Shown here: one piece after another, positions 1 to 64,000 of the stretch
Layout of the letters: the number at the start of each line of letters is the position of its first letter
Numbering within the stretch: the stretch's first letter is position 1
Source of the DNA: a virus
Length of the DNA: 64,000 nucleotides
Virus record (IMG/VR): IMGVR_UViG_3300027963_000048
Coordinates: 32,001 to 96,000 of that record
Reading direction: 5' to 3' (one strand)
Position numbers and translations under genes: made by a program
The notes under the pieces: generated by a model
Databases searched by the model: none
Seen by the model: the letters and a program-made list of their open reading frames with translations, nothing else
What the model was told of the DNA's origin: nothing

Positions 1-93
1 CGGTATAAATATTATCATAGCCGTCCTTGTAAGATAGATTCCCGGAATTTTGCCACCAAGCCATGTGTCACCTTAAATCTATTTTAGGTATCT

Positions 94-3000
94 TTGGAGA
101 AGCAGATGGTTCAGTCCGCATGTAGTATAGATCTTAGGGCTACCATCATTAAAATTGATCGTAACCAGCCGCAACTGCATTTATTGCCTACTAACAATGA
201 TCGCACATGCTATCAGCCTTTCTCTTATCCGGTTGTGATAAGTTGTCCGAGGGCGATCTCAGATGGCTATATAACGAACCGTGGTCCGATAGATTCATTC
301 AAGATATCCCTATATGGTGATGATGCAGCTCTGTTAAGGTCTGAGAACGCTTACATACCTTCATATCCGTTAGTAGAATTTGAGATTGGTGGCGTTGAGC
401 TCTTAGCCGATTACGCAATTAATTTAGCGAATGGCTCTTTTTGTTCCATCGAAGGCTTAACATTTTTTCAGTTTACCGCTAGATCTGGTCATCTCGTAAG
501 GATGGAATACTATCAGGATATGATTGTCTATGATATCTCTAATCACTTTATTGACACGAGATCACTACCGAACGGCCACTATAGGGCGGCTTACACTGCG
601 ACTTTTAATCTTAGGCTTTTGACTGAGGGGCTTCTCAATGAGTTTTATTGCATCAGCGATGTCGCTTCAGGCAAGAGCGAATTACAGCTCAATTTAAACC
701 ACCCTGGTGATCTGCTCAGTTTCTTCCAACGAGGCACTCCGGCGTTCATTTTCACTGGCGCTCATCCAGCAGATGAACCTACATTACAGTTTTACAGGCC
801 ATTCACTGACATATTTCAGGATATTTATGACGAACAGAGATTGATACCACAAATAAATTACGTTTACAATAGCACTAACGAGACATTCCCTTATCTAAGT
901 TATATCTTGGGCTGGGCAGCCCCATATTTTCCAGCTAACGATACTGCGGGGATTCGTAAGGCTCTGCTGCGTAGAACCGTAGAATTGCAAGGAATCCGCG
1001 GTAGTCTTAATTCGATAACTTATCTTTTCGAGATATTGGGATATGATATTAAATTAGAGAAACTATGGGCGACACCAGATGGTAAACAGTTCATAGCTCC
1101 AAATGATTATTATAACGGAGTGCAATATTTAACATCTTCATATGTCGGGTATACAGACATTTTGATAAATGACTGGACTCCTGAGAATAGTCTACTAAAT
1201 GATTCGATAAAAGCAATAGGCCAACAAGGCTTCTATTCTTTCACTGCACCTCTTCGCAAAAACCTCAGCAATGGCCCATCGGCCTTAAGAAACGATTTAC
1301 CGTCTTCGTACAGAGGTGCAACGGTACAGGTCATTGGAGTAATAGAAGGATCAGCGGCGCAAGAATATCTCAAAGCTTTAGCTTTAGACGTAATACATGA
1401 GGTACCACCTGCTTACTACGAAACTGCATATATTATCGACGAAAATGGAAATCTTATCACTGAGCCAGGTATTATTGATCCGAGAGTTGATTGCCTGGCG
1501 GCTACACCTTGGTTCACTGGCAAAGCAGGATTCGTCGCTCAGACGTACGCTAACGTGATAGATTCGCCGATTCCGGTTCTAATTACGAATGGCGTCGAAT
1601 CTCAACATTTCGTATCGGGCGACCAAAATCAAGTGATTTTATGTCAACCATACCAATTTAAGCGGGGAGATGAATTTGGCCAATCTAATGGCCTAACGCT
1701 TGATCTTACCAATAACCGAATCAAGATAAACATTAATATCCCTCTATACAACAACACAAACGCTGATTATACGATAAAAAATCTGCGGCTTTACGTGTTT
1801 GCAACCTACTGGACTCAGGACCTGGTAGTCAAAGACTCATTAGTTAAAAACCTGTTCAGCAACAGGGCCACTATCGAAATTATTGACAAGGTCAGTGGTG
1901 ATCCCATCAACCCAAAAACGATCTTGTTTGCCTTGGAGTACCTGCAGAACGTCCAATCAGCCCACAGCATCATTAACCTGGTCAGATACAGGCTCGATAT
2001 CTCCGAGAGCTACCTCGTAGCAGATATGAGCATTGGTGGGGACTTCCCTCAGAAACACACGGTCGACTTTGGTAAATGGCAGGTGCCAGAAGGGCGACAG
2101 AGAATCCTTACTCCACAAACTGGTAAATGTGCTTACGACGACCCCGTCAATTACGGTTACACTGAAGCAGATATCAGGTACCGCAAACGCTTAATCGATA
2201 ATTTATTAAATGAATTAAACGCGTATCGGAGTTATAACTCTACCACTGGTAGTGGCATTTATGTGGTATATGGTGATGCTAATGATGGATCTTATAGACC
2301 GGCTTATTTTACAGCTTTGTTAGGAGACTGCCCATATAACGAGAGAGGTCAGACTATAGCACTAAATGGGCGGGCTGATGAAACCGACTACAACGACAGC
2401 TTCATAGCACGATCTCCATGTGGCGGGTACTGGGAACGCCCAGACTTAGTGTATTACAGTCCGACTAAAGCAGCTGGTAATTGGGACTATAATCAGATTA
2501 TCTCTCCAGAGCCTGCTATAATCACGACCTACGGTGGCGATAATAGTATGTTTGGTGCCTTCAGTCTTCAGGCTACCACGTCGCCAGCGACATTATGTGA
2601 AATTCCTACTACTGGAGATTATTTTTATCTTGGTAGGTCTACCGACCATATGCTACTTCAGCCAACGTGTTTATCAGACGAGCTGATCACTTTAAACTTT
2701 GGCGCAGTGTTTGGGACTGGCTGTTACGCTACCTATCCTCTTGGAATCAGGACCATTCGGCCTGGAGTTTTGGATCCTTGCTACGGTAGTCAGAGCGATC
2801 GTCAGGTGAACACGACTCCGTTAAAAGTGCAAGAACCAGGTCAGTCTTTTTTAGGTAACCTTGCTAGGAGTTATGCAGTCCAGATCAGGGAGTTCGACCC
2901 GCAGACAAGAAAGACTACTGAAAGGGCATTGCGTCCACAAGAATTACTGTTCACTGATGATTTCGATCCGAATAAGCCACTAGAATCTTTCATAGCTTAT

Positions 3001-3744
3001 CGGAAGCCCAGTTTAAATATCGTAAATCCCATTTTCCATCTGCCGGGATGCAGATTTCCAAATATGCGTAATCTAAAGTCCACCTTCACTAGTCCGACAT
3101 ATAGATTTAGGCCTTGGGACGGTTCATTGTGTAGTGCAGCAAGTTACAATACTCCTTATACAATCATCGGCAACGGAATTCCGGCGGACATTGACACGCT
3201 GGAAAATTTACCAGGGGAAGATATAGAATTATCTGGCATTGTACATACAATTTTTGACCAAGCACCAAGCCGTTCCTATGTTTCTTTCGATTGCCTAAGT
3301 GAACTTGGTACAGATAATGTCATTAATGTAAGTCCGGCGCTATTCACTTCTGCTGAGTTTTTGAATACCGAAATATTAGATGTCGCGGCCGGTAATCCAA
3401 GCGAGCGAGGTTATTTCACTTACAGTTACTTTGAAGATCCAGCGAGAGTAGAAGCGTTTGAACTTCTTGGTGTCCCGTCTGGTAGTACGGGACCATTTAC
3501 CATGGCGTTTAGACTCAGTAGCGGCATTTTAAGTGGCATGGGTTACAGGCTTGATCTAAATGGGGTTAAGGTAGTTGACGGTCAAGTCACCTTCACGGTA
3601 CCTGATGGCATTTATAAAAATGGTATTATAGATCCAAGCTATGATAGTTGTTTGATATCTAGCGTCTTAAAATCAGATGAGGATTTTGGAGCCGGTGGAA
3701 TTAAATTAGACGGTTACATTACTACGTTGATGGAAGTTGCTTAA
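94..3744 (+). CDS. Large phage baseplate/tail protein containing a P2 gpI-like (phage tail protein I) domain
   Basis: Segment FPYLSYILGW...IRKALLRRTVELQGIRGSLNSITYLFEILGYDIKLEKLW resembles the gpI baseplate wedge motif; 1216 aa; likely start ATG at 106 after GGAG. Confidence 0.65.
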   Translation: MEKQMVQSACSIDLRATIIKIDRNQPQLHLLPTNNDRTCYQPFSYPVVISCPRAISDGYITNRGPIDSFKISLYGDDAALLRSENAYIPSYPLVEFEIGGVELLADYAINLANGSFCSIEGLTFFQFTARSGHLVRMEYYQDMIVYDISNHFIDTRSLPNGHYRAAYTATFNLRLLTEGLLNEFYCISDVASGKSELQLNLNHPGDLLSFFQRGTPAFIFTGAHPADEPTLQFYRPFTDIFQDIYDEQRLIPQINYVYNSTNETFPYLSYILGWAAPYFPANDTAGIRKALLRRTVELQGIRGSLNSITYLFEILGYDIKLEKLWATPDGKQFIAPNDYYNGVQYLTSSYVGYTDILINDWTPENSLLNDSIKAIGQQGFYSFTAPLRKNLSNGPSALRNDLPSSYRGATVQVIGVIEGSAAQEYLKALALDVIHEVPPAYYETAYIIDENGNLITEPGIIDPRVDCLAATPWFTGKAGFVAQTYANVIDSPIPVLITNGVESQHFVSGDQNQVILCQPYQFKRGDEFGQSNGLTLDLTNNRIKININIPLYNNTNADYTIKNLRLYVFATYWTQDLVVKDSLVKNLFSNRATIEIIDKVSGDPINPKTILFALEYLQNVQSAHSIINLVRYRLDISESYLVADMSIGGDFPQKHTVDFGKWQVPEGRQRILTPQTGKCAYDDPVNYGYTEADIRYRKRLIDNLLNELNAYRSYNSTTGSGIYVVYGDANDGSYRPAYFTALLGDCPYNERGQTIALNGRADETDYNDSFIARSPCGGYWERPDLVYYSPTKAAGNWDYNQIISPEPAIITTYGGDNSMFGAFSLQATTSPATLCEIPTTGDYFYLGRSTDHMLLQPTCLSDELITLNFGAVFGTGCYATYPLGIRTIRPGVLDPCYGSQSDRQVNTTPLKVQEPGQSFLGNLARSYAVQIREFDPQTRKTTERALRPQELLFTDDFDPNKPLESFIAYRKPSLNIVNPIFHLPGCRFPNMRNLKSTFTSPTYRFRPWDGSLCSAASYNTPYTIIGNGIPADIDTLENLPGEDIELSGIVHTIFDQAPSRSYVSFDCLSELGTDNVINVSPALFTSAEFLNTEILDVAAGNPSERGYFTYSYFEDPARVEAFELLGVPSGSTGPFTMAFRLSSGILSGMGYRLDLNGVKVVDGQVTFTVPDGIYKNGIIDPSYDSCLISSVLKSDEDFGAGGIKLDGYITTLMEVA

Positions 3745-4396
3745 CTTGATCGCTGATCGGTAAATGGTACAGTGCTGACAGCTTATATGCATTAGCCTTG
3801 TTCTGTCTTACGAATTCCGTATGTGGCATGTCATAATCATGGTGCAGATGTAACACTGGAGCATTAGACGGTAAGAATCTAATGCCGTTACGTTGCATAT
3901 CTAGGAATGTAGCTACGTCTCCATAACCATATCCTTGAAAATAATTCGCTGATTTACTCTTGGCCCAGTCTTCGACGTACATTAAAGTTGTGCCGCTTGT
4001 AGGCACTTTGGAGCTGTTCACTTCTTTGTATACATTTATTAATTTTTCGTGCTTGGCGGTCGAGAGGTCAGTTTGAAAATCAACATGTGGCCGCCCGGTG
4101 TAGTACAGATATCGTGGATATAGTGCAGTGCCAGGTGGTATGATTGTTATAAATTTTTCGTGGATTAATCGGTCACAATCTAACATGCAAACAAGGCCTG
4201 AATGGTTAATGAGAGTGTCTAATAGCAGCTGGCGGCTGTATTTTTCTATATTGACTCTGGTAAATGGTTCGTCAACTGGTGCTGGGCAATTGTGGCAGAT
4301 ATAGTGTATATCTCCTTTATAGAACGATCTGAGATGGTTGTATTGGATTTGTGCTAACGTTTTTCTGCTTTGATGAAAAATGATTATGATTTTCAC
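3722..4396 (-). CDS. Glycosyltransferase (GT2/GT7-like, galactosyltransferase C-terminal type)
   Basis: DxD motif MLDCDRL, FQGYGYGD, VLHLHH; start moved to GTG 4396, which overlaps the upstream stop (GTGA). Confidence 0.65.
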   Translation of the reverse strand: MKIIIIFHQSRKTLAQIQYNHLRSFYKGDIHYICHNCPAPVDEPFTRVNIEKYSRQLLLDTLINHSGLVCMLDCDRLIHEKFITIIPPGTALYPRYLYYTGRPHVDFQTDLSTAKHEKLINVYKEVNSSKVPTSGTTLMYVEDWAKSKSANYFQGYGYGDVATFLDMQRNGIRFLPSNAPVLHLHHDYDMPHTEFVRQNKANAYKLSALYHLPISDQVKQLPST

Positions 4397-5133
4397 GTGC
4401 GCTTCCGCATTATGATGAAGTCGTGGCCGGTGACAGCTGACGGTCCGTTGACCCACTGGCCATATTTGATGGGTTCGATTATTCTTAGGTTTTGCTGTGT
4501 GATAGCTGCACGGATGTCACTTTCGGCGTAGGCTAGATTTTTATAACTACACGCAGCATCGATGTGATATTCAAGATTTTTAACGTGATTAAACTGGTAA
4601 GCGTGCTGCAGATTTGGCTTTTCTTTTGCGTAATAGCGGCTTAGTAAAAACCATGTCGATAGCACAATGCCGTCGTTTGCAAGAAGACGATCCATTTCCT
4701 TGAGGTACACGTTGATCCAGTCGAAAGGCTGATGATTAAATAATGCGAAGCATAAAATTAACGTCTGTGAACCATCTGGCAGGGGTATGCTAAATTCGTT
4801 AGATTTTATGCCCCCAGTGGGGTTAAATGCCGGATTCTCGGCATCGATATGGATGGTTCTGAATTGCTCGCCGTGGGTCTTTTTCAGTATATCCAAGTAT
4901 GCATCGTTACAATCAATGCCCACATATTGTGAAGGGACGATGTGGTTTTTTAGCTCAAAGAGGATCCTGCCAGTTCCACAACCAAGATCTAGTATCTGCT
5001 TACCAGGTCGAAGGTTTCCAAATTGCTTGATCAGGCCTGTCAATGCTTTAGATACTTCGATGTTAGTGATGGAATGCGGATTGAGCCCTCCATAAGGATG
5101 TTTGTCGTTCTCGTGGAACAAGGTAGGAAACAT
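4393..5133 (-). CDS. Class I SAM-dependent methyltransferase
   Basis: ILDLGCGTGR motif I, YVGID, ALFNH, YLKEMDRLLANDG; AGGAG RBS. Confidence 0.85.
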   Translation of the reverse strand: MFPTLFHENDKHPYGGLNPHSITNIEVSKALTGLIKQFGNLRPGKQILDLGCGTGRILFELKNHIVPSQYVGIDCNDAYLDILKKTHGEQFRTIHIDAENPAFNPTGGIKSNEFSIPLPDGSQTLILCFALFNHQPFDWINVYLKEMDRLLANDGIVLSTWFLLSRYYAKEKPNLQHAYQFNHVKNLEYHIDAACSYKNLAYAESDIRAAITQQNLRIIEPIKYGQWVNGPSAVTGHDFIIMRKRT

Positions 5134-5175
5134 TTGTGATCACTCCTTTAGATATATATCTGAAAGGAGACTGAT

Positions 5176-5430
5176 ATGAACAAGGATCAGAATGCGGCGG
5201 CTAACATTTGGTTAAATCTCAATAATAAGCTACATGCGCTTCTTGCGATGGACAAAGTCCGAACTCGTGAACAGAATTTAGTGTTAAGCAAGCAACTGGA
5301 GCAGATGCCTTATCAGGCTCGTATTGAATTCATTGAACAGCATTATGGTAAAAATTACTTAAATAAAGCTGTGCCAATTCTAGCGCAAATGAATTCAATA
5401 GAGCAGGCGTTACATGAAAAAACGGATTGA
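5176..5430 (+). CDS. Hypothetical protein
   Basis: 84 aa ORF with AAGGAG RBS. Confidence 0.6.
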   Translation: MNKDQNAAANIWLNLNNKLHALLAMDKVRTREQNLVLSKQLEQMPYQARIEFIEQHYGKNYLNKAVPILAQMNSIEQALHEKTD

Positions 5431-6304
5431 CACACACCGTCATCTAGGCGGTAGCGTCCCGGAATCGTTTTTTGATGCTATCGATCTCAAGCGGCTGTTC
5501 CACGATGAGTACCGGTACGGCGTTGATGCTAAATGCACATTTGATTATTTCTTTAGTCGATTTAACTGCTTAGACCTGATTAATTGGACTGAGGAAAAGG
5601 TCGAACTGCTCTTGGATCACGTGACTGAGCGAATTAATGCCGAAGGCTACAGGACCATTTTAAGTTTCAGCGTCGATAAGTATTTGGCGGTTTACCATAA
5701 TTATACAGACGCTGTTTTTCATATTGCAGATTCTATACTAGATAAATCACAGAATATTAAACTGCTCCTTGGTGTTAAGTATGAGTCTGTGGAGAGAGAT
5801 TATACCAAGCTAATACGGGCTTTAAGTTCATCGAGAGTCACCGATGTCATCAGTGGAATCGATTTCATCAGCGACGAACGAAGACTTCAAAAGCCTTTAG
5901 TCGTTGACTTGCTCAAAGCCATGAAAGGGAAGTATCGTAGAGCTCATGTGGCAGAAAGGCAGCCAAATATAGTCGGCATTCAATTACTAAAAGATGGCTT
6001 GATTGACGGATTGGCGCACGGTATTTATTTAAATCAATTTAAAGAATTCTATCAACTGGTTGAGGATAATGGTATTTTCATCGATATGGCCATTACTAGT
6101 AACCTAGCTACCGGCACCATCTCCGATGTCTCACAACATCCTGTCCACGACTTTATGAAACACAAGTGCCGACTTACCTTAGGCACAGATGACCCTGAGA
6201 TCTTTGGGACTAACTTGGATACAGAGTATGGTTACATCGAATGTTATGACTGGCATGATAGGATTATAACGAATAGTGCTACTTTATGGAGCCAGTACAG
6301 TTAA
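5414..6304 (+). CDS. add: Adenosine/AMP deaminase family protein
   Basis: Metal-binding HRHLGGS, HVAE (HAGE-like), LAHG, TSN and LGTDDP motifs. Confidence 0.8.
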   Translation: MKKRIDTHRHLGGSVPESFFDAIDLKRLFHDEYRYGVDAKCTFDYFFSRFNCLDLINWTEEKVELLLDHVTERINAEGYRTILSFSVDKYLAVYHNYTDAVFHIADSILDKSQNIKLLLGVKYESVERDYTKLIRALSSSRVTDVISGIDFISDERRLQKPLVVDLLKAMKGKYRRAHVAERQPNIVGIQLLKDGLIDGLAHGIYLNQFKEFYQLVEDNGIFIDMAITSNLATGTISDVSQHPVHDFMKHKCRLTLGTDDPEIFGTNLDTEYGYIECYDWHDRIITNSATLWSQYS

Positions 6305-6327
6305 ATATACAGTAATAGGAGATAGTA

Positions 6328-7044
6328 ATGGCTACATTTCGTAAAAAGCTGGACCGCGTTGTTTCATCTCAGGCTAGGATTTTGTCTGAGAGCTACGAAT
6401 TCACGCTGCCTGTTATCAACCATGCGGCTAGCTTCGCTTCAGCCATTGAGCTACAATCTACGCTGGTCGAAGGGGCCTTGCTCAATATTACCAGATTCGG
6501 CAGCCAAGCATTATCTGTGCCTTCTGGTCAGTATTTGATTTGGACCAGCGATAAGGATAACACACAATTGATTAGGTCGGAGGATATCAGTAGGTATCCT
6601 GAGGCTTTCGATCGGCCTGCCGACACGTTCGAGATCCGGACCAAGGACCTCATTAATAATTATCATAGCGTAGAAAAAGTGTTGGCTGAAGGCGACGATT
6701 CAGGTGAGGATTATACTAGCAAGACTAGGAAAGCCGATCGCACAGCGCTGCATGCTGCTAAACAGAACAGTGGCATGTCAGAGGAAGAACTAGGCGATGC
6801 TTGCGGGGTCCATCGATCTACCATAAGCCGACTGATGCGCAGACCACGCGAGACTAAGGGATCTGCAGATCCGGGTGGTCGTAATCCTAGCATCCAGGTA
6901 GCAGCTAAGCTCGCAAGCGTACTTCAGACAGGAGTGGAAAGCTTGTTTCCTGATCTGCTAACCCGCAAGCCCAAGACCAGAGGAGCTAACCGAAAAAGCG
7001 GCAAGACCAAGGGTCTAGGTAAAAAGAAGCGTAATAGCAAATAA
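6328..7044 (+). CDS. XRE-family HTH DNA-binding protein with N-terminal extension and basic tail
   Basis: GMSEEELGDACGVHRSTISRL...RNPSIQVAAKLASVLQTGVESLF; N-terminal ILSE/LVE/LAE motifs. Confidence 0.75.
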   Translation: MATFRKKLDRVVSSQARILSESYEFTLPVINHAASFASAIELQSTLVEGALLNITRFGSQALSVPSGQYLIWTSDKDNTQLIRSEDISRYPEAFDRPADTFEIRTKDLINNYHSVEKVLAEGDDSGEDYTSKTRKADRTALHAAKQNSGMSEEELGDACGVHRSTISRLMRRPRETKGSADPGGRNPSIQVAAKLASVLQTGVESLFPDLLTRKPKTRGANRKSGKTKGLGKKKRNSK

Positions 7045-7940
7045 TGGCCGCATTAGAATACCCAAGATGGAAATTCAGGTACGCTAGGTATAAGACAGAT
7101 CCTAGGCCAGATATTCTATTGCTTGGTAGTTATAAGAATCCTGGGACTGGTAACACTTTAGTCGGCGGCGTTAATCTTAATTATTGCACAGATAAAGAGA
7201 TAAATCAAATTCGATCCGCCTTAGATAAATTCGCAGCCGGTAAGTCGCTCTATCAGCGATATCACATCGGTAGGCAATTGTTCCCTAGCGTTTTCACTAA
7301 CAAATACAGAACATATAAAGCTAGCGAGATTAAGGGGTTAGAGAAAGATGTAATTTATCCCACGATGGGTGTTTTGCAACGTATTGGGCAATTCGCAAAA
7401 TCACTGTTTAACAAGGCACTCGGTCGCACGCCTAGAAAACAAGAGATAGAAGATTTAGATAACATCGATCCTGAATCATATCAGGAGATGAAGAAAACAG
7501 TGCAGACACCGCAAGAATTCGATGATAAATTAGACGTAGCGATCAAAGATATCGACTCCGATTCTCAGGTACCGGTCCCTGAAGTAGAAAAGGCTCAAGA
7601 AGAGCAGCAAGCTGCTACTGACGCACGCTTAACCAGCCAAATGTCGATGCAGCAAGAGACACCACCTGAAGCAGATGAACTGTCGAAGCCGGACACCGAA
7701 CTGGACGTGATGCAAGCGCCCGAGACAGTAGAATTGGCGGAACCGACACCAGAATTACAGGATCCTGTGCCATTTGAAGAACCCGAAGAAATTGAAGCAA
7801 CAGATACGCCTGAGCAAGATCTTGATGAAGTTAGCGAGGAGAAACCGGTACAGCCGGTAATAAATCAAAAGATCGATCAAGCATTGGCGCGTACCGGCAA
7901 TAAGCCAGGCGAAAAGGATCTTGGCATGCCTGGTGCCTGA
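7044..7940 (+). CDS. T4 gp2-like DNA end protector domain with acidic C-terminal tail
   Basis: YKTDPRPDILLL...GGVNLNY...YRTYK resembles gp2-family motifs (D..P.v....G.NlhY...r.Y). Confidence 0.45.
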   Translation: MAALEYPRWKFRYARYKTDPRPDILLLGSYKNPGTGNTLVGGVNLNYCTDKEINQIRSALDKFAAGKSLYQRYHIGRQLFPSVFTNKYRTYKASEIKGLEKDVIYPTMGVLQRIGQFAKSLFNKALGRTPRKQEIEDLDNIDPESYQEMKKTVQTPQEFDDKLDVAIKDIDSDSQVPVPEVEKAQEEQQAATDARLTSQMSMQQETPPEADELSKPDTELDVMQAPETVELAEPTPELQDPVPFEEPEEIEATDTPEQDLDEVSEEKPVQPVINQKIDQALARTGNKPGEKDLGMPGA

Positions 7941-8740
7941 ACCTGTTGAGCCTCCGCAAGCAACTCGGCCATTTTCTCTTGCGTGATTTTCGTCTTGAAA
8001 TGATCTAACACATCATCGTAAGGTAGCCCCAATTCGATACGGCCGACGATATAATTAAATATTCTGTCTTCTAGTACTAAGCGAAATGGAATGCCTTTTG
8101 GTCTGTTAAAGCGATGTAGCCATTTCAGAAATGGTAAACAGATGTTTTTACCGCCTTTCTGTCTCGTTTTCTCTTGGATATAACCCTCTTCACCGCCAAA
8201 TCCTCGAAAATTGTAGTTAAAGCCGGGCCAAGATTTAGTTCGCATCAGGAGCAAACCACAACCTTGCATAGGTATTTCGAATGGATCGCCGCTAGCGTGC
8301 TGCGGGTTTGTGCCCCAAGTACCGAACATATCACCTGACCAAACGGGATCGAAATGGGTACTTACGTTGATCATATCATCGTAGACGAGAGGACCTTGGT
8401 ACAGATCATTCGAATTCCAATTATCAAGCAGGAACTTGGATAGTTTCTTTATAGAATCTGAAGGGAGAAGCACATGACAATCGATGCACATGGTAAATGG
8501 CGTGGTACTATGCTCGAAGACCTTCTGCTTTCCATATGCTGGCCCGATCCCATGTGGCTCGTGGTAATAGGCGGCTTGAGCTGATGTACACAGGTCTCGT
8601 AAGGCATGCTGTCCGCTAGGTTGGGTGTCGATCACGATGATTTTGAAGGCATTGCCGTGATACATCCTAAGCGCTTGTACAGTGAAATAAGCGCCATCGT
8701 AATCATCATAAACTGGCAAGCCTATTGTTAGCACGTCCAT
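7877..8740 (-). CDS. Glycosyltransferase family 2
   Basis: LTIGLPVYDD, IVID, CIDCHV, FRGFGGEE, WLHRF. Confidence 0.8.
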   Translation of the reverse strand: MDVLTIGLPVYDDYDGAYFTVQALRMYHGNAFKIIVIDTQPSGQHALRDLCTSAQAAYYHEPHGIGPAYGKQKVFEHSTTPFTMCIDCHVLLPSDSIKKLSKFLLDNWNSNDLYQGPLVYDDMINVSTHFDPVWSGDMFGTWGTNPQHASGDPFEIPMQGCGLLLMRTKSWPGFNYNFRGFGGEEGYIQEKTRQKGGKNICLPFLKWLHRFNRPKGIPFRLVLEDRIFNYIVGRIELGLPYDDVLDHFKTKITQEKMAELLAEAQQVQAPGMPRSFSPGLLPVRANA

Positions 8741-8770
8741 ATTTTATCGTACGTTCGCTAGGCTCGATGG

Positions 8771-9187
8771 TTACAATACACCTTGCCTTTTAGCTATCTT
8801 CGCTAAAACCGTCAGAAACTGTGGCATTATTTCTATAACATCTGGGTTTGCATCAAGCCATTCTTGCCCCAACTGAGTAGCTAAGGCTTCAACAGATGTG
8901 ATATTGCGCAGAATGTTATTGGTCTTTATCGTAGATAATTCAGTAGCGTTGCCTTTTATCCAGAAGCTTTCTGAGCTGAAATTCGATCCATCATCAGATA
9001 GGATGTTGCACCCGAGTAGGAACCATTGGTCGTAGGTTGCACCAGGCACAGGTGGGACCACCGTAGGGTCGGTCGCTGGAACTTCTGGAAATACTGGCTC
9101 AGGGATGCTTGGAGCAATCGTGGTGGTGGTGACATCAGGTGTTACAGGCGCTTCCGTGGTAGTCGTTGTGATATCTGGATCAGGCAT
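8771..9187 (-). CDS. Hypothetical protein with Thr/Pro-rich N-terminus
   Basis: AAGGAG RBS; TTTTT/P-rich low-complexity N-terminus. Confidence 0.6.
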   Translation of the reverse strand: MPDPDITTTTTEAPVTPDVTTTTIAPSIPEPVFPEVPATDPTVVPPVPGATYDQWFLLGCNILSDDGSNFSSESFWIKGNATELSTIKTNNILRNITSVEALATQLGQEWLDANPDVIEIMPQFLTVLAKIAKRQGVL

Positions 9188-9282
9188 CGCATCTCTCCTT
9201 AAGTGTTAAGGTATCTTCACTAGGCATCAATCAATTATCTATCTTTTAATTAAAAGATACTTTTATTGAACGTCTGATTAAG

Positions 9283-9564
9283 ATGGAGCCGACCATGTCT
9301 ACACCAATGCAAGCATTGCAGACTATCTTGGAAGAACTAGACACGCAAGAATTGTTTCTATCTGATTTCGAAGATACATTGGGCGAGGTAGTAGATAATC
9401 TTATAAAGTCTGCAGCAGCTGCTACACCGGAAGTCAAGTCTACTATAGAAGCCGTGATTAACTCACTTGAACAAATGGCAAGTCCGGAACATGATGTGAA
9501 AGACACGCTGTTACAGCTAAGTGACATTTTTAGGAAATGTGCAATCGATGCGTCCGCCAGTTAA
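9283..9564 (+). CDS. Hypothetical acidic helical protein
   Basis: 93 aa ORF, likely start ATG 9295 after GGAG. Confidence 0.55.
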   Translation: MEPTMSTPMQALQTILEELDTQELFLSDFEDTLGEVVDNLIKSAAAATPEVKSTIEAVINSLEQMASPEHDVKDTLLQLSDIFRKCAIDASAS

Positions 9565-11197
9565 CAAATTCGGTAAAGATCTCTTGCAATGGGCCCTAAA
9601 AAATAAGCATATATCGCAATCAGAACAAGCTTATATTCTAGGGATTTCTCTAGAAGCCTATAGACGTAGGATTAGGACAGCAGGCAAGCCGAAAGGGGTA
9701 TCGAATTTTAAACCAACGGGTAACCCGCTACCATGTATCCCACCAGATGGCCATTACAGTGACCCTGTCTGGTTACGTGACGCCTACGCCAAGCACTCCG
9801 TGCGAGATCTTGCCAGGCACTTCGGCATATCAAGTAAGAGGATAACAGATTACTTAACAAAATTCCGAATATCGAAACCAGTTGTACCGGTTAGCCCCTA
9901 TAATAACAGACAATGGTTATTTTTTTATTATTGGGTAAAGAGATTAAACGTAGCTCGCTTAGCCAAGAGAGCTGGAGTAGCATATGGTACCATTATGAAT
10001 TGGCTAACGAAGCATAGAGTGCCTATCCGACACATAGGGATCAGCAAACACCAGAGATTTCACGAGCATTATGTCTCGACCTTCAGGCAAATCCGCAACT
10101 GTCAGTGGCTGTCGGTAATTTGGCATGACCAAAAGTTCATCATGCTTTACGCTAATTTGAGGAAACGGTATTTTATAACATTGCATTTCGTAAACAAGGT
10201 CACAGATGGTCTGCAGATCACGCTATGGCAAAAACCAGCTATAACCGACTGGGATCGAATCTTTGTCTCGTGCAAAGAAGGCGATCTAACGCAAGAGCAG
10301 GCTAATCCCGCATATCTTAAAGCCACGATGGATTTCTCAGCCCATCCCTTGCATAGGATAGCGGTCCGAATGCAATTCTTTGACATGTTCAAAGCACAAA
10401 ACGGAAGATTCGATTTCGATAAATCTGATCTACTAGCCGATTTACAACAATGCTATGATACTAAACGCTCATTGATCACCAGAAATGGGAAATGGTTTTT
10501 CCATAGCATGCAGGGTAACAAGAAACAGAAGGGTAGACGCATTGCTTTCCATTGTTGGGGTTTATCTGAATATGTTAATAAATGGTATAGCATGCCGAAG
10601 TTTTTGCGCTGGGCTCCGCATCGTTATTTCGATAAAATTCAAAATCCCACCACTTTCGATATGCTAAATCAGGTATGTCAACACCGACGAAATAGCAGAC
10701 ACCCGGATCTACTTCCAGAGCCGTCCCTTTTAAGATTCATTTTAGAAGAGATAAAACCGGAGACCATGGTAGATCTTTGGCCTAATAAAGGCTTAAATGC
10801 TATCTCAGCACATATGGCTAATGTGCACTATCATAGCAGAGTGATAAGCGATGACAATATAAAACGTTTAAAATCCATCGGTATCTACGCCTACAGAGAG
10901 GATCCGTATCGCAAGTATGACCTTCTGGTTTGCCTGTCTAAGACATATAAAGTGAAGCCTTGGATGTTAGAGGGATTCTTCAGTAAGGCAGATAGGATTT
11001 TAATATATGCTAGTGCTTGGCATATTGGTGACACTATTAATTTGTACAAGCCTGAGCGTGTCTTCTCGTTAATCAATAGGTTCAAATCTAGAAAACCTCC
11101 GTATTATTTGCTATTGTTGAAAAAGGATGAGACGATGGCCTCGATTAGAGGCGCATCAGAGACATGGCCCAGTGAATTCCCACCCCGGCAAAGCTAA
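9548..11197 (+). CDS. Multi-HTH basic DNA-binding protein with degenerate methyltransferase-like C-terminus
   Basis: Repeated WL...Y...S...LA...G.S...I...L.K..I HTH units; C-terminal PETMVDLWPNKG resembles a decayed SAM-binding loop. Confidence 0.5.
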   Translation: MRPPVNKFGKDLLQWALKNKHISQSEQAYILGISLEAYRRRIRTAGKPKGVSNFKPTGNPLPCIPPDGHYSDPVWLRDAYAKHSVRDLARHFGISSKRITDYLTKFRISKPVVPVSPYNNRQWLFFYYWVKRLNVARLAKRAGVAYGTIMNWLTKHRVPIRHIGISKHQRFHEHYVSTFRQIRNCQWLSVIWHDQKFIMLYANLRKRYFITLHFVNKVTDGLQITLWQKPAITDWDRIFVSCKEGDLTQEQANPAYLKATMDFSAHPLHRIAVRMQFFDMFKAQNGRFDFDKSDLLADLQQCYDTKRSLITRNGKWFFHSMQGNKKQKGRRIAFHCWGLSEYVNKWYSMPKFLRWAPHRYFDKIQNPTTFDMLNQVCQHRRNSRHPDLLPEPSLLRFILEEIKPETMVDLWPNKGLNAISAHMANVHYHSRVISDDNIKRLKSIGIYAYREDPYRKYDLLVCLSKTYKVKPWMLEGFFSKADRILIYASAWHIGDTINLYKPERVFSLINRFKSRKPPYYLLLLKKDETMASIRGASETWPSEFPPRQS

Positions 11198-11213
11198 AGA
11201 GAAGGAGATTATA

Positions 11214-13835
11214 ATGGCCACAGCTTATACTCGGATTCCTCCCTACACACAACTTACGGATGCGTCGACTGTAGCAATATCAGGCCCAGATGGTCTGGCT
11301 ACTGATTACCTATTCGACGCTCAAAGCCGAGCGCTGTGGTTCAAGGATGCGCAAGCGGCTACGTTTCTACACGGCACGACGCACATCAGCGAAGACCCGA
11401 TCCCTGGAGCAACGTGCGACACGCCAGGGTTACTGTCAGCTAACGACAAATGTAAGCTCGATGCGTTGTTGCAGACCAGAATCGGCGTACTAGGTTTTCA
11501 AGGTGCCGGATTCCCAGACGATGGCGGTTGGCTCCAAGGCGATATCATTTTGGCTGCAGGCACGGAATTTATCAGCCTCGAACGTATCGGCAACGTTGTC
11601 CGCTTTACTGTCGATAGCCCAGTCCCGCTTACATGCTCATGCGAATCATGTAACCAGATTTTCTGGGTGCAAGATGATACAGACACCGCAAGTGTCCGCC
11701 CTCCCGTTTGCTCAGGCAAATTGCCTGGTGTTAACTCCTATGGCGAGTTAAAGGTCTACGTCTTTCCGCAGAGCACGATAGTTGATCCAAATAACCCGTC
11801 GGCCAAGTTAAATCTAAAAGGCAATTATCCATCATTGATCTTTAAACGCTATGATGATACATTATCACCTGGGTCGGCTGAATTCGAATTGACCCTTAAG
11901 CGCAGCTCATTAAATAAGCTCGTAATGGAGACTGGGTGGGCTTTCACCCCCGGAGCGGTAGGTGGAGTAGCCGAATGCATCTGGTTTACTGGCTTGGATG
12001 CCGACGGCAAGCAAACCAGCTTCCAATTTAAACCAGATTCTGACTCTAATGCCCTCGGCATGCTGTTGTACAAAGGCAATCTAATTACAAAGAAGATGGG
12101 AGTGGTTACAGGATATGATTCATCAATCCTGACCAGTAACATCTATCAATGGCGCCAATGGGATATCCTAAATCAAAAACCCATTGGCGATTCTTATACA
12201 GCCACTAACGTTTGGATGTACAAAAATCCCGGCAGCGTCAGCACTGGTACCAGCGCTCAGGCGTTGATGCTTGACTATACAATCGATATCTTGCCAATTG
12301 GAACGTTAACCGATATCTGGGCATTTCAAGTCGGTGAAGTGAACGGCGTGGTTAACTACCGATATTTCTTTAATCAACGGCCAAGTATTAACCCGAATCA
12401 AATCTGGTCCACGATCGACCACGTAAGCTTCGGCGACACCGTCGTAGCACGTGACATCCAAAATGAAATAGCACACAGTGTCGATGGCTTTCCGATGACG
12501 ACTGACGTTCAGCCTGCTACCATTTACGATGACGGTCGTAACATAGAATTGAGCCGCTGGGGTATAACCAATTACGACGTACCAATCATCCCAATCACCG
12601 CAAATGGAGTAACTGGAACCGGACCTGTGCAGGCTAGCGACCTCAACGGCGCTTACATCGACACGACAAGACCAGCATTATTGGTTTATCCAAACGCGCA
12701 CACGTCAGCTGGCACAGCGCCTTTCGGAAACTACCAGCAGCCCACTATGATTTGGAGTCGGTCAAGCCTTAAAGATGGTTTGATACGTATCAGAATGGGG
12801 CGGCCAGGGTCTCCTGGGACCATTGGTGGTTTGAGTTCATACTTTGGCCCGGTCATAGGCAGAAACTACTTCGACGTGCTATTGAAGGCTAAGATTGATG
12901 AAGAGATGGAAGCTTATGGCCAGGTCGAAGCCATTGGTACTTTCGATGGATATCCGTTCATCCAAATATCTGGTGTTGCGTTCCACGATATTCCCAAGTT
13001 CGGAACTATAGAAATAATCAGCACCAGCTCTGCGACGGCTGGTAAGACTTTCCAATTTAACCGCAAGACGATCTTTGCAGGTGGGACTGGAACTGGCACC
13101 GTCAAGGATCTGGTCATGGGTACCGTACTGCTGAACACGTACACCGGCGCTGAACCATACGTTGGTCAAGCGGGTGACATCGTCAGATTCATCCAACAGG
13201 ATTACTCAAATCCAGTCGCAAGGACCATCTGGAATTATCAAGTCGTCGATGGGCAACCGATCACCACTTTGCAATTTACAGTCGGTATGCTTGATATGAC
13301 CAAACCTTACAATTATAACACTTACCCTGTAGAGGCAACGGAACCCCAAGCTAGTGACATTATCAGGGGCCTGAATGATACAGGCACTTACGGTGGTCCG
13401 ATCAGTAGTGCGATCTACCAGCAGAATGGCTTGTACTTTGGTACTGGCACCAAACCACCAAGCAGCGTAAGCTCATTCTTCATCGTTGAAGGCGGTAGTT
13501 TTGGAAGTAGCGATGGTAAAGAGTATTGGAACGAACTGACGATTATGGTTAAAAGTGAGCAAGTCTGGATTTGGTGGAACGACCTCTTAATCCCACCAAA
13601 TGCTAATGAGACTAACGCTCAACAAAATCCACCTACGTTCCAAATCACTCAGCCATACTATCTGATGAAAGACTTCAGTGCTCTCACGAGTGCAAGCCCT
13701 GCTTATTATCAAAAGGAAATGGAAGGTAAATACGGTATTCGATGCTTCCCCGGAGCCGTGATTAGGGATATCGATATCAAGGGACAAGTGCAATTGTTCA
13801 ACGAATACATCTACGGAAATCTAAATCTTGGCTAA
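11214..13835 (+). CDS. Virion structural protein (tail fibre/baseplate associated)
   Basis: ATCDTPGLLSANDKCKLD tail-fibre-type motif; G/T/S-rich beta-type composition; AAGGAG RBS before ATG 11214. Confidence 0.6.
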   Translation: MATAYTRIPPYTQLTDASTVAISGPDGLATDYLFDAQSRALWFKDAQAATFLHGTTHISEDPIPGATCDTPGLLSANDKCKLDALLQTRIGVLGFQGAGFPDDGGWLQGDIILAAGTEFISLERIGNVVRFTVDSPVPLTCSCESCNQIFWVQDDTDTASVRPPVCSGKLPGVNSYGELKVYVFPQSTIVDPNNPSAKLNLKGNYPSLIFKRYDDTLSPGSAEFELTLKRSSLNKLVMETGWAFTPGAVGGVAECIWFTGLDADGKQTSFQFKPDSDSNALGMLLYKGNLITKKMGVVTGYDSSILTSNIYQWRQWDILNQKPIGDSYTATNVWMYKNPGSVSTGTSAQALMLDYTIDILPIGTLTDIWAFQVGEVNGVVNYRYFFNQRPSINPNQIWSTIDHVSFGDTVVARDIQNEIAHSVDGFPMTTDVQPATIYDDGRNIELSRWGITNYDVPIIPITANGVTGTGPVQASDLNGAYIDTTRPALLVYPNAHTSAGTAPFGNYQQPTMIWSRSSLKDGLIRIRMGRPGSPGTIGGLSSYFGPVIGRNYFDVLLKAKIDEEMEAYGQVEAIGTFDGYPFIQISGVAFHDIPKFGTIEIISTSSATAGKTFQFNRKTIFAGGTGTGTVKDLVMGTVLLNTYTGAEPYVGQAGDIVRFIQQDYSNPVARTIWNYQVVDGQPITTLQFTVGMLDMTKPYNYNTYPVEATEPQASDIIRGLNDTGTYGGPISSAIYQQNGLYFGTGTKPPSSVSSFFIVEGGSFGSSDGKEYWNELTIMVKSEQVWIWWNDLLIPPNANETNAQQNPPTFQITQPYYLMKDFSALTSASPAYYQKEMEGKYGIRCFPGAVIRDIDIKGQVQLFNEYIYGNLNLG

Positions 13836-14145
13836 GTTTACTCGGAGATTGGCGGTTAGCAGAGGCACGCACAAGGTCTCTGCTACCGAAGAAAACATCA
13901 AGGTCAAAATAAGACGAGCACTACTAACTGACCCTTTAGAACATGAACCCGTAAGTCCCTTCTCGAAAGGCCTGAAAGGCCATCAATTCATCGGTGAATT
14001 TAGTTTCAATGGAGTGCCCGCTCACGGGTTCGTGTTAAGGATATACGAACAGGGCCGGATGATCTTTAAGAGGGTCGTGCCACCTTCAGGCATTATTGGC
14101 GCTTTACCGTTAAAATCTAACCATTCCTATGTCATTACCCTCTAA
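13828..14145 (+). CDS. Hypothetical protein
   Basis: 105 aa ORF overlapping the stop of the upstream structural gene. Confidence 0.5.
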   Translation: MAKFTRRLAVSRGTHKVSATEENIKVKIRRALLTDPLEHEPVSPFSKGLKGHQFIGEFSFNGVPAHGFVLRIYEQGRMIFKRVVPPSGIIGALPLKSNHSYVITL

Positions 14146-15949
14146 TGAAATTACGCAGCAGCTTACTTTCAGCGAGGACACTCATTGTAATGCGGGTGTC
14201 GATTGAACGCAAGAGCTTATCTAATGATTCTACAATGATCGCACGGTCGATCGCATCCCATTCGTTAAAGAAATTGTAAGCGCTCTGCTGCTGTTGCAAT
14301 GCCTTTTCTTGCTCTGTTTTGGCCTTGCGTTTCGTGCCGCCTTCGGACGCTTCGTTACGCAAGATCAAAGCGACGGCTTTTAATTTTCCAAGTACCTCGT
14401 TGTATCTGTCTCGGCTCAGTTTATTGCTGTAAGTTAGCTTGCCTGGTGGTGCTACTTTTCCTTCTTTAGCCAGTTCTGTTAATTCTTCCTCTTCCGTCTC
14501 GAAACTGCGACGGATGCCATCAAGTGATAAGACTGGCATTCCGCTACGCAGCCAAGGCGATTTGTATGGTGGGCCTTCTTTGCTTGGTTCTAACTCAGGG
14601 TCTTCCGTCCCAGCGACGTACCAGCCCGGATTACCACGTGGTATTTGGATATTAGATCTTTCTGTGCCTTTGCCAGGGTAACTAGCAGCGGCTTCACCTA
14701 AGATCCGGAGGAGCATCCGGTATTCGGTCTCCTTCACCTTGGTGGTGTCGTAGGTCGATTGACCGCCAGTCGGTAGGCCAAGCTCAGTAAGTTTAGCTAG
14801 ATATGGCGTGTCTTTTATCATGTCTGCGTAGCCGTACAGCATTAACTCTATCATGTCGCTGATCATACCAGGATCTAAGCGATCAGCTTCTTGAGTCATA
14901 CGGTCTGGAACCGACCCTGCGGCTGAGGTGACACCACCTTCGGGGCCTTCCTTGGGCTTATCGAGGCTGGTCGTTTTAATCTGGGTTACGCGGTCCGGCG
15001 TGTCGATTGTACTAAGCATACCGGTGGAAGCACCCTTAGATGACGCCTGATTAAAGAAGTCAATGCGTTCTTGTAGTGCTATTATCCCCTGCAGTGCCTT
15101 TTTGGTAGCTTCCTCGTCTCCTGAGGATGCTATAGCGGCAAACTCTTTACAGGCTTTGACGATGTCGGTGCTGTACCAGCCAAATGGGTTATCTATGTTT
15201 TTGTCACTGCGCGATTCAACGTCGAATGGGGGCTTGACTTGTGCTGCTACCTTTAGCGCTTGCTCTGCGGTAGGATTGTCAATGATCGATTGCAGGCCCT
15301 TTATTCCATATAAAGGGTGGTTTTTGTGTAGTTGCGATGACTTTCCTGATGCAGCCATAGTCTCGGCTGTGCCGCCTAAGCCGTTAAGCATTGCGTGCTT
15401 TACGTCTACCATGAGCCGTTTGATGAATGGTGGTTCGCCTCTGTCTACACCTGGCCGAATCATTTGACTTAGAGCTGTTAGGCCAAGCGAATAATAGTCT
15501 TCCCAAGACCCAGAACGGCTTCCTTTGCCAGCTAGCTTTTTCGCTATGCGATAAACTGGCGCCGATCCGTATGAGCCAGGATTGCGTGGTGATCGTCCCT
15601 TTTCGGTATCACTACGTGTCTGCCCAGTGATAGCTACGGTGGGGTCTCCCGCTACCGCGATGATGAATTGCTCAGGCGTGAATTGCGGCGCTGGCCCGCC
15701 GGGAGCAAAGTCCGGCGGTGGGGTAAAATTCTTGCTGCGCCATTCTTTTGTATAATGCGCCTTGCTATCGAGCGGATTGATCGTATTATGCAATATGTCT
15801 TCTGCATAGCCACGATTATAACCAGCTGCGTAGGGATCTATCCAAGGCGCAGTCTTACTGTCTGCTTCAGAAAGGATCAGCTTAAATGCTGCAGCGCTTT
15901 CAGCTATCAGCCGAGCCAAAGATGCCGATAAAGAAGATTTAAAATCCAT
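14135..15949 (-). CDS. Divergent sigma70-family factor, possibly virion-packaged
   Basis: Region 2-like PVYRIAKKLA..WEDYYSLGLTALSQMI..DRGEPPFIKRLMVDVKHAM (aa ~130-190); region 3-like TTSLDKPKEG; region 4-like ETEYRMLLRILG..LSLDGIRRSF..LSRDRYNEVLGKLK; I/L-x-E motifs at both ends. Confidence 0.55.
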   Translation of the reverse strand: MDFKSSLSASLARLIAESAAAFKLILSEADSKTAPWIDPYAAGYNRGYAEDILHNTINPLDSKAHYTKEWRSKNFTPPPDFAPGGPAPQFTPEQFIIAVAGDPTVAITGQTRSDTEKGRSPRNPGSYGSAPVYRIAKKLAGKGSRSGSWEDYYSLGLTALSQMIRPGVDRGEPPFIKRLMVDVKHAMLNGLGGTAETMAASGKSSQLHKNHPLYGIKGLQSIIDNPTAEQALKVAAQVKPPFDVESRSDKNIDNPFGWYSTDIVKACKEFAAIASSGDEEATKKALQGIIALQERIDFFNQASSKGASTGMLSTIDTPDRVTQIKTTSLDKPKEGPEGGVTSAAGSVPDRMTQEADRLDPGMISDMIELMLYGYADMIKDTPYLAKLTELGLPTGGQSTYDTTKVKETEYRMLLRILGEAAASYPGKGTERSNIQIPRGNPGWYVAGTEDPELEPSKEGPPYKSPWLRSGMPVLSLDGIRRSFETEEEELTELAKEGKVAPPGKLTYSNKLSRDRYNEVLGKLKAVALILRNEASEGGTKRKAKTEQEKALQQQQSAYNFFNEWDAIDRAIIVESLDKLLRSIDTRITMSVLAESKLLRNFIRG

Positions 15950-15959
15950 CGAAGTAACC

Positions 15960-16496
15960 TCATAGCGTTTTATTATTTTTCATGGGAAGGTATAACAGAT
16001 TGTGGTTGACTTTTGCTCGGTCTAGAAACTCACGAAAAGGAAATTCAGTAGGTTGGTAATATAATTCCCGATGCTTCCGTATAAGACAGCTGCGAAGATC
16101 AACAGCTCCAAATTGATCCGTTGCAAATACAACGTCAGCCTTGTAATCGTCCAACGCTTGTTTCATTTTCGATAGTAGATCTTTTGGCTTGACACTATTC
16201 CAATATATGAAGCAAGGACCTAAGCTGTTATGGCTTGCGAGGTTTAGACACGTGCCGACAGTTAAGTCTTCCTCGGTATCATAAATCGACACCATACGCG
16301 CCGCTTCAATATCTAGATCAGCGGCTTTGGTTAAATTACTGGTATTATTAAGCAAGATGATTTCTTTATATGGATAATCTTGCTCTTGAACATTAGAAAG
16401 CAACTCCATGGCGTTATCATGTGCGTCAGGATATACGATTAGGGCCACACTGATTAGTTCAATGTGGCCCGTATGATTAGATTTTTGGAGTGACAT
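15960..16496 (-). CDS. Degenerate GT2-like protein
   Basis: QEQDYPYKEIILLNN and GTCLNLA match the GT2 N-terminus, but the DxD position reads IYWNS. Confidence 0.5.
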   Translation of the reverse strand: MSLQKSNHTGHIELISVALIVYPDAHDNAMELLSNVQEQDYPYKEIILLNNTSNLTKAADLDIEAARMVSIYDTEEDLTVGTCLNLASHNSLGPCFIYWNSVKPKDLLSKMKQALDDYKADVVFATDQFGAVDLRSCLIRKHRELYYQPTEFPFREFLDRAKVNHNLLYLPMKNNKTL

Positions 16497-16800
16497 TAGT
16501 GAGAATGTACTCGATGATCTTTTTAAGCAGGAAGCTAGCGATCAGTTCCCAAGGGAATAGCAAATGCGGTTGAGGCTCGCCGTTAGCGACGATCTCTATT
16601 AGTGTTAAAGGGTCTTGCTCGGCTGCTTGCGAGACGAATTGTGTGCCCTCTGGAGCACCAAGGATTTGCTTTTGGCAGTAACCTTGTACCACCCAAGCAT
16701 CTAGGGCGAATTGAGCCCGATTCTCTACGACTGTGCCAGCCCTCAACAGCTTTACTACGTTGAGCATTTCTTGAACTGGGACATCTGCCGGATAATTCAT
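16477..16800 (-). CDS. Hypothetical protein
   Basis: AGGAGG RBS; amphipathic C-terminus. Confidence 0.6.
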   Translation of the reverse strand: MNYPADVPVQEMLNVVKLLRAGTVVENRAQFALDAWVVQGYCQKQILGAPEGTQFVSQAAEQDPLTLIEIVANGEPQPHLLFPWELIASFLLKKIIEYILTNVTPKI

Positions 16801-16845
16801 AAGCCACCTCCTTTTCTAAATGTATGTACTAACGAAATATAAATT

Positions 16846-17109
16846 ATGAAACTAAATCGGATAATAGAAGACAGTAACTTCAATTCAGTCCAACCGGCTG
16901 GAGTAAATTCATGGGCTGGGGCCAAGATGGCACAAGATATCATGGATCCAGAATTACACACGCCCGATAACGAACCCACAGACGTTAACCTATCATCACC
17001 GGGTGCAGAAGAGACTGATCTACTCACTACCAGCATTGATGATACAGAAAAAGCGATGGATACCTTCTCATGGATGATCCCAACCTTCAAGGATCCAACG
17101 GTAAAATGA
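16846..17109 (+). CDS. Small acidic protein with MKLxxIIE leader (putative internal head protein)
   Basis: Starts MKLNRIIED; AAATATA-N4-ATG upstream. Confidence 0.55.
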   Translation: MKLNRIIEDSNFNSVQPAGVNSWAGAKMAQDIMDPELHTPDNEPTDVNLSSPGAEETDLLTTSIDDTEKAMDTFSWMIPTFKDPTVK

Positions 17110-17639
17110 CATTCTCAGACACACTTGACCTCCTGATGGTCGACCCGAAGCAAGTTGAACGCAATAGCGTCCTGCAAGACTGCATCCACACTTCGAAAGA
17201 ATTAGAAAAAACGCGCTACAAATTGATGAATCTAGAACATAAGCTCAAGACACTGCACCATAAACTAAATTGCGAGTTAGCTATGCAATTTAGGAAGGAA
17301 TACCCTAATTTAAATATTAATATTCATAGAAACAATTGCAAAGTAGGCTATAAAAGCAAGCATCTTCTACTAAAACCAGACTTCAAGAAGCAATTTTGGA
17401 GCGTCGACAGTGCCGATTCAGCGTTCGCTAACAGATTCAAGCGAGACGCAAGGGCTGTCTTACTGCTGAGTACACCATTGACCGAATTAATAGCCAAAAT
17501 AGCTGAATTTTTCCGTCTAGCCTATAAAAGCTTAGGCGAAGACATAACTGATCATGACGGAGTGTTGATTATCGAAGGTAAATCAGCCAATTTGATGCAA
17601 CTTGTCCAATTTTCGAGGAGCGCCGATGTTATCTCTTAA
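17106..17639 (+). CDS. Hypothetical protein
   Basis: ATGA overlap with the upstream gene. Confidence 0.6.
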   Translation: MTFSDTLDLLMVDPKQVERNSVLQDCIHTSKELEKTRYKLMNLEHKLKTLHHKLNCELAMQFRKEYPNLNINIHRNNCKVGYKSKHLLLKPDFKKQFWSVDSADSAFANRFKRDARAVLLLSTPLTELIAKIAEFFRLAYKSLGEDITDHDGVLIIEGKSANLMQLVQFSRSADVIS

Positions 17640-18489
17640 GAGCATAGTCTCAGTTATTAAGGCAGCGATTGGAAACCAGGCCTCCTACATGCCAGTTTAT
17701 GAAGATACTAACATGTTAAGCTTCGTCGTAGCTGGTAACCAGAAAGACCTGCTACCTGCGATATCAACCGTAAGAGCCAAATGCGAGGCATGGGGCTTGC
17801 ATTGTGAGGACGCCAGAGTCAGAGGTGGGCGAGTTTGCATGATTAGTCACCGAGCCCTTTCCGAGCACGAAACCGCCATCATCGGTTCCTTGCTTGGTGA
17901 GCAGATAAACTTAGGCACCTTTGAAAACAGACTCGACAGGGCGCTCCAAGAAGATCAATTCAAATCAGCGACGTCTGGTATTACCAGAGCGAACCAGTCA
18001 AGTCGTCAGCGGCAGTACTACGACCCGAAAAGGGCAACGTACGCCGGTAAAAGAACACTACCTACAAGAAGAACTGCCGTATCAGAGAGTATACATGGCA
18101 TAGCGACAGCTACCGGCGAACAGCCTAAAGCTCTATTCCAGAAATTCGGAGTCGCATTGAGAAGCCTTGGTAACAATTTAGGGATAGGTGCAATACAAGA
18201 CATCCTAAAATCCAAAGGTATCCAATATAAAAAATCTAATGACGGATTAAGTCTAATATTCACAGTAAAGAACGCACAGACTGGAACTGATATACCAATC
18301 CACCGCATCACATGTGAGACGCTCGAAAGTCCGAACGACTTCCAAGAATCGTTATTGGCTCTTCTAGATATAGCAAGAGGTGATGCACCAGGGTCATTTC
18401 AGGCTAAGCAAGCACAAATGCAAGATATTCAGAAATCAGCCAGAGAGATCTCTACGGCGGTGGCTAGTCCTAACCCTCTGCAACAGTAG
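17626..18489 (+). CDS. Hypothetical protein (possible processed head protein)
   Basis: GAGGAG RBS; internal ALSE/ALQE/AVSE motifs. Confidence 0.6.
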   Translation: MLSLKSIVSVIKAAIGNQASYMPVYEDTNMLSFVVAGNQKDLLPAISTVRAKCEAWGLHCEDARVRGGRVCMISHRALSEHETAIIGSLLGEQINLGTFENRLDRALQEDQFKSATSGITRANQSSRQRQYYDPKRATYAGKRTLPTRRTAVSESIHGIATATGEQPKALFQKFGVALRSLGNNLGIGAIQDILKSKGIQYKKSNDGLSLIFTVKNAQTGTDIPIHRITCETLESPNDFQESLLALLDIARGDAPGSFQAKQAQMQDIQKSAREISTAVASPNPLQQ

Positions 18490-18495
18490 ACTCAC

Positions 18496-20172
18496 ATGAA
18501 ACTTGCACTTATTCTAGAGGCGAAGCTTAACCGCCCTTGGCTCGAAAAACAGCTCGGTAAAGATAATCCAGCTGTTCAAAAAATCGTGAACACTGATCCA
18601 ACCGAAGGTTCATATTACCAATGGTTGGCATCTTTGTACAAGAAGCGCGGATCAGATGACTTCTTAACTCGGGAATTACGCGCAGACATCGACGAATGGG
18701 ATCGCAATAAACAAGCATTGAAAAATCTTGAAATCAGCAGTGACTTAAACGGCAAGGACTTGACGTACTTGGCGGACAATCTAGAATCATTAAGGTACGA
18801 TAGGGCTTTGAGAGCGTCTACAGGCTTAGGCAGCGGTGTCTATCACCTCAGTAAAGATTATCCAGGCGCTAAAATATTACTGAATGACGGACAGTATATT
18901 CTGTTCGAGATAGCGGGCAAAGACGCAGCTTCGATTGATAGTCTTGAGCGACTTGGGATGGGCACGTCTTGGTGTACTAGAAAAGGCAGTAATATCAGTG
19001 GGGCTGCGCAGCGATATCTAAAATCACGCACGCAGTATGTTCTATATAGGGATAAAAAACCTCTATATCAATTCGATGATAAAGACTTCATGAATGCTAG
19101 AAATGAAAATGTTATCCCTGAGCGTGATGCCGCTTCGAAGATCCTTGATGCCATGGGATATGCGTGTAATGAAGCATTGATGGTGGCTCAGATAGCCTAT
19201 GGCGATCCGAAATCTGTCAATATGACGCAAGACATGGTCAATAAGTACAAGCAAGGTGTATACCGTTTCGATGGAGTTACCGGTTTTCAACGCATTCCAG
19301 CGTTGGAAGCGTTTATCAAGTCAGACATGCACGAATACATCTTGTACGCCACCCAAATTCTAAAAAGGCGCGTGCCGGAAATCGAGGAATGGTTCATTAA
19401 TAATAACAATAAGTTTAGATCCCATACACAGCGCTACTTTACTGACCACTTGACTAACTACCTGTTATCATGCTGCAAATTTGAGGAATGGCCGGAGGGT
19501 GAAGAACTGCTGAAGGAGAATTTGGCTGCATATACACGTTATTTTGTGCAACGCCGCACTCAACCCAACGTGTTAATAGAACGTTCGCCTGAATTGGAAA
19601 AATGGCTGTTAGCCGCCGTTAATTTGGTACCCGTGGATTTTGTAGAAGATGGCAATCTAAATCTGATATTAAATTACCTATGGGACCTCAAAGTTGGAGA
19701 ATGGCCGGAAGGTGAGAAAAGACTCCTTAACAGTGCTAGCTTAGAGGGTTTACGGTATGCTATACACGTACACAAACGTTCCATAGCCGTAGAGAATTGG
19801 CTGGCGGCAGAGTGCTCAATCTTCCATGTCAAGGATTACGTAGCCCATGTGACGGATGGTAAACCGATTCCAGATTTCGAAGATAAAGCCATAGCGGCTA
19901 TGAAGTCCTCTTTAGCAACTAAGCCGCGTGATGGACAGTATCCGTATCCGGAACCTGTTTTCGCAGCGAGGTACGCACTTGAGGTATTAAAGCGACGGTG
20001 GCCTGCTGCTGAAAATATAATCTCGCTTGGTCGGCCTAACCATCCAGACATTGAAGCGTATTTTAAAGAATTCAATTATGCCATGGGTCATCAAGGCTTA
20101 ACTAACCAACCGTCAGGACGTACAGGAATGCCCGGCCAAAAGCCATGGGCTCTGTACAGCGAATCAAAGTAG
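18496..20172 (+). CDS. Paralogue 1: MKLxLILE leader, G-T-x-W-C-T domain and degenerate WPEAE helical repeats
   Basis: N-terminal ~200 aa clearly homologous to the next two genes. Confidence 0.75.
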   Translation: MKLALILEAKLNRPWLEKQLGKDNPAVQKIVNTDPTEGSYYQWLASLYKKRGSDDFLTRELRADIDEWDRNKQALKNLEISSDLNGKDLTYLADNLESLRYDRALRASTGLGSGVYHLSKDYPGAKILLNDGQYILFEIAGKDAASIDSLERLGMGTSWCTRKGSNISGAAQRYLKSRTQYVLYRDKKPLYQFDDKDFMNARNENVIPERDAASKILDAMGYACNEALMVAQIAYGDPKSVNMTQDMVNKYKQGVYRFDGVTGFQRIPALEAFIKSDMHEYILYATQILKRRVPEIEEWFINNNNKFRSHTQRYFTDHLTNYLLSCCKFEEWPEGEELLKENLAAYTRYFVQRRTQPNVLIERSPELEKWLLAAVNLVPVDFVEDGNLNLILNYLWDLKVGEWPEGEKRLLNSASLEGLRYAIHVHKRSIAVENWLAAECSIFHVKDYVAHVTDGKPIPDFEDKAIAAMKSSLATKPRDGQYPYPEPVFAARYALEVLKRRWPAAENIISLGRPNHPDIEAYFKEFNYAMGHQGLTNQPSGRTGMPGQKPWALYSESK

Positions 20173-20185
20173 GCACGGAGATCAC

Positions 20186-21649
20186 ATGAAACTATCACTC
20201 ATACTAGAGGCTAAACTTAATCGCCCCTGGCTCGAAAAACAGCTCGGTATAGATAATCCAGCTGTTCAAAAAATCGTAGACACCGACCCAACTGGCGGAT
20301 CTTATTACAAATGGTTAACTGCGCTTTATCAAAAGTCGCAATCCGATGATTTTCTCACGCCCGAATTAAAAGCCGACATCGGAGAATGGGCCAATAACGC
20401 AAGAGCTATCAAAAGTGCAGGATTAAGCTCAGACTTGAACGGTAAAGATCTCGCATACTTCTATGACGTGCTAGCAAAAATGCGGCAGTATAAAGCCATT
20501 AAAGCCTCACACACTAAAAATAGTGGGGCCTATTATTTATTCAATAATTATCCAGGGGCCGAAGCTATTTATAATGACGGCAATTATATCATGTTTAAAG
20601 TCGAAGGCAAGAACGAAGAATCGATAGACAGCTTGCAGAAACTCGGAATCGGAACCGGATGGTGCACCAGGCTAGGCGGCGATGTGGAGGGTGCCGCTGA
20701 AGAATACTTATCTGATACGCAATATGTGTTGTATAAAAATGGTGAGCCTATCTGTCAATTCAGTAGACAAGACTTTAAAGATGTGCGTGATGAAGAATAC
20801 AAGCCACCTGCTGATGTGTTACGATTAATACTTAAAGTGGTCGGCCCAATTAATGATCAATTAAAGACGCTAGAGATAGGACAAAGGATAGCTGAATCAA
20901 ACAACTTCGCCGATGCATCACCCGAAGACCTGTGTCGCTATGCTGTGGCCATGAAACAGCGGTGGCCAGAAGCTGAGCCAATCATTAAAACATCACCAAA
21001 GTGGGCCCGAGAATACGCATTAAACGTCTTAGGGGAAACGTGGCCTGACGCCGAACCGTATATCATGACAGACCCTCAGTCTGCCGTGGTTTATGCTATA
21101 CATCTAAAGGGTCGATGGCCGGAAGCTGAAAAATATATCAAGCAAGATCCCGGATATGCTATACTATACGCTAGAAAATTATTTAATAAAGGCGAACGAT
21201 TTCTTGAAGCCGAGCCGTATATCGAAAAGGACGCTCGCATGGCGTTCGAATACGCCCAAAGAATCATAAAAGGTGAATGGCCAGACGCAGAAAAGTATAT
21301 CATGCAGGATCCTCAGGTGGCCTACAATTATGCTGCTTACGTGAGGGAAGACCGCTGGCCAGCAGCTGAACCCATCATAATGCGAGATCCTCAGGTAGCA
21401 TACAAGTATGCTTATGCTTTCATAAATGGTGAATGGCCAGAGGCGGAACCATACATAATGACTGAACCATATACAGCATATGCTTACGCTAGGTTTCTAA
21501 AAAGGGAGCGATGGCCAGAGGCCGAACCGTACATCAAGAAGAATCCCGAGGCCGCTAAACTTTATTTTGATTGGGTTAATAAGGATATCAGCAGAGGTGC
21601 GGACGCCTATGATGACTCGTCGAGTTGGGTTGATGCACGAAATATATAA
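20186..21649 (+). CDS. Paralogue 2: MKLxLILE leader, GTGWCT domain and ~9 copies of a ~24-aa RWPEAEPYIMxDP repeat
   Basis: Clear internal tandem repeats in the translation. Confidence 0.8.
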   Translation: MKLSLILEAKLNRPWLEKQLGIDNPAVQKIVDTDPTGGSYYKWLTALYQKSQSDDFLTPELKADIGEWANNARAIKSAGLSSDLNGKDLAYFYDVLAKMRQYKAIKASHTKNSGAYYLFNNYPGAEAIYNDGNYIMFKVEGKNEESIDSLQKLGIGTGWCTRLGGDVEGAAEEYLSDTQYVLYKNGEPICQFSRQDFKDVRDEEYKPPADVLRLILKVVGPINDQLKTLEIGQRIAESNNFADASPEDLCRYAVAMKQRWPEAEPIIKTSPKWAREYALNVLGETWPDAEPYIMTDPQSAVVYAIHLKGRWPEAEKYIKQDPGYAILYARKLFNKGERFLEAEPYIEKDARMAFEYAQRIIKGEWPDAEKYIMQDPQVAYNYAAYVREDRWPAAEPIIMRDPQVAYKYAYAFINGEWPEAEPYIMTEPYTAYAYARFLKRERWPEAEPYIKKNPEAAKLYFDWVNKDISRGADAYDDSSSWVDARNI

Positions 21650-21691
21650 GCGCTAGAGAAAGCCAAACAATATAGAGCCATCAAAGCCTAA
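21650..21691 (+). pseudogene. Relic fragment of a further paralogue
   Basis: Translates ALEKAKQYRAIKA*, matching VLAKMRQYKAIKAS and ALEKIREHKAIKAS in the flanking paralogues. Confidence 0.55.
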
Positions 21692-21770
21692 ACCACCACG
21701 GCCACTAGCCGCTTCCTGCGCTCATATCATAGCAAATTTAACATGTACCCAATTTACAGGTATTCATAAA

Positions 21771-23177
21771 ATGAAGTTATCACTTATCCTAGAGGCGAAG
21801 CTTAATCATACTTGGCTCGAAAAACAGCTCGGTAAAGATCACCCAGCAGTGCAAAAAATCGTAGACACGGATCCGACCGGTGGCTTTTATTATGAATGGT
21901 TGGTGCAAAGATTTAAACAAGCGAACACAGACCAATTTCTAACACCGCAATTGCGAGATTCAATCGTCGAATGGGATAGAAACAAGCAAGTGCTGCGTAA
22001 TCTAAATATCGATGCTGACTTAAATGGTAAAAATTTAGCTTATTTTAATGATGCTTTAGAAAAGATCCGAGAACATAAGGCCATTAAAGCATCATCAGTG
22101 CGCGGTTCAGGCGTGACGCACATGGGCACGGAGTACCCAGGCGCAAAGGTCATATATGATGATGGTCAGTATGTTCTCTTTAAAATCGAAGGTACGAGCC
22201 CAGAGGCAATCGACAGCTTAGAGCGATTGGGAGTGGGTACTCGTTGGTGCACGAGAAGAGGCGGTAGAGTTAATAAGGCAGCTGAACATTTAAGCACAGA
22301 CACACAGTATGTGCTTTACAAAGATAAAAAGCCATTATATCAATTCGACTCTAGTGAATTTAAGGACACTCACAATCTTCCCGAATATAGCATACCAGAC
22401 AAAGCGTCAGCGCTCATAATGTTAGACTATGTGGGACCTATCAACGATACTCTAAAATTCGCCGCTGCAGTTTACGAATACGATACCTCAATGCTGTCTG
22501 AAGTGCCTGAAATTCTTGCTCGTTACCTGAGTGGAAACTTACCGACTTTCATTCAACCATCTGAAGTGATTGAGCAGTATCTATTACAACAATGCGAAAA
22601 TGGCGAGGACGAAGAGGCAGCTTACCATCTCATCGATTATGCAAAACACTACAGAGTAGGCCGTTGGCCAGCGGCAGAGCCGTATTTGATACATGATCCT
22701 AAAACGGCATATGCTTACGCTGATAGAGTCATCGGTGGTCGATGGCTCGAAGCTGAATCTATCATTGCCAAAAGCGCTACTGCCGTTAGCTACGCCATTG
22801 CCTTCTTCGGGGGTGACAGATGGCTTGAAGCCGAACCATATCTGCTTAACGAAGGTGAGGTAATACATGCCATACTCTATGCTGGTAAAGTATTAGAAGG
22901 GCGCTGGCCAGCTCTAGAGCATCGTATCGCAAAAATGGATCAGCCGCTGTTTGCCATGATGGAATACACAAGGTTGGTACTCAATCGCCTTCCAAATGGC
23001 CCAAAGTCGCTGCCTGAATTTGAGCAAGCTGTGATCAACGATCCTTACAAAGCATATAATTATGCTAGGCGTGTTATTAACGCAAGGTGGCCAGAAGCAG
23101 AACCTATAATTATGGCGTCGAAATATGCAAATGATTACCAACACTGGCTAACAGCCAAAGAGGCGCTACCGTTTTAA
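21771..23177 (+). CDS. Paralogue 3: MKLxLILE leader, GTRWCT domain and RWxEAE repeats
   Basis: Homologous to 18496 and 20186. Confidence 0.8.
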   Translation: MKLSLILEAKLNHTWLEKQLGKDHPAVQKIVDTDPTGGFYYEWLVQRFKQANTDQFLTPQLRDSIVEWDRNKQVLRNLNIDADLNGKNLAYFNDALEKIREHKAIKASSVRGSGVTHMGTEYPGAKVIYDDGQYVLFKIEGTSPEAIDSLERLGVGTRWCTRRGGRVNKAAEHLSTDTQYVLYKDKKPLYQFDSSEFKDTHNLPEYSIPDKASALIMLDYVGPINDTLKFAAAVYEYDTSMLSEVPEILARYLSGNLPTFIQPSEVIEQYLLQQCENGEDEEAAYHLIDYAKHYRVGRWPAAEPYLIHDPKTAYAYADRVIGGRWLEAESIIAKSATAVSYAIAFFGGDRWLEAEPYLLNEGEVIHAILYAGKVLEGRWPALEHRIAKMDQPLFAMMEYTRLVLNRLPNGPKSLPEFEQAVINDPYKAYNYARRVINARWPEAEPIIMASKYANDYQHWLTAKEALPF

Positions 23178-23221
23178 TAGTCGATCAATAAATAAAGCAC
23201 ACGCTACTGCAGGATTTGATT

Positions 23222-24484
23222 ATGACTGATGCCGCAATTACCGTTATCCTTAACGGCTATAAACGACCACACGTGTTAGCCGAGCAGTTGCAAGCTATCG
23301 AAAGTCAGACAATCAAGCCCGTTCAAATTATGTTTTGGAAAAATGCCAGCGACGCCACCTTTGACCAAGACCTAATTGCCAGATGTCAATCATTTACCAG
23401 TAGCGTAAATGTGGGTGTATGGGGACGATTTGCGTTAGCCCTGCTAGCGGAAGGCGAATACGTTTGCGTCTTCGATGACGACACAGTTCCGGCCCCAAGA
23501 TGGCTCGAAAACTGCGTGACCTCGATGAAAAAACGAAGGGGGCTCTTCGGTACCATCGGTGTCGTTTTCGACACAGACCAAGGCTACGATGGACAAATCA
23601 GGCGCTTCGGCTGGGATACTCCCATTGACGATATTAAACAAGTAGACATAGTCGGTCACAGTTGGTTCTTTGAAAAGAAAATGCTAGAATATTTCTGGCG
23701 AGAAATCCCAGACCGTAAATTTTACCTATGCGGCGAAGACATGCACTTCTCATACATGCTGCAAAAATATGCGAACTTGCCTACTTTAGTCCCACCGCAT
23801 CCAGCTCAAGATCAATCACTCTACGGTTCAATTCCGGAAAAAGCGATGAAATATGGGATGGAGCCGGTCGCAATTTCACATGGCACCAATTGCAACGTTA
23901 AATTCAACGATTACCTGTTCAAGATACGAAGTGGAGGTTTCAAGCTGCTAAAAGATAATTACCAAAGACCATACTTAATAACACAATTTAAATTTATAGA
24001 TGTTTACGATGCTACGGTCTCAGATGGAGCGCCAGACTGGCGTACCCCATATGAATTGGGCCTTGCTTATAAATTCCTTGCTACGCTAGCACGCCTTAAT
24101 ACTACCATGTCAGTAAAGTATAATAGTGAGTCGATGTCGCTGGTAAACAAGCATCCGTTCCCACTGGATACTGAAAAACCAACCATTTACGTTGACGTGA
24201 AGGGAATAGATCTAAGCCAAGCGGACTGCATTGAGCGCTTGCGCAGTAAGATCGACCTGATTAATCACGGTGGTTACTATATTGGTTCAAGCCTTTTTAA
24301 CGGAGCTACGGAACATCCCGAAAATGGCCAGCACATCGATATGCTTAAACAGTTAGAAGCTATGGTTGGGGCACCGGTTGAAGGCAAGAATTCTATCATC
24401 AAGCTAAATGGGTCAAATAGCACAAATCCAGACACAAATCATATGTTAGATTCGATCTTGTTCCTCATTATAAAGAAGATCTAA
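23222..24484 (+). CDS. Glycosyltransferase family 2 with extra C-terminal domain
   Basis: ITVILNGYKRP, CVFDDD, GEDMHFS. Confidence 0.8.
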   Translation: MTDAAITVILNGYKRPHVLAEQLQAIESQTIKPVQIMFWKNASDATFDQDLIARCQSFTSSVNVGVWGRFALALLAEGEYVCVFDDDTVPAPRWLENCVTSMKKRRGLFGTIGVVFDTDQGYDGQIRRFGWDTPIDDIKQVDIVGHSWFFEKKMLEYFWREIPDRKFYLCGEDMHFSYMLQKYANLPTLVPPHPAQDQSLYGSIPEKAMKYGMEPVAISHGTNCNVKFNDYLFKIRSGGFKLLKDNYQRPYLITQFKFIDVYDATVSDGAPDWRTPYELGLAYKFLATLARLNTTMSVKYNSESMSLVNKHPFPLDTEKPTIYVDVKGIDLSQADCIERLRSKIDLINHGGYYIGSSLFNGATEHPENGQHIDMLKQLEAMVGAPVEGKNSIIKLNGSNSTNPDTNHMLDSILFLIIKKI

Positions 24485-25450
24485 CAGTTTACCGGCTGCG
24501 AAACCATCACCGTAAGGTGACGGTAACACAACGCGATACTGTAATTTAGCTGAAAATAATTCATGTAATTGGCGTGGACTAGGACACAAGAATGCATGAG
24601 TATCGATACCCTCTACGCGTTCCGTACTCGCACGACATACAATCGCTGTCTTCTTGAGAAATGAAGCCTCCTCCTGTATCCCACCAGAGTCGGTAATCAC
24701 CAGCTTGCATCTCGCCAGCAAAGCAAGGCAGTCGTCATGAGGCAAAGGGTCCACAGCGTGCACTTTTCTTAAGATGCTCACGTGCTTGGTTACACTAGGG
24801 TTATGATGCGCTGGTAATATGAATTTAAGCTCCGGGTAAGCTAAGGCTAGATTTTCGAAAGCCTTAAACCATGCTTCTATATGCTGCAAGTTCTCACGAC
24901 GATGCATGGTAATTAGCACTTCATCACCATAAGTGACGCTAAGATCCCTAAGATTATCGAGTGCCGTATTACCGATCACTGGTGCTAGAGCGTAAATCTT
25001 CTCATTACGTAGGTTGGTGGCAGCCCGTTGCGTAGGACAAAGATTGATCGTAGCTATTCGACTGATCATCTGCCTATATGCTTCTTCCGGATATGGACGC
25101 TTCAGATCGTACGTTCTAAGCCCAGCTTCTAGATGCAAAAGGATCTTGTTGCGATGAAACGCAGCCAGAGCGCAAGTTAATGCAGTAGCCGTATCGCCCT
25201 GCACAATCACATGGCTAATACCGTTGAAGATCTGGTCAGTCATAGCTCCAATTGAGCTAACTATTGCATCAAGTCTGTTATCAGCATACGATACTGAAAG
25301 CACGTGGTCAGCTGGTTCGGTCACCTCTAGATTATAGTGTTGGCCAATATATAATGTCCTGTAGGAAATGCTACGGGCTTTGCATTCCTTGATGATCGGT
25401 TTAAGCTTAATATATTCAGGTCTGGTGCCGTAGCATAGTAAAATCGGCAT
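24446..25450 (-). CDS. wecB: UDP-N-acetylglucosamine 2-epimerase (non-hydrolysing)
   Basis: GTRPEYIK, GQH, VQGDT, HLEAGLRT, PEE, HRREN, TDSGGIQEEA, TER, PYGDG. Confidence 0.95.
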   Translation of the reverse strand: MPILLCYGTRPEYIKLKPIIKECKARSISYRTLYIGQHYNLEVTEPADHVLSVSYADNRLDAIVSSIGAMTDQIFNGISHVIVQGDTATALTCALAAFHRNKILLHLEAGLRTYDLKRPYPEEAYRQMISRIATINLCPTQRAATNLRNEKIYALAPVIGNTALDNLRDLSVTYGDEVLITMHRRENLQHIEAWFKAFENLALAYPELKFILPAHHNPSVTKHVSILRKVHAVDPLPHDDCLALLARCKLVITDSGGIQEEASFLKKTAIVCRASTERVEGIDTHAFLCPSPRQLHELFSAKLQYRVVLPSPYGDGFAAGKLLDLLYNEEQDRI

Positions 25451-25451
25451 G

Positions 25452-26534
25452 TTATTCCTCTAAAGCGTATTCAAACTTCCAGCCATACATCTTTCTCAAT
25501 TGATCTATGACCTGCTGACGTTCTACTATAGTGACCTTCGTGCCCTTAGCGGCGATTGCGTTAGCAAAAGCGAGACGCTGCGAATTATCTAATATAGTTG
25601 ATTCATCTTTAAAGGTCACACGGTCCATCACAATGGACGTTTGGTCCTTAGCCTCGTCAACCATAAACATCAAGTGCGAGTCGTTTGCTTGATCTATGGC
25701 TACGTTTAGTTCAGCCGAGATTTTCACATCCTCAGAAGCTTTAATATAAGCTTTATTGTCGCGAGGTAAGCACGGTCCACCATAGCCAAATCCGTACTTA
25801 AGACAATGGTGATTTATTCTTCTGTCGTCGCCTATAGCATTTAGTACCACATCAGAGTTGCCTTTATATCTAGATACCATATCGCCTACTTTATTAGCAT
25901 ACGCTATCTTCATCGTCAGGAAAACATTGGTTGCTAATTTGGTAATTTCAGCCTCGGCAAACGACATCATCTTTACGGACGGCTTATTGAGACAAATGCT
26001 GCGATGTAATTCTGCAATTATGGACATCGACCTTGTGTCGGTGCCCCCGATCAACACCACGTCTTGGTTCTGCTGGTCTCGAATGATCGACCCCTGAGCG
26101 ATGAATTCAGGGTTATAAATGAGATGGTTATGATCCACTAGATTTAGCACAGTAGCGCAATAGCCTGGCATAACAGTAGAATTAATGGCTATTACTTTAT
26201 CACGTAGCCCTAAGGCTCGGATATCACGCAGCGCCTGCGTGATCAAAGTGTGATCGTAAGACCCATCAGGCAAGCTGGGTGTGGGCAGGACTATGAAGAT
26301 GACATCTGCCTCTGCGATGTGAGAGAGGTCATCTCCGATGATCAACCTTGAATCGGCAAGGTAACTCTCTACCATTGGCTCCGCAGTGTGTAGTGCTTTG
26401 GTCCTGATCGCCTCGACCAATTTAGCATCTGTGTCACATGCATAGATTTGGTGGCCCGCTTTGTCAAGATTAAGGGCAAGACATAAGCCTAATTTCCCAA
26501 CACCTATGATGCCGATCTTCATAGCCAGCCTCAC
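25452..26534 (-). CDS. ugd: UDP-glucose/GDP-mannose dehydrogenase family
   Basis: GIIGVGKLG, LPTP, STVMPG, YNPEF, AEITKL, GYGGPCLPRD. Confidence 0.9.
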   Translation of the reverse strand: MRLAMKIGIIGVGKLGLCLALNLDKAGHQIYACDTDAKLVEAIRTKALHTAEPMVESYLADSRLIIGDDLSHIAEADVIFIVLPTPSLPDGSYDHTLITQALRDIRALGLRDKVIAINSTVMPGYCATVLNLVDHNHLIYNPEFIAQGSIIRDQQNQDVVLIGGTDTRSMSIIAELHRSICLNKPSVKMMSFAEAEITKLATNVFLTMKIAYANKVGDMVSRYKGNSDVVLNAIGDDRRINHHCLKYGFGYGGPCLPRDNKAYIKASEDVKISAELNVAIDQANDSHLMFMVDEAKDQTSIVMDRVTFKDESTILDNSQRLAFANAIAAKGTKVTIVERQQVIDQLRKMYGWKFEYALEE

Positions 26535-27142
26535 TAGCTCACAAGACGCTGTATGGCCGAATGGACCTGGTCGGTCCAGCGATCGCCACGCACATCTGTT
26601 ATGTGTTCAATATATACATCTTGGTGTCTGCTCGCCATCTGCGGATTGTTAGTTAATAGTAATAGCTTACTATTAGGCCGACTGTGTATGAAATATTCCC
26701 ATAATTTCACTCGATCGTATGTTACAACAAATGGTAAAACTGACCAGCTTGATTTGGCATAATCGTTATATGGATCTTCGTCTATAGCGTGTCTACAGAA
26801 CAATATTTCATCTGTGCTGTAGAATACGCTGAGCAAACGGTGTAATCTTCTCTGATACGTGGTTCTGACCTCGTCGTTCTCTACCCACCATGGTTCAACG
26901 CGTGCATATTCATGGAACAAGAAGGCATCATTGTCTGGAGACAATAGAAACCCGTCACGCAGGTAACGCATATTAAAATCGAAGAAATGCTTGCCGCCAG
27001 ACGCAATACATTTGGTGACGAAGGATTGAGAAGTGATATTCCAGTCAAACGGGTACGCTGGTTGGTTAAACTTCCTAATTACAGTGGTTAACATGCAGCC
27101 GCCGTAGCCGCCTAGATTTACTATTATCACATTTTGATCCAA
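26534..27142 (-). CDS. DUF1796-like putative papain-like cysteine peptidase
   Basis: LGGYGGC...YPFDW, F.HE, YQRRLHRL. Confidence 0.55.
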   Translation of the reverse strand: MDQNVIIVNLGGYGGCMLTTVIRKFNQPAYPFDWNITSQSFVTKCIASGGKHFFDFNMRYLRDGFLLSPDNDAFLFHEYARVEPWWVENDEVRTTYQRRLHRLLSVFYSTDEILFCRHAIDEDPYNDYAKSSWSVLPFVVTYDRVKLWEYFIHSRPNSKLLLLTNNPQMASRHQDVYIEHITDVRGDRWTDQVHSAIQRLVS

Positions 27143-27984
27143 TTATCTAAATAAAGCCTACGATGCAATAAATCTGGCTCAGTACCCATGAAGTAATCTT
27201 TTGGCGCTACAATTGATTTTACGGGTTTGGCTAAATAACCAACCCATAGACCAAAAGTGGTGAATGGCGATAAGATGCTGCCATCACACAATTCCATTAG
27301 TTTAAAATCTTCAAGTGTGTTATTTCCGCTGGAAAAGATGAAATTATAACGATATTCTGCTAGGATCTGTTTTGCTGCAGTTAAATCACGGTCATGTTGG
27401 CCTTCCTTAACATCTCTTGACCCGCCAGCGAAGACGAAATAATCGGCATTACCGAAGTATTCGAAGGCTCTGTCTAGATAATTTTTCAATGGATCGCCCA
27501 TCATCACAGCTTCGCACGTATCTTTCTGTGGGCTCATGAATATGTTATCGCCCAGGCGTAAATGCAGGCTAACGACTTTACTGTGCTTGCGTGACGGCGC
27601 TATTGCTTCAAACTTATGATGTGCGCTGGCGAACGTGTTAGAGTTAGCGTTAAGGCCTACACACTTCCTTATCTGAGGCAGATGCTGTTCGAAGTAGCGT
27701 ACATCTTGAAAATATCCAGCGATATCGACATTGTCAGGTGTTTGAAAAAATCCGTCAGTATATGTGCTAGCTTCTTCTACGGTGCAACCGGTTTTGACTT
27801 CTTTAAATTCTTCTGGGATGTTTAGATGCTTCAGTAGGCATTCTTGATTGTGCCATATTTTGGTGTCGGTGGGCGGTAAACACATTTCGTAGTTATTCGT
27901 CAGGGCTAAGCTTTTGAGTGCAGCGTACTGGAACAACTGGTTACCAAATCGACCCATAGTGCCGATTCTAGAAAACGTTATCAT
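27127..27984 (-). CDS. Alpha-1,2-fucosyltransferase (GT11)
   Basis: GRFGNQLFQYA, GYFQ, SLHLRLGD, DFKLM..C...I...TFGLW.GYL. Confidence 0.85.
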   Translation of the reverse strand: MITFSRIGTMGRFGNQLFQYAALKSLALTNNYEMCLPPTDTKIWHNQECLLKHLNIPEEFKEVKTGCTVEEASTYTDGFFQTPDNVDIAGYFQDVRYFEQHLPQIRKCVGLNANSNTFASAHHKFEAIAPSRKHSKVVSLHLRLGDNIFMSPQKDTCEAVMMGDPLKNYLDRAFEYFGNADYFVFAGGSRDVKEGQHDRDLTAAKQILAEYRYNFIFSSGNNTLEDFKLMELCDGSILSPFTTFGLWVGYLAKPVKSIVAPKDYFMGTEPDLLHRRLYLDNWIKM

Positions 27985-28625
27985 ATGGTCCTCATATTTT
28001 TAAAAACAGTGAACTCAGTTAAATCTCGATAGCCATTGATCTCTTGGCTATCAGGAACATGCTCGGGATAATTGTGCATCAGCTCTAAGCCCCGGGCTGC
28101 GACAGAAGGCGCCATGTACATGTTCCAGCCACAGAACGTGATATCATCTTCCTTGTAGAATTTCTCGGACCGTCCTTCATAACGCGCTTTTTTAAGCCAA
28201 TTAACGGCATCTATATTATCAGTCAATATCATGCCGCCTTTGCCAATATTCAACTGCTTCTTAATATGAAAACTCAAGCAGTAAAACTGGCCTGCATTAT
28301 ACATTTTCGAGGTGAAACGTTTAGCACTGTCGTGGATAGGATACGGTTTAAGCTGGTATTGGCCAGTCCAGTGGTTTACGCTCCCACTCTTATCAAAGAC
28401 TACTTCACCACCGGCGTGGATTATCGACATCGGCACGCTGAGGTAAGTCTTTGCTGGAATGGTGACAGTTTGCACATTCAAGTACTTGCAGCAAAGGAAT
28501 ATCGCATTTGTACATGAATCTACGGAGACTGCATAAGGTGCTCCGGTATAATGTGCCACTTCATCTTCAAACATCTCAACGATTTTAAAAGGGTTATGCT
28601 TCGATAGATTAGCGGGCATCATCAC
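27981..28625 (-). CDS. DegT/DnrJ/EryC1/StrS-family sugar aminotransferase (short form)
   Basis: FE..VA.YTGAPYAVSVDSCTNA, DSA, SFHIKK.L.IG.GGMILT. Confidence 0.85.
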   Translation of the reverse strand: MMMPANLSKHNPFKIVEMFEDEVAHYTGAPYAVSVDSCTNAIFLCCKYLNVQTVTIPAKTYLSVPMSIIHAGGEVVFDKSGSVNHWTGQYQLKPYPIHDSAKRFTSKMYNAGQFYCLSFHIKKQLNIGKGGMILTDNIDAVNWLKKARYEGRSEKFYKEDDITFCGWNMYMAPSVAARGLELMHNYPEHVPDSQEINGYRDLTEFTVFKNMRTI

Positions 28626-29019
28626 GTTCCAGGATGTAATACTTCTGTTTAAAGCCAGCCTTTAGGAACAGCTGAAGACTAGCCTCGTTATCAACCTTCA
28701 CCTTTGCGTAAAGTCCTTTGCGATTTTTTAGGTATTCGTTGATCATGAACGACGCTATGCCTTTGTTCTTGTGCTCGTGCACAACGCAAACCCTCAGGTC
28801 GCCATCTATGTCCCCCACGAAACCAACAGGCTCATCAGCATCTGTGACACAAATCTTGTAATCTTGATGATGATCCATCATATATGCTGTCTGCTGGTCT
28901 GGAGTAATTTGGACTTGCTGTATAAACCCTTGGGCATTGCGTGGATCGTTCCTTAAGCTTCGGACGAAACCCCAATAATCAAGAGAGCAATTCACCAGTT
29001 TATACTTTACCATATGCAT
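28609..29019 (-). CDS. GNAT N-acetyltransferase (PseH-like)
   Basis: LRNDP, HKNKGIAS, VKVDNEASLQLF.KAGF. Confidence 0.8.
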   Translation of the reverse strand: MHMVKYKLVNCSLDYWGFVRSLRNDPRNAQGFIQQVQITPDQQTAYMMDHHQDYKICVTDADEPVGFVGDIDGDLRVCVVHEHKNKGIASFMINEYLKNRKGLYAKVKVDNEASLQLFLKAGFKQKYYILERDDAR

Positions 29020-29777
29020 AGCTTCCTCATATCATCGTGCGTTTCACCTTTATGTATATGGAGGTAGCCCCTATTGCATGTAAGTCCAAGTAGATGATTC
29101 ATCGTAGTGCCAACATTAATGTAAGTGTTCTGTGGATTAACTTGATGTAGTCTATGAATGAGCATTTGAGTCAAGCTAGACGCTGAGAAGATGAAAAGAT
29201 GATTCGTTATTTGAGACTCCTGCACCCATTGGGTCATTTCCTCAATAAGTGGCTGATCATTCACTATACAGTTAGTGCCTACTTTAAACCATTTCACAGG
29301 CTTAACTGTAGGATGCAGATTGGCGCTGCCGTTAGCTATTAAAACTAACGTGGGATGTGCAAGGATCAACGGCAATATGTGGTCTAAAAAATACGGATAA
29401 TTGCCATTTACAAGAAGATTAGCCCAAGTCCAATATTTAGTCTCTGCACACAAGGTATCGAAGAACATCCTGTTCTCGTGGCCCACGCAACATTTGCATG
29501 ATATACCTTTATAGTACTCTGGCGCATCGTACTTAAATGAAGCTATCAACTTGTCGACTATCTGTCGGTGAGCCACCGGATCTACGTCTTTGTGATCCTC
29601 TGGAGCCCAGGCAGCATGATACCTCTGATCGCCAACTATCGACTCATCTGCGCTAAGCCTTAAACGCTTTCCTTGCATGATAAACATTTCGCCATCGGAG
29701 TAGCGCGTGAATGCAAAGTTTTCACCATTTAGCATCTTGGTATGCAAATGGGTCAAATCTGACCTAAATTCTTTCAT
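29007..29777 (-). CDS. GT-D fold-like glycosyltransferase
   Basis: FAFTRYSDGE and YINVGT motifs, in a glycan cluster. Confidence 0.55.
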   Translation of the reverse strand: MKEFRSDLTHLHTKMLNGENFAFTRYSDGEMFIMQGKRLRLSADESIVGDQRYHAAWAPEDHKDVDPVAHRQIVDKLIASFKYDAPEYYKGISCKCCVGHENRMFFDTLCAETKYWTWANLLVNGNYPYFLDHILPLILAHPTLVLIANGSANLHPTVKPVKWFKVGTNCIVNDQPLIEEMTQWVQESQITNHLFIFSASSLTQMLIHRLHQVNPQNTYINVGTTMNHLLGLTCNRGYLHIHKGETHDDMRKLCIW

Positions 29778-30468
29778 GGTGTTTACCGTTCATCAGTACC
29801 AGCACAGGTTGATATGGCGTCATCTCCACCGTATTTATCGTCTGCTCCCACCAATTCGCCGTAAGGCCGAATTGATCCAGAATATTCCACCGTTCACATA
29901 ATTTTATCAGCCTTTTTCCGTAGATGCGGTGCACGTTGAAAACTGTAAGATCCCTACCGACTGGAACAGCTAAAAAATGCAAACCATTGGGCCTAACTAG
30001 GTCTACCAATTTTGTCATAGTCTTTAAATCGCCGTTAGCATCAATAGGATCGCCATATCTTCCAAGGCCATCATGTTCCACGGAAGAGATATTAAGGCAA
30101 GCGTCGAAGCGTCGGTTTAGGCTTTCGGGCTTCACATACTTAATGGCCTCATTGACAAATGGCCGATCGCCATATTCTGAGACGGTGACAGTAGCTGCTC
30201 CAAATACAAGGCAGATAGCCTCATACCATGGGTTAGCTGAACCTATTAGTAGAACATCCATGCCAACTATAGGGTACTGCCTTAGTGCTTGATAGAGCCA
30301 TGCGTCAGTTTCGCCGTAATAATAAGTCGCTCCGGTTCGGACCGCATCCATGTATTCGATAAATCTGGCTGGTGTATAGTTTAATGAATGGTCTAGCTTA
30401 GAGTCATCCCTCACGTTAAATGCTATAGGCTCATCTAGTTGAGCCAGATATTGGTTTAAAGCACTCAT
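29764..30468 (-). CDS. DUF268-family putative methyltransferase
   Basis: IGSANPWYE, SSVEHDGLGRYGDPID..GD, VPVGRD...FN.HRIYG. Confidence 0.8.
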   Translation of the reverse strand: MSALNQYLAQLDEPIAFNVRDDSKLDHSLNYTPARFIEYMDAVRTGATYYYGETDAWLYQALRQYPIVGMDVLLIGSANPWYEAICLVFGAATVTVSEYGDRPFVNEAIKYVKPESLNRRFDACLNISSVEHDGLGRYGDPIDANGDLKTMTKLVDLVRPNGLHFLAVPVGRDLTVFNVHRIYGKRLIKLCERWNILDQFGLTANWWEQTINTVEMTPYQPVLVLMNGKHHERI

Positions 30469-30518
30469 TGCGACACCTTTAGTATTCTCTGTACTATATA
30501 ATTACCCAAAATTAAAGG

Positions 30519-31088
30519 ATGGGAAATAGATTTAGCTCTCCTGACATTCCTTCAGTAGAATGCAACTATATTGAATCGATCTTAGTAAAGTTGGTACATT
30601 ACATAAATAAAGCCCTTAAGGTATCGTATAGGCCATGCGACTTTTGGGGCTTTGCATGGACTTGCTACCACAAGTGCAAAGTATACGAGACTCATTGGCG
30701 CTATTATTTTTTTATCAGCTTATATCGTATAATCTATCAATTTATTCTTAAGGAAAATCAGAACGTAGCCCTGAGACTTAGGGGCAAGGATCTAGTTGAT
30801 AAACTGGAGGCTACACAAATGAACACTTTAAACACCGCATGGCACAACTTCCTTAAAACAAACGGTGGAATAGAGCACGTTGTAGAAGTCTTGCTGTTTG
30901 ACCAGCCAAAAGCCCAACGTCAAATGATAATAGATCACTACGTGAATGGAATGACGACTGAAGAAATCGGTAAGGCGTATGGGATTACCAAAAACAGAGT
31001 TAGACAGTTAATGAAAGCGAATTTAGCACTGCTTAAGGAATTCTTATATTATGTTAAGGATCTAGGTGAATTTTTATCTGAATTATAG
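30519..31088 (+). CDS. Sigma70-like factor (region 4 HTH)
   Basis: QRQMIIDHYVNGMTTEEIGKAYGITKNRVRQLMKANLALLK. Confidence 0.7.
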   Translation: MGNRFSSPDIPSVECNYIESILVKLVHYINKALKVSYRPCDFWGFAWTCYHKCKVYETHWRYYFFISLYRIIYQFILKENQNVALRLRGKDLVDKLEATQMNTLNTAWHNFLKTNGGIEHVVEVLLFDQPKAQRQMIIDHYVNGMTTEEIGKAYGITKNRVRQLMKANLALLKEFLYYVKDLGEFLSEL

Positions 31089-31466
31089 GACTCTTGCACC
31101 GAAGAAGCAAGGCCCCTCAGCTCCGAGCCAATCGTATAATCTATCGCCTGGTTCGAACGACATTGTTGTTCTGCTGCCATCTATCAATTGGAGATGGATG
31201 ACCCCATTGTCATACACCTTTTTAAACCTACGCATTCTGACGCCTTCTACTGACGGTCTCCGAGAGGCATCGCTCAAATAAAGTCTCAGACTAGCATATT
31301 CTGGTATAGTGCTGCCAAAGAACACCTTCACTCCTAAACTGCATAGCTTGTTGCAGCTGGCGAGTTCACCGTCAGGGAAGATAAAATCAAAACCAAAGTA
31401 ATTGATATTACCTATTACAGCGTCAAATTGTGGCGCTCTTTGGCAGTTCATAGGAATCTCGCGCAT
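31083..31466 (-). CDS. Hypothetical protein
   Basis: GAGG RBS, 127 aa. Confidence 0.55.
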   Translation of the reverse strand: MREIPMNCQRAPQFDAVIGNINYFGFDFIFPDGELASCNKLCSLGVKVFFGSTIPEYASLRLYLSDASRRPSVEGVRMRRFKKVYDNGVIHLQLIDGSRTTMSFEPGDRLYDWLGAEGPCFFGARVL

Positions 31467-31493
31467 AGCTTCCTCTCTATGACGTGTATAAAC

Positions 31494-31523
31494 AAAAACG
31501 CCCAGGATTATACACCCTGGGCG
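31494..31523 (-). terminator. Intrinsic terminator
   Basis: CGCCCAGG/CCTGGGCG stem with T-tract on the minus strand. Confidence 0.55.
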
Positions 31524-31530
31524 ACGTCAT

Positions 31531-31803
31531 TTAATCGGCGTGAATCATATCAACTTGGTTGTCATTAACGCTAGCGAAATAACTACCTACCATCGTGCTA
31601 CCGTAGGTGTTGGATTTGAAGACGTTAATGCGATAATAGCGTCCGAATAAATGATGGCACAAGGATTTATCGAAAATCGGCTTATCAACCTTGGTCCAGA
31701 GTGACTCGACTATGTCGTCAACCGACACCTTGACTTTTATTTCTTTTTCTTTAGCCATGTTCGAACTCAATATCTCAGCCATGATACTCCCCCTATATTC
31801 CAC
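31531..31803 (-). CDS. Hypothetical protein
   Basis: ORF in a run of minus-strand small genes. Confidence 0.5.
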   Translation of the reverse strand: MEYRGSIMAEILSSNMAKEKEIKVKVSVDDIVESLWTKVDKPIFDKSLCHHLFGRYYRINVFKSNTYGSTMVGSYFASVNDNQVDMIHAD

Positions 31804-31829
31804 TCTGAACCCAACTACATGTGGCAGTA

Positions 31830-32078
31830 TTATTGATCCTTGAGTATGGGCAACTTACGTCTCCTGTATTCCCTGACAAGTGCTAGATACATCGGATTTG
31901 GATCGCTGTCATAATACATATCATCTGCACTAGGCCCGCTGCATCCATAGTGTATCTCATCATCGCCGTCTCTTTTTAATTTAGCAATGATGTTAGCAAG
32001 ATGATCGTCCCCTATCTCTCCAAGAGCTAGAGTGTGACCGTCTTTGGTCCTCCAACGCAGGTTATAACGTGGCATCAC
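31830..32078 (-). CDS. Hypothetical phage protein (WxTKDG...M/IxDxHLxNxI type)
   Basis: WRTKDG..L.EIGDDHLANII. Confidence 0.55.
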   Translation of the reverse strand: MMPRYNLRWRTKDGHTLALGEIGDDHLANIIAKLKRDGDDEIHYGCSGPSADDMYYDSDPNPMYLALVREYRRRKLPILKDQ

Positions 32079-32257
32079 ACTAATTCCCGTTCGTAGCTGA
32101 TGGGGGTAATGGTGTAGAGCATTATAGCTTTGCCTGTGGTATCGTAACCTACTATCTCGTTTTTACCATACTTCTCACCAACCTTTACACAATGCTCTTT
32201 GCTACCTTTATCAATGATGCGATTGCCGTAGTCTCGTATCTCGTAACTCTTTTTCAT
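32075..32257 (-). CDS. Hypothetical protein
   Basis: AGGTGG RBS; coupled to the next gene. Confidence 0.5.
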   Translation of the reverse strand: MKKSYEIRDYGNRIIDKGSKEHCVKVGEKYGKNEIVGYDTTGKAIMLYTITPISYERELV

Positions 32258-32283
32258 AAATCCACCTTTCTACTAACAGGGGT

Positions 32284-32550
32284 TTAAAGGTAAATGAATT
32301 CTAACAATTCAATACCGCACTTGACAATCGTCGCTCTATTAATGCCGGTGCTCATGAATGGCAAACCCGGGAAAGCAGTCCGAGCAGCCTCGATCGCTTC
32401 CATTACGTGACTGTAGCGAGTACCGGTGTAATCCAGTCCACATTCGCTTGCTAAGCCCCACAGATAGTCACCTTCATCTCTGTAGAGCATAATCGCATCA
32501 TTCACCACTTGCATTATAGTAGCCTTCCTAGCATCAAGTTGCTCTTCCAA
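32284..32550 (-). CDS. Hypothetical protein
   Basis: 88 aa ORF. Confidence 0.45.
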   Translation of the reverse strand: MEEQLDARKATIMQVVNDAIMLYRDEGDYLWGLASECGLDYTGTRYSHVMEAIEAARTAFPGLPFMSTGINRATIVKCGIELLEFIYL

Positions 32551-32559
32551 TACGGTGTC

Positions 32560-33294
32560 TTAAGAAAGAACTAATCCGTAGATTGATTTTAAAGCATCAA
32601 AATGTCGCGCACCGTGAAAGCCAAACTTGTTTCTAATCTCGTTATCACAATCAGGTAAATGCGCCTCCATCGAAAATTTAGCAGCGATCTCAAGCGGCGC
32701 AAATTTTATCCCGTGTTTCAAAAAGATAGGCTTGTCTATCAGACAAATATGCCAGTCTTCATTGCCGTAGACGTGCGCTTCTGGCTCCGATTGATGATGG
32801 CTGATCCTTTTAACAGAAGGCTCCACGGCATCTGCGACCTTGCGGCCGTTGTATACCACGTTACAGGCGTCAATCAATTTTCTACTACGCAAGCTAAACC
32901 CACCATTGCCAACCCTGCATTCAGGACGTTGCGTCGAGTCGACGCTCCACGGAGCACCGATATAATCGTAATTCCAGAATCTATCATCCCAATTTTGCGT
33001 ATTCAATATAAACCCGTCATGCTGAATCACTAAAGCATAATCAGTATCAACGTACTGGTGTAACTTTTTGCTTAATAGGTAGCTGTATTCGTGAATGTCG
33101 AATGGATCCATCTTACGGTAGCCGAATCTGCCGTCACCATGTTGGTAACCTGACAAAAATTCGATCTTGGCGAAGTCGGCCTTAGAAGTACACTGCTCGA
33201 TGGCGAACGCTGACTGCCGGTAGGATAATTCATCGCTACGGCCGTCAGCCAAAAACAAGGTCACATTTTTTAAGTTTAACATATAGCACCCCAC
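32560..33294 (-). CDS. DUF5672-family glycosyltransferase-like protein
   Basis: IQHDGFI, YDYIGAPW, VGNGGFSLRS, NED, FGFH. Confidence 0.8.
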   Translation of the reverse strand: MGCYMLNLKNVTLFLADGRSDELSYRQSAFAIEQCTSKADFAKIEFLSGYQHGDGRFGYRKMDPFDIHEYSYLLSKKLHQYVDTDYALVIQHDGFILNTQNWDDRFWNYDYIGAPWSVDSTQRPECRVGNGGFSLRSRKLIDACNVVYNGRKVADAVEPSVKRISHHQSEPEAHVYGNEDWHICLIDKPIFLKHGIKFAPLEIAAKFSMEAHLPDCDNEIRNKFGFHGARHFDALKSIYGLVLS

Positions 33295-33301
33295 TTAACG
33301 T

Positions 33302-33787
33302 ATGTATTTGAGATTTTTTCCAAACCTACAGGAGGAATCGATGGTTGTATTCATGTGTTTAGCGATCATAGGCAGCGATCTATATTCAGCTATAAGGAAC
33401 AAGGATGTCTTACCCACAAGAGATGAAATTCGCATTATGAGAGACACAAACGAGGTAAGACGTGAACATGGTCTCAAGCCAGTCCGATTTGACCTACGTC
33501 TCTGCGCAGCAGCGAGGATGCACGCTAATAACATGGCCAGAGTGCGACGCATGAGCCATTACCTTCTTGGTGGGAACCCGGGCACCAGAGCCGCCAGCCA
33601 CGGTTATACACATATGGTTGGTGAGAATATTGCGTACGGTTACGTGCCAACTGAAGTGGTGCGTAACTCATGGATGCCGTCACCATCACATAGGCAAAAT
33701 ATATTAGACCCTGACTGGACGACAATAGGTACTGGCCTTGGCGCAAACGGGGTCTGGTATCTCTGCCAAGTATTCGGTAAGGAATAG
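33302..33787 (+). CDS. CAP/SCP domain protein with N-terminal hydrophobic segment
   Basis: NEVRREHGL, AA..HA..M....MSH, GENIA.G, WM.SPSHRQNIL, IGTG. Confidence 0.9.
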   Translation: MYLRFFPNLQEESMVVFMCLAIIGSDLYSAIRNKDVLPTRDEIRIMRDTNEVRREHGLKPVRFDLRLCAAARMHANNMARVRRMSHYLLGGNPGTRAASHGYTHMVGENIAYGYVPTEVVRNSWMPSPSHRQNILDPDWTTIGTGLGANGVWYLCQVFGKE

Positions 33788-33791
33788 AAAT

Positions 33792-33811
33792 GGGGGGCTA
33801 GGTAGCCCCCC
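33792..33811. terminator. Hairpin between convergent genes
   Basis: GGGGGGCTA..TAGCCCCCC. Confidence 0.5.
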
Positions 33812-33819
33812 TCTTATTC

Positions 33820-34152
33820 TTACTGATACCGCACGCAAGCATAAAACTTGCCATCTGATCCCACCGCTACACCTATCTCAGCAGGAACACGTTTCCCCCA
33901 GTAGCAGCAGTTAGAAACCGCCTCATCCGAGGTATTTCCACGACCCACCCCTTCGAATCCAGCAAACCCGCCACAATGCCCCAGGCGGCACCGAGCTGCT
34001 TGCATCAGAGCGACACCTTGAGCGGTTGAGTTATCGCCACCTTCATCAGCAGTGCTGACGGCGCGATGACGTAACAACCGTGGCCGAGCCTGTATACTGT
34101 CGGCGCACAATGTGAAAATAACACTAATTAACAAGATATTCCTTAATTTCAA
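33820..34152 (-). CDS. Secreted Cys-rich protein of a CAP-like/Planctomycete-type family
   Basis: Signal peptide; GH.GG...EGVG....A..NCCYWG.R...IGVA.G.DG..YACVRY. Confidence 0.6.
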   Translation of the reverse strand: MKLRNILLISVIFTLCADSIQARPRLLRHRAVSTADEGGDNSTAQGVALMQAARCRLGHCGGFAGFEGVGRGNTSDEAVSNCCYWGKRVPAEIGVAVGSDGKFYACVRYQ

Positions 34153-34165
34153 GTTACTGCTCCAT

Positions 34166-34426
34166 TTAGACTATCGGGACGCTCGTCTTACCGTCCAGCT
34201 TAGACGGCTTAGACTTAAATTGCTTGACCTCGTGAACAATTACAACTTTTAAACTCGGATATTTAACTTGCAAGCATCTTGCATCCTCCTTCAAAGAATC
34301 CAGCTGACTAACGTCCACTTTCTTTAGGCTATGTGGCCCAAGCGTGACATAGTATGGGGTGTCGCTTAAAGCAACTTGATTACCTATCCAGTAATGATCG
34401 ATATAGTTAGCCACTAATAGCTCCAA
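34166..34426 (-). CDS. Hypothetical protein
   Basis: 86 aa ORF. Confidence 0.45.
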   Translation of the reverse strand: MELLVANYIDHYWIGNQVALSDTPYYVTLGPHSLKKVDVSQLDSLKEDARCLQVKYPSLKVVIVHEVKQFKSKPSKLDGKTSVPIV

Positions 34427-34473
34427 TTATATGTGCGCCGAATCGGTTAGACTCGACGCACAACTTATATATC

Positions 34474-34761
34474 CTAAGTGCCACGTGGTGCTGGACTTGC
34501 GCCAGTCGGCTTCACCGTAGGCAATGGTGACGGAGTACCAAGTGACGGTGCCTGTGGCTGGCTAAAAACCGGTGGCGGAACTGTCTCCGCTGGTGCGGCG
34601 GGAACCGGCGCCGCAGGGTACACAGGAGGAAAATTAGGCGTCGGAATGATCGCCCCAGGAGGTGGTGGGCCCATGCTACTATCCCAAACCCGCGGTGGAT
34701 TGTTATATTTGTTAATGCAACCAACCAAAGAACACAAGGCTAAACCAGCTAACATTCGCAT
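34474..34761 (-). CDS. Proline-rich lipoprotein
   Basis: Lipobox LVGC after a hydrophobic signal; Pro-rich body. Confidence 0.65.
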   Translation of the reverse strand: MRMLAGLALCSLVGCINKYNNPPRVWDSSMGPPPPGAIIPTPNFPPVYPAAPVPAAPAETVPPPVFSQPQAPSLGTPSPLPTVKPTGASPAPRGT

Positions 34762-34818
34762 TTCTCATACCCTTGTTAAAGTTAACACTTCCATGTGGGT
34801 CAGTTCCTTACAGTGACC

Positions 34819-34848
34819 TGTGACATTGTTAAGCCACAAGAAAAATCT
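34819..34848 (-). promoter_or_regulatory. AGATTT-N17-TGTCACA element
   Basis: Same motif and spacing as the right-arm elements, upstream of the lipoprotein gene. Confidence 0.5.
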
Positions 34849-34853
34849 ACTGT

Positions 34854-35654
34854 ATGAAGCTACAATACATTCTTGAAGCAGGTCACTGGGAAATCGCTCC
34901 CGGTAATTATCCCAATTGTATTACCAAGCAGAAAAAAGGGAGGATGTCTCTCCTTGTGCATCCTAAGGATCGAGATAAGTTTATTAATTGGGGACGAAAG
35001 TCTAAGAATTCATTAAATGAAGACATTTATCCTAATAGGACAGCAGTAGTTTACCATAGAACCAAACCTGAAAATCTCGAAGCTATATTATCGAAATCAT
35101 GGGATACAGGCGGCGGCACAGGTTTTGGTGCAGGGTTATACGCTACCTTATTCATCGATGATCAATTCGAGTCTATGATGGACAGAACATATGGATCCAT
35201 GATATTGAAACTCAAAGTGACTGGCCTTGACAAATACTTGATAACTCCTCTGGGCGTCGCAAAGAAAATTCTGGGCACAGATTACAGTATCAGTTCGCAA
35301 TTGGAGCGGCTTAACGCCACCGATCTGTTTACGCCGGAGTCAATACAGCAATTTGATCGATTGATGTCTCGTCATTCAAGTAATCTGGGACAAGTCATAT
35401 ACGATACTAACCCTAAAATTCAAACTAAGGTCAGAGGGATGATATATCAAGCATTTGAAGGGTATTGCTTAGTCAAGTATCATCCTATCGAAGATGGCAG
35501 CGTTACTTTATTGGGTTACGCCGAAGCATACTGCGATAATCAAAGAAAATATGATGCTATAAAATCTAACCAGGTCGGCGCTTGGATTACGTCTACTGAC
35601 AAGGCAGCTTTAAAATCATTATTCAGGGCTAAAAGCAAAAGCACGTCCGTTTAA
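34854..35654 (+). CDS. ADP-ribosyltransferase-like protein with MKLxxILE leader
   Basis: VYHRT...L.AI....W..G....FGAGLYAT (H-Y class ART motifs); leader MKLQYILE and internal LNE. Confidence 0.6.
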   Translation: MKLQYILEAGHWEIAPGNYPNCITKQKKGRMSLLVHPKDRDKFINWGRKSKNSLNEDIYPNRTAVVYHRTKPENLEAILSKSWDTGGGTGFGAGLYATLFIDDQFESMMDRTYGSMILKLKVTGLDKYLITPLGVAKKILGTDYSISSQLERLNATDLFTPESIQQFDRLMSRHSSNLGQVIYDTNPKIQTKVRGMIYQAFEGYCLVKYHPIEDGSVTLLGYAEAYCDNQRKYDAIKSNQVGAWITSTDKAALKSLFRAKSKSTSV

Positions 35655-35840
35655 TTGGTCCCTATTATTAGCCCCATCAGGTTTAAAGATGCAGCGAACG
35701 ATCATTTTGCAACTGGTGCATTAGACCAGTGTCCGGTAATGAAGAAGAAGTATTAATAAAATGTGTCAGTGGATGGCCTGCTGATCGAAAGGTTTCGTGA
35801 GCCAACACCTCAAGAACTTTACTTTTAGAGAGGGGAAACG

Positions 35841-36185
35841 ATGATAATAACTTTTTGGAGATGGCTGATAGACCTATTGGTTGTGTATTATAACACCAAG
35901 CCGCCCCAGCCGCCCCGCAAATACCCACCCATGCCCAAATGTGTCGAGCCCGGGCAAGGCGTTCGTGGCGAGACCTTGGGGCCAAGGGAAACAATCAACC
36001 CACCCAAGGGAGGGAGCGGCACGGCTCACCTTTCCCTTGGCAGAGCGCACATTGACAGCCTTAGAAAGGGAGAGGGCCGACATTGTGGCGTACAAGGCCA
36101 TCTGCACGGATCCTTTTGTCCGGGAGGTTTTACGGAGGTTTCTGGGAGCGCACAGTTCCACCGAGGGCTTGATCAAGTGCAATAA
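35841..36185 (+). CDS. Hypothetical protein
   Basis: GAGGGG RBS; competing overlapping frames exist. Confidence 0.3.
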   Translation: MIITFWRWLIDLLVVYYNTKPPQPPRKYPPMPKCVEPGQGVRGETLGPRETINPPKGGSGTAHLSLGRAHIDSLRKGEGRHCGVQGHLHGSFCPGGFTEVSGSAQFHRGLDQVQ

Positions 36186-36227
36186 CTGTCGCCTGTAGGT
36201 AGTAGTCATTCCAGCCAGGTCGCTATC

Positions 36228-36764
36228 ATGGCAAAGCTTAAATTACCAGACGCAGATAAATATATCTTCGATTTCGATTATACGTTATTCAAGACCGTCG
36301 AAACAGTACTGATCAGTAGTCCACGTGGCACTCGGCGGTTGGGTGATAAGACCTATTGCGAAGTGACATCGCCGCAATTCGCAAATTATGTCATGGCACC
36401 CGATGAGTCATTTGATGACAATAGTTTTATTAACTTTAGATCGGTGGACTTCACCAAGGCAACACCAATACAAGACGTACTTGACTTCTACGAGCAAATC
36501 AACAACAAGCTCATCCTAAGTGCCAGACCGCATAAAGCGGCAGACGACATTCGAAAGCGTCTAGGAAAAGACACTGAATTCATAGGGCTAGGTCATAGTG
36601 ATGCTTTAATGAAGATGAACATTATTAAACATTATAATAAGCCACTAGTTTTCGAAGATTCTAGTAAATTAGTGGCCAAATTAATCTCCGATAAGATCAA
36701 TTGCATTCATGTCATCCACGAGTCTAAAGATGTGTACCATTTAAGACTATATCAATTCAATTAG
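36228..36764 (+). CDS. HAD-superfamily phosphatase-like protein
   Basis: FDFDYTLF motif I, ILSAR motif II, K...FEDS. Confidence 0.75.
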   Translation: MAKLKLPDADKYIFDFDYTLFKTVETVLISSPRGTRRLGDKTYCEVTSPQFANYVMAPDESFDDNSFINFRSVDFTKATPIQDVLDFYEQINNKLILSARPHKAADDIRKRLGKDTEFIGLGHSDALMKMNIIKHYNKPLVFEDSSKLVAKLISDKINCIHVIHESKDVYHLRLYQFN

Positions 36765-36806
36765 CCAATTGTTTAAATGGACCACACCTGCCGCCAAATC
36801 TATCTT

Positions 36807-37238
36807 ATGAAACTTAAACTTATAATTGAACAGACGGAATCACTCCCTTCTATTAGTAGCGTTAATACTGTGATGTCTTCACTACTAAGCGCCGCGCAAG
36901 CCGTGTACGACCAGTGGGAGCAAAACGAAGATGGCTACGATCATGAATACGGAGAAGGTGGTATCTGCCACGACATAGCCGACGCAATGGCTGCGGTGCT
37001 AAATGCTCATAATATCGAGGCGGTGGCTTACTCGCAAATGATCGGCGATGTCCACGTCTATGTGATTGCCAAGTTCGCAGAAGGCGTTTACGAGATCAAT
37101 ATCCCTCCACATGTCTATGAGAGAGGCAGTGCATATACTTGGAGCAAAATTCCCAACATAACGTTAAAACCACACGACGTGAGCATAAATCAAGTTTATT
37201 CAGATCCTAACCAATTCGACGAATATTTGGAAATGTAG
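36807..37238 (+). CDS. Hypothetical protein with MKLxxIIE leader
   Basis: MKLKLIIEQ at ATG 36807; AQAVYDQW...GGICHDIA. Confidence 0.6.
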   Translation: MKLKLIIEQTESLPSISSVNTVMSSLLSAAQAVYDQWEQNEDGYDHEYGEGGICHDIADAMAAVLNAHNIEAVAYSQMIGDVHVYVIAKFAEGVYEINIPPHVYERGSAYTWSKIPNITLKPHDVSINQVYSDPNQFDEYLEM

Positions 37239-37246
37239 AGAAGTGC

Positions 37247-38350
37247 TTAGACGTACTTCTTTGTGATAGCATGAACATACTGATGACCCATACCAGCCCT
37301 TAAAATCGGCGGCACATGAATAGTCGCGTTATTCTCCACATCTCTCATCGCTGCGTGAATTGCATTAAACGCAGTCTTATCACGTTCAGACCGTGCCATC
37401 TCAACAGTAGCCAAAGCCATCGGAATCATGCACTCTGGCATACCGGTCTTTTCGGTAGTATAGCAAGCAGCCATAGCCGTTGTAACGGCATGAGGATTAC
37501 TAGCGCAATCCTCAAAAGCAGTAATTAACATCCTACGACAAATATAAGCCGGATCCTCACCACTAGAAAGCCACTTAGCTAACCAATAAATTGCAGCATC
37601 CACATCACTATGCTGAATACTCTCCTGGTAACAGTGGGCCAAATCAAAATGATCATTGCCACTAGAATCGAAGCATAAATTCTTATGTGGCATCGCTACG
37701 TCTAATGCCGCACAAGTGATATGGCCGTCCTCGCAGAGGATCTCGACCAGAGTCTCTAACACCAAAACCAACTTCCGCGCATCCCCACTGCAACGATTAA
37801 TTAAAGACTTAGCTGCATCTACTTCTATCTTGACTGCTTTCCCGCTAGACTTGTAGTAATCCTTAACTCGATGGATTAACTTAACCAATGCTGCGTTATC
37901 TAAAGGCTTCGTCTCCTGCACCAGACAGCGAGAAAGCAACGCCTTATTCACAGCAAATCGTGCGGATTCGACAGTCAGGCCGATCAGCGTCACCTCGTTA
38001 TTTTCAATCGCTGGCAGCAGGATATCCTGAACGTTCTTAGACCAGCGATGGATTTCATCCACTAAAACGATCGTGCGCTTCTCGGAAGCTGCGGCTTGCT
38101 TTAAGACAGCCTTAAGCTCCTTTGTGCCGTCCGCAGTCGCATTCATCTTAGCAAAAGCGCAGTCCGTGTCGTTAGCCAACGCAAACGCTATGCTCGTTTT
38201 ACCGGTACCAGGAGGACCCCAAAGCAGCACGTGCTGCAGACGTTTGCCCTCGGCCATCTTGCTAAAGATCATGCCGGGCCCTACAAGATGATCCTGGCCT
38301 AAGACCGCAGATAACGTTTGCGGTCTGAGTACTGTCGCTAAGCAATTCAT
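37247..38350 (-). CDS. rarA: Replication-associated recombination protein A (RarA/MgsA AAA+ ATPase)
   Basis: LA..LRP..L....GQ.HL, WGPPGTGKT, VDEIHR, ALLSRC, GDAR, SD.DAA.YWL, GEDP.YI.RR. Confidence 0.92.
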   Translation of the reverse strand: MNCLATVLRPQTLSAVLGQDHLVGPGMIFSKMAEGKRLQHVLLWGPPGTGKTSIAFALANDTDCAFAKMNATADGTKELKAVLKQAAASEKRTIVLVDEIHRWSKNVQDILLPAIENNEVTLIGLTVESARFAVNKALLSRCLVQETKPLDNAALVKLIHRVKDYYKSSGKAVKIEVDAAKSLINRCSGDARKLVLVLETLVEILCEDGHITCAALDVAMPHKNLCFDSSGNDHFDLAHCYQESIQHSDVDAAIYWLAKWLSSGEDPAYICRRMLITAFEDCASNPHAVTTAMAACYTTEKTGMPECMIPMALATVEMARSERDKTAFNAIHAAMRDVENNATIHVPPILRAGMGHQYVHAITKKYV

Positions 38351-38436
38351 AAATAGCCAATCTGTAAAAATTTATTAAACGAAGGCACGAAACCTTGATC
38401 CTAGCGTTAGACTAGACTAGTTGATATCGCTTTTGA

Positions 38437-38691
38437 TCAATTGGGCTTCCTGATCAATTGGGCATCCACTAGTCTAGTCTTAATCAGTTGATAAAGATCG
38501 GGATCAGAGAGCTCCGCCTGCAGCACTTTGAATTCTTCGATACTAAAAACTGATGACGAGTAATCAAAACGCATACACTGAAAGGCATCACTGCCAATAC
38601 GAACATGCCAGACTTCATCGGGCCGCAATTCTCCAAGTATTCCAGTAATGAAATCAGCACACTTACAAGTAACATCATCGACAATCATCAT
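38437..38691 (-). CDS. Hypothetical protein
   Basis: ORF in a minus-strand run. Confidence 0.4.
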   Translation of the reverse strand: MMIVDDVTCKCADFITGILGELRPDEVWHVRIGSDAFQCMRFDYSSSVFSIEEFKVLQAELSDPDLYQLIKTRLVDAQLIRKPN

Positions 38692-38694
38692 ATC

Positions 38695-38886
38695 TCACTT
38701 TTCATTAGCCTTAGCCTTCTGCATAACAATCGTAGGTTTGGCAGTAGGTTTAGCAACCAAAACAGGCTTAGCCTGCCTAGGCGACCTAACCAGCAATCCA
38801 GTCAATAACCCTAATGAATGCACGAACAAGGTCGTAAACACTATAATCAACATGGTAGTAGTCTGATCAGCGGATAAAACAGGCAT
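38695..38886 (-). CDS. Small membrane protein
   Basis: GGAGG RBS, one TM helix. Confidence 0.5.
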   Translation of the reverse strand: MPVLSADQTTTMLIIVFTTLFVHSLGLLTGLLVRSPRQAKPVLVAKPTAKPTIVMQKAKANEK

Positions 38887-38922
38887 AGCGCACCTCCTAT
38901 TATACCACCAATACAGATGAGA

Positions 38923-39219
38923 TCAACTTCCCCTTATAACCCAGTATGCAAACCGACATAACAACCAACCTACCGCCAAAACACCCAAGAGCATGAAAAA
39001 CGCCTTAGCCAATCCGAAGTGAGCGATAGCGTACACGATCCAGACGAATGGCGCCAGAGCCGCAGCGCAAGCGCAAGCAACAAGCGCTATCACTAAAGCC
39101 GACCCATAGAACCATACAGTAACAAGACTTCCTACCATAAATAGGCGTGTGCCTGCAGCTTCAAGCTGCTCATAAGAACCAGGATTGCCACGCCTATCAT
39201 TAACGCTTTGCCAACTCAT
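38923..39219 (-). CDS. Membrane protein
   Basis: Two or three hydrophobic segments. Confidence 0.55.
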   Translation of the reverse strand: MSWQSVNDRRGNPGSYEQLEAAGTRLFMVGSLVTVWFYGSALVIALVACACAAALAPFVWIVYAIAHFGLAKAFFMLLGVLAVGWLLCRFAYWVIRGS

Positions 39220-39221
39220 AC

Positions 39222-39488
39222 CTAACTCCCAACGTGCTTAATAAGACTGCCTAGTAGCCACTTACTACCTTTGGCAGTAATCACATATCGTTGAGAAATG
39301 CCATTTCGCTCCAGCACCTTGCGAATTCCACCAGCAGGCAGATGAGGTTTTATAACCGAGACCAGACCATCACGACGCAAACGCCATAGGTACGTCGGTA
39401 CCGACACCGATCTCAGTGATCGCGCCAAATCAGTAGCTGTGAAACTGCCATCAGTTAACTTTGCAAGAATCTTAACTCGTAAATTCAT
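39222..39488 (-). CDS. Winged-helix DNA-binding protein
   Basis: ILAKL....TATDLA...YL.RLRRDGLV...RYVITAKG. Confidence 0.6.
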   Translation of the reverse strand: MNLRVKILAKLTDGSFTATDLARSLRSVSVPTYLWRLRRDGLVSVIKPHLPAGGIRKVLERNGISQRYVITAKGSKWLLGSLIKHVGS

Positions 39489-39623
39489 CTCAGCCCTCCA
39501 AGAATTAAAGTGAATTGAACCGATAACCCGTGGCAGTATTTATGGTTCGTAGCAATACCATTTCCCAGCAGCTTGCAATCTGTTACACTGCCGAGGACGA
39601 TAACATTCAAAGGAGATAAGACG

Positions 39624-40946
39624 ATGGCTACGATAGCGACGATTAAAGAAGCTGTGACCCTGTGTGCCAAGGCGAAAATAACCGCCTTCATTTGGGGAGA
39701 TAGAGGACTCGGAAAGTCGAGCCTTGTTAAGCAAATGTGTGAAACTGGCAAAATGGGCTTTATCGATTTTAGAGCTTCGCAAATCGAAGCAAGTGATCTC
39801 CGAGGACTACCGGACAAAGAAGACGGTAGAACGGTATACCGGCCGCCAGCAGACCTGCCCACAGGCGATCTCGACGAAGAACAATTCCAATTGCTAGTAA
39901 CTACCACCAGCCACGACATGATTACTAAACGCATCGAAGCGTTTCCCGAAGGCACCAAAATTAGCGACGAACAATTGGCAGATATGCAAGCATTCGAACG
40001 ACAAGCAGCGACAGATAGACTAGCATATCGACGTAATAAAGGCATTCTCTTCCTAGACGAAGTAAACCGAGCACAAGACGACGTAACCCAAGCTATATTT
40101 CAATTAGTCCTAGACCGTAGGATCGGCCAGTATATCTTACCGGATGGTTGGAGTATCGTCTGCGCAGGTAACTTCATGGAAGGTTATCAAGTGTCGGGAT
40201 TCAGCGACCCAGCTTTCGTCAATCGCTTCTGCCACTTAATATTATCAGGAGGTCAAAGTACCTACGACGAATGGATCGAATTTATGATGTCAAAGTACGG
40301 ATCAAGCTGCCAATCTATCGTCGACTTCACGGCAAATGACATCAAATACCTAGATGGCGACCTTGGAGCAAAAGATCTGGGTTTCAGCATCCAGCCAAGT
40401 CGTAGAACTTGGGAGATGGTCCAAAAAATCGAACTGGTCTGCTCCAAAGAAACGTACACCGATGTTACCAAGCTGGAAGTTATATCTGGTCTTATAGGTA
40501 GAGAAATAGCAATATCGTACACCAGATACAATTGCCCACTAAAGCCGACGCAACTGCTGAAAGACGGCATTAAAGCTCACGCCAAGACCCTATCGTCGCT
40601 AACTCGAAACCAAAGCGTCGGGCTCATGTGGGGTCTAAGCAACGCCGCAAAGGACGACATCGATAAAAAAGCAACCGCCACAATATGCCTCGACTACGCC
40701 GAGCATCTGTTAAAGAACGCCAAAGACCAAGACCTAGTGGTAGCGTTCCTCAGATCTTGCGTCAGGTCAAGCAACAACAACGGAGATAGCAAAAGCAATC
40801 TAGCTACCGCCGCACTCACCAACATAAAACTAGCCAAAATGTTCGCAGAAGCCACCAAAACCAAGCCCACATTCCTGAATCATTTACACGACAGACCAGA
40901 ACTGCAAAAAATGGTGTCGGAAGCCGCATGGGGCTCTGCCAACTAG
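39624..40946 (+). CDS. MoxR/AAA_5-type ATPase
   Basis: WGDRGLGKS, DLRGLP, LFLDEVNRA, QLVLDRRIG, AGN, DPA..NRF, PSRRTW; AAGGAG RBS. Confidence 0.88.
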   Translation: MATIATIKEAVTLCAKAKITAFIWGDRGLGKSSLVKQMCETGKMGFIDFRASQIEASDLRGLPDKEDGRTVYRPPADLPTGDLDEEQFQLLVTTTSHDMITKRIEAFPEGTKISDEQLADMQAFERQAATDRLAYRRNKGILFLDEVNRAQDDVTQAIFQLVLDRRIGQYILPDGWSIVCAGNFMEGYQVSGFSDPAFVNRFCHLILSGGQSTYDEWIEFMMSKYGSSCQSIVDFTANDIKYLDGDLGAKDLGFSIQPSRRTWEMVQKIELVCSKETYTDVTKLEVISGLIGREIAISYTRYNCPLKPTQLLKDGIKAHAKTLSSLTRNQSVGLMWGLSNAAKDDIDKKATATICLDYAEHLLKNAKDQDLVVAFLRSCVRSSNNNGDSKSNLATAALTNIKLAKMFAEATKTKPTFLNHLHDRPELQKMVSEAAWGSAN

Positions 40947-41046
40947 AGCTAAAGAACCAAACGTATCAGGAGGATACAATGGTATTTTGGACAGTGCTAG
41001 CAATCTGCATCTTACAAGACATACTTACTAACAAGGACGTTACACA

Positions 41047-41394
41047 ATGAAAGAGACAATATTCATAGCTAGAGCAGTCACCTGCGCTACAATCATCACG
41101 GTAAACTACATAGACCACATCGATAAAACGATGAGCACCTACCTAGCCATCCAAGAACTAAACGCAGCCTGGATGGCAATGGAATGGCTACAAGCAACAC
41201 TCAAAAGCGGCCAAAAAGACGTAGTTAGCGACACCATAATCCCCGGTATCGCAACGCTACTTACCTTTGTAAAAAACACAAGTATCCTACTCATCCTCCT
41301 CACCACAGGATGCATAAAAACCCTTGAAATCCAAGGAAACGGCACCCCAACCCACATTAACGCTAACGCAAGCATTACCGCCCTCACATGGTAA
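41047..41394 (+). CDS. Hypothetical protein
   Basis: 115 aa ORF in the operon. Confidence 0.45.
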   Translation: MKETIFIARAVTCATIITVNYIDHIDKTMSTYLAIQELNAAWMAMEWLQATLKSGQKDVVSDTIIPGIATLLTFVKNTSILLILLTTGCIKTLEIQGNGTPTHINANASITALTW

Positions 41395-41412
41395 TAAACA
41401 AAGGAGCACAAC

Positions 41413-42618
41413 ATGCAAGCACACGAAAAATTGATGAACGCCCGATGCCGCCTCATCACCAGAGAACCCTTCTACGGCTCATTCGCCATGGGACTCACAT
41501 ACCAACCATACGACTTCCCCAACATGCAAGAGGAAGCTAAAACCATAGCAGTACGCATGATGTCCACCGGCAACATCGACATCGTATACTATCCCAATTT
41601 CATAGACAACCTAACCATAGAAGAATGCTACGGAGTCATAATGCACGAAATCGAACACGTCATACGACTCCACTGCCTCAGAGGATCCACCCTACATCAA
41701 ATGCAATACAATATCGCCGCCGACATGACAGTAAACGGCGTAAAAAGAAACCCACGAGTCGGCTACCCAACAACCAGCCTAGGATCAGGAGAATATGGCG
41801 GACGAACCCTCCCACACGAAGACAAACTCGTATGGATCCCCCTAGGATGGCCAGAAGACGCAAGCGCAGAAGAATACTACAAACGACTCACCAACCAAGC
41901 ACAAGACTGCAAAAAACACGGCAAAAACAAAGACCAACACCCAAAATGCACATGCACCCAAGGCCAAACACTAGACAACCACGACATCTGGCAACAAAGC
42001 GACATAAGCGAAGACGAAGCCAGACAAATAATCAAAGAAATGACAAACCAAGCTATCACCAGAAACCAAGGCAAATACCCAAGCCACCTCACAGAAGCAA
42101 TAAAAGAACTATCCACACCAAAAATACGATGGCGCGAACTCCTACGCCGCTACATAGGCCAACACCTAGGCAACAAACGATACACCCACAGCCGCCGCAA
42201 CAGACGAACCGACCAATTCGGCATCAAAGGCACAAGCCACCACGCAGCCGCCACAGTCAACATCATCATCGACACAAGCGGAAGCATAAACCAAAAAGAC
42301 CTAGCCACATTCTTCGCCGAAATCGACACAATATCAAGCAAAACCAAAACACACATCCTACAATGGGACATGCAATACCAGGGCTACACCCAATACCGAA
42401 GAGGAGACTGGAAAAAAATAAACATCAACGGCAGAGGAGGAACCGACATGGCAACACCATACGAATGGCTCGAAAACAACAACCTCATCGCAGACCTACA
42501 AATACTCCTAACAGACGGACACACCAACTGGGCCCCACCCAAACCATACCCATCAATAGTCATCATCACCACAAACCAAAAAGGACCAACATGGGGACAC
42601 AACATCCACATCAACTAA
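41413..42618 (+). CDS. DUF2201-type metallopeptidase + vWA-like domain protein
   Basis: HEIEH zincin motif, NIAAD..VN, WRELLR, IDTSGSI MIDAS-like motif, GRGGTD, LTDG. Confidence 0.88.
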   Translation: MQAHEKLMNARCRLITREPFYGSFAMGLTYQPYDFPNMQEEAKTIAVRMMSTGNIDIVYYPNFIDNLTIEECYGVIMHEIEHVIRLHCLRGSTLHQMQYNIAADMTVNGVKRNPRVGYPTTSLGSGEYGGRTLPHEDKLVWIPLGWPEDASAEEYYKRLTNQAQDCKKHGKNKDQHPKCTCTQGQTLDNHDIWQQSDISEDEARQIIKEMTNQAITRNQGKYPSHLTEAIKELSTPKIRWRELLRRYIGQHLGNKRYTHSRRNRRTDQFGIKGTSHHAAATVNIIIDTSGSINQKDLATFFAEIDTISSKTKTHILQWDMQYQGYTQYRRGDWKKININGRGGTDMATPYEWLENNNLIADLQILLTDGHTNWAPPKPYPSIVIITTNQKGPTWGHNIHIN

Positions 42619-42620
42619 CA

Positions 42621-42857
42621 ATGCACACACCAACAATAAACTACATCACCCAAATCCTCCAACAATACAGAGGAACCAAACCATACGTCTACTACTTCAC
42701 ACAACACACCACAAAATCCCACTTCACCCTAACCATTAAAACACCAACCCACACACAAAAGATCAACGGCAACCAACTGCCAATAGAAAACCACCAACAA
42801 ACAGAACAAATGATACAACAACTCATAGACCACCCGATAAATAACCACACAACCTAG
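42621..42857 (+). CDS. Hypothetical protein
   Basis: ATG right after the vWA stop; the real part of the 41625 shadow ORF. Confidence 0.4.
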   Translation: MHTPTINYITQILQQYRGTKPYVYYFTQHTTKSHFTLTIKTPTHTQKINGNQLPIENHQQTEQMIQQLIDHPINNHTT

Positions 42858-43090
42858 GAGCATAAGAATGACTAAACCCAATAGTGATGAAATCGCTAAA
42901 ATTCTGATTTCAATGACCATTACAGCACCGATTGCATTGATTATAATCATCAATCTCTGGAAACTGGCATATCTTAGCCTTATGTGGTAAGCAGATGACT
43001 GAGATTAAGCTAGACAAACACGAATGGTGGCTATGATATGCTGCAAAAAATGCGGAATGATCAAAGGTACCATGCAAAGGCAATGTTAAA

Positions 43091-43438
43091 ATGACCACTA
43101 AAGAGATATACGATACCTATCTAGCACCAATACTACACGAAATCCTACATCCAGAATATACCCATGAATATCACATCGATGATTTAGATCAATTCGAATA
43201 TGTATCACTAACGCTTAAATCCAATTCAAACATCCCCATAGGCTTCATAGAACTATCAAAAATAGACATCACGACAGATCACACGGTTTTACCCAGTCTA
43301 ATTAAAAATCTAGCTATCTTCAACCATCGGCCTGCTGTTTTCAGCTCAATCGACATCAGAACAGCACTCACCCACAAATTCCACACTTATCAACGAAGCT
43401 CATACCTGTCACAACAAAAACACAAAGGTACCAAATAA
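43091..43438 (+). CDS. Hypothetical protein
   Basis: 115 aa ORF. Confidence 0.45.
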   Translation: MTTKEIYDTYLAPILHEILHPEYTHEYHIDDLDQFEYVSLTLKSNSNIPIGFIELSKIDITTDHTVLPSLIKNLAIFNHRPAVFSSIDIRTALTHKFHTYQRSSYLSQQKHKGTK

Positions 43439-43626
43439 CAAAAAAATGGACAAAACCAACCACCACAAAGGATCCCCAACAATCAACGGAAAGAACGACC
43501 ACAACCAACCAGATACAATAAACAAAAGGAAAACCAAATAAACACAATAAAAACATAGCACTACCAACTCACCTCATCATAAATAATCAAACAACTAACC
43601 CACCCGACCACCAAAAAGGAAGACAT

Positions 43627-43758
43627 ATGACCACAACAAAGAAAAAAACAGACTGCGCAGAATACCAAATCAAACAAGGCATAAGCTGCAAAAACTGCCC
43701 CACATGCCACCAAGAAGCATACCAACTTATAGAAAAGCTACAAGCAACGACACAATAA
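43627..43758 (+). CDS. Small Cys-rich protein (not in ORF track)
   Basis: AAGGA RBS; C..CKNCPTC. Confidence 0.35.
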   Translation: MTTTKKKTDCAEYQIKQGISCKNCPTCHQEAYQLIEKLQATTQ

Positions 43759-43835
43759 CAGACCACGAAAAAGAAATCGAAAGACTACAATACGACCTCT
43801 AATACAATAAGCTAAACTAAGCAAAGGAACTAAAA

Positions 43836-44114
43836 ATGAACATAAAAAACCAAGACACCAAAAAAGACCAAAAAACCCCAATCATAAAAACATACTACCT
43901 AGACAACCGGCAAGACATACTCGAAATCGCATTTGACGAAAAAACCGTAGCAATCGCAAATCCCGAAGGAATATGGGTAACAGATTCAGCCCAAAACATC
44001 AGAAAAATCTCAGCACTCCTCACCAAATACGCAGATATGATAGAAACAAAACCCAAAGACCCGGAAGCCAACATACTACCACCAAGAGACTGCACCAGCT
44101 ACATAGGATGGTAA
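43836..44114 (+). CDS. Hypothetical protein
   Basis: AAGGA RBS; last gene before the skew flip. Confidence 0.5.
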   Translation: MNIKNQDTKKDQKTPIIKTYYLDNRQDILEIAFDEKTVAIANPEGIWVTDSAQNIRKISALLTKYADMIETKPKDPEANILPPRDCTSYIGW

Positions 44115-44392
44115 TGCGAGAAAAAAAGGAAAAATTAAAAAAGTTAGCGGGAACGGGAGAAGGAACTCAGTGGCCATCTCATCGCCTCGGTGAAATCAGA
44201 AGAAAATGAAGTGAGGAAAAAGAATAACACAAAAATGTTCGTTTATAGCCCGTTAATTCTCAGAACATTCGACTCTTATAAGTGCAGCCCGATAATATTC
44301 TATAAACCCCGTCGTATAGAATAATAATCCATCCCTTTGGAGGCTGCGAAAATACATGACAGGTATCTTATTTTTAATCGTCGATAGTTCCG
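44115..44392. other. Strand-skew switch region: candidate replication origin or genome terminus
   Basis: Plus strand is A+C-rich to the left and G+T-rich to the right; AT-rich and non-coding. Confidence 0.5.
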
Positions 44393-44713
44393 ATGAGTAG
44401 TTTAATTTTCGTCGGGGAGTACCTCAGGTCACTCCTGGAGAGTCGGGTGGCTCATCTTACTTTTCACATCCATGGCGTCTATAGCCCCCTACCTAGGATG
44501 GTATGTGTCTCTTTAATTGATCCGCTGTGTCGGGTCGATTATTCAGATGATGCGTCACATGTGTTGATTGTTTTGTTTTTTGATTGGGTGAAGTTCCATT
44601 CGAGTTCAATTTCGTGTGCGCTATGTGAGATTGATTTTTCTAGTGATGACAGTGTGGTTGATTCTGTTTTACGTTTTGGTGTGTTTCATTCGGTGCCGAG
44701 GGGAGTAGGCTAA
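44393..44713 (+). CDS. Hypothetical protein
   Basis: 106 aa ORF. Confidence 0.35.
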   Translation: MSSLIFVGEYLRSLLESRVAHLTFHIHGVYSPLPRMVCVSLIDPLCRVDYSDDASHVLIVLFFDWVKFHSSSISCALCEIDFSSDDSVVDSVLRFGVFHSVPRGVG

Positions 44714-44846
44714 TCTGGGGGCGGTGTCGGTAGATGTATCTATTGCCTATTTGGTCGCGGGTCCAGTCGCCGTTTGGGTCTTCTATCCAGAAGGGGCTGT
44801 TGATGTCGGTGTTTGGGTTGATTGTATATCGCATTTTATTGGGCCA

Positions 44847-44886
44847 CTGGGGAACTTCTGCTTGACACCATTCGCCTTCGGCAGTT
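44847..44886. repeat. 40-bp dispersed direct repeat, copy 1
   Basis: CTGGGGAACTTCTGCTTGACACCATTCGCCTTCGGCAGTT, identical at 47239-47278. Confidence 0.9.
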
Positions 44887-44974
44887 GTTTATGGGATGAC
44901 AGGAAATGGTGAAAACATCCCTCCCTACCCCAGTGGTTATTTTATTTATGTGGTTATGCGGGGCCGGGTTTGCC

Positions 44975-45300
44975 GTGGTGTTTTTCCAGCCAGCATTTGG
45001 TTTGCTCTTGTCTCTGTGTTTCCTTTGTGGAACGGAGGTCGTAACTGATGTGAAGTTGGTTTGGTTTGGTTTGGTTTGGTTTGGTTTGGTTTGGTTTGGT
45101 TAGGTTGGATGGTATATTTACCGATTGCGGATTTATGCTGTGGTGTTTTTCCAGCCAGCATTTGGTTTGCTCTTGTCTCTGTGTTTCCTTTGTGGAACGG
45201 AGGTCGTAACTGATGTGAAGTTGGTTTGGTTTGGTTTGGTTTGGTTTGGTTTGGTTTGGTTAGGTTGGATGGTATATTTACCGATTGCGGATTTATGCTG
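44975..45300. repeat. Tandem duplication (~165 + ~160 bp) containing (TTGGT)9 and (TTGGT)8
   Basis: Copies start at 44975 and 45140 and are identical except for one pentamer. Confidence 0.9.
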
Positions 45301-45342
45301 TCACATAGTAAAGTTACTGCTTAATTTTTAAGGAGTTTGGTT

Positions 45343-45465
45343 ATGGCAGTTGATCCTAGATATATCGCAAAGTTGATTAGTGAAGATCCGAATGGTCCTT
45401 CTGATTTGGCTGAGATGAGAGTGCTGGCGAGTGGTACATGTGTTAGTATAAGTGATTTTAATTAA
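45343..45465 (+). CDS. Short ORF or truncated gene (MAVDPRYIAKLISEDP...)
   Basis: AAGGAG RBS; only 40 aa. Confidence 0.35.
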   Translation: MAVDPRYIAKLISEDPNGPSDLAEMRVLASGTCVSISDFN

Positions 45466-45666
45466 TTTGTTTGGTCAAATCTATCATTCTATAATAGATT
45501 TGACTGGAATAGTGTTCTATTTATCTATGGCTTGTCGGGTTGTTTGTTCTGTGGATATGTCGATTTTGATCAGTTCGTGGGTGATTGGGTTGGTGTCGAA
45601 CGGTTCAGGGTCTGCTTGTGGACTTTATACACTTCAGCTAAATCTTCAATTGCATTTACCATGTCC

Positions 45667-45882
45667 TCATGTACTGAAAATTATATAGATCATCTCCTTA
45701 ACGAATTTTTTATGTTTGGCAATGGCTTCTTCCAATTGCTTTATTCGTAGCCTAGATGCCTTTAATTCGATTTCGTCTTTTGGCACATTACACCACTGAC
45801 ATATTTTGTGCGCATTAAACAAATGCTTATGAGCACGTATGCATGGAACAATATTAAGATCCATTTTTTTACTCATGCTCAT
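45667..45882 (-). CDS. Hypothetical protein
   Basis: CxxC motif; coupled to the upstream gene. Confidence 0.45.
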   Translation of the reverse strand: MSMSKKMDLNIVPCIRAHKHLFNAHKICQWCNVPKDEIELKASRLRIKQLEEAIAKHKKFVKEMIYIIFST

Positions 45883-46292
45883 TCCTTTTCCTCCACATAG
45901 ATTTTACCACCAGCACTACGGATCAACCTCTTGAATTCCGTGATGGTTACACCAGCGTGAATGACTACTTTGGGATCACTAGAATACTTTGCCGTTGCCA
46001 ACCATGGTACATACTTAGCGTTGATATCTTCAACACAGTATGATGAATTACCGTAATGATATTCCTCTGGGGTTACCAAGTCAGTTTTAAATATGACTTG
46101 ACTTATCTCCCATTTAGGTGTTCCATCTTCATTCCAATCTTCCGGAATAGAACGAAAAGGGCTGTAGGGTCTCCCAGCATTATGCTCATACGGAGCATCA
46201 TTCCAGTCGTCACCTGTCTGCTTACTCAATTCTTGCGTAGTAAAATACGCTGTGTTGTCTTTAATAAAACACAATACTGGTTCATTCATCAT
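45879..46292 (-). CDS. Conserved phage hypothetical protein
   Basis: AYFTT....Q.GDDWNDAPYEHNAG.PY, EDIN...VPWL. Confidence 0.65.
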   Translation of the reverse strand: MMNEPVLCFIKDNTAYFTTQELSKQTGDDWNDAPYEHNAGRPYSPFRSIPEDWNEDGTPKWEISQVIFKTDLVTPEEYHYGNSSYCVEDINAKYVPWLATAKYSSDPKVVIHAGVTITEFKRLIRSAGGKIYVEEKE

Positions 46293-46564
46293 TCACCTCG
46301 TATTTCCGGCTTTAGCGTATATGAGTATTGCTTCGTCGTGCTTTGCGGACCGCCAGTTTCAATGACCAATCCAGCGGCCACCATCTCGTCGCAGGCATCG
46401 GCGACGTCTTGTGAATACGGTCCGAAGCGATGGAGCATGTAGTGGCACCCTAAATCACAACCTGCTTGCTGAAGGAAGAAAACGACTTTTTGCAGGCGCT
46501 TGCGCCCAGAAAATCCTTGTTCCCCGGTCCAAGAAAGTAGTGTGGCCAATTGGTGTCTGTTCAT
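46289..46564 (-). CDS. YwgA/antitoxin-like winged-helix protein, probably truncated
   Basis: GRKRLQKVVFFLQ...Y.LHRFGPYS.DV. Confidence 0.6.
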   Translation of the reverse strand: MNRHQLATLLSWTGEQGFSGRKRLQKVVFFLQQAGCDLGCHYMLHRFGPYSQDVADACDEMVAAGLVIETGGPQSTTKQYSYTLKPEIRGE

Positions 46565-46711
46565 GCCATCACCCCAGTTCTGATGAGGGCTATGAGTATT
46601 GCGCTGTAGCAGAAGATGAGCATTGTTGGGGTCCTTTCAGTTTTGGTCGTCGTTCTTCTAGTTCGTCCATGGTTTGGTAAGTGTTTCCTAGGTGGAACGC
46701 AGGGTTATTGC

Positions 46712-46951
46712 TTACGGGGTTTGGGGGTACGCTGCTGGCGGTAAAACCTTAAAGGAAGACTCGCCGCAATCCATTGGAGGCTCAATCTCATTCGCTAACT
46801 CGACCAATGCTCTACCAATCTTCCTAGCTTCTTGTGCAGAAAAATACATGGTAAATCGGCGTTCACAGGGTTCGATTATGATGATTTCGGCATATGCTTC
46901 AACACGATCTGTGCAGAGTGTAGTATCCCATTTATCCTTGAAAGTCTGCAT
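46712..46951 (-). CDS. Hypothetical protein
   Basis: 79 aa ORF. Confidence 0.45.
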   Translation of the reverse strand: MQTFKDKWDTTLCTDRVEAYAEIIIIEPCERRFTMYFSAQEARKIGRALVELANEIEPPMDCGESSFKVLPPAAYPQTP

Positions 46952-46987
46952 TTCTTTGGACTCCAGTCTAGTTTCCCTGTTTGGCTA

Positions 46988-47215
46988 TTATCTCGAAGTT
47001 GTTCTGGTCCATGTGGGTCGTTTCATGTTGTATAAGGGTGATCCTTTTACGAATCTTCGGTGCCATTCTAGGCTGTTTTCTATGGCTTCTTTGATTTTTA
47101 GGATGGTTTTTGGGTTTGTTGGTAGGGTGTTGTTGGTTTCATAAGTGTCCTTTAGGATATCTAGGAGTTGTGTGGTTTGGGTTTCGTTTAGTTTGATGGT
47201 GATTTTGTTGGCCAT
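46988..47215 (-). CDS. Hypothetical protein
   Basis: Likely start ATG 47215, just downstream of the 40-bp repeat. Confidence 0.45.
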   Translation of the reverse strand: MANKITIKLNETQTTQLLDILKDTYETNNTLPTNPKTILKIKEAIENSLEWHRRFVKGSPLYNMKRPTWTRTTSR

Positions 47216-47238
47216 TGTGGTTCTTTTAGTATCGGTGT

Positions 47239-47278
47239 CTGGGGAACTTCTGCTTGACACCATTCGCCTTCGGCAGTT
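47239..47278. repeat. 40-bp dispersed direct repeat, copy 2
   Basis: Identical to 44847-44886. Confidence 0.9.
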
Positions 47279-47289
47279 AAGTTTGATTT

Positions 47290-48027
47290 TCAATATCGAT
47301 GCCTGCCGGTTTGCACTCGGGTTTTGGCCATCCAGGTGGTGTTGTTGTTAACTTGGTGGCCGTAGGTGAGTTTGCCTTGCATTTGTTTAAATACTAGACC
47401 TTCTATGAGTGGTTGTTGATATGGTTTGTTTAGGGTGAGGATTTGATCCCAGGTTTGTTGCCATTTTTTTGGTGGGATGAGATCTGGTATGATGATGTTG
47501 TCTGTAGCTTTGGTGCCTAGGTTGAACACGCCAGCGGAGTTTTTGAATTCGTATGTTTCCTCTGTGGAACATGTGTTGCGTAGGAGGTCGTATCTTTCTT
47601 GATATGTGGTGTCTATGAGGTGGTTTCCATTTAACACTAGGATATCCCAGATGGCGAAGTGATCTTTGATAGCTTTGTGTTTGCAATCTATGACACCTCC
47701 GTCAATTAGCGTCCATGAGTCGGGATCTATAGCTAGGCGTTCGCGAAGTTCGTGAAATTGTGGCTCTAGCCATTCTGGTAGGTTGTAGTCTTTTAGACGT
47801 TCGCCATGTCTGCTCCAAAGTTGCAGTTGGTTATTTGGTAGTAGTTTGTATAGGGTTCTGGTGTCGTTGTATTTTAATTGAGCCTGATAACCTAGAGTGG
47901 CATATAGGTTCATATCTTCTGGTGGGATGGCTTCCTTAGCGCGTGGCGGGAAGATGTATTTGCTCTGTTGTGCGATCATAGGTCGCCCTCCCTTTTTAAT
48001 ATATTCCAATTGAGTATTCATTGCCAT
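47290..48027 (-). CDS. ATP-dependent ligase-type nucleotidyltransferase (adenylation domain only)
   Basis: Motif I AQLKYNDTR, WSRHG, LIDGG (III), IWDIL (IIIa), EGLVFK (IV), WMAK (V); AAGGAG RBS. Confidence 0.7.
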   Translation of the reverse strand: MAMNTQLEYIKKGGRPMIAQQSKYIFPPRAKEAIPPEDMNLYATLGYQAQLKYNDTRTLYKLLPNNQLQLWSRHGERLKDYNLPEWLEPQFHELRERLAIDPDSWTLIDGGVIDCKHKAIKDHFAIWDILVLNGNHLIDTTYQERYDLLRNTCSTEETYEFKNSAGVFNLGTKATDNIIIPDLIPPKKWQQTWDQILTLNKPYQQPLIEGLVFKQMQGKLTYGHQVNNNTTWMAKTRVQTGRHRY

Positions 48028-48070
48028 GGATTCTCCTTCAAATGATAAAATATACGATGGGGAAGTGATC

Positions 48071-48292
48071 ATGTCACCCTTGAATACTATTGTCAGTTAT
48101 AATCCTAGAATAACATGTGGCAAATACCTGGTTGAGGGAGAATTGGATGACTGGTACAGTGATGATGAGATAGCTGGTCAATTGGCTGGCAACCTGTGTG
48201 TTGGTGATGTGGTGAATGTTCAAGGTGGAGCTGTTAAAATTATTCAAATTATTGACCATAAGAGTGGTGTCCGTCGACAATTTATCGAATGA
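48071..48292 (+). CDS. Hypothetical protein
   Basis: AAATATA motif and purine-rich RBS upstream. Confidence 0.4.
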   Translation: MSPLNTIVSYNPRITCGKYLVEGELDDWYSDDEIAGQLAGNLCVGDVVNVQGGAVKIIQIIDHKSGVRRQFIE

Positions 48293-48327
48293 TGTATTAA
48301 ATTAAGAACAAAATTATCTGACGGTTC

Positions 48328-48564
48328 ATGGAGGGATCTATGAGGAAGAATCGCGCTTCTGTCGAATTCGCTTTGCACTATGCAATCTATCGTTTGAATT
48401 ATCATCATGAATCCGGAATGGCAGAAAAGGTGGATAACTTGTTGCGTGAGCTGGCATCCATTGACGCTGATGAGGCCGGCGAGTTCGTGACACGTGATAG
48501 ATTGGAAACTACAAGACAAACTGCTTTGACTATTGTAGAATATGCCAATGGATCGCTTGTGTAG
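48328..48564 (+). CDS. Hypothetical protein
   Basis: GGAGG before ATG 48340. Confidence 0.45.
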   Translation: MEGSMRKNRASVEFALHYAIYRLNYHHESGMAEKVDNLLRELASIDADEAGEFVTRDRLETTRQTALTIVEYANGSLV

Positions 48565-48602
48565 TTAATCTCGTATGTTTCCTCGGTGGAACCATGCGAG
48601 AT

Positions 48603-49151
48603 TTAGTCTAAGTTGTCAAACCAGGACATATCTGGCTCTTCGGATTCTAAATTAAAGTCTGTACCTATAGCTTTTTTCAATGCCATGAGGTCATCTGTGG
48701 CTATTTTCTCGTGATGATCAACGATAGCTTTCACCTTGCCTTTGCGGTTTAATTCTCTTAGACTGTAAGCATTGATTACAGCATCAAGGGTGTGCGGTGG
48801 TGGTGAGTTGTCGCCATGTAGGATGGTGTAGACTCCGTCAGCTGTAAGGCCTACGCGGCCTCGCGGTAGAGCGGTATGTGACATTCCTAGATTTCGTAAG
48901 TTGGTTTTTGGTATTTTCAAATTATATGCTAGGGTTTCTAGTGCTTCAGGCCATATACTGAGGTGCGTAATGTCATCATTGCTATCTTTCTCAAACCATG
49001 GGTAAATGTCCCAATCTATTTGGATACCGTTTTTGGTTTTTTTAACCTCTTTAGGTATCCAATAATATGGTCCTTGTTTTGGTGCGCGACTTTCTTCGAT
49101 AGCCTTTTTTTGGGCTAGTAATGAACTTTTAAGCATGTCATCAATTTTCAT
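48603..49151 (-). CDS. Hypothetical protein
   Basis: AAGGAG RBS; GPYYW, H...W, LPRGRV, DHHE. Confidence 0.6.
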   Translation of the reverse strand: MKIDDMLKSSLLAQKKAIEESRAPKQGPYYWIPKEVKKTKNGIQIDWDIYPWFEKDSNDDITHLSIWPEALETLAYNLKIPKTNLRNLGMSHTALPRGRVGLTADGVYTILHGDNSPPPHTLDAVINAYSLRELNRKGKVKAIVDHHEKIATDDLMALKKAIGTDFNLESEEPDMSWFDNLD

Positions 49152-49191
49152 TGTTATCTCCTTTACATGTATTTTCGATGGTAAATGATCG

Positions 49192-49443
49192 CTAGTCGAT
49201 GATTGTAAGTTCCTCTGGTTTGTAGCCGATTATGAGTACTTCTCCGCATCTGCCTTTCCAGGATATGATAGCGTAGCCGTCTTTTAGCGCGGTGATTGCG
49301 TCTGTTACTGTTTCGGTGACGTCGTCTCCGTTGTATTTTGGTTTTCCATTGGTTTGTCCTACGATTAATGGGCGTATGTCGAACTTGATGAGTGGTTCAT
49401 CGTTTAAGGTTTTCCATAATGCTTTTTTGGTGATCTGGGTCAT
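49192..49443 (-). CDS. Hypothetical protein
   Basis: GGAG RBS. Confidence 0.5.
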   Translation of the reverse strand: MTQITKKALWKTLNDEPLIKFDIRPLIVGQTNGKPKYNGDDVTETVTDAITALKDGYAIISWKGRCGEVLIIGYKPEELTIID

Positions 49444-49595
49444 TGTGATGCTCCGTTTGTGATGTTGTGACTGGCTAATTGTAGCAGGTTTGATATTGTT
49501 TAATAATTATGTGTGTTGTATTGGAGGGTTATTTTTCCTATGTTCGTGGTCTGTCACATCATGCCGGGAAATTCACCAGTACTTGGAGTGATGAA

Positions 49596-50744
49596 ATGAA
49601 CTTTGCAGCTGGCACTGGCTTTGAGTTGCGACCTTATCAGCAGAGGATTATAAAGAAAGTGACAGACATGTTCAAGGGTGAATATGTCAAGAATGACCAG
49701 AAGCAGGTTTATAATAGCGTTGTGATTGAGAGTCCTACTGGGTCTGGTAAGACTTGTATGATGCTTCTTACCGCTAGAGAAATGCAGAAGAGTATTCCCG
49801 GCTTGTATGTTTGTTGGTTTGCTATGCGTCGCAATTTGTTGCGGCAGGCAGCTGAGGAGAATACGCGTCGTGGTGTTGGAGTTGACATTCAGTTCTTTTC
49901 TATGTTTGGGAAAGAATTCGAAGATGTTTTGAGAGCTAAGGCTGAGGGTCGTAAGATCCTTGTGGTGTTGGATGAATATCAGCATGATAGTTGTAATACT
50001 ATGGCTAATATTCACAATGTGATACAGCCTGATTTTGTACTTGGTGGTACTGCTACACCTTACCGTACTGATAGCGCTAGTTTGAGCTATCAGGCGATTG
50101 TGAAGGATGCTGGGATTCATACGTTGATTACTGAGGGTTTTTTGAGTCAGTATGATCATTATTGTATAGAGGATTGGAAGCCTGAGACGGTAGCTCGTCA
50201 TTACTTGGCTGATCGTAGTAAGTGGGGCAAGAGTTTATTTTATTTCGTTAACACGAATTTGTGCCAGGAATTCCATGCGATTTTGCAGGCTAACGGTGTT
50301 GAGTCTGAGGTTGTCACTGCTAATAGTGATGATGAGGCGCAGATAGCTCGGTTTGAGTCTGGTGAGATTGATGTTTTGATTAATTGTATGAAGCTTACGG
50401 AGGGTTTTGATTGCCCTGCTCTTAGAACTGTATGGGTGCGTGATAGTGTGAAGGGTCCAACTGTGCAGATGGGTGGTCGGGTGCTTCGGAAGTTTGGTAA
50501 TTTGCCTGTTAAGCAGATTGTGCAGAGTGTTGCCACACGTGTGCCATTCACTAGGGTTGCTAAGCCTCGCTATCAGACTTTGTTTAAGGATGGTAAGTGG
50601 TCGAGTTTGACTATTAATCCTAAGATGGAGCAGATATCGATTATGAGTCGTGTTGCTTGCGCTAGCGCTATTACTGAGATGCCTCAGTTTATTACCAAGA
50701 ATAAGCGTAAGAAGTCTCGGATCTTTGGAGCTCCTTTGGATTAA
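49596..50744 (+). CDS. SF2 DEAD/DEAH-like helicase (ResIII type)
   Basis: LRPYQ, SPTGSGKT, VLDEYQH, GTATPYR, LTEGFDCP, QMGGRVLR. Confidence 0.9.
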   Translation: MNFAAGTGFELRPYQQRIIKKVTDMFKGEYVKNDQKQVYNSVVIESPTGSGKTCMMLLTAREMQKSIPGLYVCWFAMRRNLLRQAAEENTRRGVGVDIQFFSMFGKEFEDVLRAKAEGRKILVVLDEYQHDSCNTMANIHNVIQPDFVLGGTATPYRTDSASLSYQAIVKDAGIHTLITEGFLSQYDHYCIEDWKPETVARHYLADRSKWGKSLFYFVNTNLCQEFHAILQANGVESEVVTANSDDEAQIARFESGEIDVLINCMKLTEGFDCPALRTVWVRDSVKGPTVQMGGRVLRKFGNLPVKQIVQSVATRVPFTRVAKPRYQTLFKDGKWSSLTINPKMEQISIMSRVACASAITEMPQFITKNKRKKSRIFGAPLD

Positions 50745-50821
50745 GTATTATCCTATAATATCTTTTGTGTTTCGATATTGTCATATAGTATTGTGGTTTT
50801 GGTGATTTTTAACAAGAGGAG

Positions 50822-51952
50822 ATGATGATGATGACGACTTTTAATTACGTGACCACCAATGTTAAGTCTTTGCGAGCTCACGTTGATGAGCAGCGGACGA
50901 AAACCGGTCGGTTGTTACGCAAGACTTGCGACAAGATTGAGATTGATGGTCAGGCTGCCCATCCGACCTCTAGGTTTTGGAATAGCTTGTATAGCATGTA
51001 CGGGTTCAATGGTGCGTTTTTCAAGTACTTCAGCCATGATGAAGTGTTCACGCGTCTCCAGGAGCGTGATGATGATAGGGAGATTCGGGTGTGTGTGGAG
51101 AGCGATAATGGGGTTGATAAGTTGCTTGCTTGTACAAATCCCAATTCTGGTCTGATCACTTATGATGAGTTGATGGATTTGACTAGCACCTTGGGTGGTG
51201 ACAAGGTTCGTTATGCCAATGGTGTGGTTGAGTCGTGTCACAAACCTGCGGTTGGTGCTGGTGATGTGTCGATTGGTGGTGATCAGTTTACACCACATGT
51301 TACGCTTTCAGCACCTATCGATGGTTATGGGTTGCCTAGTTTGTATTTGAGCTTGCTGCGTCAGGTGTGTTCGAATGGGTTGGTTGCTATGGATAAGGCT
51401 TTCCAGAGTCGGATTTCGGTTGGTAAGAAGGATGGCAATGTTTCTTATAGCATTGCTCGCCATTTGCAAGGTTATGGTAATGATGAGGGTTATTCTGCGA
51501 TCAGGCAGCGGATTTCGTCGTCGCAGACTTCTAGAGCGTCGTTGTTTGAGGTGACTGATCTTTATAACGCTATCAGCCGTGTTAAGGAGAATATTTCTAG
51601 TGTTGCACCAGAGGATACCGCTGGTTCGATGGTGCAGCAGGAATACGGGATGAGCAATCGGTTTAGCGTGTCGAGATCTTTGGTTAATCTGGCTGGTGAT
51701 GTGTCGAGCTTGTATGGTTTAGCGTCCACTAGCATGGTTAATACTAAGAAATTGAAGACGTTGCCAGCTAAGTGTAGTGTGTATGACTTGATCAATTTTG
51801 CTACTGAGGTAGCTACTCACCATTCTGATACTACTGCTGCTCGGCGTTTGCATGGGTGGGTTGGTAGTTTGATTAGTAACGAGTATGATCTTGAGGGTGC
51901 TAAGATGACTTTGGATAGCAATGGCTTCAAGGAATTACACCTTAGTGCATAA
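50822..51952 (+). CDS. DUF932-like protein
   Basis: IDG.G....Y....RQVCSNGLV; S.YDLINF.TE.A.H. Confidence 0.55.
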   Translation: MMMMTTFNYVTTNVKSLRAHVDEQRTKTGRLLRKTCDKIEIDGQAAHPTSRFWNSLYSMYGFNGAFFKYFSHDEVFTRLQERDDDREIRVCVESDNGVDKLLACTNPNSGLITYDELMDLTSTLGGDKVRYANGVVESCHKPAVGAGDVSIGGDQFTPHVTLSAPIDGYGLPSLYLSLLRQVCSNGLVAMDKAFQSRISVGKKDGNVSYSIARHLQGYGNDEGYSAIRQRISSSQTSRASLFEVTDLYNAISRVKENISSVAPEDTAGSMVQQEYGMSNRFSVSRSLVNLAGDVSSLYGLASTSMVNTKKLKTLPAKCSVYDLINFATEVATHHSDTTAARRLHGWVGSLISNEYDLEGAKMTLDSNGFKELHLSA

Positions 51953-52042
51953 TATTTATTGGTTTAGGTGCGAGGGGGATTGCCCTCTCGCACTTTCTTT
52001 GTCACATGTGGTCGGTGGTTCACGTGTTAGGAGGGGTGTGTT

Positions 52043-52534
52043 ATGGCGTTTACTAAGATTTGGGAAGATTTTAAAGCGTGCAAGGAGCCGTATTTTCGAC
52101 TCGAATTGCCTAAGCCGTCGATGGAGTTAACTGCTGCTGCGCCTCCTCGTATTAGGAAGATACATGAGGAAGCACCTAATTTGACGATTGTGGAAATTAA
52201 GACTGATTTGCTGGATGATGGGCGGTTTGCATGTCTGAAGGCAATGCGCGATTTGGATGATCAGAGTGCTTTTGGATTGCTGTTGACGTGGTGGAGTATG
52301 TTCGCTTTGGGCATTGGGATGAAGCAGGTTATCCCTATTGATAGGCTCTCTGGAAAGGGGTTGGCAGAGGATTTACATCAATGTGGTTTTGCTAATGTGG
52401 TTAAAAGAAAGAAATCGGGTGCTGGATTGTACACTTATCATAGTGTACTGTCCAAGGTGGGGAAGCATACTAAAATTATTGGTGTGGATATTGAAGCTGC
52501 CGATTGCCCTTGTAAATTTTCAAGGAGTGCGTAA
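52043..52534 (+). CDS. Hypothetical protein
   Basis: AGGAGG RBS and promoter element. Confidence 0.6.
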   Translation: MAFTKIWEDFKACKEPYFRLELPKPSMELTAAAPPRIRKIHEEAPNLTIVEIKTDLLDDGRFACLKAMRDLDDQSAFGLLLTWWSMFALGIGMKQVIPIDRLSGKGLAEDLHQCGFANVVKRKKSGAGLYTYHSVLSKVGKHTKIIGVDIEAADCPCKFSRSA

Positions 52535-52785
52535 TGCCTAGTTTTAAGTTGACTATTGGTGTTGAGGTGGATGTTGATAATGTGATGGATCCTACTACTA
52601 GTTTGAATGTTATTAACAATAGGATCTATGATAAATGTATTGCTCGGGATGATGTAGAGTTCGATGGTATGGGTTTTACAAATGGGCAGTGCGAATTCGG
52701 GTTCACAGTTGAAGCGGTTGAATTGGCTGATGCTTTGAGTGTGGTTGTTGAATGTATTAGGAATTCTAACATTGGAGGTGTATGA
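52534..52785 (+). CDS. Hypothetical protein
   Basis: AAGGAG RBS. Confidence 0.55.
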   Translation: MPSFKLTIGVEVDVDNVMDPTTSLNVINNRIYDKCIARDDVEFDGMGFTNGQCEFGFTVEAVELADALSVVVECIRNSNIGGV

Positions 52786-52997
52786 TGGGTAGAGCTAAGG
52801 TTGGTGGCGTAGGTGCACGTGATAATCGTGAATCTATTTTACTGCGGGTTGAGCCGTCTGTGGCTGCTTTGATTCGTGAGGCTGCTAGGCGTGAGGAGCG
52901 TACTCTTACTGCTGTAATGACGCGTGCTTTGCGATCTTATTTGAAGACCGAGCATGGTCCTGCTGCTGTCGATGAATATTGTAATTCTGCAGGGTGA
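52782..52997 (+). CDS. Ribbon-helix-helix DNA-binding protein
   Basis: SILLRVEPSVAALIREAARREERTLTAVMTRALRSYL. Confidence 0.65.
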   Translation: MMGRAKVGGVGARDNRESILLRVEPSVAALIREAARREERTLTAVMTRALRSYLKTEHGPAAVDEYCNSAG

Positions 52998-53088
52998 TAG
53001 GGGATTTCTTGCTCATCTGATTTCTGTCACAATTGGTTGGTGAGGGAGAACGGTTTTTCCTCACCAAATGCGAAAGCGGGAGGTTGCG

Positions 53089-53730
53089 ATGAGTTTCTTG
53101 AATAATCTAAAGTCCAAGTCGGTTAACAAGGCTACTAAGACTGGTGCAAAGAAGGGCACCAGTTGGATGCTAACTGAGGCAGCTCATATTGACGCGGTCA
53201 ACGAGATCGTGAAGCTCGACCGTGAGGTTGATGCTATCAATGCCAAGATTAATGTTCGGAAGAACATTCTTAAGGGTGTTGCTCAGGAAAAATGGCTTTC
53301 TGATTATGTCCGTGAATCTGGATCTCCAGAATCTCCGATGAAGCTGTTGACTCCTGAGGGAGAGAGCTTGACCTATGTGGTGCAGGATCGCAGCGGCCAG
53401 GTGAAGGTCTCTGATGATCTTCGTGAGCAGCTCGTAGTTGAGATTGGGTCGGATGCGGTTGATCGTCTCTTGTACGAGGAGACCACGTTCAGCTTCAATC
53501 GTGTGGCGTTGATGAACCCACAGATTGAGAAGGCTGTTAGCAAGGCCCTTGAGGCCTTGGTTGAGCAGGTGGCCTCTATCGATCCTGAGATTTCGTTGTT
53601 GGATGTCGAGCAGAAGGTGGCTTATAAGAAGCTTGATAATTTGACTGAGATTTGTGGTCATGATAGGGGTGCTATCTCCCGATTCGTTGAATTAATCGGC
53701 AGTGCTTTGGTCCGATATTTGAAGGTTTAA
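53089..53730 (+). CDS. Hypothetical protein
   Basis: GGAGG RBS and promoter element. Confidence 0.65.
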   Translation: MSFLNNLKSKSVNKATKTGAKKGTSWMLTEAAHIDAVNEIVKLDREVDAINAKINVRKNILKGVAQEKWLSDYVRESGSPESPMKLLTPEGESLTYVVQDRSGQVKVSDDLREQLVVEIGSDAVDRLLYEETTFSFNRVALMNPQIEKAVSKALEALVEQVASIDPEISLLDVEQKVAYKKLDNLTEICGHDRGAISRFVELIGSALVRYLKV

Positions 53731-53821
53731 GGTCGTCCCTTGATGGGGTGGGGGGATTTCTCTCCCACCCCTTTATTGTCACATCGAATTGTCAGTTTGA
53801 TAATAATAAGGAGGCGCAACG

Positions 53822-54025
53822 ATGGAAGCTGCTGTTTGGGCTAATCAGTTGGATTGTAACAGCATTATCAAGCACCTTGATGTTGGTGCGTTGTTTAAAT
53901 TTCCAAATGATGATATGGTGATGTTATATCACGGGCGCGGGTGGTATTCAAATCCGACCCATCCCAGGAATCCTTTGATTCGGTTTAAGACTGGGATGAA
54001 TACTGGAGTTATTAGAATTAATTAA
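53822..54025 (+). CDS. Hypothetical protein
   Basis: GAGG RBS and promoter element. Confidence 0.55.
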   Translation: MEAAVWANQLDCNSIIKHLDVGALFKFPNDDMVMLYHGRGWYSNPTHPRNPLIRFKTGMNTGVIRIN

Positions 54026-54039
54026 TTGGAGGGTGTGCG

Positions 54040-54294
54040 ATGGCTGTTAATGCGGTGAAGGTTACTGATCGTGTTTCTGGAATTGCTGGCATGAATGCCA
54101 AGTTGAAAGAGGCGTTGGCTTCCGTGTGGGTTTTGGAAGGGCACGATGGCTTTTGGTCTTATCAAGTTGGCGCCAAGCCTGATACTACTCCACCAAGTGG
54201 TGCTGTGTTGGGGAATGTGGGTGGTGGTATGGTTGCCTTATTTGTTGAGAATCAGGTATTTAATCATTTGGTTGAGATTGGTAGTGGTGCGTAG
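54040..54294 (+). CDS. Hypothetical protein
   Basis: GGAGG RBS. Confidence 0.55.
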   Translation: MAVNAVKVTDRVSGIAGMNAKLKEALASVWVLEGHDGFWSYQVGAKPDTTPPSGAVLGNVGGGMVALFVENQVFNHLVEIGSGA

Positions 54295-54360
54295 TAGGGA
54301 TTTCTCTCCTCTCTCAACCCTGTCACAATTTTGTGTGGTGGTAATAACAAGGAGTGAGAA

Positions 54361-54567
54361 ATGACAACTTACATGATAGTTCGAAGATATCAGAATGCCT
54401 GTAGGGGGGGGGTGGTAGAGCGTGGTTTGAGCCTTGAGGAGGCTCAGGCTCACTGCCGTAACCCAGAAACGTCCTCTAAAACTGCCACATCCTCATGGGC
54501 TGTGACATTAACTGAGAAACGTGGCCCGCGGTTCGACGGGTACGAGGACGAGGGTTCGTTTCTATAA
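54361..54567 (+). CDS. Small phage protein, paralogue of 58638
   Basis: GLSLEEAQAHCRNPETSS.TA...FDGY. Confidence 0.7.
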   Translation: MTTYMIVRRYQNACRGGVVERGLSLEEAQAHCRNPETSSKTATSSWAVTLTEKRGPRFDGYEDEGSFL

Positions 54568-54572
54568 GGAGT

Positions 54573-54758
54573 ATGGTGATGTGGCAAGATTGGTCAGCGA
54601 TCCTCAATAGTGGGGATCGCACTGCGATTATCAGTTGGCTTGCCTGGAATGATCCAAGTGGGGTTTATCTGGATAGTGATTGCGAGCTTGAAGGCTTGCC
54701 TTGTCTAGATATTGATGCTGCTAGGGATTATATGCGTCGGGCATTGGAGAATGGATAG
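54573..54758 (+). CDS. Hypothetical protein
   Basis: AAGGAG RBS; WLAWNDP.GVY.D. Confidence 0.55.
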   Translation: MVMWQDWSAILNSGDRTAIISWLAWNDPSGVYLDSDCELEGLPCLDIDAARDYMRRALENG

Positions 54759-54824
54759 TGGGGGGGGGATTTTCATCCTCTTCTGGTTGTGCCACAATAT
54801 CGTGTCCTTTTTTGGAGGTGAGCG

Positions 54825-55031
54825 ATGATAAAGAAGCAATCGTTGTCGGTGTGGCGTAAGCAGTTTGCTGCTGAATACTTGCGTCGCGTCGGTATTACCA
54901 TTGAGGATGGTGGTGCTGATGGGGTTGTTGAAAATTATTTTTCTGATAGCTTCACGCCAGCGGAGGCGGTGGAGCGTGAGATAGAGAAGTATGATTTGGC
55001 TGATATGTCTAACATGTTTGGGTGGATGTAA
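54825..55031 (+). CDS. Hypothetical protein
   Basis: GGAGG RBS and promoter element. Confidence 0.6.
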   Translation: MIKKQSLSVWRKQFAAEYLRRVGITIEDGGADGVVENYFSDSFTPAEAVEREIEKYDLADMSNMFGWM

Positions 55032-55051
55032 ACACTTAGAAAGGGGTTAAT

Positions 55052-55327
55052 ATGTCATCTGATACTGCTGGTAAGTGTGTTGAAACAATGTCGAATGTTT
55101 CGCAAGATGATTTTGAGGGTTTGTTTGAATGTGAGGATGTGTTTCGTAGTGATATAGATAAAGCGATACAGTGTGTTTATTATTTTGATGGAGTTGGTGG
55201 TGAGGTGGCTCATTATTTTCCGTCGTTGAAGAGTGGCACGATTTTTAAAGTGCCACGGATTTGGCATGAGTCTTTTAAACCCAATCTTACTTTCGTTAGG
55301 AAATGGTTTGAAGGCGAGGAGATATAA
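55052..55327 (+). CDS. Hypothetical protein
   Basis: 91 aa ORF. Confidence 0.5.
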   Translation: MSSDTAGKCVETMSNVSQDDFEGLFECEDVFRSDIDKAIQCVYYFDGVGGEVAHYFPSLKSGTIFKVPRIWHESFKPNLTFVRKWFEGEEI

Positions 55328-55387
55328 ATATATTCTCCCATGTCGTTTGGGCTGTCACAATTTGATGTAACCAAAGGAGATTTTGCG

Positions 55388-55738
55388 ATGAAAGTGATGA
55401 ATCACGCTGAATACCAAAAGAACCTCCAGAAGAAAAGCTGGAGTGCGTTGTGGTACACTGCAAAGGACGCAATGGAGGCTGCGCAGGCCTACCCTGAGGG
55501 AGAGAACGCGTCGTATTACCTCGATGAGGTCAATTATTGCCTGGATGAGATTGCCAGGCGTAACAGGCTTGAATTGAAGGTGAAGGTGAAAGATCAAGAC
55601 ACCATTCACACGATCTACTCCGACTTGTCGAAGGTGGGTTTTGTGATGAGGGAGATTTACCCTACTGGTCACTTGGTCAGTTGCAGAGCTTTCGATAAGG
55701 CTGCTGCTACTGAGTTGTTGTGTGGTGGGCTCAAATAG
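55388..55738 (+). CDS. Hypothetical phage protein
   Basis: AAGGAG RBS; L.Y..KDA.EA....P...N..YY.DEV.YC..E. Confidence 0.6.
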   Translation: MKVMNHAEYQKNLQKKSWSALWYTAKDAMEAAQAYPEGENASYYLDEVNYCLDEIARRNRLELKVKVKDQDTIHTIYSDLSKVGFVMREIYPTGHLVSCRAFDKAAATELLCGGLK

Positions 55739-55839
55739 TGGGGAATCTCTCGCACCCCTTTCTTTAGTGCTTTGTGTGCAAATGGTACGATTACTGCGGA
55801 TTTGTAGATTAGGGTAAAGCGTCGCTTTGATTTGTTGCG

Positions 55840-56070
55840 ACAGTTGCGTGAGCTTGATGCGTAACGGCACCCAGTTGCCGAGCCACCTTGTACTTGTGGG
55901 GTGGAGCTGGAGGTATAGCCCCTGAGCCTTACGTTGTTCGGTGCAATCACCTGTGCCTTATATCGGGGGATGGTGTTGGCGCGAACAGACTCTCCGTCTG
56001 TTACAAGCCCTAGGTTAGGTGCGTACTGCGTTGGTATTAAACACTAAACCTAGATTCAAGTAATTGAGAG
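55840..56070 (+). ncRNA. Candidate structured ncRNA (HEARO/omega-RNA-like features)
   Basis: Non-coding gap with stems GGCA/TGCC, CCACC/GGTGG, AACAGAC/GTCTGTT, CTAGGTT/AACCTAG. Confidence 0.3.
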
Positions 56071-56154
56071 ATTCTTGGAGCTTTGATGGGGTGCCACAAT
56101 TGAGAGGTCAGCAATTGGAGCTGTGTGGCACCCCATCATTTTTGGAGATGAACA

Positions 56155-56439
56155 ATGGATACTGATGAATCTTACTCGAAGTTGAAAACTCGTGCAGAGC
56201 GATTGTTGGTATTAGTGCGTCAAAACGCGCCCTTTGAAATTATTTTCAATGAGATTATGCTGTTGCATAATATGATGCCTGAGTTTGAGGAAGCTTACAT
56301 TAAATGGGTTGTAAGCCAGGCGAAACGTACAATTGAGAAGAATAGGAATACACGCGGGTTATGTTCAGAATGCCCGGCACAGTTGGGGGATGGTGAGGAG
56401 ATCTGGTGTGAAGCGTGTGGCAAGCAATATGATGTGTAA
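56155..56439 (+). CDS. Hypothetical protein with C-terminal zinc ribbon
   Basis: CSEC...CEAC; GGAG RBS. Confidence 0.6.
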   Translation: MDTDESYSKLKTRAERLLVLVRQNAPFEIIFNEIMLLHNMMPEFEEAYIKWVVSQAKRTIEKNRNTRGLCSECPAQLGDGEEIWCEACGKQYDV

Positions 56440-56445
56440 TTGATG

Positions 56446-56476
56446 GGGAGGCAGCCGAGAGGCTGCCTCCCTTTTT
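56446..56476 (+). terminator. Intrinsic terminator
   Basis: GGGAGGCAGCC-GAGA-GGCTGCCTCCC-TTTTT. Confidence 0.85.
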
Positions 56477-56550
56477 ATTCATATATATAAGGATGCTGGG
56501 CGAGGATTTCTCCCCGCCCAGCGTGTTTCCTCTCTGGAACATGTAGTATG

Positions 56551-56883
56551 CTACTGGATGAGGGAATTAAATATATGCATTCCATGGCCGCGGACAATAA
56601 AACTAGCGTAATCGGTTGCAATGTCGAAGTTTTCGAAAATATGTTTGGTCAATTCGCCCTTCATAATTAATGGGATGTGTTTTTCTCTTTTTAAAAGAGC
56701 AATTTGGTCTGGTCCTGTTCTTGCTTCGTTTCGCCTATCGAAAATGCCGACGAGGCCATCGCATAGGGTGACAAAATCTGGTTCATCCATCACAACCGTA
56801 GTGATATGTCGGCCATTTACATTGAATTCTTTTTTGAATGGTGCGCTCATATTGCTCCTGTGGTTAAGTCGTGTCCGTTTCAT
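56551..56883 (-). CDS. Hypothetical protein
   Basis: AGGAG before an internal ATG (MSAPF). Confidence 0.5.
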   Translation of the reverse strand: MKRTRLNHRSNMSAPFKKEFNVNGRHITTVVMDEPDFVTLCDGLVGIFDRRNEARTGPDQIALLKREKHIPLIMKGELTKHIFENFDIATDYASFIVRGHGMHIFNSLIQ

Positions 56884-56974
56884 TTTGGCATCAGCCGGGT
56901 GGTAGAGTAATTACTCCACCACCGTTTTTGTTAAGCGAAGAGTGGAAAGCCTGGGACTTTTCCAGAGCTGTTGG

Positions 56975-57274
56975 TTACGAGGCGGCCCAGAGCTGTTGGT
57001 TGGCGCTGTGAGATATGCGGTCGGTTACATTCTCCGCCACTACGATCTCTAGGATCTTATTAGCGACGCGTGTTAGGGTGTCTCGGTCTGTGTGCCAACT
57101 GTAGCTAGTGCACGCTGATCCGTCTTGAATTGGCTCGTCTTTGTAGTAGATGGTATAGCGGACGAGTGGTTGGTCATTGTCTGCTTCGCCATAGTCTCCA
57201 TTTAATCCTTCTCCGTCATATGAGAGGATAACTTGATGGTCGCCGGTGCTACTTACTATGTCATCGAAATGCAT
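56975..57274 (-). CDS. Hypothetical protein
   Basis: AAGGAG RBS; GEGL.GDY...D.D.PL.R. Confidence 0.6.
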   Translation of the reverse strand: MHFDDIVSSTGDHQVILSYDGEGLNGDYGEADNDQPLVRYTIYYKDEPIQDGSACTSYSWHTDRDTLTRVANKILEIVVAENVTDRISHSANQQLWAAS

Positions 57275-57275
57275 G

Positions 57276-57431
57276 TTAGCTCCTTTGGGGTAGGTTGTTG
57301 TGGGCGTCTTGTGGCACCTTAGGTGCTACTGCGAATTTCTCTGGCCACTTGGGTGCCTCCGGGCAATCTTTGGCGTGAAATTGAACGTCAAAGAAGAAAC
57401 TATACTCGTATTTGCAATGCGGGCAGCTCAT
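57276..57431 (-). CDS. Small zinc-finger-like protein
   Basis: CPHC...H..DC; AGGAG RBS; minus-strand promoter element. Confidence 0.45.
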   Translation of the reverse strand: MSCPHCKYEYSFFFDVQFHAKDCPEAPKWPEKFAVAPKVPQDAHNNLPQRS

Positions 57432-57562
57432 TTGATCTCCTTGTGTTGGATCACCTCGATTGTTTGTGACAGCGCAGTTGATGTGGGATAATGGGTTTTC
57501 CCCTGTCGTTATGTCTGTCACAATTTGATGCAGTTTGATTCCCAGTAACCGCGGAGGCTAAG

Positions 57563-57853
57563 ATGAGATATCGTGAGTTCATCAAACCTTGGATCGTGGG
57601 CCCGATGGCAGAGTGGGAAATCATGGAGATCGGTCGGGCATGCCGCACGCCAAATGGTAAGGGCATCAACCTTACGTGTCTCACCGACGGAGGTGAGAGG
57701 GTGTTGAGTGTGCGAAAAACCGGCGGCGAAAAATACAACAACGTTGCCATCACAGAATGGTGGGACAAATACCTTGGCCTGATGCCATCGCGTCTGGACT
57801 GCCCTAAGACCCCAAAGGGAAGCGTGGTAGTGAAGGTGGTCCCGATAGAATAG
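57563..57853 (+). CDS. Hypothetical protein
   Basis: GGAGG RBS and promoter element. Confidence 0.55.
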   Translation: MRYREFIKPWIVGPMAEWEIMEIGRACRTPNGKGINLTCLTDGGERVLSVRKTGGEKYNNVAITEWWDKYLGLMPSRLDCPKTPKGSVVVKVVPIE

Positions 57854-57943
57854 TGGACAGGCATGTTGGTGGGGGGATTTCTCTCCCCGCCTTTGACTGT
57901 CACAGGAGGGAGTGACGGGACGAATGACACACGGAGAAACGGA

Positions 57944-58210
57944 ATGCTAGACCAAATTGCGGAAATTGCGAATATGGTACAAGCTCAACCAATCATCAAG
58001 TTTGTCGAGACAATCGACGACGAGTGGCACCGGTGGGTTTTGTCTGGCGCCAGAGTTGGGTCCGCTGCCCCTTGGGCTCTCACGTTCGATACTGAAATAG
58101 ATGGTCGAGATCTTGTTGTGGAGAGTGCTGTTGGGCTTTCTGAACCAGAGAGTCAAGAATTGTTGCTCCAGATCCATCAGCTTGTCGAATTCCCAGAAGT
58201 GCCAGAGTAG
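57944..58210 (+). CDS. Hypothetical protein
   Basis: GGAG RBS and promoter element. Confidence 0.55.
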   Translation: MLDQIAEIANMVQAQPIIKFVETIDDEWHRWVLSGARVGSAAPWALTFDTEIDGRDLVVESAVGLSEPESQELLLQIHQLVEFPEVPE

Positions 58211-58280
58211 GGGGATTTTTCTCCCCTCGCCTTTGGCTGCCACAGAATTATGTAACCGACCTCAAACCAAGGAGACGACG

Positions 58281-58565
58281 ATGGAATTCAAAAAAGGCAT
58301 CCTTTGGGGCGGGAAATTTGGACGCCCACCCACGGTCGAGCTCCCCACGCCGGGAGCCAATCAGGGGAAGATCATTGATTACATTCAAGAGGAACACAGG
58401 ATTTTTTTCGAGGTCGGCTATTTTGCCGACGGGCTCTGGTGTTCCTTCGAAAGGGCTTTCGACCATGAGGAAGCATTAGAGAAACAAGCTAGGCTGGCAT
58501 ATAGTCACCAGCGTGACTGGGCAATCGTACAGGTTGACATCAAGATCACACGAAAGTTTGTGTAG
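58281..58565 (+). CDS. Hypothetical protein
   Basis: AAGGAG RBS and promoter element. Confidence 0.55.
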   Translation: MEFKKGILWGGKFGRPPTVELPTPGANQGKIIDYIQEEHRIFFEVGYFADGLWCSFERAFDHEEALEKQARLAYSHQRDWAIVQVDIKITRKFV

Positions 58566-58637
58566 GGGGGGATTTCTCCCTATTTGGCAGACTGTCACAA
58601 TTTACTGGTGGTGAAATTGGTGTCAGGGAGTGCGACA

Positions 58638-58838
58638 ATGACTTACAGTATTACGCGTTTTTTTGAAAACGGCAGCCGGGAATCGATCGCTACGGGTTTG
58701 AGCCTAGAGGAGGCGCAGACTCACTGCAAGGATCCGCAGACAAGTTCCAGGACTGCGTCGGAGTCCTGGGCTGTGGCTCTGACTGCTGAGCGCGGAAGGT
58801 GGTTTGATGGGTACGAGTCAGAGGATAATTTTATCTAG
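58638..58838 (+). CDS. Small phage protein, paralogue of 54361
   Basis: GLSLEEAQTHCKDPQTSSRTA...WFDGY. Confidence 0.7.
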   Translation: MTYSITRFFENGSRESIATGLSLEEAQTHCKDPQTSSRTASESWAVALTAERGRWFDGYESEDNFI

Positions 58839-58916
58839 GGGTGATTATCCTATTCATGGGACCCTGCCACAATTTGTTGTGGTGGGGCTTGTGGGTCATA
58901 GAAAGGGATATTAGCT

Positions 58917-59198
58917 ATGGCTGTGTGGCGTTATCGTGACTGTGTCAGTACGTTTAACGTTGGCGGTCAAGACCGCCAAGTTCGTATCCACTGGATCGAA
59001 CATCGTCGTAATGTCGATAATGTCGAGCTCGACTATTATGAGTTCGTGGACGGGTTAGACCCAGTAGAACTGGATCTAGACTTGGTGGAGTTCGAAGCGG
59101 TTCAAAATTCGACCCATTATTTGAGGTGGAATCATGATTGCGATTTGGAAGAATTGCCTAGGTTAAATTTAGAAGAAGGAGATGGTAATGTACGGTGA
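58917..59198 (+). CDS. Hypothetical acidic protein
   Basis: Promoter element upstream. Confidence 0.5.
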   Translation: MAVWRYRDCVSTFNVGGQDRQVRIHWIEHRRNVDNVELDYYEFVDGLDPVELDLDLVEFEAVQNSTHYLRWNHDCDLEELPRLNLEEGDGNVR

Positions 59199-59370
59199 AC
59201 CCTCATCTTATTATGATTTCTTCACACCTACGTTTAGCGAGCTAATTCATGATTACGCTCGTGGCGTAGGTGACCAACATCCTGATCGCTGTTGGCTCAC
59301 CACCCCTTATGACACCTTTGTACGTAACCCATTTTATGCCGGACCGGAACAGCCTTGCCCTGAACTTTAA
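59182..59370 (+). CDS. Hypothetical phage protein
   Basis: W..T.YDT...NPFY.GP.QP.PE. Confidence 0.6.
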   Translation: MVMYGEPSSYYDFFTPTFSELIHDYARGVGDQHPDRCWLTTPYDTFVRNPFYAGPEQPCPEL

Positions 59371-59457
59371 TCGAACGCAAACGGGTGGGGGGGATTTCTT
59401 CCCCCACCTTCTACTGCCACAAAATAATGTAACCGACCAATAACCAAGGAGGCCAAA

Positions 59458-59625
59458 ATGATCGAGCTAGAATTTGACATGTCTGTGCAGTTAACTGACA
59501 CCGAGAAGCTGTCGGCCATGCTCAGGTCGATTGCTGACCAAATCGACAGCGGCGCGTGTGGCAGCAAGATCATTAAGGATGGCTTGGCCGGCCAGTGGAG
59601 ACTCTACGACCCATACGAGCAATAG
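59458..59625 (+). CDS. Small protein (not in ORF track)
   Basis: AAGGAGG RBS, promoter element; MLRSIADQI...G..G.W. Confidence 0.6.
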   Translation: MIELEFDMSVQLTDTEKLSAMLRSIADQIDSGACGSKIIKDGLAGQWRLYDPYEQ

Positions 59626-59735
59626 TGGAGGGGGGATTTCTTCATCTGGCTTCTATTGTCATAATTTGGTGTAACCAAGGTAGTCGGGCTGTCACAGCTC
59701 GATGGGGACGGAAAGCTAACGTTAGGAGGTCTGGG

Positions 59736-60128
59736 ATGTCTTACTTGGAAGCTGCGTTTGATGCGGTGATCAAGGACAGCAAGCCGTCGGAGAAGTGGTA
59801 TGTGGTCCTCATGGAGGATAGCTCCTATTATGGAGGCCCGGAAGAAGGGGGCTGGTGGGGACATGATACTGACGTGCTGAAGTACGCGGTATTTAATAAC
59901 GAGGAAGCGGCTTTGCAAGCCAAGGAGCGCGTGAAGGAGTTGGCTGCTGAGTTGGAGGCCCAAGCTCGCACTGAGTATGGTGAGGGGTGTTTACGGCAGT
60001 TGGAGTGGTTGGATGCTCGCGGCTTGGATGCGGATTTCTTTCCTGAGGATGATGGTCCGAGTAGGTATTGGGTTTATTGTGGCCAGGAGATTCCTCAGCC
60101 CTCGGTTGGTCCGAGGCATTATGAGTAA
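59736..60128 (+). CDS. Conserved phage hypothetical protein
   Basis: YGGPEEGGWW...PRHYE; AGGAGG RBS. Confidence 0.7.
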   Translation: MSYLEAAFDAVIKDSKPSEKWYVVLMEDSSYYGGPEEGGWWGHDTDVLKYAVFNNEEAALQAKERVKELAAELEAQARTEYGEGCLRQLEWLDARGLDADFFPEDDGPSRYWVYCGQEIPQPSVGPRHYE

Positions 60129-60139
60129 ATAGGTTATTG

Positions 60140-60222
60140 CTCACCGTGGTGTAATGGCAGCCACAACGGACTTAAAATCCGTTGCTCGAAAGGGCGTATG
60201 GGTTCGAGTCCCATCGGTGAGA
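60140..60222 (+). tRNA. trnL: tRNA-Leu (anticodon TAA)
   Basis: Acceptor stem CTCACCG/CGGTGAG+A, anticodon arm ACGGA-CTTAAAA-TCCGT, long variable arm, GGTTCGAGTCC T-arm; CCA not encoded. Confidence 0.93.
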
Positions 60223-60240
60223 TTTGAAAGGATGTCAAGG

Positions 60241-60615
60241 ATGGTTAAGGTTCGGTTTCATTTGGCGCGTGGTGCCAATTTTAAGACGTGGCAGGTTATT
60301 GATAATGGTGTGGTTCGGTATTACGATCCAGATGCGGTGTGTTTAAGGATGTTCGGTTGTCGTTTGAAGAATCGTCGTCGAGTGGCAGATAAGATTTTTG
60401 CTGGCGAGGATAAGACGGTGTGTGCTTGGATTGATTGTGAGCGGGTTGAGGTGGGCGATAGTTCCTCCTTGGAAACACGAGATAATCAGAATATATTGTC
60501 TTTTAATCCGAAGGTTGTACCTTATTGGGTTCGCGATGGTGAGTGTGCTGAGAATCTCGATGGGATGGTATTTTCTGAAATAATTAGTAGGGGTCGTCGT
60601 CTTATTGTAATCTAA
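60241..60615 (+). CDS. Conserved phage hypothetical protein
   Basis: KVRFHL.RG.NF..WQV, L.N....A.KI..G..KTVCAWI.C. Confidence 0.65.
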   Translation: MVKVRFHLARGANFKTWQVIDNGVVRYYDPDAVCLRMFGCRLKNRRRVADKIFAGEDKTVCAWIDCERVEVGDSSSLETRDNQNILSFNPKVVPYWVRDGECAENLDGMVFSEIISRGRRLIVI

Positions 60616-60675
60616 TGGGAATGGGTGGAGTTCACCCATTCCACATTGTTCGTTTAGTCCAGGGTCTTGTGGTGG

Positions 60676-60906
60676 TTAGTTGGTGCCCCATGGGTTGGAA
60701 GGCAACAAGTGCCTATACGCTTTGCACAAGTATTCTTCAAGGTCTTCATCCTCCTGGAGGGCTTTCATGGCGTCAGAAGTGTTGCCATGCACGCGTTCAC
60801 TTATTACACCATTCGGGTAAGATACTTGCACGATGCGGAAACTGAGACCTTCCCATTCCACTGGCTTTCTGAAGATTCTGACTTTATCACTGGCGTAATC
60901 GAACAT
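60676..60906 (-). CDS. Hypothetical protein
   Basis: AAGGAG RBS and minus-strand promoter element. Confidence 0.55.
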   Translation of the reverse strand: MFDYASDKVRIFRKPVEWEGLSFRIVQVSYPNGVISERVHGNTSDAMKALQEDEDLEEYLCKAYRHLLPSNPWGTN

Positions 60907-61035
60907 CAGTCTTCTCCTTGTGGCTGGGGGCGGCTTGCCGGTCGTCAGCTCGCTCCCCCCGGCCCCGCTTTATTATGACAGCCCCCGGCGCCGGGGGAAA
61001 TCCCCCCCCGCAGCGCGGCGGAGGGGCATCACCTG

Positions 61036-61254
61036 TTATTGCTCGGCATTGGCACAGAATTGTGACAACTTCCAGGACGCTTCACTGCCGAGGACGTCGG
61101 CTAGTGCTCTGTGAATTTCCGTCGTGGGTCCTCCGGCGGAGACCCACGAGTGGTATTCGTTGAGGTGTTTCAATGTTTGGCCATATTCGCTGATTGCGTA
61201 CGCTTCGTACGCTTCTAGCAGGCAAGCTTCAGGGTCCAACTCTTCAGGGTCCAT
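61036..61254 (-). CDS. Hypothetical protein
   Basis: AAGGAGG RBS and minus-strand promoter element. Confidence 0.6.
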   Translation of the reverse strand: MDPEELDPEACLLEAYEAYAISEYGQTLKHLNEYHSWVSAGGPTTEIHRALADVLGSEASWKLSQFCANAEQ

Positions 61255-61398
61255 CTTAAACCTCCTTATTCTAGTGCCGTCACATCATTCTGTGGCAGTG
61301 CGTGCGAGATAGGAGAATCCCTATATGGGGGGGATTTCCTCCTGGCGTGACGGGTGTCACAGATGGGTGTGACCGAAGTAACCCTAGGAGACCCAACG

Positions 61399-61587
61399 AT
61401 GGAATTCTTGAAATCAGTCGAATTCGAGTTTGAAGGCAGCCTCTTCATTGCCACTCTGACTGACTCGGACGCGATGTCGGTGGCGGAGATCGATGTGTTT
61501 GGGCGAGACGATGACGCAAGAAATCGTCTCGAAGATGACGATTTCTATGACAGGATCTATCAGCATGTGAACAATCGTTTCGTTTAA
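61399..61587 (+). CDS. Hypothetical acidic protein
   Basis: AGGAG RBS and promoter element. Confidence 0.55.
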   Translation: MEFLKSVEFEFEGSLFIATLTDSDAMSVAEIDVFGRDDDARNRLEDDDFYDRIYQHVNNRFV

Positions 61588-61666
61588 TGTTGCGTGTGGT
61601 GGAGGGGGGGATTTTTCCCCTCCACCATTGCTGTCACAGTAAATCGTTAATGCAAAGGGGACTGCG

Positions 61667-61855
61667 ATGGAAAGAAAAAGTGGCGTACCGGTGTTGCACT
61701 TCTGCGATGAGGACCTGACACTCATCGGAATCGATCCAGAGCGCGTTGATGACGAAGCGTTCGAGCGCATCCTAGACGGGTTACGCGAATATTACAACAC
61801 ATCCTTCACGGATGTGTTGCAGGACATTGTGGCAGGTGTGTTGGACGGAGATTAG
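61667..61855 (+). CDS. Hypothetical acidic protein
   Basis: Promoter element upstream. Confidence 0.55.
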   Translation: MERKSGVPVLHFCDEDLTLIGIDPERVDDEAFERILDGLREYYNTSFTDVLQDIVAGVLDGD

Positions 61856-61917
61856 CCAACTGGCGGCAGTGGGGATTCCTCCCTCACCTGCCGACTGCCA
61901 TAAGTTGGTATAAGGAG

Positions 61918-62094
61918 ATGATGATGAAAAACGTCAGCGCACCGAAGCGTGTAGAACGCAAAATCACGATTGTTATCGACCAGACTCGCGTGAGCCGTGG
62001 CCACTTGGCAACGAGTGGGGCTGGGACTCACCAAGATCGTCGCCAAAGGCGGCGAAAGACTCGGTCGGCGGCACTTATGGCTTGCATGGAATAG
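61918..62094 (+). CDS. Small basic protein (not in ORF track)
   Basis: AAGGAG RBS; RGH...GAGTHQDRRQRRRKTR. Confidence 0.6.
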   Translation: MMMKNVSAPKRVERKITIVIDQTRVSRGHLATSGAGTHQDRRQRRRKTRSAALMACME

Positions 62095-62205
62095 GGGGAT
62101 TTCTCACCTGCCTTTTGTCTGTCACAATTGGTTATGAGAAGCCAAGCCGAGTGACGCTTGGCTAGTGGGTTACTTGTCAGACCAATCATTCACATGGAGC
62201 CGAAC

Positions 62206-62391
62206 ATGACCAAGCACCAGACAGCGCTATACGAAGCAACTACCACACTGATGGCTAAGCTCTCCATAATCTCAAACTATTTGGGTGTCGCCCTTATGTA
62301 TAACGACGACGGTAAACTCAAAAAGGCGATCGAACAACTCGATGAGGCCCAGAATCTCGCCATCACCATCCACAACAGTACCTCCCGATAA
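62206..62391 (+). CDS. Hypothetical protein
   Basis: GGAG RBS and promoter element. Confidence 0.5.
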   Translation: MTKHQTALYEATTTLMAKLSIISNYLGVALMYNDDGKLKKAIEQLDEAQNLAITIHNSTSR

Positions 62392-62569
62392 AGGCATAAT
62401 CTCCCCCACGGCATCTAAAGCTTGCGTAAATGCTTCCGCAAAAACGTCGACACAAATGTAGTTGCGCACTAACCTTGGAAACGGTGCGCGAGTTCAGGTG
62501 GGGGGATTTCTCCCCCACCATTTGGCTGCCACAGTTTAACGTAACCGACCCAAAACCAAGGAGACGAAA

Positions 62570-62971
62570 ATGAGCATCAGCGATTACAACATGATGACAG
62601 TCGGCAAAGCTAATTTCACACTTGCTAATGACAAACACCGATGGACATATCAGATCAACCAAAGCAAAGACGGAAGATGCTACTTCGTCAGTGTCCTGTC
62701 CGGCGCGGACAATAACGCTGACTATGCGTACCTTGGCATCTTCAAGCCTGAGAACGGGTCAGTCAGTCTCACAAAGGCATCGCGGTTCACGCCAGAATCA
62801 ATGCCCTTCAGGGCTGTAGCCTGGCTAGTGCAAACACTCAAAAAAGGCGAGCCGCTAACTCATAACTTCGAGCTAAAATGGGCCGACCAATGCCAACGAT
62901 GTGGCAGGACACTTACTGTCCCATCATCGATAGATAGTAGAATTGGGCCAGAATGCGCTAAGAAGGTGTAA
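62570..62971 (+). CDS. DUF6011-type zinc-binding protein
   Basis: L.G.DN..DY.YLG; CQRCGRTLTVPSSI...IGPECA. Confidence 0.75.
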   Translation: MSISDYNMMTVGKANFTLANDKHRWTYQINQSKDGRCYFVSVLSGADNNADYAYLGIFKPENGSVSLTKASRFTPESMPFRAVAWLVQTLKKGEPLTHNFELKWADQCQRCGRTLTVPSSIDSRIGPECAKKV

Positions 62972-62973
62972 CC

Positions 62974-63618
62974 GTGAGGCTACCCGATGATGTTAAAGAT
63001 GTGCATCTCCTTGGAGACATCCATGGAGATTATGGTAGGCATGATCGCGTTGCTAAAAAGCACCATTATACCATTCAATTGGGTGACTTTGGTTTCAAGT
63101 ATGATTCCTTAAGAAAACACGACCCGAGTTATCACAAAGTGCTTGGTGGTAATCATGATAATTATGATCTGATTGGTAATATGCCTCACTACTTGGGTGA
63201 CTTTGGTACTTTTGAATTAAGCTCACCGGAGTTCACTTATAGTGTTATTAAAGTGTTTTATATTAGGGGTGCAGATAGCATTGATAAACAGTTGCGTACG
63301 ATTGGTGTAGATTGGTGGCAAGATGAGCAATTGACTATGGCGAGGATGAATGAGGCTTTGGATTTGTATGGTAGCTACAGGCCGGATGTTTTGTTAAGTC
63401 ATTCTCCGCCGTCGTTTGCGATTGAGTGGTTTTGTGTTCCCAGGTTACCTTTTGCGTTGACTGAGTATTGCTTGGATGTTATGCATGAGGTTTATGCTCC
63501 GAAGTTGCATATTTTTGGGCATATGCATAAGACGAAGGTTAAGAAGTTTGGATCTACTAAGTTTGTTTGTGTTGATATTAATCAGACTATCAGTTTGGTA
63601 AAGTCTTTTCGTGGGTAG
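62974..63618 (+). CDS. Calcineurin-like metallophosphoesterase
   Basis: GDIHG, QLGDFG, GNHD, SHSPP, FGHMH. Confidence 0.9.
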   Translation: MRLPDDVKDVHLLGDIHGDYGRHDRVAKKHHYTIQLGDFGFKYDSLRKHDPSYHKVLGGNHDNYDLIGNMPHYLGDFGTFELSSPEFTYSVIKVFYIRGADSIDKQLRTIGVDWWQDEQLTMARMNEALDLYGSYRPDVLLSHSPPSFAIEWFCVPRLPFALTEYCLDVMHEVYAPKLHIFGHMHKTKVKKFGSTKFVCVDINQTISLVKSFRG

Positions 63619-63663
63619 GGTTGGGTGTCACAGTTGTTTGTGGTCAAAGTGTGGAGGTGTTGA

Positions 63664-63840
63664 ATGGAGTGTTTGGGGTGCGGTAAGACGATTCCGGCTG
63701 GTCGGTTGGAGATTTTCCCTCACACGCGGTTTTGTGTGGGGTGTGTTGATAAGCACCCGCAGGGGGTTAGTTATGATTATTCGCATGTGGTGGCGCAGTC
63801 GTCGTCATCTGGGCGTAATGGGTTTGCTAAGTCGGATTAG
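63664..63840 (+). CDS. DksA/TraR C4-type zinc-finger protein (not in ORF track)
   Basis: MECLGCGKTIPAGRLEIFPHTRFCVGC; GGAGG RBS; TGTCACA at 63626. Confidence 0.8.
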   Translation: MECLGCGKTIPAGRLEIFPHTRFCVGCVDKHPQGVSYDYSHVVAQSSSSGRNGFAKSD

Positions 63841-63861
63841 ATAAGAGTTGCTGTGTTGTGG

Positions 63862-63999
63862 TTAGCAGTCCCATTTTCTGAGGGCTTTGCAGATGTCTTT
63901 GTCTGGGTTGGCTCGACAGTCGATGTTGTGCATTTTCTTTTGGCCTTCCATTCTTGCGCAGAATGATTTTCGGCGTTTTGCTTTGGCTGGTGATTTTTT
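63862..63999 (-). CDS. 3' end of a gene with the conserved phage RRKSFCARM...KWxC domain (partial)
   Basis: Reverse-strand translation KRRKSFCARMEGQKKMHNIDC...ICKALRKWDC*. Confidence 0.65.
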   Translation of the reverse strand, partial: KKSPAKAKRRKSFCARMEGQKKMHNIDCRANPDKDICKALRKWDC

Positions 64000-64000
64000 G

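What the first reader, a model, noticed from the sequence alone, without database searches (positions are those of the whole stretch)
14135..15949. Candidate virion-packaged divergent sigma factor paired with a private early-promoter class
Seen in sequence: the 604-aa ORF aligns by eye, in the correct order, to sigma70 region 2 (PVYRIAKKLA / WEDYYSLGLTALSQMI / RGEPPFIKRLMVDVKHAM vs LVISIAKKY / FLDLIQEGNIGLMKAV / RGYKFSTYATWWIRQAI), region 3 (TSLDKP) and region 4 (EYRMLLRILG, LSLDGI, LSRDRYNEV..KLK), with large insertions. Both termini carry clustered I/L-x-E motifs (LIAE, ILSE at the N end; IIVE, VLAE at the C end), and the gene lies among structural genes. Established: T4 prohead protease cleaves after I/L-x-E in packaged proteins such as Alt and the internal proteins. 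Inference: the sigma is made late, packaged, matured and injected, and redirects host core RNAP to the GGATTT-N17-TGYCAYA promoters. That would be an early-transcription strategy distinct from host-sigma use and from virion RNAPs.
Basis: partly seen in the sequence, partly recalled or inferred. Interest (0 to 1): 0.9.

Follow-up and report, generated by a model that had tools for sequence, protein, structure and literature searches.

The report
Divergent phage sigma factor with capsid-targeting leader
A 604-residue protein of an uncultured freshwater T4-like jumbo phage is a very divergent bacterial-type sigma factor that starts with the kind of short leader T4-type phages use to load proteins into the capsid, so it may be the first sigma factor delivered with the phage DNA; delivery and its promoter targets remain unproven.

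Summary
The ORF is real. It lies on the minus strand (window 14135-15949) of a 115.6-kb fragment of a roughly 355-kb T4-like jumbo phage. No Pfam, PHROG or PDB sequence match exists for it. It belongs to a family of 77 cluster representatives, nearly all from aquatic metagenomes.

Profile and fold comparisons show a sigma-70 architecture in the right order:
- a region 1.2-like helix;
- region 2, with a roughly 110-residue helical insert;
- a disordered linker;
- a region-4 helix-turn-helix, with a roughly 45-residue insert.

Region 3 is not.

About 90% of the family begins with a 15-18-residue helix ending in hydrophobic-x-Glu. The phage encodes a T4 gp21-type prohead protease (Peptidase_S77). 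Twenty-three ORFs in three related genomes start with MKLxx(I/L)xE, against 0.6 expected. Packaging is therefore plausible (about 0.55) but not shown.

The GGATTT-N17-TGYCAYA promoter class is real and recurs in one distant relative. A second relative carries the sigma-like gene without that motif. The phage also encodes a canonical sigma and a sigma-4-only protein, so the pairing is only an inference (about 0.3).

The scan noted this same stretch once more on this genome, and nowhere else.

The parts
14135..15949 (-). 604-aa ORF (P0001), a divergent sigma-70-family protein; coordinates include the stop codon
   Evidence: Family of 77 representatives.
15899..15949 (-). Residues 1-17: N-terminal leader helix ending in L-I-A-E17, the putative prohead-protease site and capsid-targeting propeptide
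   Evidence: Leader present in 52 of 58 family members. E17 is invariant in A4. The model shows helix 3-29 followed by a segment with pLDDT under 50 at 26-31.
15866..15898 (-). Residues 18-28: second copy of the leader-like stretch (FKLILSE28), found only in P0001 and its 80%-identical relative
   Evidence: alignment
15770..15817 (-). Residues 45-60: region 1.2-like helix (AEDILHNTINPL; family consensus AEDxLYHTIGPLT)
   Evidence: VIA alignments to the RpoS region 1.2+2 fragment 5h6x_B (model 45-310, 90 of 96 residues) and to sigma70 1sig_A.
15350..15562 (-). Residues 130-200: sigma region 2.1-2.3 core
   Evidence: hhalign to RpoD 383-450. Family member P0070 passes the Pfam Sigma70_r2 cut-off at the equivalent place.
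15044..15376 (-). Residues 192-302: helical-bundle insert within or after region 2
   Evidence: It matches only generic helical bundles.
14750..15013 (-). Residues 313-400: low-confidence acidic linker plus short helices. It occupies the position of region 3/3.2, but homology is not shown.
   Evidence: pLDDT 48-58 over about 320-360. hhalign found nothing.
14342..14746 (-). Residues 402-536: sigma region-4-type helix-turn-helix domain with a structured insert of about 45 residues (422-464; YPGKG..PRG..GW..EDPELEP)
   Evidence: AF2 of residues 396-548 gave pLDDT 86. About 27 of the 50 best VIA matches are sigma region-4 domains.
14228..14257 (-). Residues 565-574: conserved C-terminal motif D-x-I-D-R-x-I-I-x-E. 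It is a possible second protease site, or simply a structural motif.
   Evidence: Column counts.
15960..16800 (-). Two upstream genes on the same strand: 107 aa (16477-16800) and 178 aa (15960-16496, weak GT2-like). Both are conserved neighbours of the sigma-like gene.
7044..13835 (+). Conserved partner genes: 298 aa (7044-7940), 558 aa (9521-11197, HTH-containing) and 902 aa (11127-13835). In about 40 metagenome loci they follow the sigma-like gene directly on the same strand; here the sigma operon is inverted relative to them.
17070..23177 (+). Divergently transcribed neighbours: 189 aa and 295 aa (conserved partners), then three paralogues of 558, 487 and 468 aa that all start MKL(A/S)LILEAKLN
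51977..62533 (.). Array of GGATTT-N17-TGYCAYA promoter-like sites in front of small genes. This is the promoter class the finding links to the sigma.
30519..31088 (+). 189-aa protein with only a sigma region-4 domain (rival or auxiliary transcription factor)
   Evidence: Pfam Sigma70_r4 at 34.7 bits, above the 24.1 cut-off.

Best explanation
P0001 is a highly divergent member of the sigma-70 family, encoded by a clade of aquatic T4-like jumbo phages that have no RNA polymerase of their own.

Shown: it has a sigma region 1.2/2 domain and a C-terminal sigma region-4 helix-turn-helix in the canonical order, each carrying a large lineage-specific insert.

Inferred, step 1: its conserved N-terminal helix of 15-18 residues ending in hydrophobic-x-Glu is a propeptide or capsid-targeting leader. 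The phage's gp21-type prohead protease would cut it, so the protein is loaded into the prohead core, trimmed, and ejected with the DNA, as T4 does with Alt and the internal proteins.

Inferred, step 2: once inside the cell it binds host core RNAP through region 2 and starts transcription from phage-specific promoters before any phage protein has been made.

Inferred, weakest step: those promoters are the ATTT..-N17/18-G(C/T)CACA class that precedes the small-gene arrays.
For: Sigma identity
- hhalign places P0001 132-198 on RpoD 383-450: 56% against four E. coli sigmas, and 87% (E 4e-6) with cropped profiles.
- Four of 58 family members hit Pfam Sigma70_r2. P0070 scores 32.8 bits, above the 24-bit cut-off, at the equivalent position.
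- Structure search of the whole model returns about 12 sigma factors among the best 50 of 48,161 chains. Examples: SigB 8x6g_H Z 7.0; RpoS region 1.2+2 5h6x_B Z 6.9, rmsd 3.0, 90 of 96 aligned; SigE N-terminal domain 8b3z_A Z 6.5, 78 of 80; 1sig_A Z 6.4, rmsd 1.9.
- The separately folded C-terminal part (pLDDT 86) returns about 27 sigma region-4 domains among the best 50, the rest mostly LuxR/GerE HTH domains. Examples: 9n9q_C Z 5.7, rmsd 1.9, 63 aligned; FliA 181-234 Z 4.5; SigE and SigW region 4 bound to -35 DNA.

Core binding
- A complex prediction of residues 40-320 with E. coli beta' 220-350 gave weak support: score 0.48 against a best control of 0.01.
- The mark was reached by 58 of 80 solved complexes and 2 of 110 mismatched pairs. 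At 0.60 or under, only 7 of those 80 reached it, as did both mismatches.
- The runs agree in at least 71% of contacts, and partner pLDDT is at least 69.
- The pass may reflect memory of solved sigma-beta' complexes, and E. coli is a stand-in host.

No phage RNAP
- No Rpb2_6 or Rpb1_2 match in this fragment or in two complete 355-kb relatives.
- This agrees with the published statement that T4-like 'group 2' jumbo phages lack RNAPs and use sigma factors (PMC7824862).

Packaging
- The leader M..L..RL..RL..(I/L)xE is present in 52 of 58 representatives, against a 19% background, and in nearly all of about 40 metagenome copies. Its Glu is invariant in a 17-sequence alignment, while the residues after it vary.
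- A disordered linker follows the leader helix in the model.
- The genome encodes a Peptidase_S77 prohead protease at 65.6 bits, cut-off 27. That protease itself carries LNRRLIAE|T, and the capsid protein carries SVILE|N at residue 79.
- T4 gp21 cuts after L/I-x-E. Alt loses propeptides at both ends and is ejected to act on host RNAP (PMC9026906).
- Twenty-three of 1185 ORFs in three genomes start M[KR][LFVI]xx[ILMVFC]xE, against 0.59 expected.
- The conserved neighbour families of 298, 189 and 153 aa carry such leaders in many loci.

Promoters
- 19 sites against 0.49 expected, each 30-60 nt upstream of an RBS and ATG.
- The distant relative G001 has about 25 copies of ATTTAC-N15-GCCACA in its own small-gene region.
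- The sigma operon itself has no such site, as expected if it is expressed at another time.
Against: - No direct evidence exists for expression timing, cleavage, presence in virions or ejection.
- The leader is longer than, and different from, the 8-residue MKLxxIxE class. It could instead be a functional N-terminal helix of the sigma.
- In complete relatives the gene lies about 50 kb from the head genes, and most of its conserved neighbours (902, 558, 295, 178 and 107 aa) have no leader and no known function.
- I found no late-promoter consensus, so 'made late' is unsupported.
- The same fragment encodes a canonical sigma (G000 304-1245: Sigma70_r4 56.7 bits, phrog_351 E 9e-23) and a sigma-4-only protein. 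Either could read the motif.
- G002 has the sigma-like gene but only 2 ATTT-N18-GYCACA sites against 1 in the control.
- The -10 box reads TGnCA(C/T)A(A/G)T, close to an extended -10 of a primary-type sigma. In the hhalign alignment, the region 2.3 aromatic pair of RpoD (WW) aligns to non-aromatic residues in P0001.
- Z-scores for both domains are modest (4-7). The argument rests on enrichment of sigma factors in the lists and on coverage of whole domains.
Confidence: 0.4

Rival explanations
1. It is an ordinary, non-packaged stage-specific sigma factor. It is made during infection and directs host core RNAP to middle or late phage promoters, filling the role that gp55 has in T4. The N-terminal helix is part of the factor, for example an autoinhibitory or core-contacting element like region 1.1, not a propeptide.
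For: - The sigma fold evidence applies equally.
- No T4 gp55 homologue (phrog_234) was detected in this fragment or in two complete relatives, so a late sigma is otherwise unaccounted for.
- The gene sits in a conserved module with large, highly conserved proteins that may be virion parts. The 902-aa neighbour gave only weak Atlas leads to tail-fibre-type domains.
- All previously described phage sigmas are made after infection (PMC7824862; PMC5259590).
Against: - The hydrophobic-x-Glu end of the leader is conserved far better than the residues around it. It matches the cleavage rule of the protease family the phage encodes.
- A disordered linker separates the leader from the body.
- Neighbour genes carry the same kind of leader.
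- No promoter class was found in front of structural genes that it could be assigned to.
Confidence: 0.35
2. It is a packaged and injected sigma-derived protein that acts against the host rather than as a promoter-specificity factor. It would occupy host core RNAP, or displace the host sigma, to shut off host transcription. The phage's canonical sigma or the host sigma would read the GGATTT-class promoters.
For: - The leader evidence for packaging applies as above.
- There is weak support for contact with beta' clamp helices: 0.48 against a best control of 0.01, with the caveats and counts given under the best explanation.
- The region 2.3 aromatic residues used for -10 melting are not aligned to aromatic residues.
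- A canonical sigma is available to read promoters.
Against: - An intact, well-conserved region-4 HTH with a recognition helix (VSKVAVSN..A..KLK consensus) argues for DNA binding.
- There is no precedent and no direct evidence.
Confidence: 0.12
3. The sigma resemblance is a chance or convergent helical similarity, and the protein is a structural or internal head protein with no role in transcription.
For: - P0001 itself has no Pfam, PHROG or PDB sequence hit.
- Foldseek found nothing significant for either model.
- VIA Z-scores are below the level at which helical proteins often match by chance (notes).
Against: - Two independent domains match the two sigma domains, in the right order.
- A bridging family member passes Pfam's curated Sigma70_r2 cut-off.
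- hhalign gives 87% for region 2.
- Sigma factors make up a quarter to a half of the top-50 lists out of 48,161 chains.
Confidence: 0.05

Closest known systems
Phage-encoded sigma factors of T4-like 'group 2' jumbo phages (RpoD-like and minimal HTH-only versions; Iyer et al. 2021, PMC7824862), SPO1 gp28 and T4 gp55
   Same: A phage without its own RNAP encodes sigma-family proteins to redirect host core RNAP. A sigma region 2 domain and a region-4 HTH are both present.
   Different: - At about 600 aa it is twice the usual size.
- It has large inserts in both domains, plus conserved N- and C-terminal extensions.
- It is undetectable with Pfam or PHROG models.
- It carries a protease-site leader.
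- It coexists with a canonical phage sigma.
- It is not a gp55 homologue: phrog_234 is absent.
T4 Alt and internal proteins IPI-III (capsid-targeting sequence, gp21 cleavage after L/I-x-E, ejection with the DNA; PMC9026906)
   Same: - It has an N-terminal leader ending in I-x-E, and possibly a conserved C-terminal site as in Alt.
- A gp21-family (Peptidase_S77) protease is in the genome.
- The proposed target, as for Alt, is the host RNA polymerase at the very start of infection.
   Different: - Alt is an ADP-ribosyltransferase that modifies RNAP, whereas this protein would be an RNAP subunit itself.
- The leader is 15-18 residues, against 7-10 in T4.
- Packaging is inferred, not measured.
Virion RNA polymerases that are injected: N4 vRNAP, and the multisubunit vRNAPs of phiKZ and AR9 (PMC7598289)
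   Same: The logic is the same: bring the means of early transcription in the particle, so that early promoters need not resemble host promoters.
   Different: Those phages inject a whole polymerase. This one would inject only the specificity subunit and borrow the host catalytic core.
PeSL (promoter-early stem-loop) cassettes of T4-type phages, the reading earlier agents of this scan gave to the motif array
   Same: There is one promoter-plus-hairpin unit in front of each of many small early-type genes.
   Different: The boxes (GGATTT / TGYCAYA) are not the host sigma-70 consensus. I did not test the PeSL reading itself.

Membership tests
Sigma-70 family | Region 2 domain (core-binding 2.1-2.2 and -10 recognition helices), by sequence profile | tested here: met
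   - hhalign 87%, E 4e-6 to E. coli sigma region 2.
- P0070, a family member, scores 32.8 bits on Pfam Sigma70_r2 (cut-off 24) at the aligned place.
- P0001 alone gives no Pfam hit.
Sigma-70 family | Region 2 fold | tested here: met
   VIA matches: 5h6x_B Z 6.9, rmsd 3.0, 90 of 96; 8b3z_A Z 6.5, 78 of 80; 1sig_A Z 6.4, rmsd 1.9. About 12 sigma factors appear in the top 50. The Z values are modest.
Sigma-70 family | Region 4 helix-turn-helix at the C-terminal side | tested here: met
   - Fold level: about 27 of the top 50 are sigma region-4 domains, Z 3.3-5.7, covering whole domains.
- Sequence level: hhalign to E. coli region 4 is negative; single family members give weak Sigma70_r4_2 and GerE hits.
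Sigma-70 family | Region 3 / 3.2 linker | tested here: inconclusive
   A low-confidence acidic linker sits at the right place. No profile match was found.
Sigma-70 family | Binds RNAP core (beta' clamp helices) | tested here: inconclusive
   Complex prediction with E. coli beta' 220-350 gave weak support: 0.48 against a best control of 0.01. E. coli is a stand-in host, and the pass may come from memory of solved complexes.
Sigma-70 family | Confers promoter-specific initiation | not testable with these tools
   Needs in vitro transcription.
T4-type head-packaged, protease-processed proteins (Alt / internal proteins) | The phage encodes a gp21-family prohead protease | tested here: met
   G000 22216-22965: Pfam Peptidase_S77 at 65.6 bits (cut-off 27); phrog_207 E 1.6e-41.
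T4-type head-packaged, protease-processed proteins (Alt / internal proteins) | N-terminal leader ending in L/I-x-E | tested here: met
   LIAE17 in P0001. The site is present in 52 of 58 family members, and its Glu is invariant in A4.
T4-type head-packaged, protease-processed proteins (Alt / internal proteins) | Found, trimmed, in virions and ejected | not testable with these tools
   The phage is uncultured, and no proteome is available.
T4-type head-packaged, protease-processed proteins (Alt / internal proteins) | Late expression with head genes | tested here: inconclusive
   - No late-promoter consensus was found.
- The gene is not adjacent to head genes in complete relatives.
T4 gp55 late sigma | Homology to the gp55 family (phrog_234) | tested here: not met
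   - No phrog_234 match in G000, G001 or G002 apart from a 14.8-bit match inside a canonical sigma gene.
- P0001 has no PHROG hit.
Sigma-like subunit of a phage multisubunit RNAP (phiKZ gp68 type) | The phage encodes beta/beta' homologues | tested here: not met
   No Rpb2_6 or Rpb1_2 match in G000, G001 or G002. No DFDGD-type motif occurs in ORFs of over 250 aa in G000 or in the two 21-kb loci L010 and L011. Very divergent RNAPs could escape these models.

The most novel reading that the evidence does not exclude
A sigma factor is carried inside the phage capsid, trimmed by the prohead protease and ejected with the genome. The phage would then capture host core RNAP at time zero and transcribe its early genes from promoters the host holoenzyme cannot read. 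This would be a third early-transcription strategy, beside use of the host sigma and injection of a whole virion RNAP.
Probability: 0.3. Interest if true: 0.9.

Novelty: new variant of a known kind. Interest (0 to 1): 0.72.

Why it matters
Phage-encoded sigma factors are well known, but all described ones are made after infection. Early genes are therefore thought to need either host-type promoters or an injected polymerase. A sigma with a capsid-targeting leader would fill the gap between these strategies. It would also explain how a jumbo phage without its own RNAP can use early promoters that do not match the usual sigma-70 consensus.

Apart from the injection question, this is a widespread family: 77 clusters at 50% identity, mostly lake and ocean metagenomes. 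It is a roughly 600-residue sigma-like family that current Pfam and PHROG models miss, with a fixed gene neighbourhood. It therefore changes how transcription in this large group of uncultured T4-like jumbo phages should be annotated.

It is directly testable with recombinant protein, the cognate protease and core RNAP.

Tried and rejected
Searches that found nothing
- Pfam and PHROG on P0001 itself.
- tblastn against 50,697 phage records.
- PDB sequence searches with the 3-sequence and 58-sequence profiles: only noise.
- Foldseek against the PDB for both models.
- hhalign of the family's middle and C-terminal parts against E. coli regions 3 and 4.

Tools and records that were unavailable
The 83.8-kb contig of the 80%-identical relative P0003 could not be fetched, so the best co-occurrence test of sigma and motif was not possible.
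- The long metagenome records behind L052-L090 are not held for whole-record pattern searches.

Motif searches
- A viral-contig scan for GGGGATTTCT-N15-TGYCACA found only two contigs with a single match each. The one examined, G003, has one copy and looks like chance.
- T4-type late promoter TATAAATA: 9 copies in the 115-kb fragment, by my estimate about what base composition predicts.
- k-mer enrichment upstream of genes found only the GGATTT/TGYCACA boxes.
- Reading the upstream regions of head and leader-bearing genes by eye gave no shared motif.
- A GGGATT-based search for the motif in G001 and G002 was unproductive. The dyad count then found the G001 class.
- G002's TTTAC-N15-TGTAA dyad is barely above its reversed control (23 against 12) and partly palindromic. 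I do not treat it as established.

Neighbour proteins
- The 902-, 298- and 558-aa neighbour families gave no PDB hits. The Atlas gave only weak leads for the 902-aa protein.

Not tried
- I did not look for RNA reads (look-up of sequencing runs, read laying), judging the chance of raw-read metatranscriptomes for this uncultured phage to be low.
Full report
WHAT IS THERE

The window is bases 32001-96000 of a 115,614-bp IMG/VR virus contig that CheckV rates 32% complete. The contig carries a large terminase, portal, head maturation protease and T4-type major head protein just upstream of the window. It also carries ribonucleotide reductase, helicase and DNA polymerase genes. Two relatives found through the target protein are complete or near-complete contigs of 354 and 356 kb. 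This is therefore a fragment of a T4-like jumbo phage of about 355 kb.

The finding's ORF is real but lies on the minus strand: 14135-15949, 604 aa.

THE PROTEIN FAMILY

P0001 has no Pfam, PHROG, phage-genome or PDB sequence match. A word-indexed search found only two relatives, at 80% and 31% identity. An exhaustive profile search found 77 cluster representatives, 55 of them at E below 1e-30 and mostly 550-800 aa. A metagenome scan returned 50 loci from lakes, oceans and sediments.

IS IT A SIGMA FACTOR?

Region 2
- Profile-profile comparison of the family with E. coli RpoD puts P0001 132-198 on RpoD 383-450.
- Probability is 56% against an alignment of RpoD, RpoS, RpoH and FliA. It is 87%, E 4e-6, when both profiles are cropped to the domain.
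- Four of 58 family members hit Pfam Sigma70_r2. The distant member P0070 scores 32.8 bits, above the curated cut-off of 24, at the equivalent place.
- A crude HMM of four E. coli sigmas places its region 2.1-2.3 positions at residues of about 110-180 in dozens of members.

Whole-protein model
- The AlphaFold model of the whole protein has pLDDT 82. It gave nothing with Foldseek.
- An exhaustive structural alignment against 48,161 chains returned about a dozen sigma factors among the best 50. These include SigB Z 7.0; the RpoS region 1.2+2 fragment Z 6.9 (rmsd 3.0, 90 of 96 residues); the SigE N-terminal domain Z 6.5 (78 of 80); and sigma70 1sig Z 6.4 (rmsd 1.9).
- The remaining matches cover residues 192-302, a helical-bundle insert.

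C-terminal domain
- I cropped residues 396-548 from 30 family members by DNA reference and folded the fragment alone, giving pLDDT 86.
- About 27 of the 50 best structural matches are sigma region-4 domains: FliA, SigL, SigH, SigK, SigF, CnrH, SigD, SigR, SigE and SigW bound to -35 DNA, sigma32, SigB and sigmaA. Most of the rest are LuxR/GerE HTH domains of the same fold class. Z is 3.3-5.7 over whole domains.
A structured insert of about 45 residues (422-464) lies between the first and second.

Region 3 and overall reading
- Region 3 is not supported. The stretch is a low-confidence linker.
- The Z-scores are individually modest. The case rests on three points: two separate domains each pull out the matching sigma domain, they lie in the right order, and a curated Pfam threshold is passed by a bridging member.
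- I put sigma-family membership at about 0.9.

Core binding
- A complex prediction of residues 40-320 with E. coli beta' 220-350 gave weak support: score 0.48, best control 0.01.
- The mark was reached by 58 of 80 solved complexes and 2 of 110 mismatches. At 0.60 or under, only 7 of those 80 reached it, as did both mismatches.
- The runs agree in at least 71% of contacts, and partner pLDDT is at least 69.
- The pass may come from memory of solved sigma-beta' complexes.

IS IT PACKAGED?

The leader
- The most informative new observation is the N-terminus. Across the family it reads M..L..RL..RL..(I/L)xE, with the Glu at residue 15-18, followed by a variable, often acidic stretch and then the conserved body (WKDP.S..YDRQ.AED).
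- Fifty-two of 58 representatives have a hydrophobic-x-Glu ending at residues 12-24, against a 19% background.
- The Glu is invariant in a 17-sequence alignment.
- In the model the leader is a helix followed by a disordered segment.

The protease and its rule
- The phage encodes a Peptidase_S77 protease, the T4 gp21 family, at 65.6 bits against a cut-off of 27.
- T4 gp21 cuts after L/I-x-E. It removes N-terminal propeptides from head proteins and capsid-targeting sequences from internal proteins. It trims both ends of Alt, which is then ejected and modifies host RNAP (PMC9026906).
- In this phage the protease itself has LNRRLIAE|T near its N-terminus, and the capsid protein has SVILE|N at residue 79.

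Other leader-bearing proteins
- Twenty-three of 1185 ORFs in the three genomes begin M[KR][LFVI]xx[ILMVFC]xE, against 0.59 expected. Almost all occurrences of that pattern are at ORF starts.
- Three paralogues right next to the sigma operon start MKL(A/S)LILEAKLN.

Caveats
- The sigma family's leader is longer than the 8-residue class.
- Most of the conserved neighbours have no leader.
- There is no evidence on timing or on virions.
- I put packaging at about 0.55.

GENE NEIGHBOURHOOD

In about 40 metagenome loci the gene order is fixed. The 295-aa and 189-aa genes lie on the opposite strand. Then come the 107-aa and 178-aa genes, the sigma-like gene, and the 298-aa, 558-aa and 902-aa genes. 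In this window the sigma operon is inverted relative to the last three.

The 298-, 189- and 153-aa families carry MKL-type or L.LILEE leaders in many loci. The 902-aa protein is the best conserved, at 66% mean column identity. No neighbour could be identified.

In the complete relatives the module is about 50 kb from the head genes. 'Among structural genes' is therefore unproven.

PROMOTERS AND THE PAIRING

The motif is real: 19 matches against 0.49 expected, and 17 exact matches in the whole contig against 0 for the reversed control. Each site lies 30-60 nt upstream of an RBS and start codon of a small gene.

A dyad count found a related class in G001, ATTTAC-N15-GCCACA. About 25 copies lie at 224-277 kb, again in front of small genes. 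The common core ATTT-N18-GYCACA gives 13 matches against 1 for the control in G001, but most G001 copies have a spacing one base shorter.

In G000 a G/C hairpin encloses GGATTT. In G001 a hairpin lies in the spacer. So the boxes, not the hairpin position, are what is conserved (sequences).

Read as TGnCA(C/T)A(A/G)T, the downstream box resembles an extended -10 element. This is my reading.

Against the pairing
- G002 carries the sigma-like gene but not this motif.
- The fragment also encodes a canonical sigma (G000 304-1245; phrog_351 E 9e-23, Sigma70_r4 56.7 bits) and a sigma-4-only protein (window 30519-31088).
- G001 and G002 also have canonical sigmas.

For a phage-specified reader
- No RNAP subunit and no gp55 homologue was found in any of the three genomes.
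- The published overview of jumbo phages describes sigma factors, but no packaged one, in T4-like jumbo phages (PMC7824862).
- Two further literature searches found no report of a virion-borne sigma.

VERDICT

- The sequence observation is largely right.
- The sigma assignment is well supported.
- Packaging is a serious but unproven hypothesis, resting on a conserved protease-site leader.
- The link to the GGATTT promoters is an open inference with a clear rival.

The family is a new, very divergent variant of a known kind. The injected-sigma reading, if true, would be a new early-transcription strategy.

Noticed in passing
window 18496-23177 (+), and ORF starts across G000, G001 and G002: An 8-residue leader MKLxx(I/L)xE starts 23 of 1185 ORFs in three related jumbo phage genomes, against 0.59 expected. 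It includes three adjacent paralogues of about 500 aa (MKL(A/S)LILEAKLN). This is probably a set of capsid-targeted cargo proteins.
   Followed up: partly
G000:C1:304-1245 (outside the window, locus L002) and window 30519-31088 (+): The same contig encodes a canonical phage sigma (phrog_351; Sigma70_r4 56.7 bits, weak region 2) and a 189-aa protein with only a sigma region-4 domain (34.7 bits). That makes three sigma-related proteins in 115 kb.
   Followed up: partly
G001 (IMGVR_UViG_3300013121_000020), about 224-277 kb, + strand: About 25 copies of ATTTAC-N15-GCCACA lie in front of small genes. This is a diverged version of the window's GGATTT-N17-TGYCAYA class, with the G/C hairpin placed in the spacer instead of around the upstream box.
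   Followed up: partly
window 11127-13835 (+): This 902-aa protein is the best-conserved member of the module (41-50% identity, 66% mean column identity). It has many invariant Cys, Trp and Gly residues and no match in Pfam, PHROGs or the PDB. Its real start is probably the ATG at 11214, since orthologues begin MA(L/I)xK(I/V)P.
   Followed up: partly
window 7044-7940 (+): The 298-aa partner gene lacks, in this phage, the MKLSxAxxxxxxE leader that its orthologues carry in about 25 loci. Either the start is mis-called or the leader has been lost.
   Followed up: no
window 23216-30468: A sugar-modification cluster on both strands: GT2, UDP-GlcNAc 2-epimerase, UDP-glucose/GDP-mannose dehydrogenase, a DUF1796 papain-like peptidase, GT11, a DegT-type aminotransferase and a DUF268 protein.
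   Followed up: no
G000:C1:5877-10268 (locus L002) and G002 180466-184833: The 1463-aa ribonucleotide reductase ORF has a helicase-like or unknown insert at residues of about 580-1030. In G002, the terminase matches fall in three separate pieces of one 1455-aa ORF. Both look like intein or homing-element insertions.
   Followed up: no
window 9521-11197 (+): The 558-aa conserved partner has two HTH-like stretches (residues of about 85-200; weak matches to HNH-endonuclease-associated and D5-like regulator PHROGs). A one-mismatch copy of the promoter motif lies inside its 3' end at 10995-11024, about 100 nt upstream of the 902-aa gene.
   Followed up: no
G002 (IMGVR_UViG_3300014208_000001), dispersed: The dyad TTTAC-N14-16-TGTAA is often palindromic (TTTTACA / TGTAAAA). 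It gives 23 copies against 12 for the reversed control. It is unclear whether this is a promoter, an operator or chance.
   Followed up: partly

Follow-up and report, generated by a model that had tools for sequence, protein, structure and literature searches.

Abrupt switches of strand composition are known from the ori/ter skew of bacterial chromosomes and from the skew N-domains of the human genome, which are bordered by replication origins (PMC3320577). One-strand transition biases that are graded with distance and break sharply at fixed priming sites are a feature of vertebrate mtDNA, for which PMC4182315 treats deamination gradients that follow single-strand time in a strand-displacement model, and of HIV, in which APOBEC3 leaves twin gradients anchored at polypurine tracts, i.e., at priming sites (PMC1635257). 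A further phenomenon, GRINS, concerns repeats of >500 bp at >80% identity that are linked to gene conversion and whose mechanism is unexplained (PMC8256042).

Here, we analyze a strand-skew flip in the virus record IMGVR_UViG_3300027963_000048 (contig G000), of which positions 32,001 to 96,000 form the window, i.e., the whole stretch of 64,000 nt under study. GRINS is the closest described phenomenon; the flip region shares with it (PMC8256042) intense and correlated GC and TA skews (mean |GC| and |TA| skew both >0.15), a peak at the third codon position, shifted amino acid usage, and proteins that are still functionally encoded. Unlike GRINS, the skewed phage DNA is single copy (the longest internal repeats in the contig measure 171 to 179 bp), with gradients anchored at points and with one polarity. 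With bacterial ori/ter skew and human N-domains (PMC3320577), the phage locus has in common a sign switch with a G+T-rich outgoing strand, a location at synonymous sites, and independence of gene orientation; as in N-domains, moreover, the skew jumps up steeply and declines slowly from one site to the next, and one interval in the relative G003 resembles such a domain. In contrast to replication skew, the phage effect is local (decay over 2 to 5 kb; ~60 of 355 kb) and not replichore-wide, and it is saturating (up to 99% of four-fold sites), with several clustered sites that differ between relatives. A whole-replichore skew running to a terminus was seen neither in the contig nor in the relative G001, and was partly seen in G002. 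The gradients of mtDNA (PMC4182315) and those of HIV (PMC1635257) resemble the phage pattern in their distance-graded, one-strand transition bias with sharp breaks at fixed sites. These two systems expose one strand genome-wide, whereas in the phage, which has a large dsDNA genome, each of the two strands is affected, one on either side of the site, depletion is about equal for A and C, and the dinucleotide context of the residual C and A carries no TC/CC (APOBEC-like) signature. Phage skews of this kind were not described in the literature that we searched.

Source genome and relatives

The contig represents about 32% of the ~355-kb genome of an uncultured, T4-like jumbo phage with a DnaE-type polymerase. 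A circularity check revealed no overlap between the contig ends and showed that the contig terminates within a repeat array. Among cultured phages, the search for near relatives returned distant protein matches only, and single-protein scans of IMG/VR with the DUF2201 or helicase protein gave no matches, such that an alignment query was needed to obtain them. We compared three relatives, G001, G002, and G003 (354 to 408 kb), two of them whole and the third over 40 kb only.

A sharp flip in strand composition at 44 kb

Plus-strand keto (G+T) content is 0.32, 0.27, and 0.29 in the successive kilobases from 41 to 44 kb of the window and 0.56, 0.64, 0.54, 0.68, 0.57, and 0.63 in those that follow, compared to a baseline of 0.497 ± 0.029 over genome positions 1 to 66 kb, with the intervals flanking the flip deviating by z = −5.9 to −7.6 on the left and +4.5 to +6.1 on the right. 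The keto jump at the junction amounts to 0.414, while a null distribution drawn from 1 to 36 kb of the window has a standard deviation of 0.037 and a maximum of 0.10, confirming that the flip is real and far beyond chance. It is located at ~44.1 to 44.5 kb of the window (genome ~76 kb), inside a non-coding zone of ~1.2 kb (44115..45344) in which keto content rises in every codon phase, from 0.35 through 0.49 to 0.70. Cumulated along the contig, the keto skew reaches its minimum at genome ~76 kb, and over genome 1 to 68 kb it is neutral; the skew is regional and not genome-wide. In the flip region, scans with Rfam and for tRNAs returned nothing at the junction, and a scan for sigma-70 promoters and terminators gave counts at chance level.

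With respect to individual bases, the left arm has a GC skew of −0.29 to −0.38 and an A-T skew of +0.42 to +0.53 (TA skew, −0.41 to −0.53), and both GC and TA skews change sign in the right arm. Purine content holds steady at 0.45 to 0.56 while keto content ranges from 0.27 to 0.68, and this purine fraction near 0.5 throughout the keto swing identifies the skew as transition type. The depletion of A is similar to that of C. A preliminary description of this DNA had read the skew as an asymmetry in which C→T and A→G changes affect whichever strand runs 5′ to 3′ out of the junction, which the constant purine content supports, and its counts for single 60-nt lines (49 A+C in the line starting at 42721, 50 G+T in that starting at 47161) were exact on recount. 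The polarity of a replication origin that it proposed is borne out as well, with the G+T-rich strand running 5′ to 3′ away from the junction. Chimeric misassembly at the junction, which it had named as grounds for dismissal, fails as an explanation: assemblies from two other samples, 93 to 99% identical, span the junction and reproduce the flip.

Two unequal arms

In the left arm (38000..44114), A+C content rises toward the flip, with keto content falling from 0.45 to between 0.22 and 0.29 (Spearman's r = −0.88, P = 2e-7) at a slope of −0.025 per kb and with a decay length of ~4.5 kb. The clamp-loader/MgsA-like AAA+ ATPase gene (37247..38350, minus strand) has a sense four-fold G+T content of 0.68, making the plus strand A+C-rich, and the MoxR-like AAA ATPase gene (39573..40946, plus strand) is moderately skewed (sense four-fold A+C, 0.61). 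In the DUF2201 metallopeptidase/VWA gene (41413..42618, plus strand), 99% of four-fold sites are A or C (n = 159), with C ending 95% of NNY codons and A ending 96% of NNR codons. Small plus-strand ORFs that read toward the flip (43091-43438, 43627-43758, and 43836-44114) are likewise A+C-rich in their sense strand; the plus-strand ORFs within 43091..44114 yielded no family matches. The extreme arm also contains a stretch of ordinary composition (42860..43090) inside a 476-bp segment (42613-43089). Two near-identical strains carry a different, 1031-bp segment at the same place, and the 476-bp segment is for this reason probably a recent insert.

The right arm (45345..62970) is G+T-rich on the plus strand (~0.62) and declines slowly, dropping below 0.5 at ~62 kb; its gradient of −0.005 per kb (rho = −0.47, P = 0.004) is five times slower than that of the left arm. 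The earlier reading of the skew as graded is supported; that it is strongest near the junction is therefore clear for the left arm, whereas the right arm bears this out only weakly. Two direct repeats of 140 nt (44971..45275, plus strand; spaced 165 nt, 96% identical) end in (GGTTT)8 and (GGTTT)7 (45058-45097 and 45223-45257), and the near-identical strains L005 and L006 have no (GGTTT) run of at least three units. Minus-strand genes at 46988..48072 read toward the flip with a sense four-fold A+C content of 0.77 to 0.86. Among them, the ligase-like nucleotidyltransferase gene (47290-48072, minus strand) has 0.77, equivalent to G+T on the plus strand, and the skewed codon phase corresponds to the third codon positions of this minus-strand ORF. 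The superfamily-2 DNA helicase gene (49509..50744) and the DUF932-like gene (50822..51952), both on the plus strand, show sense four-fold G+T contents of 0.82 and 0.84. A second, smaller upward jump (62971..63618, plus strand; keto content 0.44 to 0.67) falls where an unskewed gene (62570-62971) meets a strongly G+T-rich one (62974-63618). Skew can also be patchy at the scale of genes, with LamG (0.98) adjoining DnaE (0.54).

Skew follows the DNA strand and not the gene

Skew is concentrated at third codon positions and four-fold sites and follows the DNA strand for both gene orientations in both arms. Gene direction had been said not to matter, and the helicase gene (plus strand, sense G+T-rich) and ligase-like gene (minus strand, sense A+C-rich) agree with this; skew that tracked the coding strand would have told against the idea, and it is the DNA strand that decides, not transcription. 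At the main flip, genes are convergent and have A+C-rich sense strands, and at a site at genome 101 kb, they are divergent and have G+T-rich sense strands, yet the DNA polarity of the two sites is identical despite the opposite gene arrangement.

Flips in relatives and strains

Each relative has two to three flips, situated at non-homologous intergenic sites (among them 33.5 kb in G001, 240.5 and 277.15 kb in G002, and 183.3 and 197.55 kb in G003) and 100 to 400 bp sharp, with decay lengths of 2.3 to 5.1 kb. Across the four genomes, with two to four jumps per genome, jumps that reach 0.22 or more (over ±1 kb) number 11, every one from A+C to G+T and none in reverse, with gradual returns; this threshold was chosen post hoc, and jumps of 0.15 are symmetric (13 up versus 12 down). 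In the complete G001 genome (355.8 kb), skew is confined to ~60 kb. Gradients run smoothly across gene boundaries in G001 and G003, and between the two G003 sites the skew declines smoothly through zero, much as in human N-domains (PMC3320577) and in the APOBEC gradients of HIV (PMC1635257). In an AT-rich relative, GC content climbs toward the purine fraction at maximal skew, which, together with the constant purine content, is as expected for transitions only. The plus strand of G002 has ~0.6 keto at four-fold sites in genes of both strands in most 20-kb bins, more weakly at 260 to 340 kb; immediately ahead of the 240.5-kb flip it drops to less than 0.5, the pattern that replication proceeding mostly in one direction from this site should give.

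Some relatives carry the same genes and lack the skew, and cassettes are exchanged between strains in what is a cassette-rich module of high turnover. Differences between close strains are balanced (20 versus 20, with a third strain that is not an outgroup) and therefore do not demonstrate an ongoing bias. A comparison of the flips of different genomes revealed no common protein, DNA word, or motif, and neither an initiator gene nor a conserved iteron was found at the flips. Pfam and PHROGs searches with 10 ORFs at two of them (G000 76 kb and G001 33.5 kb) gave no matches.

Possible origins of the flips

The best explanation, to which we assign a probability of roughly 0.4, is that the flips are the footprint of strand-asymmetric mutation at fixed intergenic start sites of outward DNA synthesis; we infer both the start-site role of the anchoring sites and the chemistry from polarity and shape. 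On each side, the strand running 5′ to 3′ away from the site would accumulate C→T and A→G changes over the long term, to the point of saturation at synonymous sites (up to 99%) and with a corresponding pull on protein composition. The source may be a local replication origin or a priming/D-loop site within the replication and early-gene module of the ~355-kb DnaE-type jumbo phage. The outgoing strand could be exposed time and again, either displaced or serving as lagging-strand template, and be deaminated while single-stranded, or it could be the nascent strand of a synthesis biased to G·T mispairs; given the similar depletion of A and C, polymerase mispairing fits as well as deamination. The bias would decay over 2 to 5 kb on the steep side, and multiple sites would generate a sawtooth profile that jumps up sharply and returns gradually. 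Of the bidirectional origin with long-lived ssDNA suggested in the preliminary description, the mechanism is retained as the best reading, with the junction as one local start site among several. Its whole-genome version is not, since the contig is a 32% fragment and the skew of the complete relative is restricted to ~60 kb, which also argues against a true origin, whose forks should imprint much further. Counting against start sites are in addition the very unequal arms and the absence of the (GGTTT)n repeats from near-identical strains. To our knowledge, no replication skew of a cellular genome reaches the intensity seen here at four-fold sites (99%).

It is possible, if on balance improbable, that the flips are instead launch sites of a dedicated strand-specific editing or biased repair synthesis in giant phages, undescribed so far. 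Such a process, phage or host encoded and distinct from ordinary fork asymmetry, would bring about a near-complete recoding of one strand over kilobases and could share the chemistry that underlies GRINS in bacteria. We consider it unlikely that the sites are repeatedly broken or nicked (by a homing endonuclease, by the packaging cut, or as a recombination hot spot), with resection followed by error-prone refill 5′ to 3′ away from the site, refill synthesis biased to G·T mispairs, and conversion tracts that decay over kilobases. Exponential decay on the kilobase scale, several sites per genome, relocation between relatives, and intergenic position favor mobile cut sites over conserved origins, as does the turnover of the region. 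However, the searches with ORFs at the flips revealed no nuclease or homing-endonuclease domain, dominant damage to exposed 3′ tails would reverse the polarity, so that misincorporation must outweigh deamination, and the plus-strand bias across the G002 genome is left unexplained. A GRINS-type process, i.e., gene recoding with correlated GC and TA skews that is spread by gene conversion between repeats, is doubtful: the signature matches down to the shifts between Gly/Val/Cys/Trp and Pro/Thr/His/Gln and the occurrence of both signs within a kilobase of one strand (PMC8256042), but no internal repeat of >179 bp overlaps the skewed DNA, and neither a single polarity of large jumps nor smooth distance gradients have been reported for GRINS. 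Selection at the DNA level appears very doubtful. A two-letter strand is palindrome-free, thereby escaping type II restriction, and may be unfoldable or rich in G/T-rich Chi-like words, which could be adaptive in an early-entering module. The near-total purge (99%) goes beyond typical mutation equilibria and non-coding DNA at the flip is skewed too (0.70), although selection predicts neither smooth decay from a point nor a single polarity nor a sign change, the ordinary-composition insert and unskewed neighbor genes such as the DnaE fragment are tolerated, and relatives have the same genes without skew.

The remaining proposals are very improbable. Joined ends of a linear genome that is copied by strand displacement from both ends (protein primed or similar), the other suggestion of the preliminary description, would account for the polarity and the end-weighted gradients, as expected of displaced 5′ strands, but is not supported: the junction has no inverted terminal repeats (only chance-level inverted matches of 14 to 27 nt), it is read through by the two other assemblies, and relatives have several flips each. 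No B-family or protein-primed polymerase match was obtained in G000 to G003, in a search in which the PF03175 control was also silent and no control genome scored above the cut-off (one sub-threshold match in Escherichia coli); the phage family has DnaE-type and small PolA-like polymerases. The terminase is T4-like, and this type is associated with packaging by the headful mechanism, from which no fixed ends result. Just as improbable is transcription-associated mutation, with the non-template strand exposed in transcription bubbles or R-loops. At the 101-kb site and in the cassette arrays that carry promoter motifs, the sense strand is indeed G+T-rich, but genes at the main flip read inward from both sides with an A+C-rich sense, the opposite of what is predicted, genes on both strands of one arm have a common plus-strand bias, and none of the 21 promoter motifs found in G000 coincides with a jump. 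Mosaicism, inversion, or an assembly artifact, i.e., joined blocks of different origin or orientation, would fit the patchiness seen at LamG and DnaE and the cassette exchange between strains. As the main cause it is largely refuted, however, by the independent assemblies of the flip, by a count of 11 to 0 where random joins predict both polarities, and by the smooth gradients over gene boundaries in G001 and G003.

Should DNA synthesis start at the jumps, sequence would directly reveal where replication or priming begins in uncultured giant phages, at a resolution of 100 to 400 bp, and this phage family would offer a natural system to measure single-strand exposure or polymerase bias. Furthermore, a GRINS-matching signature whose geometry is clear (a point source, a single polarity, and decay over kilobases) reduces the number of possible mechanisms.

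Effects on encoded proteins

The skew is strong enough to shift amino acid content toward K/Q/T/N/H/P, as had been noted earlier: these residues make up 35.9% of the DUF2201 protein, compared to 28.3 ± 1.7% in 120 homologues. In a tandem paralogue array beside a G003 flip, their fraction increases from 0.41 to 0.59 on approach to the flip. An intensity this unusual, with 99% two-letter silent sites and recoded proteins, distorts what codon-usage, phylogenetic, and host-prediction methods yield for these genes. A 70%-identical homologue was found to be encoded on another contig of 83.8 kb.

Strand asymmetry at the main flip

In the 115,614-bp IMG/VR virus record of which the window covers bases 32001-96000, plus-strand keto (G+T) content per kb is 0.497 ± 0.029 over the first 66 kb. 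It is lower at window 41-44 kb (0.32, 0.27, and 0.29) and lies at 0.56-0.68 from 44 kb on. The jump at the junction is 0.414 (null standard deviation for the rest of the window, 0.037), which bears out the strand skew flip claimed in the preliminary description; its two line counts, of A+C and of G+T, were recounted and are both exact. Since purine content is steady at 0.45-0.56 all along the window, the asymmetry involves only A<->G and C<->T exchanges, and a three-phase profile at 300 bp places most of the signal in one codon phase.

Gene direction is irrelevant, as had been proposed: the bias at four-fold sites (synonymous third codon positions) switches at window 44.1-44.5 kb in either orientation and, because plus- and minus-strand genes agree on the plus-strand bias, follows the DNA strand and not the gene. 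Left of the flip, four-fold sites are A 0.53, C 0.46, G 0.00, and T 0.01 (n = 159) in a plus-strand DUF2201 metallopeptidase/VWA gene (41413-42618), and 68% G/T in sense, hence A/C on the plus strand, in a minus-strand clamp-loader-like gene (37247-38350). Beyond it, they are 82% G/T in the plus-strand helicase (49509-50744) and, in sense, 77% A/C in a minus-strand ligase-like gene (47290-48072), hence G/T as read on the plus strand. Gene identities are taken from Pfam and PHROGs, with the ligase assignment being weak (match slightly below the Pfam cutoff). Amino acid content is indeed pulled by the skew, with K/N/T/P/H/Q making up 35.9% of DUF2201 versus 28.3 ± 1.7% in 120 homologues; a 70%-identical relative shows no such bias.

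Other metagenome samples supplied two contigs that match the window at 93 to 99% identity. One of them (L005, 4.3 kb) stops just within the flip zone, and the other (L006, 9.7 kb) reads through the junction with the flip at the same position, which argues against a chimeric misassembly. In these strains, a 476-bp segment of the extreme arm is swapped for a different segment of 1031 bp. The window's 476-bp version holds approximately 230 bp of ordinary composition, and new DNA therefore arrives unskewed. Two genes in the G+T-rich arm are likewise unskewed, one at 45879-46292 and the other a minus-strand 91-amino-acid (aa) open reading frame (ORF) at 46289-46564, which may be a recent arrival. 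The latter has no match in Pfam or PHROG, and we take it to resemble Panacea/SocA-like antitoxin domains.

Transcription was ruled out as the source of the skew. At the main flip, the recognizable genes are convergent, with plus-strand genes stopping at 44114 and minus-strand genes filling most of 45667-49443 (apart from two short plus-strand ORFs at 48026-48564), and their sense strands are A+C-rich. At the genome 101-kb site, genes are divergent with G+T-rich sense strands, and yet the DNA polarity is identical. Copies of a private promoter-like motif, GGATTT-N17-TGYCAYA (19 window matches with at most one mismatch, 0.5 expected), do not coincide with skew jumps. Plus-oriented copies lie at window 51977-62533 and minus-oriented copies past the window, at genome 96.9-99.8 kb, so that two cassette arrays run toward each other around genome 95-97 kb. 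A tRNA-Leu (anticodon TAA; window 60140-60222), found by both ARAGORN and Rfam, lies within the cassette array.

Recurrence and polarity in related genomes

The skew is regional and recurs in relatives. In a complete relative of 355,825 bp (G001), plus-strand keto content is approximately 0.5 across some 300 kb and a patchy 0.30-0.40 at 18-33 kb. A flip at 33.5 kb takes it to 0.88, from which it declines smoothly, reaching 0.5 by 45 kb. A 354-kb genome (G002) flips at 240.5 kb (keto 0.14 to 0.63 within 400 bp) and 277.15 kb, and a 408-kb genome (G003; 180-220 kb examined) flips at 183.3 kb and at 197.55 kb, the latter being symmetric and sharp to 100-200 bp. Decay lengths of the flips are 2.3-5.1 kb. 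In a 294-kb metagenome contig (L020), MoxR and DUF2201 genes are equally saturated, with third-position keto of 0.12-0.18; other relatives show no skew locally. The flip position differs with respect to homologous genes, lying between DUF2201 and helicase in this phage, upstream of MoxR in G001 (DUF2201 position 3, 88% G/T), and past the helicase block in L020.

Across four genomes, all 11 keto steps of at least 0.22 between neighboring 1-kb windows run from A+C to G+T and none in reverse (binomial P of approximately 0.001, for a threshold set after seeing the data); at a threshold of 0.15, steps of the two polarities are symmetric. The jumps in this contig lie at genome 76.35, 95.2, 101.15, and 107.05 kb, and the skew declines gradually from one to the next. 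In G002, plus-strand four-fold keto is approximately 0.6 for genes of both strands in most 20-kb bins genome-wide, is weaker over 260-340 kb, and falls below 0.5 just ahead of the 240.5-kb flip.

An array of at least five small tandem paralogues on the minus strand of G003 (198.4-200.0 kb; L107:18428-19969), sharing the motif ITP..D..I.....LT...KDYKI, is recoded in situ: nearing the flip, K/N/T/P/H/Q content rises from 41% to 59% over five paralogues, and T/P/H/Q/N enrichment grows in the same direction. In this phage, a minus-strand gene (genome 107089-109116; L004:7090-9117) whose 675-aa product contains three repeats of the concanavalin-like lectin family Laminin_G_3 has 99% A/C at four-fold sites (n = 358). 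It directly adjoins an unskewed DnaE fragment (105211-106920), with an upward skew jump in the intervening gap.

Nature of the flip sites

The main flip zone is approximately 1.2 kb of noncoding DNA with two 140-nucleotide direct repeats, which end in (GGTTT)8 (window 45058-45097) and (GGTTT)7 (window 45223-45257). These runs, which could fold as two-tetrad G-quadruplexes on the plus strand, were not found in the near-identical strains L005 and L006. Because flips of different genomes have no protein, DNA word, or family match in common, we infer site function from polarity and shape only. The feature is a footprint of strand-specific mutation, anchored at sites and having the polarity of an origin; our tentative main reading, the most likely one at a probability of roughly 0.4, is that these sites mark local start sites of DNA synthesis. 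The earlier interpretation is supported in part, in its origin polarity and DNA-strand basis; its other proposal, joined ends of a linear genome, is rejected, as the main junction has no inverted terminal repeats and L006 reads through it.

With local start sites, the strand running 5'->3' away from the flip would be repeatedly single-stranded, as a displaced strand or lagging-strand template, and then deaminated; alternatively, it would be the product of synthesis biased toward G·T mispairs. Depletion is about as strong for A as for C and shows no TC/CC context, so either chemistry could be at work; differences among close strains are balanced between directions. Replication skews resemble the phage flips in polarity and independence from gene direction, but the phage skew is local, saturating, and multisite. 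From one G003 site to the other, the skew runs smoothly through zero, the geometry of human skew N-domains, which are bordered by origins (PMC3320577), and the flips are also like HIV editing gradients, which are anchored at priming sites (PMC1635257). GRINS, bacterial repeat-associated regions, have an equal skew signature (PMC8256042), but their defining repeats are absent from this phage's skewed DNA. A literature search found no description of such skews in phages.

The phage and its relatives

Among the genes of the record (32% complete by CheckV) are those for a portal and a large terminase, both T4-like, for a clamp loader, and for a fragment of a DnaE-type polymerase III alpha; no A- or B-family polymerase was found in this part of the genome. 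Alignment-based scans of IMG/VR turned up relatives of 354-408 kb, which have portal, terminase, capsid-region, and replication genes in common with the record. In these relatives, the DnaE genes are split, a small PolA-like gene is present, and no polymerase of the B family was found. An intein that includes a LAGLIDADG homing-endonuclease domain interrupts a class II ribonucleotide reductase gene of the record (genome 5877-10268, plus strand; L001). A plus-strand 393-aa ORF (genome 102224-103405; L004:2225-3406) has a Pfam match to the catalytic domain of the RuBisCO large chain (E = 3e-34) and probably encodes a RuBisCO-like protein, unusual in a phage. At its end (genome 115.4-115.6 kb), the contig breaks off within a tandem repeat array resembling leucine-rich-repeat coding sequence, which is probably why the assembly stopped there.

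Follow-up and report, generated by a model that had tools for sequence, protein, structure and literature searches.

Units that join a promoter to a polyG/polyC stem-loop (PeSLs) occupy the hyperplastic regions of T4-type phages, where they recombine with each other (PMC2839356, PMC4122927). They are carried by the T4-type phages RB49/phi1, PST and nt-1 (Arbiol et al. 2010, PMC2839356; Comeau et al. 2014, PMC4122927). The repeat unit described here, from an uncultured freshwater (lake) jumbo phage, is best read as a variant of this T4-type design without a sigma-70 consensus, and PeSLs are its closest known system.

Sigma factors of phages that have private promoter classes include SPO1 gp28 and gp33/34 and T4 gp55. 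Private promoter classes read by phage-encoded sigma factors have also been described in PMC13401047. The promoters of the N4 virion RNA polymerase and other single-strand hairpin promoters have stems of 5–7 bp and a 3-nt loop. Among the ECF-type promoters, that of ECF41 is TGTCACA-N16-CGTC (PMC3426412) and the HrpL hrp box is GGAACC-N16-CCACNNA (e.g., PMC10384996).

The window is the whole stretch of 64,000 nucleotides that was analysed, part of a 115.6-kb phage contig (G000). The phage encodes a Portal_T4 protein (E 1e-73) and a T4-type terminase N-terminal domain, and is a distant jumbo relative of the T4 type, outside Tevenvirinae.

Distribution of the Motif

The window contains 13 exact matches to GGATTT-N17-TGYCAYA, where shuffled sequences predict 0.01, and the whole contig contains 17; with up to two mismatches, there were 28 sites against 6.9 expected. 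A whole-genome scan, as proposed in the preliminary description, was performed with an iterated weight matrix and gave 32 copies, all located between 81.5 and 101 kb of the contig (window 49.5–69 kb). Since these copies reach 101 kb, the array extends 5 kb beyond the end of the window: its in-window part is 49529–64000, and it continues on the minus strand to about window 68.9 kb (contig 100.9 kb). The window itself holds about 22 clear and 4–5 weak copies, close to the 27 or so counted previously. The sequence CTGTCACA occurs 17 times in the array against 0.6 expected, and no sequence outside the array was enriched comparably. Sigma-70-like sites in the array numbered 31 against 20.6 ± 5.0, which is not a clear enrichment.

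The array is a single 20-kb stretch of small ORFan genes, whose products mostly belong to no family or only to families with unknown function, and about 30 of these small unknown genes are each preceded by a unit of ~45 bases. A same-strand SD and start codon follow 31 of the 32 copies, in agreement with the earlier claim that orientation follows the downstream gene. The distance from the end of TGYCACA to the ATG has a median of 37 nt and a range of 18–79 nt; 35–50 nt had been given before as the usual distance. The stop codon of the upstream gene lies 0–66 nt ahead of GGATTT.

Architecture of the Repeat Unit

The unit consists of a G/C hairpin around GGATTT (box 1) and of TGYCACA (box 2) 17 bases downstream. 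Box 1 lies at the apex of a hairpin made by a G-run and a C-run; this hairpin begins at the stop codon of the preceding gene and has the consensus GGGGGG-ATTT-CTCCCC. Hairpins centred on this apex have a median of 9.5 pairs and a mean dG of −15.5, and at least 7 pairs are formed in 28 of the 32 copies compared with 13% of random sites. Stems vary in length, and the spacer remains at 17 nt whatever the stem; several copies even lack the hairpin and still hold both boxes 17 nt apart. The spacer is 17 nt in 28/32 copies and 16–19 nt in the remainder, so that the fixed spacing reported previously stands, including the 19 nt of copy 58213, except that four copies in all depart from it.

A T-rich stretch lies ahead of box 2, and a TG is conserved 7–8 nt past it (G 0.87 among the weight-matrix copies). 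Neither these two features nor the hairpin appeared in the preliminary description. Past box 2, a further small stem (GTCAC...GTGAC) is present in some copies. Under a strict terminator rule (5 T in 8), only two copies pass, and a TTT run is present in 15 of the 32. Box 2 has no TAnnnT and box 1 of this phage (GGATTTCTC) is only TTT-like. The sequence GGGGGATTTCTCCCC is an imperfect palindrome. The best reading of the unit is a non-standard two-box promoter, its activity predicted, built into gene-shuffling cassettes.

Copies in the Window

Exact copies on the plus strand were located at 53002–53031 (ahead of gene 53089–53730), 53754–53783 (strong hairpin; gene 53822–54025), 54298–54327 (gene 54361–54567), 54767–54796 (gene 54825–55031), 57875–57904 (hairpin; gene 57944–58210), 58570–58599 (gene 58638–58838), 59392–59421 (hairpin; gene 59458–59625), 59634–59663 (gene 59736–60128), 61332–61361 (gene 61399–61587), 61609–61638 (strong hairpin; gene 61667–61855), 62097–62126 (gene 62206–62391) and 62504–62533 (hairpin; gene 62570–62971, DUF6011). 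Variant copies on the same strand are GGATTG..TGTCACA within a 13-bp hairpin at 51977–52006 (gene 52043–52534), GGGTTT..TGTCACA at 57493–57522 (gene 57563–57853), the copy with a 19-nt spacer at 58213–58244 (gene 58281–58565) and GGATTC..TGCCATA at 61873–61902 (gene 61921–62094). At 55330–55359 (gene 55388–55738), box 1 is weak and box 2 good (CTGTCACA). Weak plus-strand copies are TTATTT-N17-TGTCACA at 49529–49558, ahead of a helicase gene (49596–50744), TGATTA..TGCCACA at 58842–58871 (gene 58917–59198) and GTCTTT..TGTCACA at 63603–63632. A tRNA-Leu(TAA) gene (60140–60222, plus strand) is embedded in the array.

On the minus strand, the copy noted before at 60974–61003 is exact and precedes gene 60906–60676. 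The divergent pair was also confirmed, with GGATTC..TGCCACA at 61291–61320 (gene 61254–61036) back to back with the plus-strand copy at 61332. Further minus-strand copies are a degenerate one at 56884–56913 (hairpin with TAATTA at the apex, TGCCAAA as box 2; gene 56850–56551) and a weak one, GAAATT-N17-TGCCACA, at 57310–57339 (gene 57274–56975). Two others listed previously need qualification: in that at 57465–57494, box 1 (CCATTA) is weak, and AGATTT-N17-TGTCACA at 34819–34848 is real, isolated and outside the array.

Conservation in Related Phages

The same boxes recur in two related jumbo phages, G003 and G006, where they precede small genes of these phages' own; the three phages are divergent, with portal proteins 62–81% identical. 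The pattern GAWTT-N18-GYMACA was counted 16 times in G000, 26 in G003 and 14 in G006 against 0–1 in controls, and at chance level in other relatives. G003 has 37–39 copies of TTAACGG-N13-GCAACA ahead of minus-strand genes, in the same register as in G000, with a gap of 13 nt in 37/39 copies and a hairpin around box 2. In G006, where the register is likewise kept, about 15 genes are preceded by GATTTACGG-N13-GCCACA; here a small hairpin lies within the spacer, and GCCACA-N6-TG is seen as in G000.

Box 1 of the relatives (GATTTACGG or GAWTTAACGGG) is TTGACA-like (TTTAC/TTAAC). Only the −10-like box is truly unusual, and the earlier statement that the motif matches neither TTGACA nor TATAAT holds for this phage and not for box 1 of its relatives. 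Since boxes and spacing are kept in G003 and G006 while the hairpin moves, they are the conserved part of the unit, as would suit a bipartite promoter better than an RNA motif. The sigma-type two-box reading proposed at the outset is partly supported and is the best explanation: boxes and spacing recur in two divergent relatives, and the conserved TG lies where transcription would be predicted to start.

Proposed Function of the Unit

We consider it probable (about 0.6) that the unit is a PeSL-type composite cassette, combining a bipartite promoter, an insulating hairpin and a homology patch. Such cassettes would sit between single small genes in a hyperplastic region of a T4-related jumbo phage. 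GGATTT as a −35-like and TGYCACA as a −10-like element, 17 bp apart, would form a promoter for bacterial RNA polymerase, directed most likely by a non-housekeeping sigma factor, which in turn is most likely phage-encoded. Transcription is predicted to start at the conserved TG 7–8 nt past box 2, so that the leader would measure ~30 nt and include a strong SD. In read-through RNA, the hairpin would fold and may insulate or end the upstream transcript, acting as a terminator, an attenuator or a 3′ stabiliser; since few copies pass the strict terminator rule and the hairpins of the relatives have no U-tract, the role of terminator is doubtful. As the unit is repeated some 30 times, it may also serve as a homology patch for the exchange, loss and gain of cassettes. 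Sigma region 4 binds duplex DNA, and for such a domain a −35 box placed in the loop of a hairpin would be an odd target.

The two conserved boxes, the rigid spacing of 16–18 bp and the orientation toward the gene are shared with promoters of the sigma-70 family. As in N4 hairpin promoters, a (here putative) promoter element coincides with a DNA hairpin, but no phage RNA polymerase was found here, the stems are long and variable, and the hairpin changes position relative to the boxes across relatives.

Candidate Sigma Factors

A search of G000, G001 and four complete relatives for proteins of the RNAP beta family gave none, and each of the complete relatives has sigma-70 family proteins. This phage encodes one protein that is clearly a sigma, with region 2.3/2.4 aberrant, and two candidates whose likeness to sigmas is weaker. 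Its 313-aa sigma has regions 2 and 4; like the sigmas of G003 and G006, it has a canonical region 4.2 and lacks the WW/Q of region 2.3–2.4, and it retains the TTGACA-reading residues of region 4.2. The match of this sigma with the motif is circumstantial. A 604-aa protein conserved in the phage family (14135–15949, minus strand) gave sigma-2-like fold matches with Z of 5.8–6.2, from which a sigma region-2-like N-terminal domain is predicted as probable. The third candidate reader, a 189-aa protein (30519–31088, plus strand), has a sigma region-4-like HTH (ITKNRVRQL) and aligned with the ECF superfamily model in the region-4 part only, at 30.9 bits, under the cut-off of 42.9. No clear ECF sigma was present in the 163 kb seen. 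In G008, an aberrant sigma occurs together with a 604-aa protein homologue, yet this phage has no repeated motif, so the presence of these factors does not predict the motif. To our knowledge, no sigma factor is documented as a reader of GYMACA, and we know of no cellular sigma that reads the promoter class GATTT-N18-GYMACA.

It is rather unlikely that the motif is read by a host sigma, be it the housekeeping factor of an unusual host or an alternative or ECF-type factor exploited by the phage. The PeSL promoters of RB49/phi1 are early promoters for host sigma-70 (PMC2839356), arrays of ORFans are usually early, and the combination of a GGA-type −35 with a GTC/CAC-type −10 recalls TGTCACA of ECF41 (PMC3426412) and the hrp box. 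With ECF promoters, the unit shares a G-rich GGA-type upstream box, a C-containing downstream box (CCAC/GTC) other than TATAAT and a rigid spacer of ~16–17 nt. TGTCACA is the −35 in ECF41 and the downstream box here, its GTC (the ECF −10 feature) alternates with GCC, and the AAC of the ECF −35 is absent from box 1; the parallel with ECF41 drawn previously was correct in fact (PMC3426412) but is of no help in identifying the reader. The skeleton common to three phages, all from freshwater samples, could also mean related hosts. Against this, the known group-1 sigmas all read a −10 of the TAnnnT type, which box 2 does not have, the boxes of the three divergent phages vary in detail, as they would if every phage used a separate reader, and each of them encodes its own sigma in which the −10-reading region is altered. 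If a host sigma did read the motif, the genes of the array could be true early genes.

Possible Action of the Unit in RNA

Still less likely is a unit acting mainly at the RNA level instead of as a promoter, with the intergenic hairpin and a conserved single-stranded box serving for processing, termination or protein binding on long polycistronic transcripts. The strong hairpins with variable stems, the beginning of the unit at the upstream stop codon and the second small stem of some copies would all fit this function. It does not account for the hairpin-free copies with both boxes in place, nor for G003 and G006, where the hairpin is elsewhere or absent and boxes and spacing are kept. In addition, upstream of the divergent copies at 61320/61332 there is no gene whose transcript could be terminated or processed, and the unit matched no Rfam family.

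Strain Variation and Recombination

Strains from the lake differ by replaced or deleted cassettes, with breakpoints within the motif. Strain X6 leaves the reference at 59641, inside copy 59634, entering another intact copy (spacer 17), and rejoins it at 62094, at copy 62097. Strain X11 joins 58580 to 59411, so that the left and right breakpoints of its deletion both fall within copies (58570 and 59392). The contigs that show these breakpoints are metagenomic, and chimeras can arise in such contigs at repeats. Along with the palindrome GGGGGATTTCTCCCC, which could be a protein site, the breakpoints would suit a site for a dedicated recombinase (integron-/attC-like gene capture) with a secondary link to expression, an idea also raised by the authors of the PeSL work (PMC2839356). 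This is very unlikely, as no integrase or recombinase adjoining the array was seen among the proteins scanned, the conserved TG and the strict placement and orientation of the unit with respect to each start codon are in keeping with a role in expression, and general homologous recombination of the phage is enough for repeats of <50 bp (PMC2839356).

A sigma-54-type promoter, with TGYCAC as −24 and the downstream TG as −12, served by the AAA+ protein at 39573–40946, is hardly credible: TGCCAC is one base off TGGCAC with a TG ~13 nt later, and the AAA+ protein weakly matches Sigma54_activat (E 0.0018, below cut-off), but the GG doublet is missing (pyrimidine at the second G in 31/32 copies), the TG is one base too distant, with K rather than C after it, the −12 GC is not conserved, box 1 at 17 nt upstream has no role in such a promoter, GCAACA of G003 is incompatible, and the defining GG-N10-GC test failed.

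Comparison with Known Systems and Implications

The PeSL-type cassette resembles the known PeSLs in being a promoter/stem-loop composite between single ORFan genes (32 copies in 20 kb, with activity predicted from sequence), in its polyG...polyC stem-loop, in its setting (a hyperplastic region, in a phage whose portal and terminase are T4-type), and in the cassette indels and replacements among strains with crossovers inside units, which here are seen at contig level, where chimeras are possible. It differs in that the promoter part has neither the sigma-70 consensus nor an AT-rich UP region, and the stem-loop wraps the −35-like box (in the relatives, the spacer or the −10-like box) instead of lying upstream of the promoter. 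Since promoter/stem-loop cassettes of the PeSL kind were already known (PMC2839356, PMC4122927), the motif is not an isolated oddity.

For the sub-clade of G000, G003 and G006, we tentatively suggest an orthogonal channel in which a phage sigma-like factor would direct the host core RNAP to GATTT-N18-GYMACA. As with the sigmas of SPO1 and T4, the host core RNAP would be used with the phage's own sigma-70-family protein(s), and the promoter consensus is confined to one gene class; unlike them, the motif matches none of their classes, the promoter sits in shuffling cassettes, and the pairing of sigma and motif is a candidate one. If such a channel exists, its factor may be sought among the sigmas with a canonical region 4.2 and rebuilt 2.3/2.4, or in the 604-aa sigma-2-like protein, which is conserved in the family and may arrive with the virion. 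The hairpin would then belong to the mechanism: it might, for instance, expose one of the boxes in extruded DNA, or it might couple the termination of one cassette to the initiation of the next.

Phage and Habitat

The 115.6 kb phage contig that holds the window (G000, also L009) is about 32% complete according to CheckV. It codes for a portal and a large terminase, both of the T4 type, as well as a piece of a DnaE-type polymerase and an intein-bearing class II ribonucleotide reductase. The reductase gene, at L009:5877–10268 (+), outside the window, encodes 1463 aa, and its intein carries a LAGLIDADG homing endonuclease. The portal relatives are uncultured phages whose size reaches 408 kb. The DNA runs holding the motif array are freshwater and lake metagenomes, with no RNA runs among the listed holders. 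From the portal and terminase, the jumbo relatives and the lake runs together, G000 is a lake-derived piece of a T4-related jumbo phage. As for the host, an exact 30-nt piece of the tRNA-Leu gene found no match in GTDB genomes.

Number, Spacing and Location of the Motif

GGATTT-N17-TGYCAYA was found 13 times exactly in the window, with 0.01 expected, and 28 times with up to two mismatches, with 6.9 expected; the entire contig has 17 exact copies. An iterated weight matrix retrieved 32 copies, all at contig 81.5–101 kb, i.e., window 49.5–69 kb, and this array therefore extends 5 kb past the window end, there on the other strand. The most over-represented 8-mers of the array were CTGTCACA (17 vs. 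0.6) and GGGGATTT (17 vs. 1.1), and no comparable 8-mer enrichment was found outside it. The spacer between GGATTT (box 1) and TGYCACA (box 2) is 17 nt in 28 of the 32 copies. Downstream of all but one copy (31/32), the same strand carries a Shine–Dalgarno sequence and the start codon of an ORF of 35 codons or more, box 2 lying 18–79 nt before it (median 37), while the preceding same-strand frame usually stops 0–30 nt upstream of box 1. The exact and mismatch counts, the weight matrix and the ORF check thus bear out, in essence, the coordinates, copy number, orientation rule and start distances of the preliminary description.

Most genes of the array are ORFans. The first three code for a helicase, a DUF932 protein and a 213-aa protein; a complete 408 kb relative (G003) has them too, again close to copies of the motif. 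When IMG/VR was scanned for the exact pattern, no contig had more than one match, and the matches did not exceed chance. A weak copy at 39558, noted previously, precedes an AAA+ gene at 39573–40946 (+), whose product gave a sub-threshold Sigma54_activat match (E 0.0018) and keeps 48% identity in G003. Strand asymmetry is very strong at 40000–56000, with a GC skew of −0.36 and an AT skew of +0.49 at 42–44 kb; the GC skew flips to +0.3 at 50–56 kb.

Structure of the Unit

The unit, comprising a hairpin and both boxes before a small gene, has the consensus GGGGGG-ATTT-CTCCCC ... TTTG(G)C-TGYCACA-(R)N5-TG. The G-run pairs with the C-run, so that GGATTT forms the hairpin loop and the last base pairs. 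Mean folding energy is −15.5 kcal/mol, and stems vary among copies, with a median of 9.5 apex-centred pairs; at least seven such pairs were found in 28/32 copies vs. 13% of random sites. The distance from the apex to box 2 is fixed at 17 nt for stems of 5 or 13 pairs, and the copies without a hairpin (53002, 54298 and 58842, named by the window start of box 1) keep the 17 nt distance. About half of the copies have a T-rich stretch 3′ of the stem, but a strict terminator rule was satisfied by only two copies. A G is present 8 nt past box 2 with a frequency of 0.87, which would be the position expected for the start site. The sole match in an Rfam search was the tRNA, with no family for the unit.

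A near-identical 5′ leader (..TGTAACCGACC..AACCAAGGAG..ATG) precedes different genes at 58245–58280, 59422–59457 and 62534–62569, which suggests that leader and promoter modules were copied as one block.

The Same Skeleton in Related Phages

The exact motif was absent from 20 portal relatives and from the additional 47 kb of G001, a near-identical contig. De novo word counts showed that G003 (IMGVR_UViG_3300000976_000008) has its own array, with 37–39 copies of TTAACGG-N13-GCAACA at 184–217, 239–241 and 287–292 kb. In gene direction (minus strand), a copy reads stop, gA(a/t)TTAACGGG-N10-yTyGCAACA, ...ATTCCCC..SD-ATG, and the gap from TTAACGG to GCAACA is 13 nt in 37/39 copies. With the G of GYCACA as anchor, these boxes line up in register with those of G000, GAaTT under GGATT and GCAACA under GYCACA. 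Another complete related jumbo phage, G006 (IMGVR_UViG_3300013121_000020), carries about 15 copies of GATTTACGG-N13-GCCACA-N6-TG at 224–268 kb, 25–46 nt before SD–start pairs. The degenerate skeleton GAWTT-N18-GYMACA, and not the exact motif, revealed these two arrays: it gave 16 matches in G000, 26 in G003 and 14 in G006 (reversed controls 0, 1 and 0, respectively) vs. 0–5 in the other relatives (reversed controls 0–2). No repeated cassette motif was found in the complete relative G008 (34% GC).

The hairpin lies round box 1 in G000, in the spacer in G006 (GGCGGG/CCCGCC) and round box 2 in G003 (GTCTGCCCC/GGGGCAGAC). What is kept across these phages, whose portals are 62–81% identical, is the two boxes, their spacing and their location before genes. 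Retention of boxes, spacing and position while the hairpin moves argues against a purely RNA-level hairpin motif. Such conservation would be the signature of a reader contacting duplex DNA through two modules, i.e., a sigma-type promoter, and we regard the comparison with the relatives, made at the sequence level, as the decisive evidence for this putative promoter. Box 1 of the relatives is TTGACA-like (TTTAC/TTAAC); the oddity is the −10-like box GYMACA. Overall, the reading of the unit as a bipartite promoter is likely.

Comparison with Known Systems

Promoter-early stem-loop (PeSL) cassettes of T4-type phages are found in sigma-70-dependent coliphages and vibriophages (PMC2839356, PMC4122927). 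The unit agrees with PeSLs in all structural criteria but one, the promoter part, which does not follow the sigma-70 consensus and overlaps the stem-loop rather than following it. The two-box promoter proposed in the preliminary description is largely upheld, but it has to be placed in this known PeSL-type frame.

Among other promoter types, ECF promoters show a loose likeness (TGTCACA of ECF41, CCAC of the hrp box), and the 163 kb examined encode no clear ECF sigma. Two alternative registers, a sigma-70 −35 box in TTGAC/TTGGC just upstream of box 2 and an extended −10 of the form TGnCACAnT, had no consistent partner box. Read as a sigma-54 promoter, the unit fails the GG-N10-GC test. An ATTTAAT late promoter, picked out by eye in upstream regions, was unsupported by a simple test.

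Candidate Readers of the Motif

No RNA polymerase beta family protein was found in G000, G001 or four complete relatives, and a search for the T7-type polymerase family, run without a positive control, gave no match. Sigma-70-family proteins are encoded by all complete relatives. In G000, a 313-aa sigma is encoded at L009:304–1245 (+), outside the window, with regions 2 and 4 present. Its region 4.2 (VTRERVRQIESKA) is the same as in primary sigmas, whereas in region 2.3/2.4 the WW..Q segment is lost, a 4-residue deletion taking out the WW of region 2.3. Among 5.8 billion proteins, the 313-aa sigma has just two relatives, with 57–59% identity, and an IMG/VR query returned only the near-identical contig G001. 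The sigmas of G003 and G006, one each, likewise combine a canonical region 4.2 with a rebuilt 2.3/2.4.

A second candidate is a 604-aa protein (14135–15949, minus strand), conserved in at least seven related jumbo phages. Neither Pfam nor PHROG has a family for it; a profile of its sequence gave nothing significant against PDB and Pfam, and Foldseek returned no match. Residues 133–196 align with sigma region 2.1–2.4 by hhalign with an E of 0.0024 and a probability of only 12%. When structures were scanned all against all, the rows that touched residues ~40–192 were without exception a sigma region 2, with fold matches to RpoS (Z 6.2), SigB (6.1), sigma-70 (5.8, rmsd 2.1) and sigma-32 (5.8). 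These similarities are suggestive of a possible, highly divergent sigma-like factor. A third candidate, a 189-aa protein (30519–31088) with a sigma-4-like HTH, gave nothing significant in Foldseek; in VIA-align, Z was at most 7.5, and the sigma N-terminal domains, with Z 5.1–6.4, stood amid unrelated helical bundles.

Since no candidate is tied to the motif, and G008 encodes an aberrant sigma and a 604-aa homologue yet lacks the repeated motif, the odds that a phage-encoded sigma reads it are about even.

Apparent Exchange at the Units between Strains

Contigs from four lake runs were aligned to the array. One lake strain, X6, matches the reference (G000) up to GGATTTCT of copy 59634 and then shows 15 different bases, TGCCACA and a foreign leader, the hybrid being an intact copy with a 17 nt spacer. 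The replacement continues into sequence missing from the reference, which X6 rejoins 3 bases before GGATTT of copy 62097. A second strain, X11, fuses copy 58570 to copy 59392 with the loss of three genes, and a further replacement in X11 extends to box 2 of copy 62504. By these junction positions, several of the listed breakpoints, which are assembly data with possible chimeras at repeats, lie inside units; the units cover about 6% of the stretch. The non-reference sequence entered by the X6 replacement speaks, however, for a real exchange in that strain. Exchange at the units resembles PeSL behaviour (PMC2839356, PMC4122927).

A tRNA-Leu(TAA) gene lies within the ORFan array at 60140–60222 (+), and lake contigs from other organisms accumulate there; a tRNA-Met is found at contig ~106.94 kb. 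Just past the window end, at 64300–64950, the lake contigs show a depth spike that reaches 59, together with numerous joints and loose ends, and this stretch could be repeated or widely shared sequence.

Significance

By sequence comparison, the unit appears to be a PeSL-type cassette with a private non-canonical promoter class, common to a small clade of jumbo phages from lakes. What would be new here is this promoter class in PeSL-type cassettes, not a new kind of system. If this is true, the three phages offer a natural replicate promoter set of about 30, 39 and 15 copies, serving a sigma specificity with a −10-like GYMACA, so far undescribed; the candidate cognate sigmas are without the usual −10-reading residues, and the sigma/promoter pair could become an orthogonal part. 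The hairpin can shift along the putative promoter with the boxes unmoved, and the notion behind PeSLs, that gene shuffling has its joints in regulatory cassettes, would be extended to uncultured jumbo phages with a private promoter.
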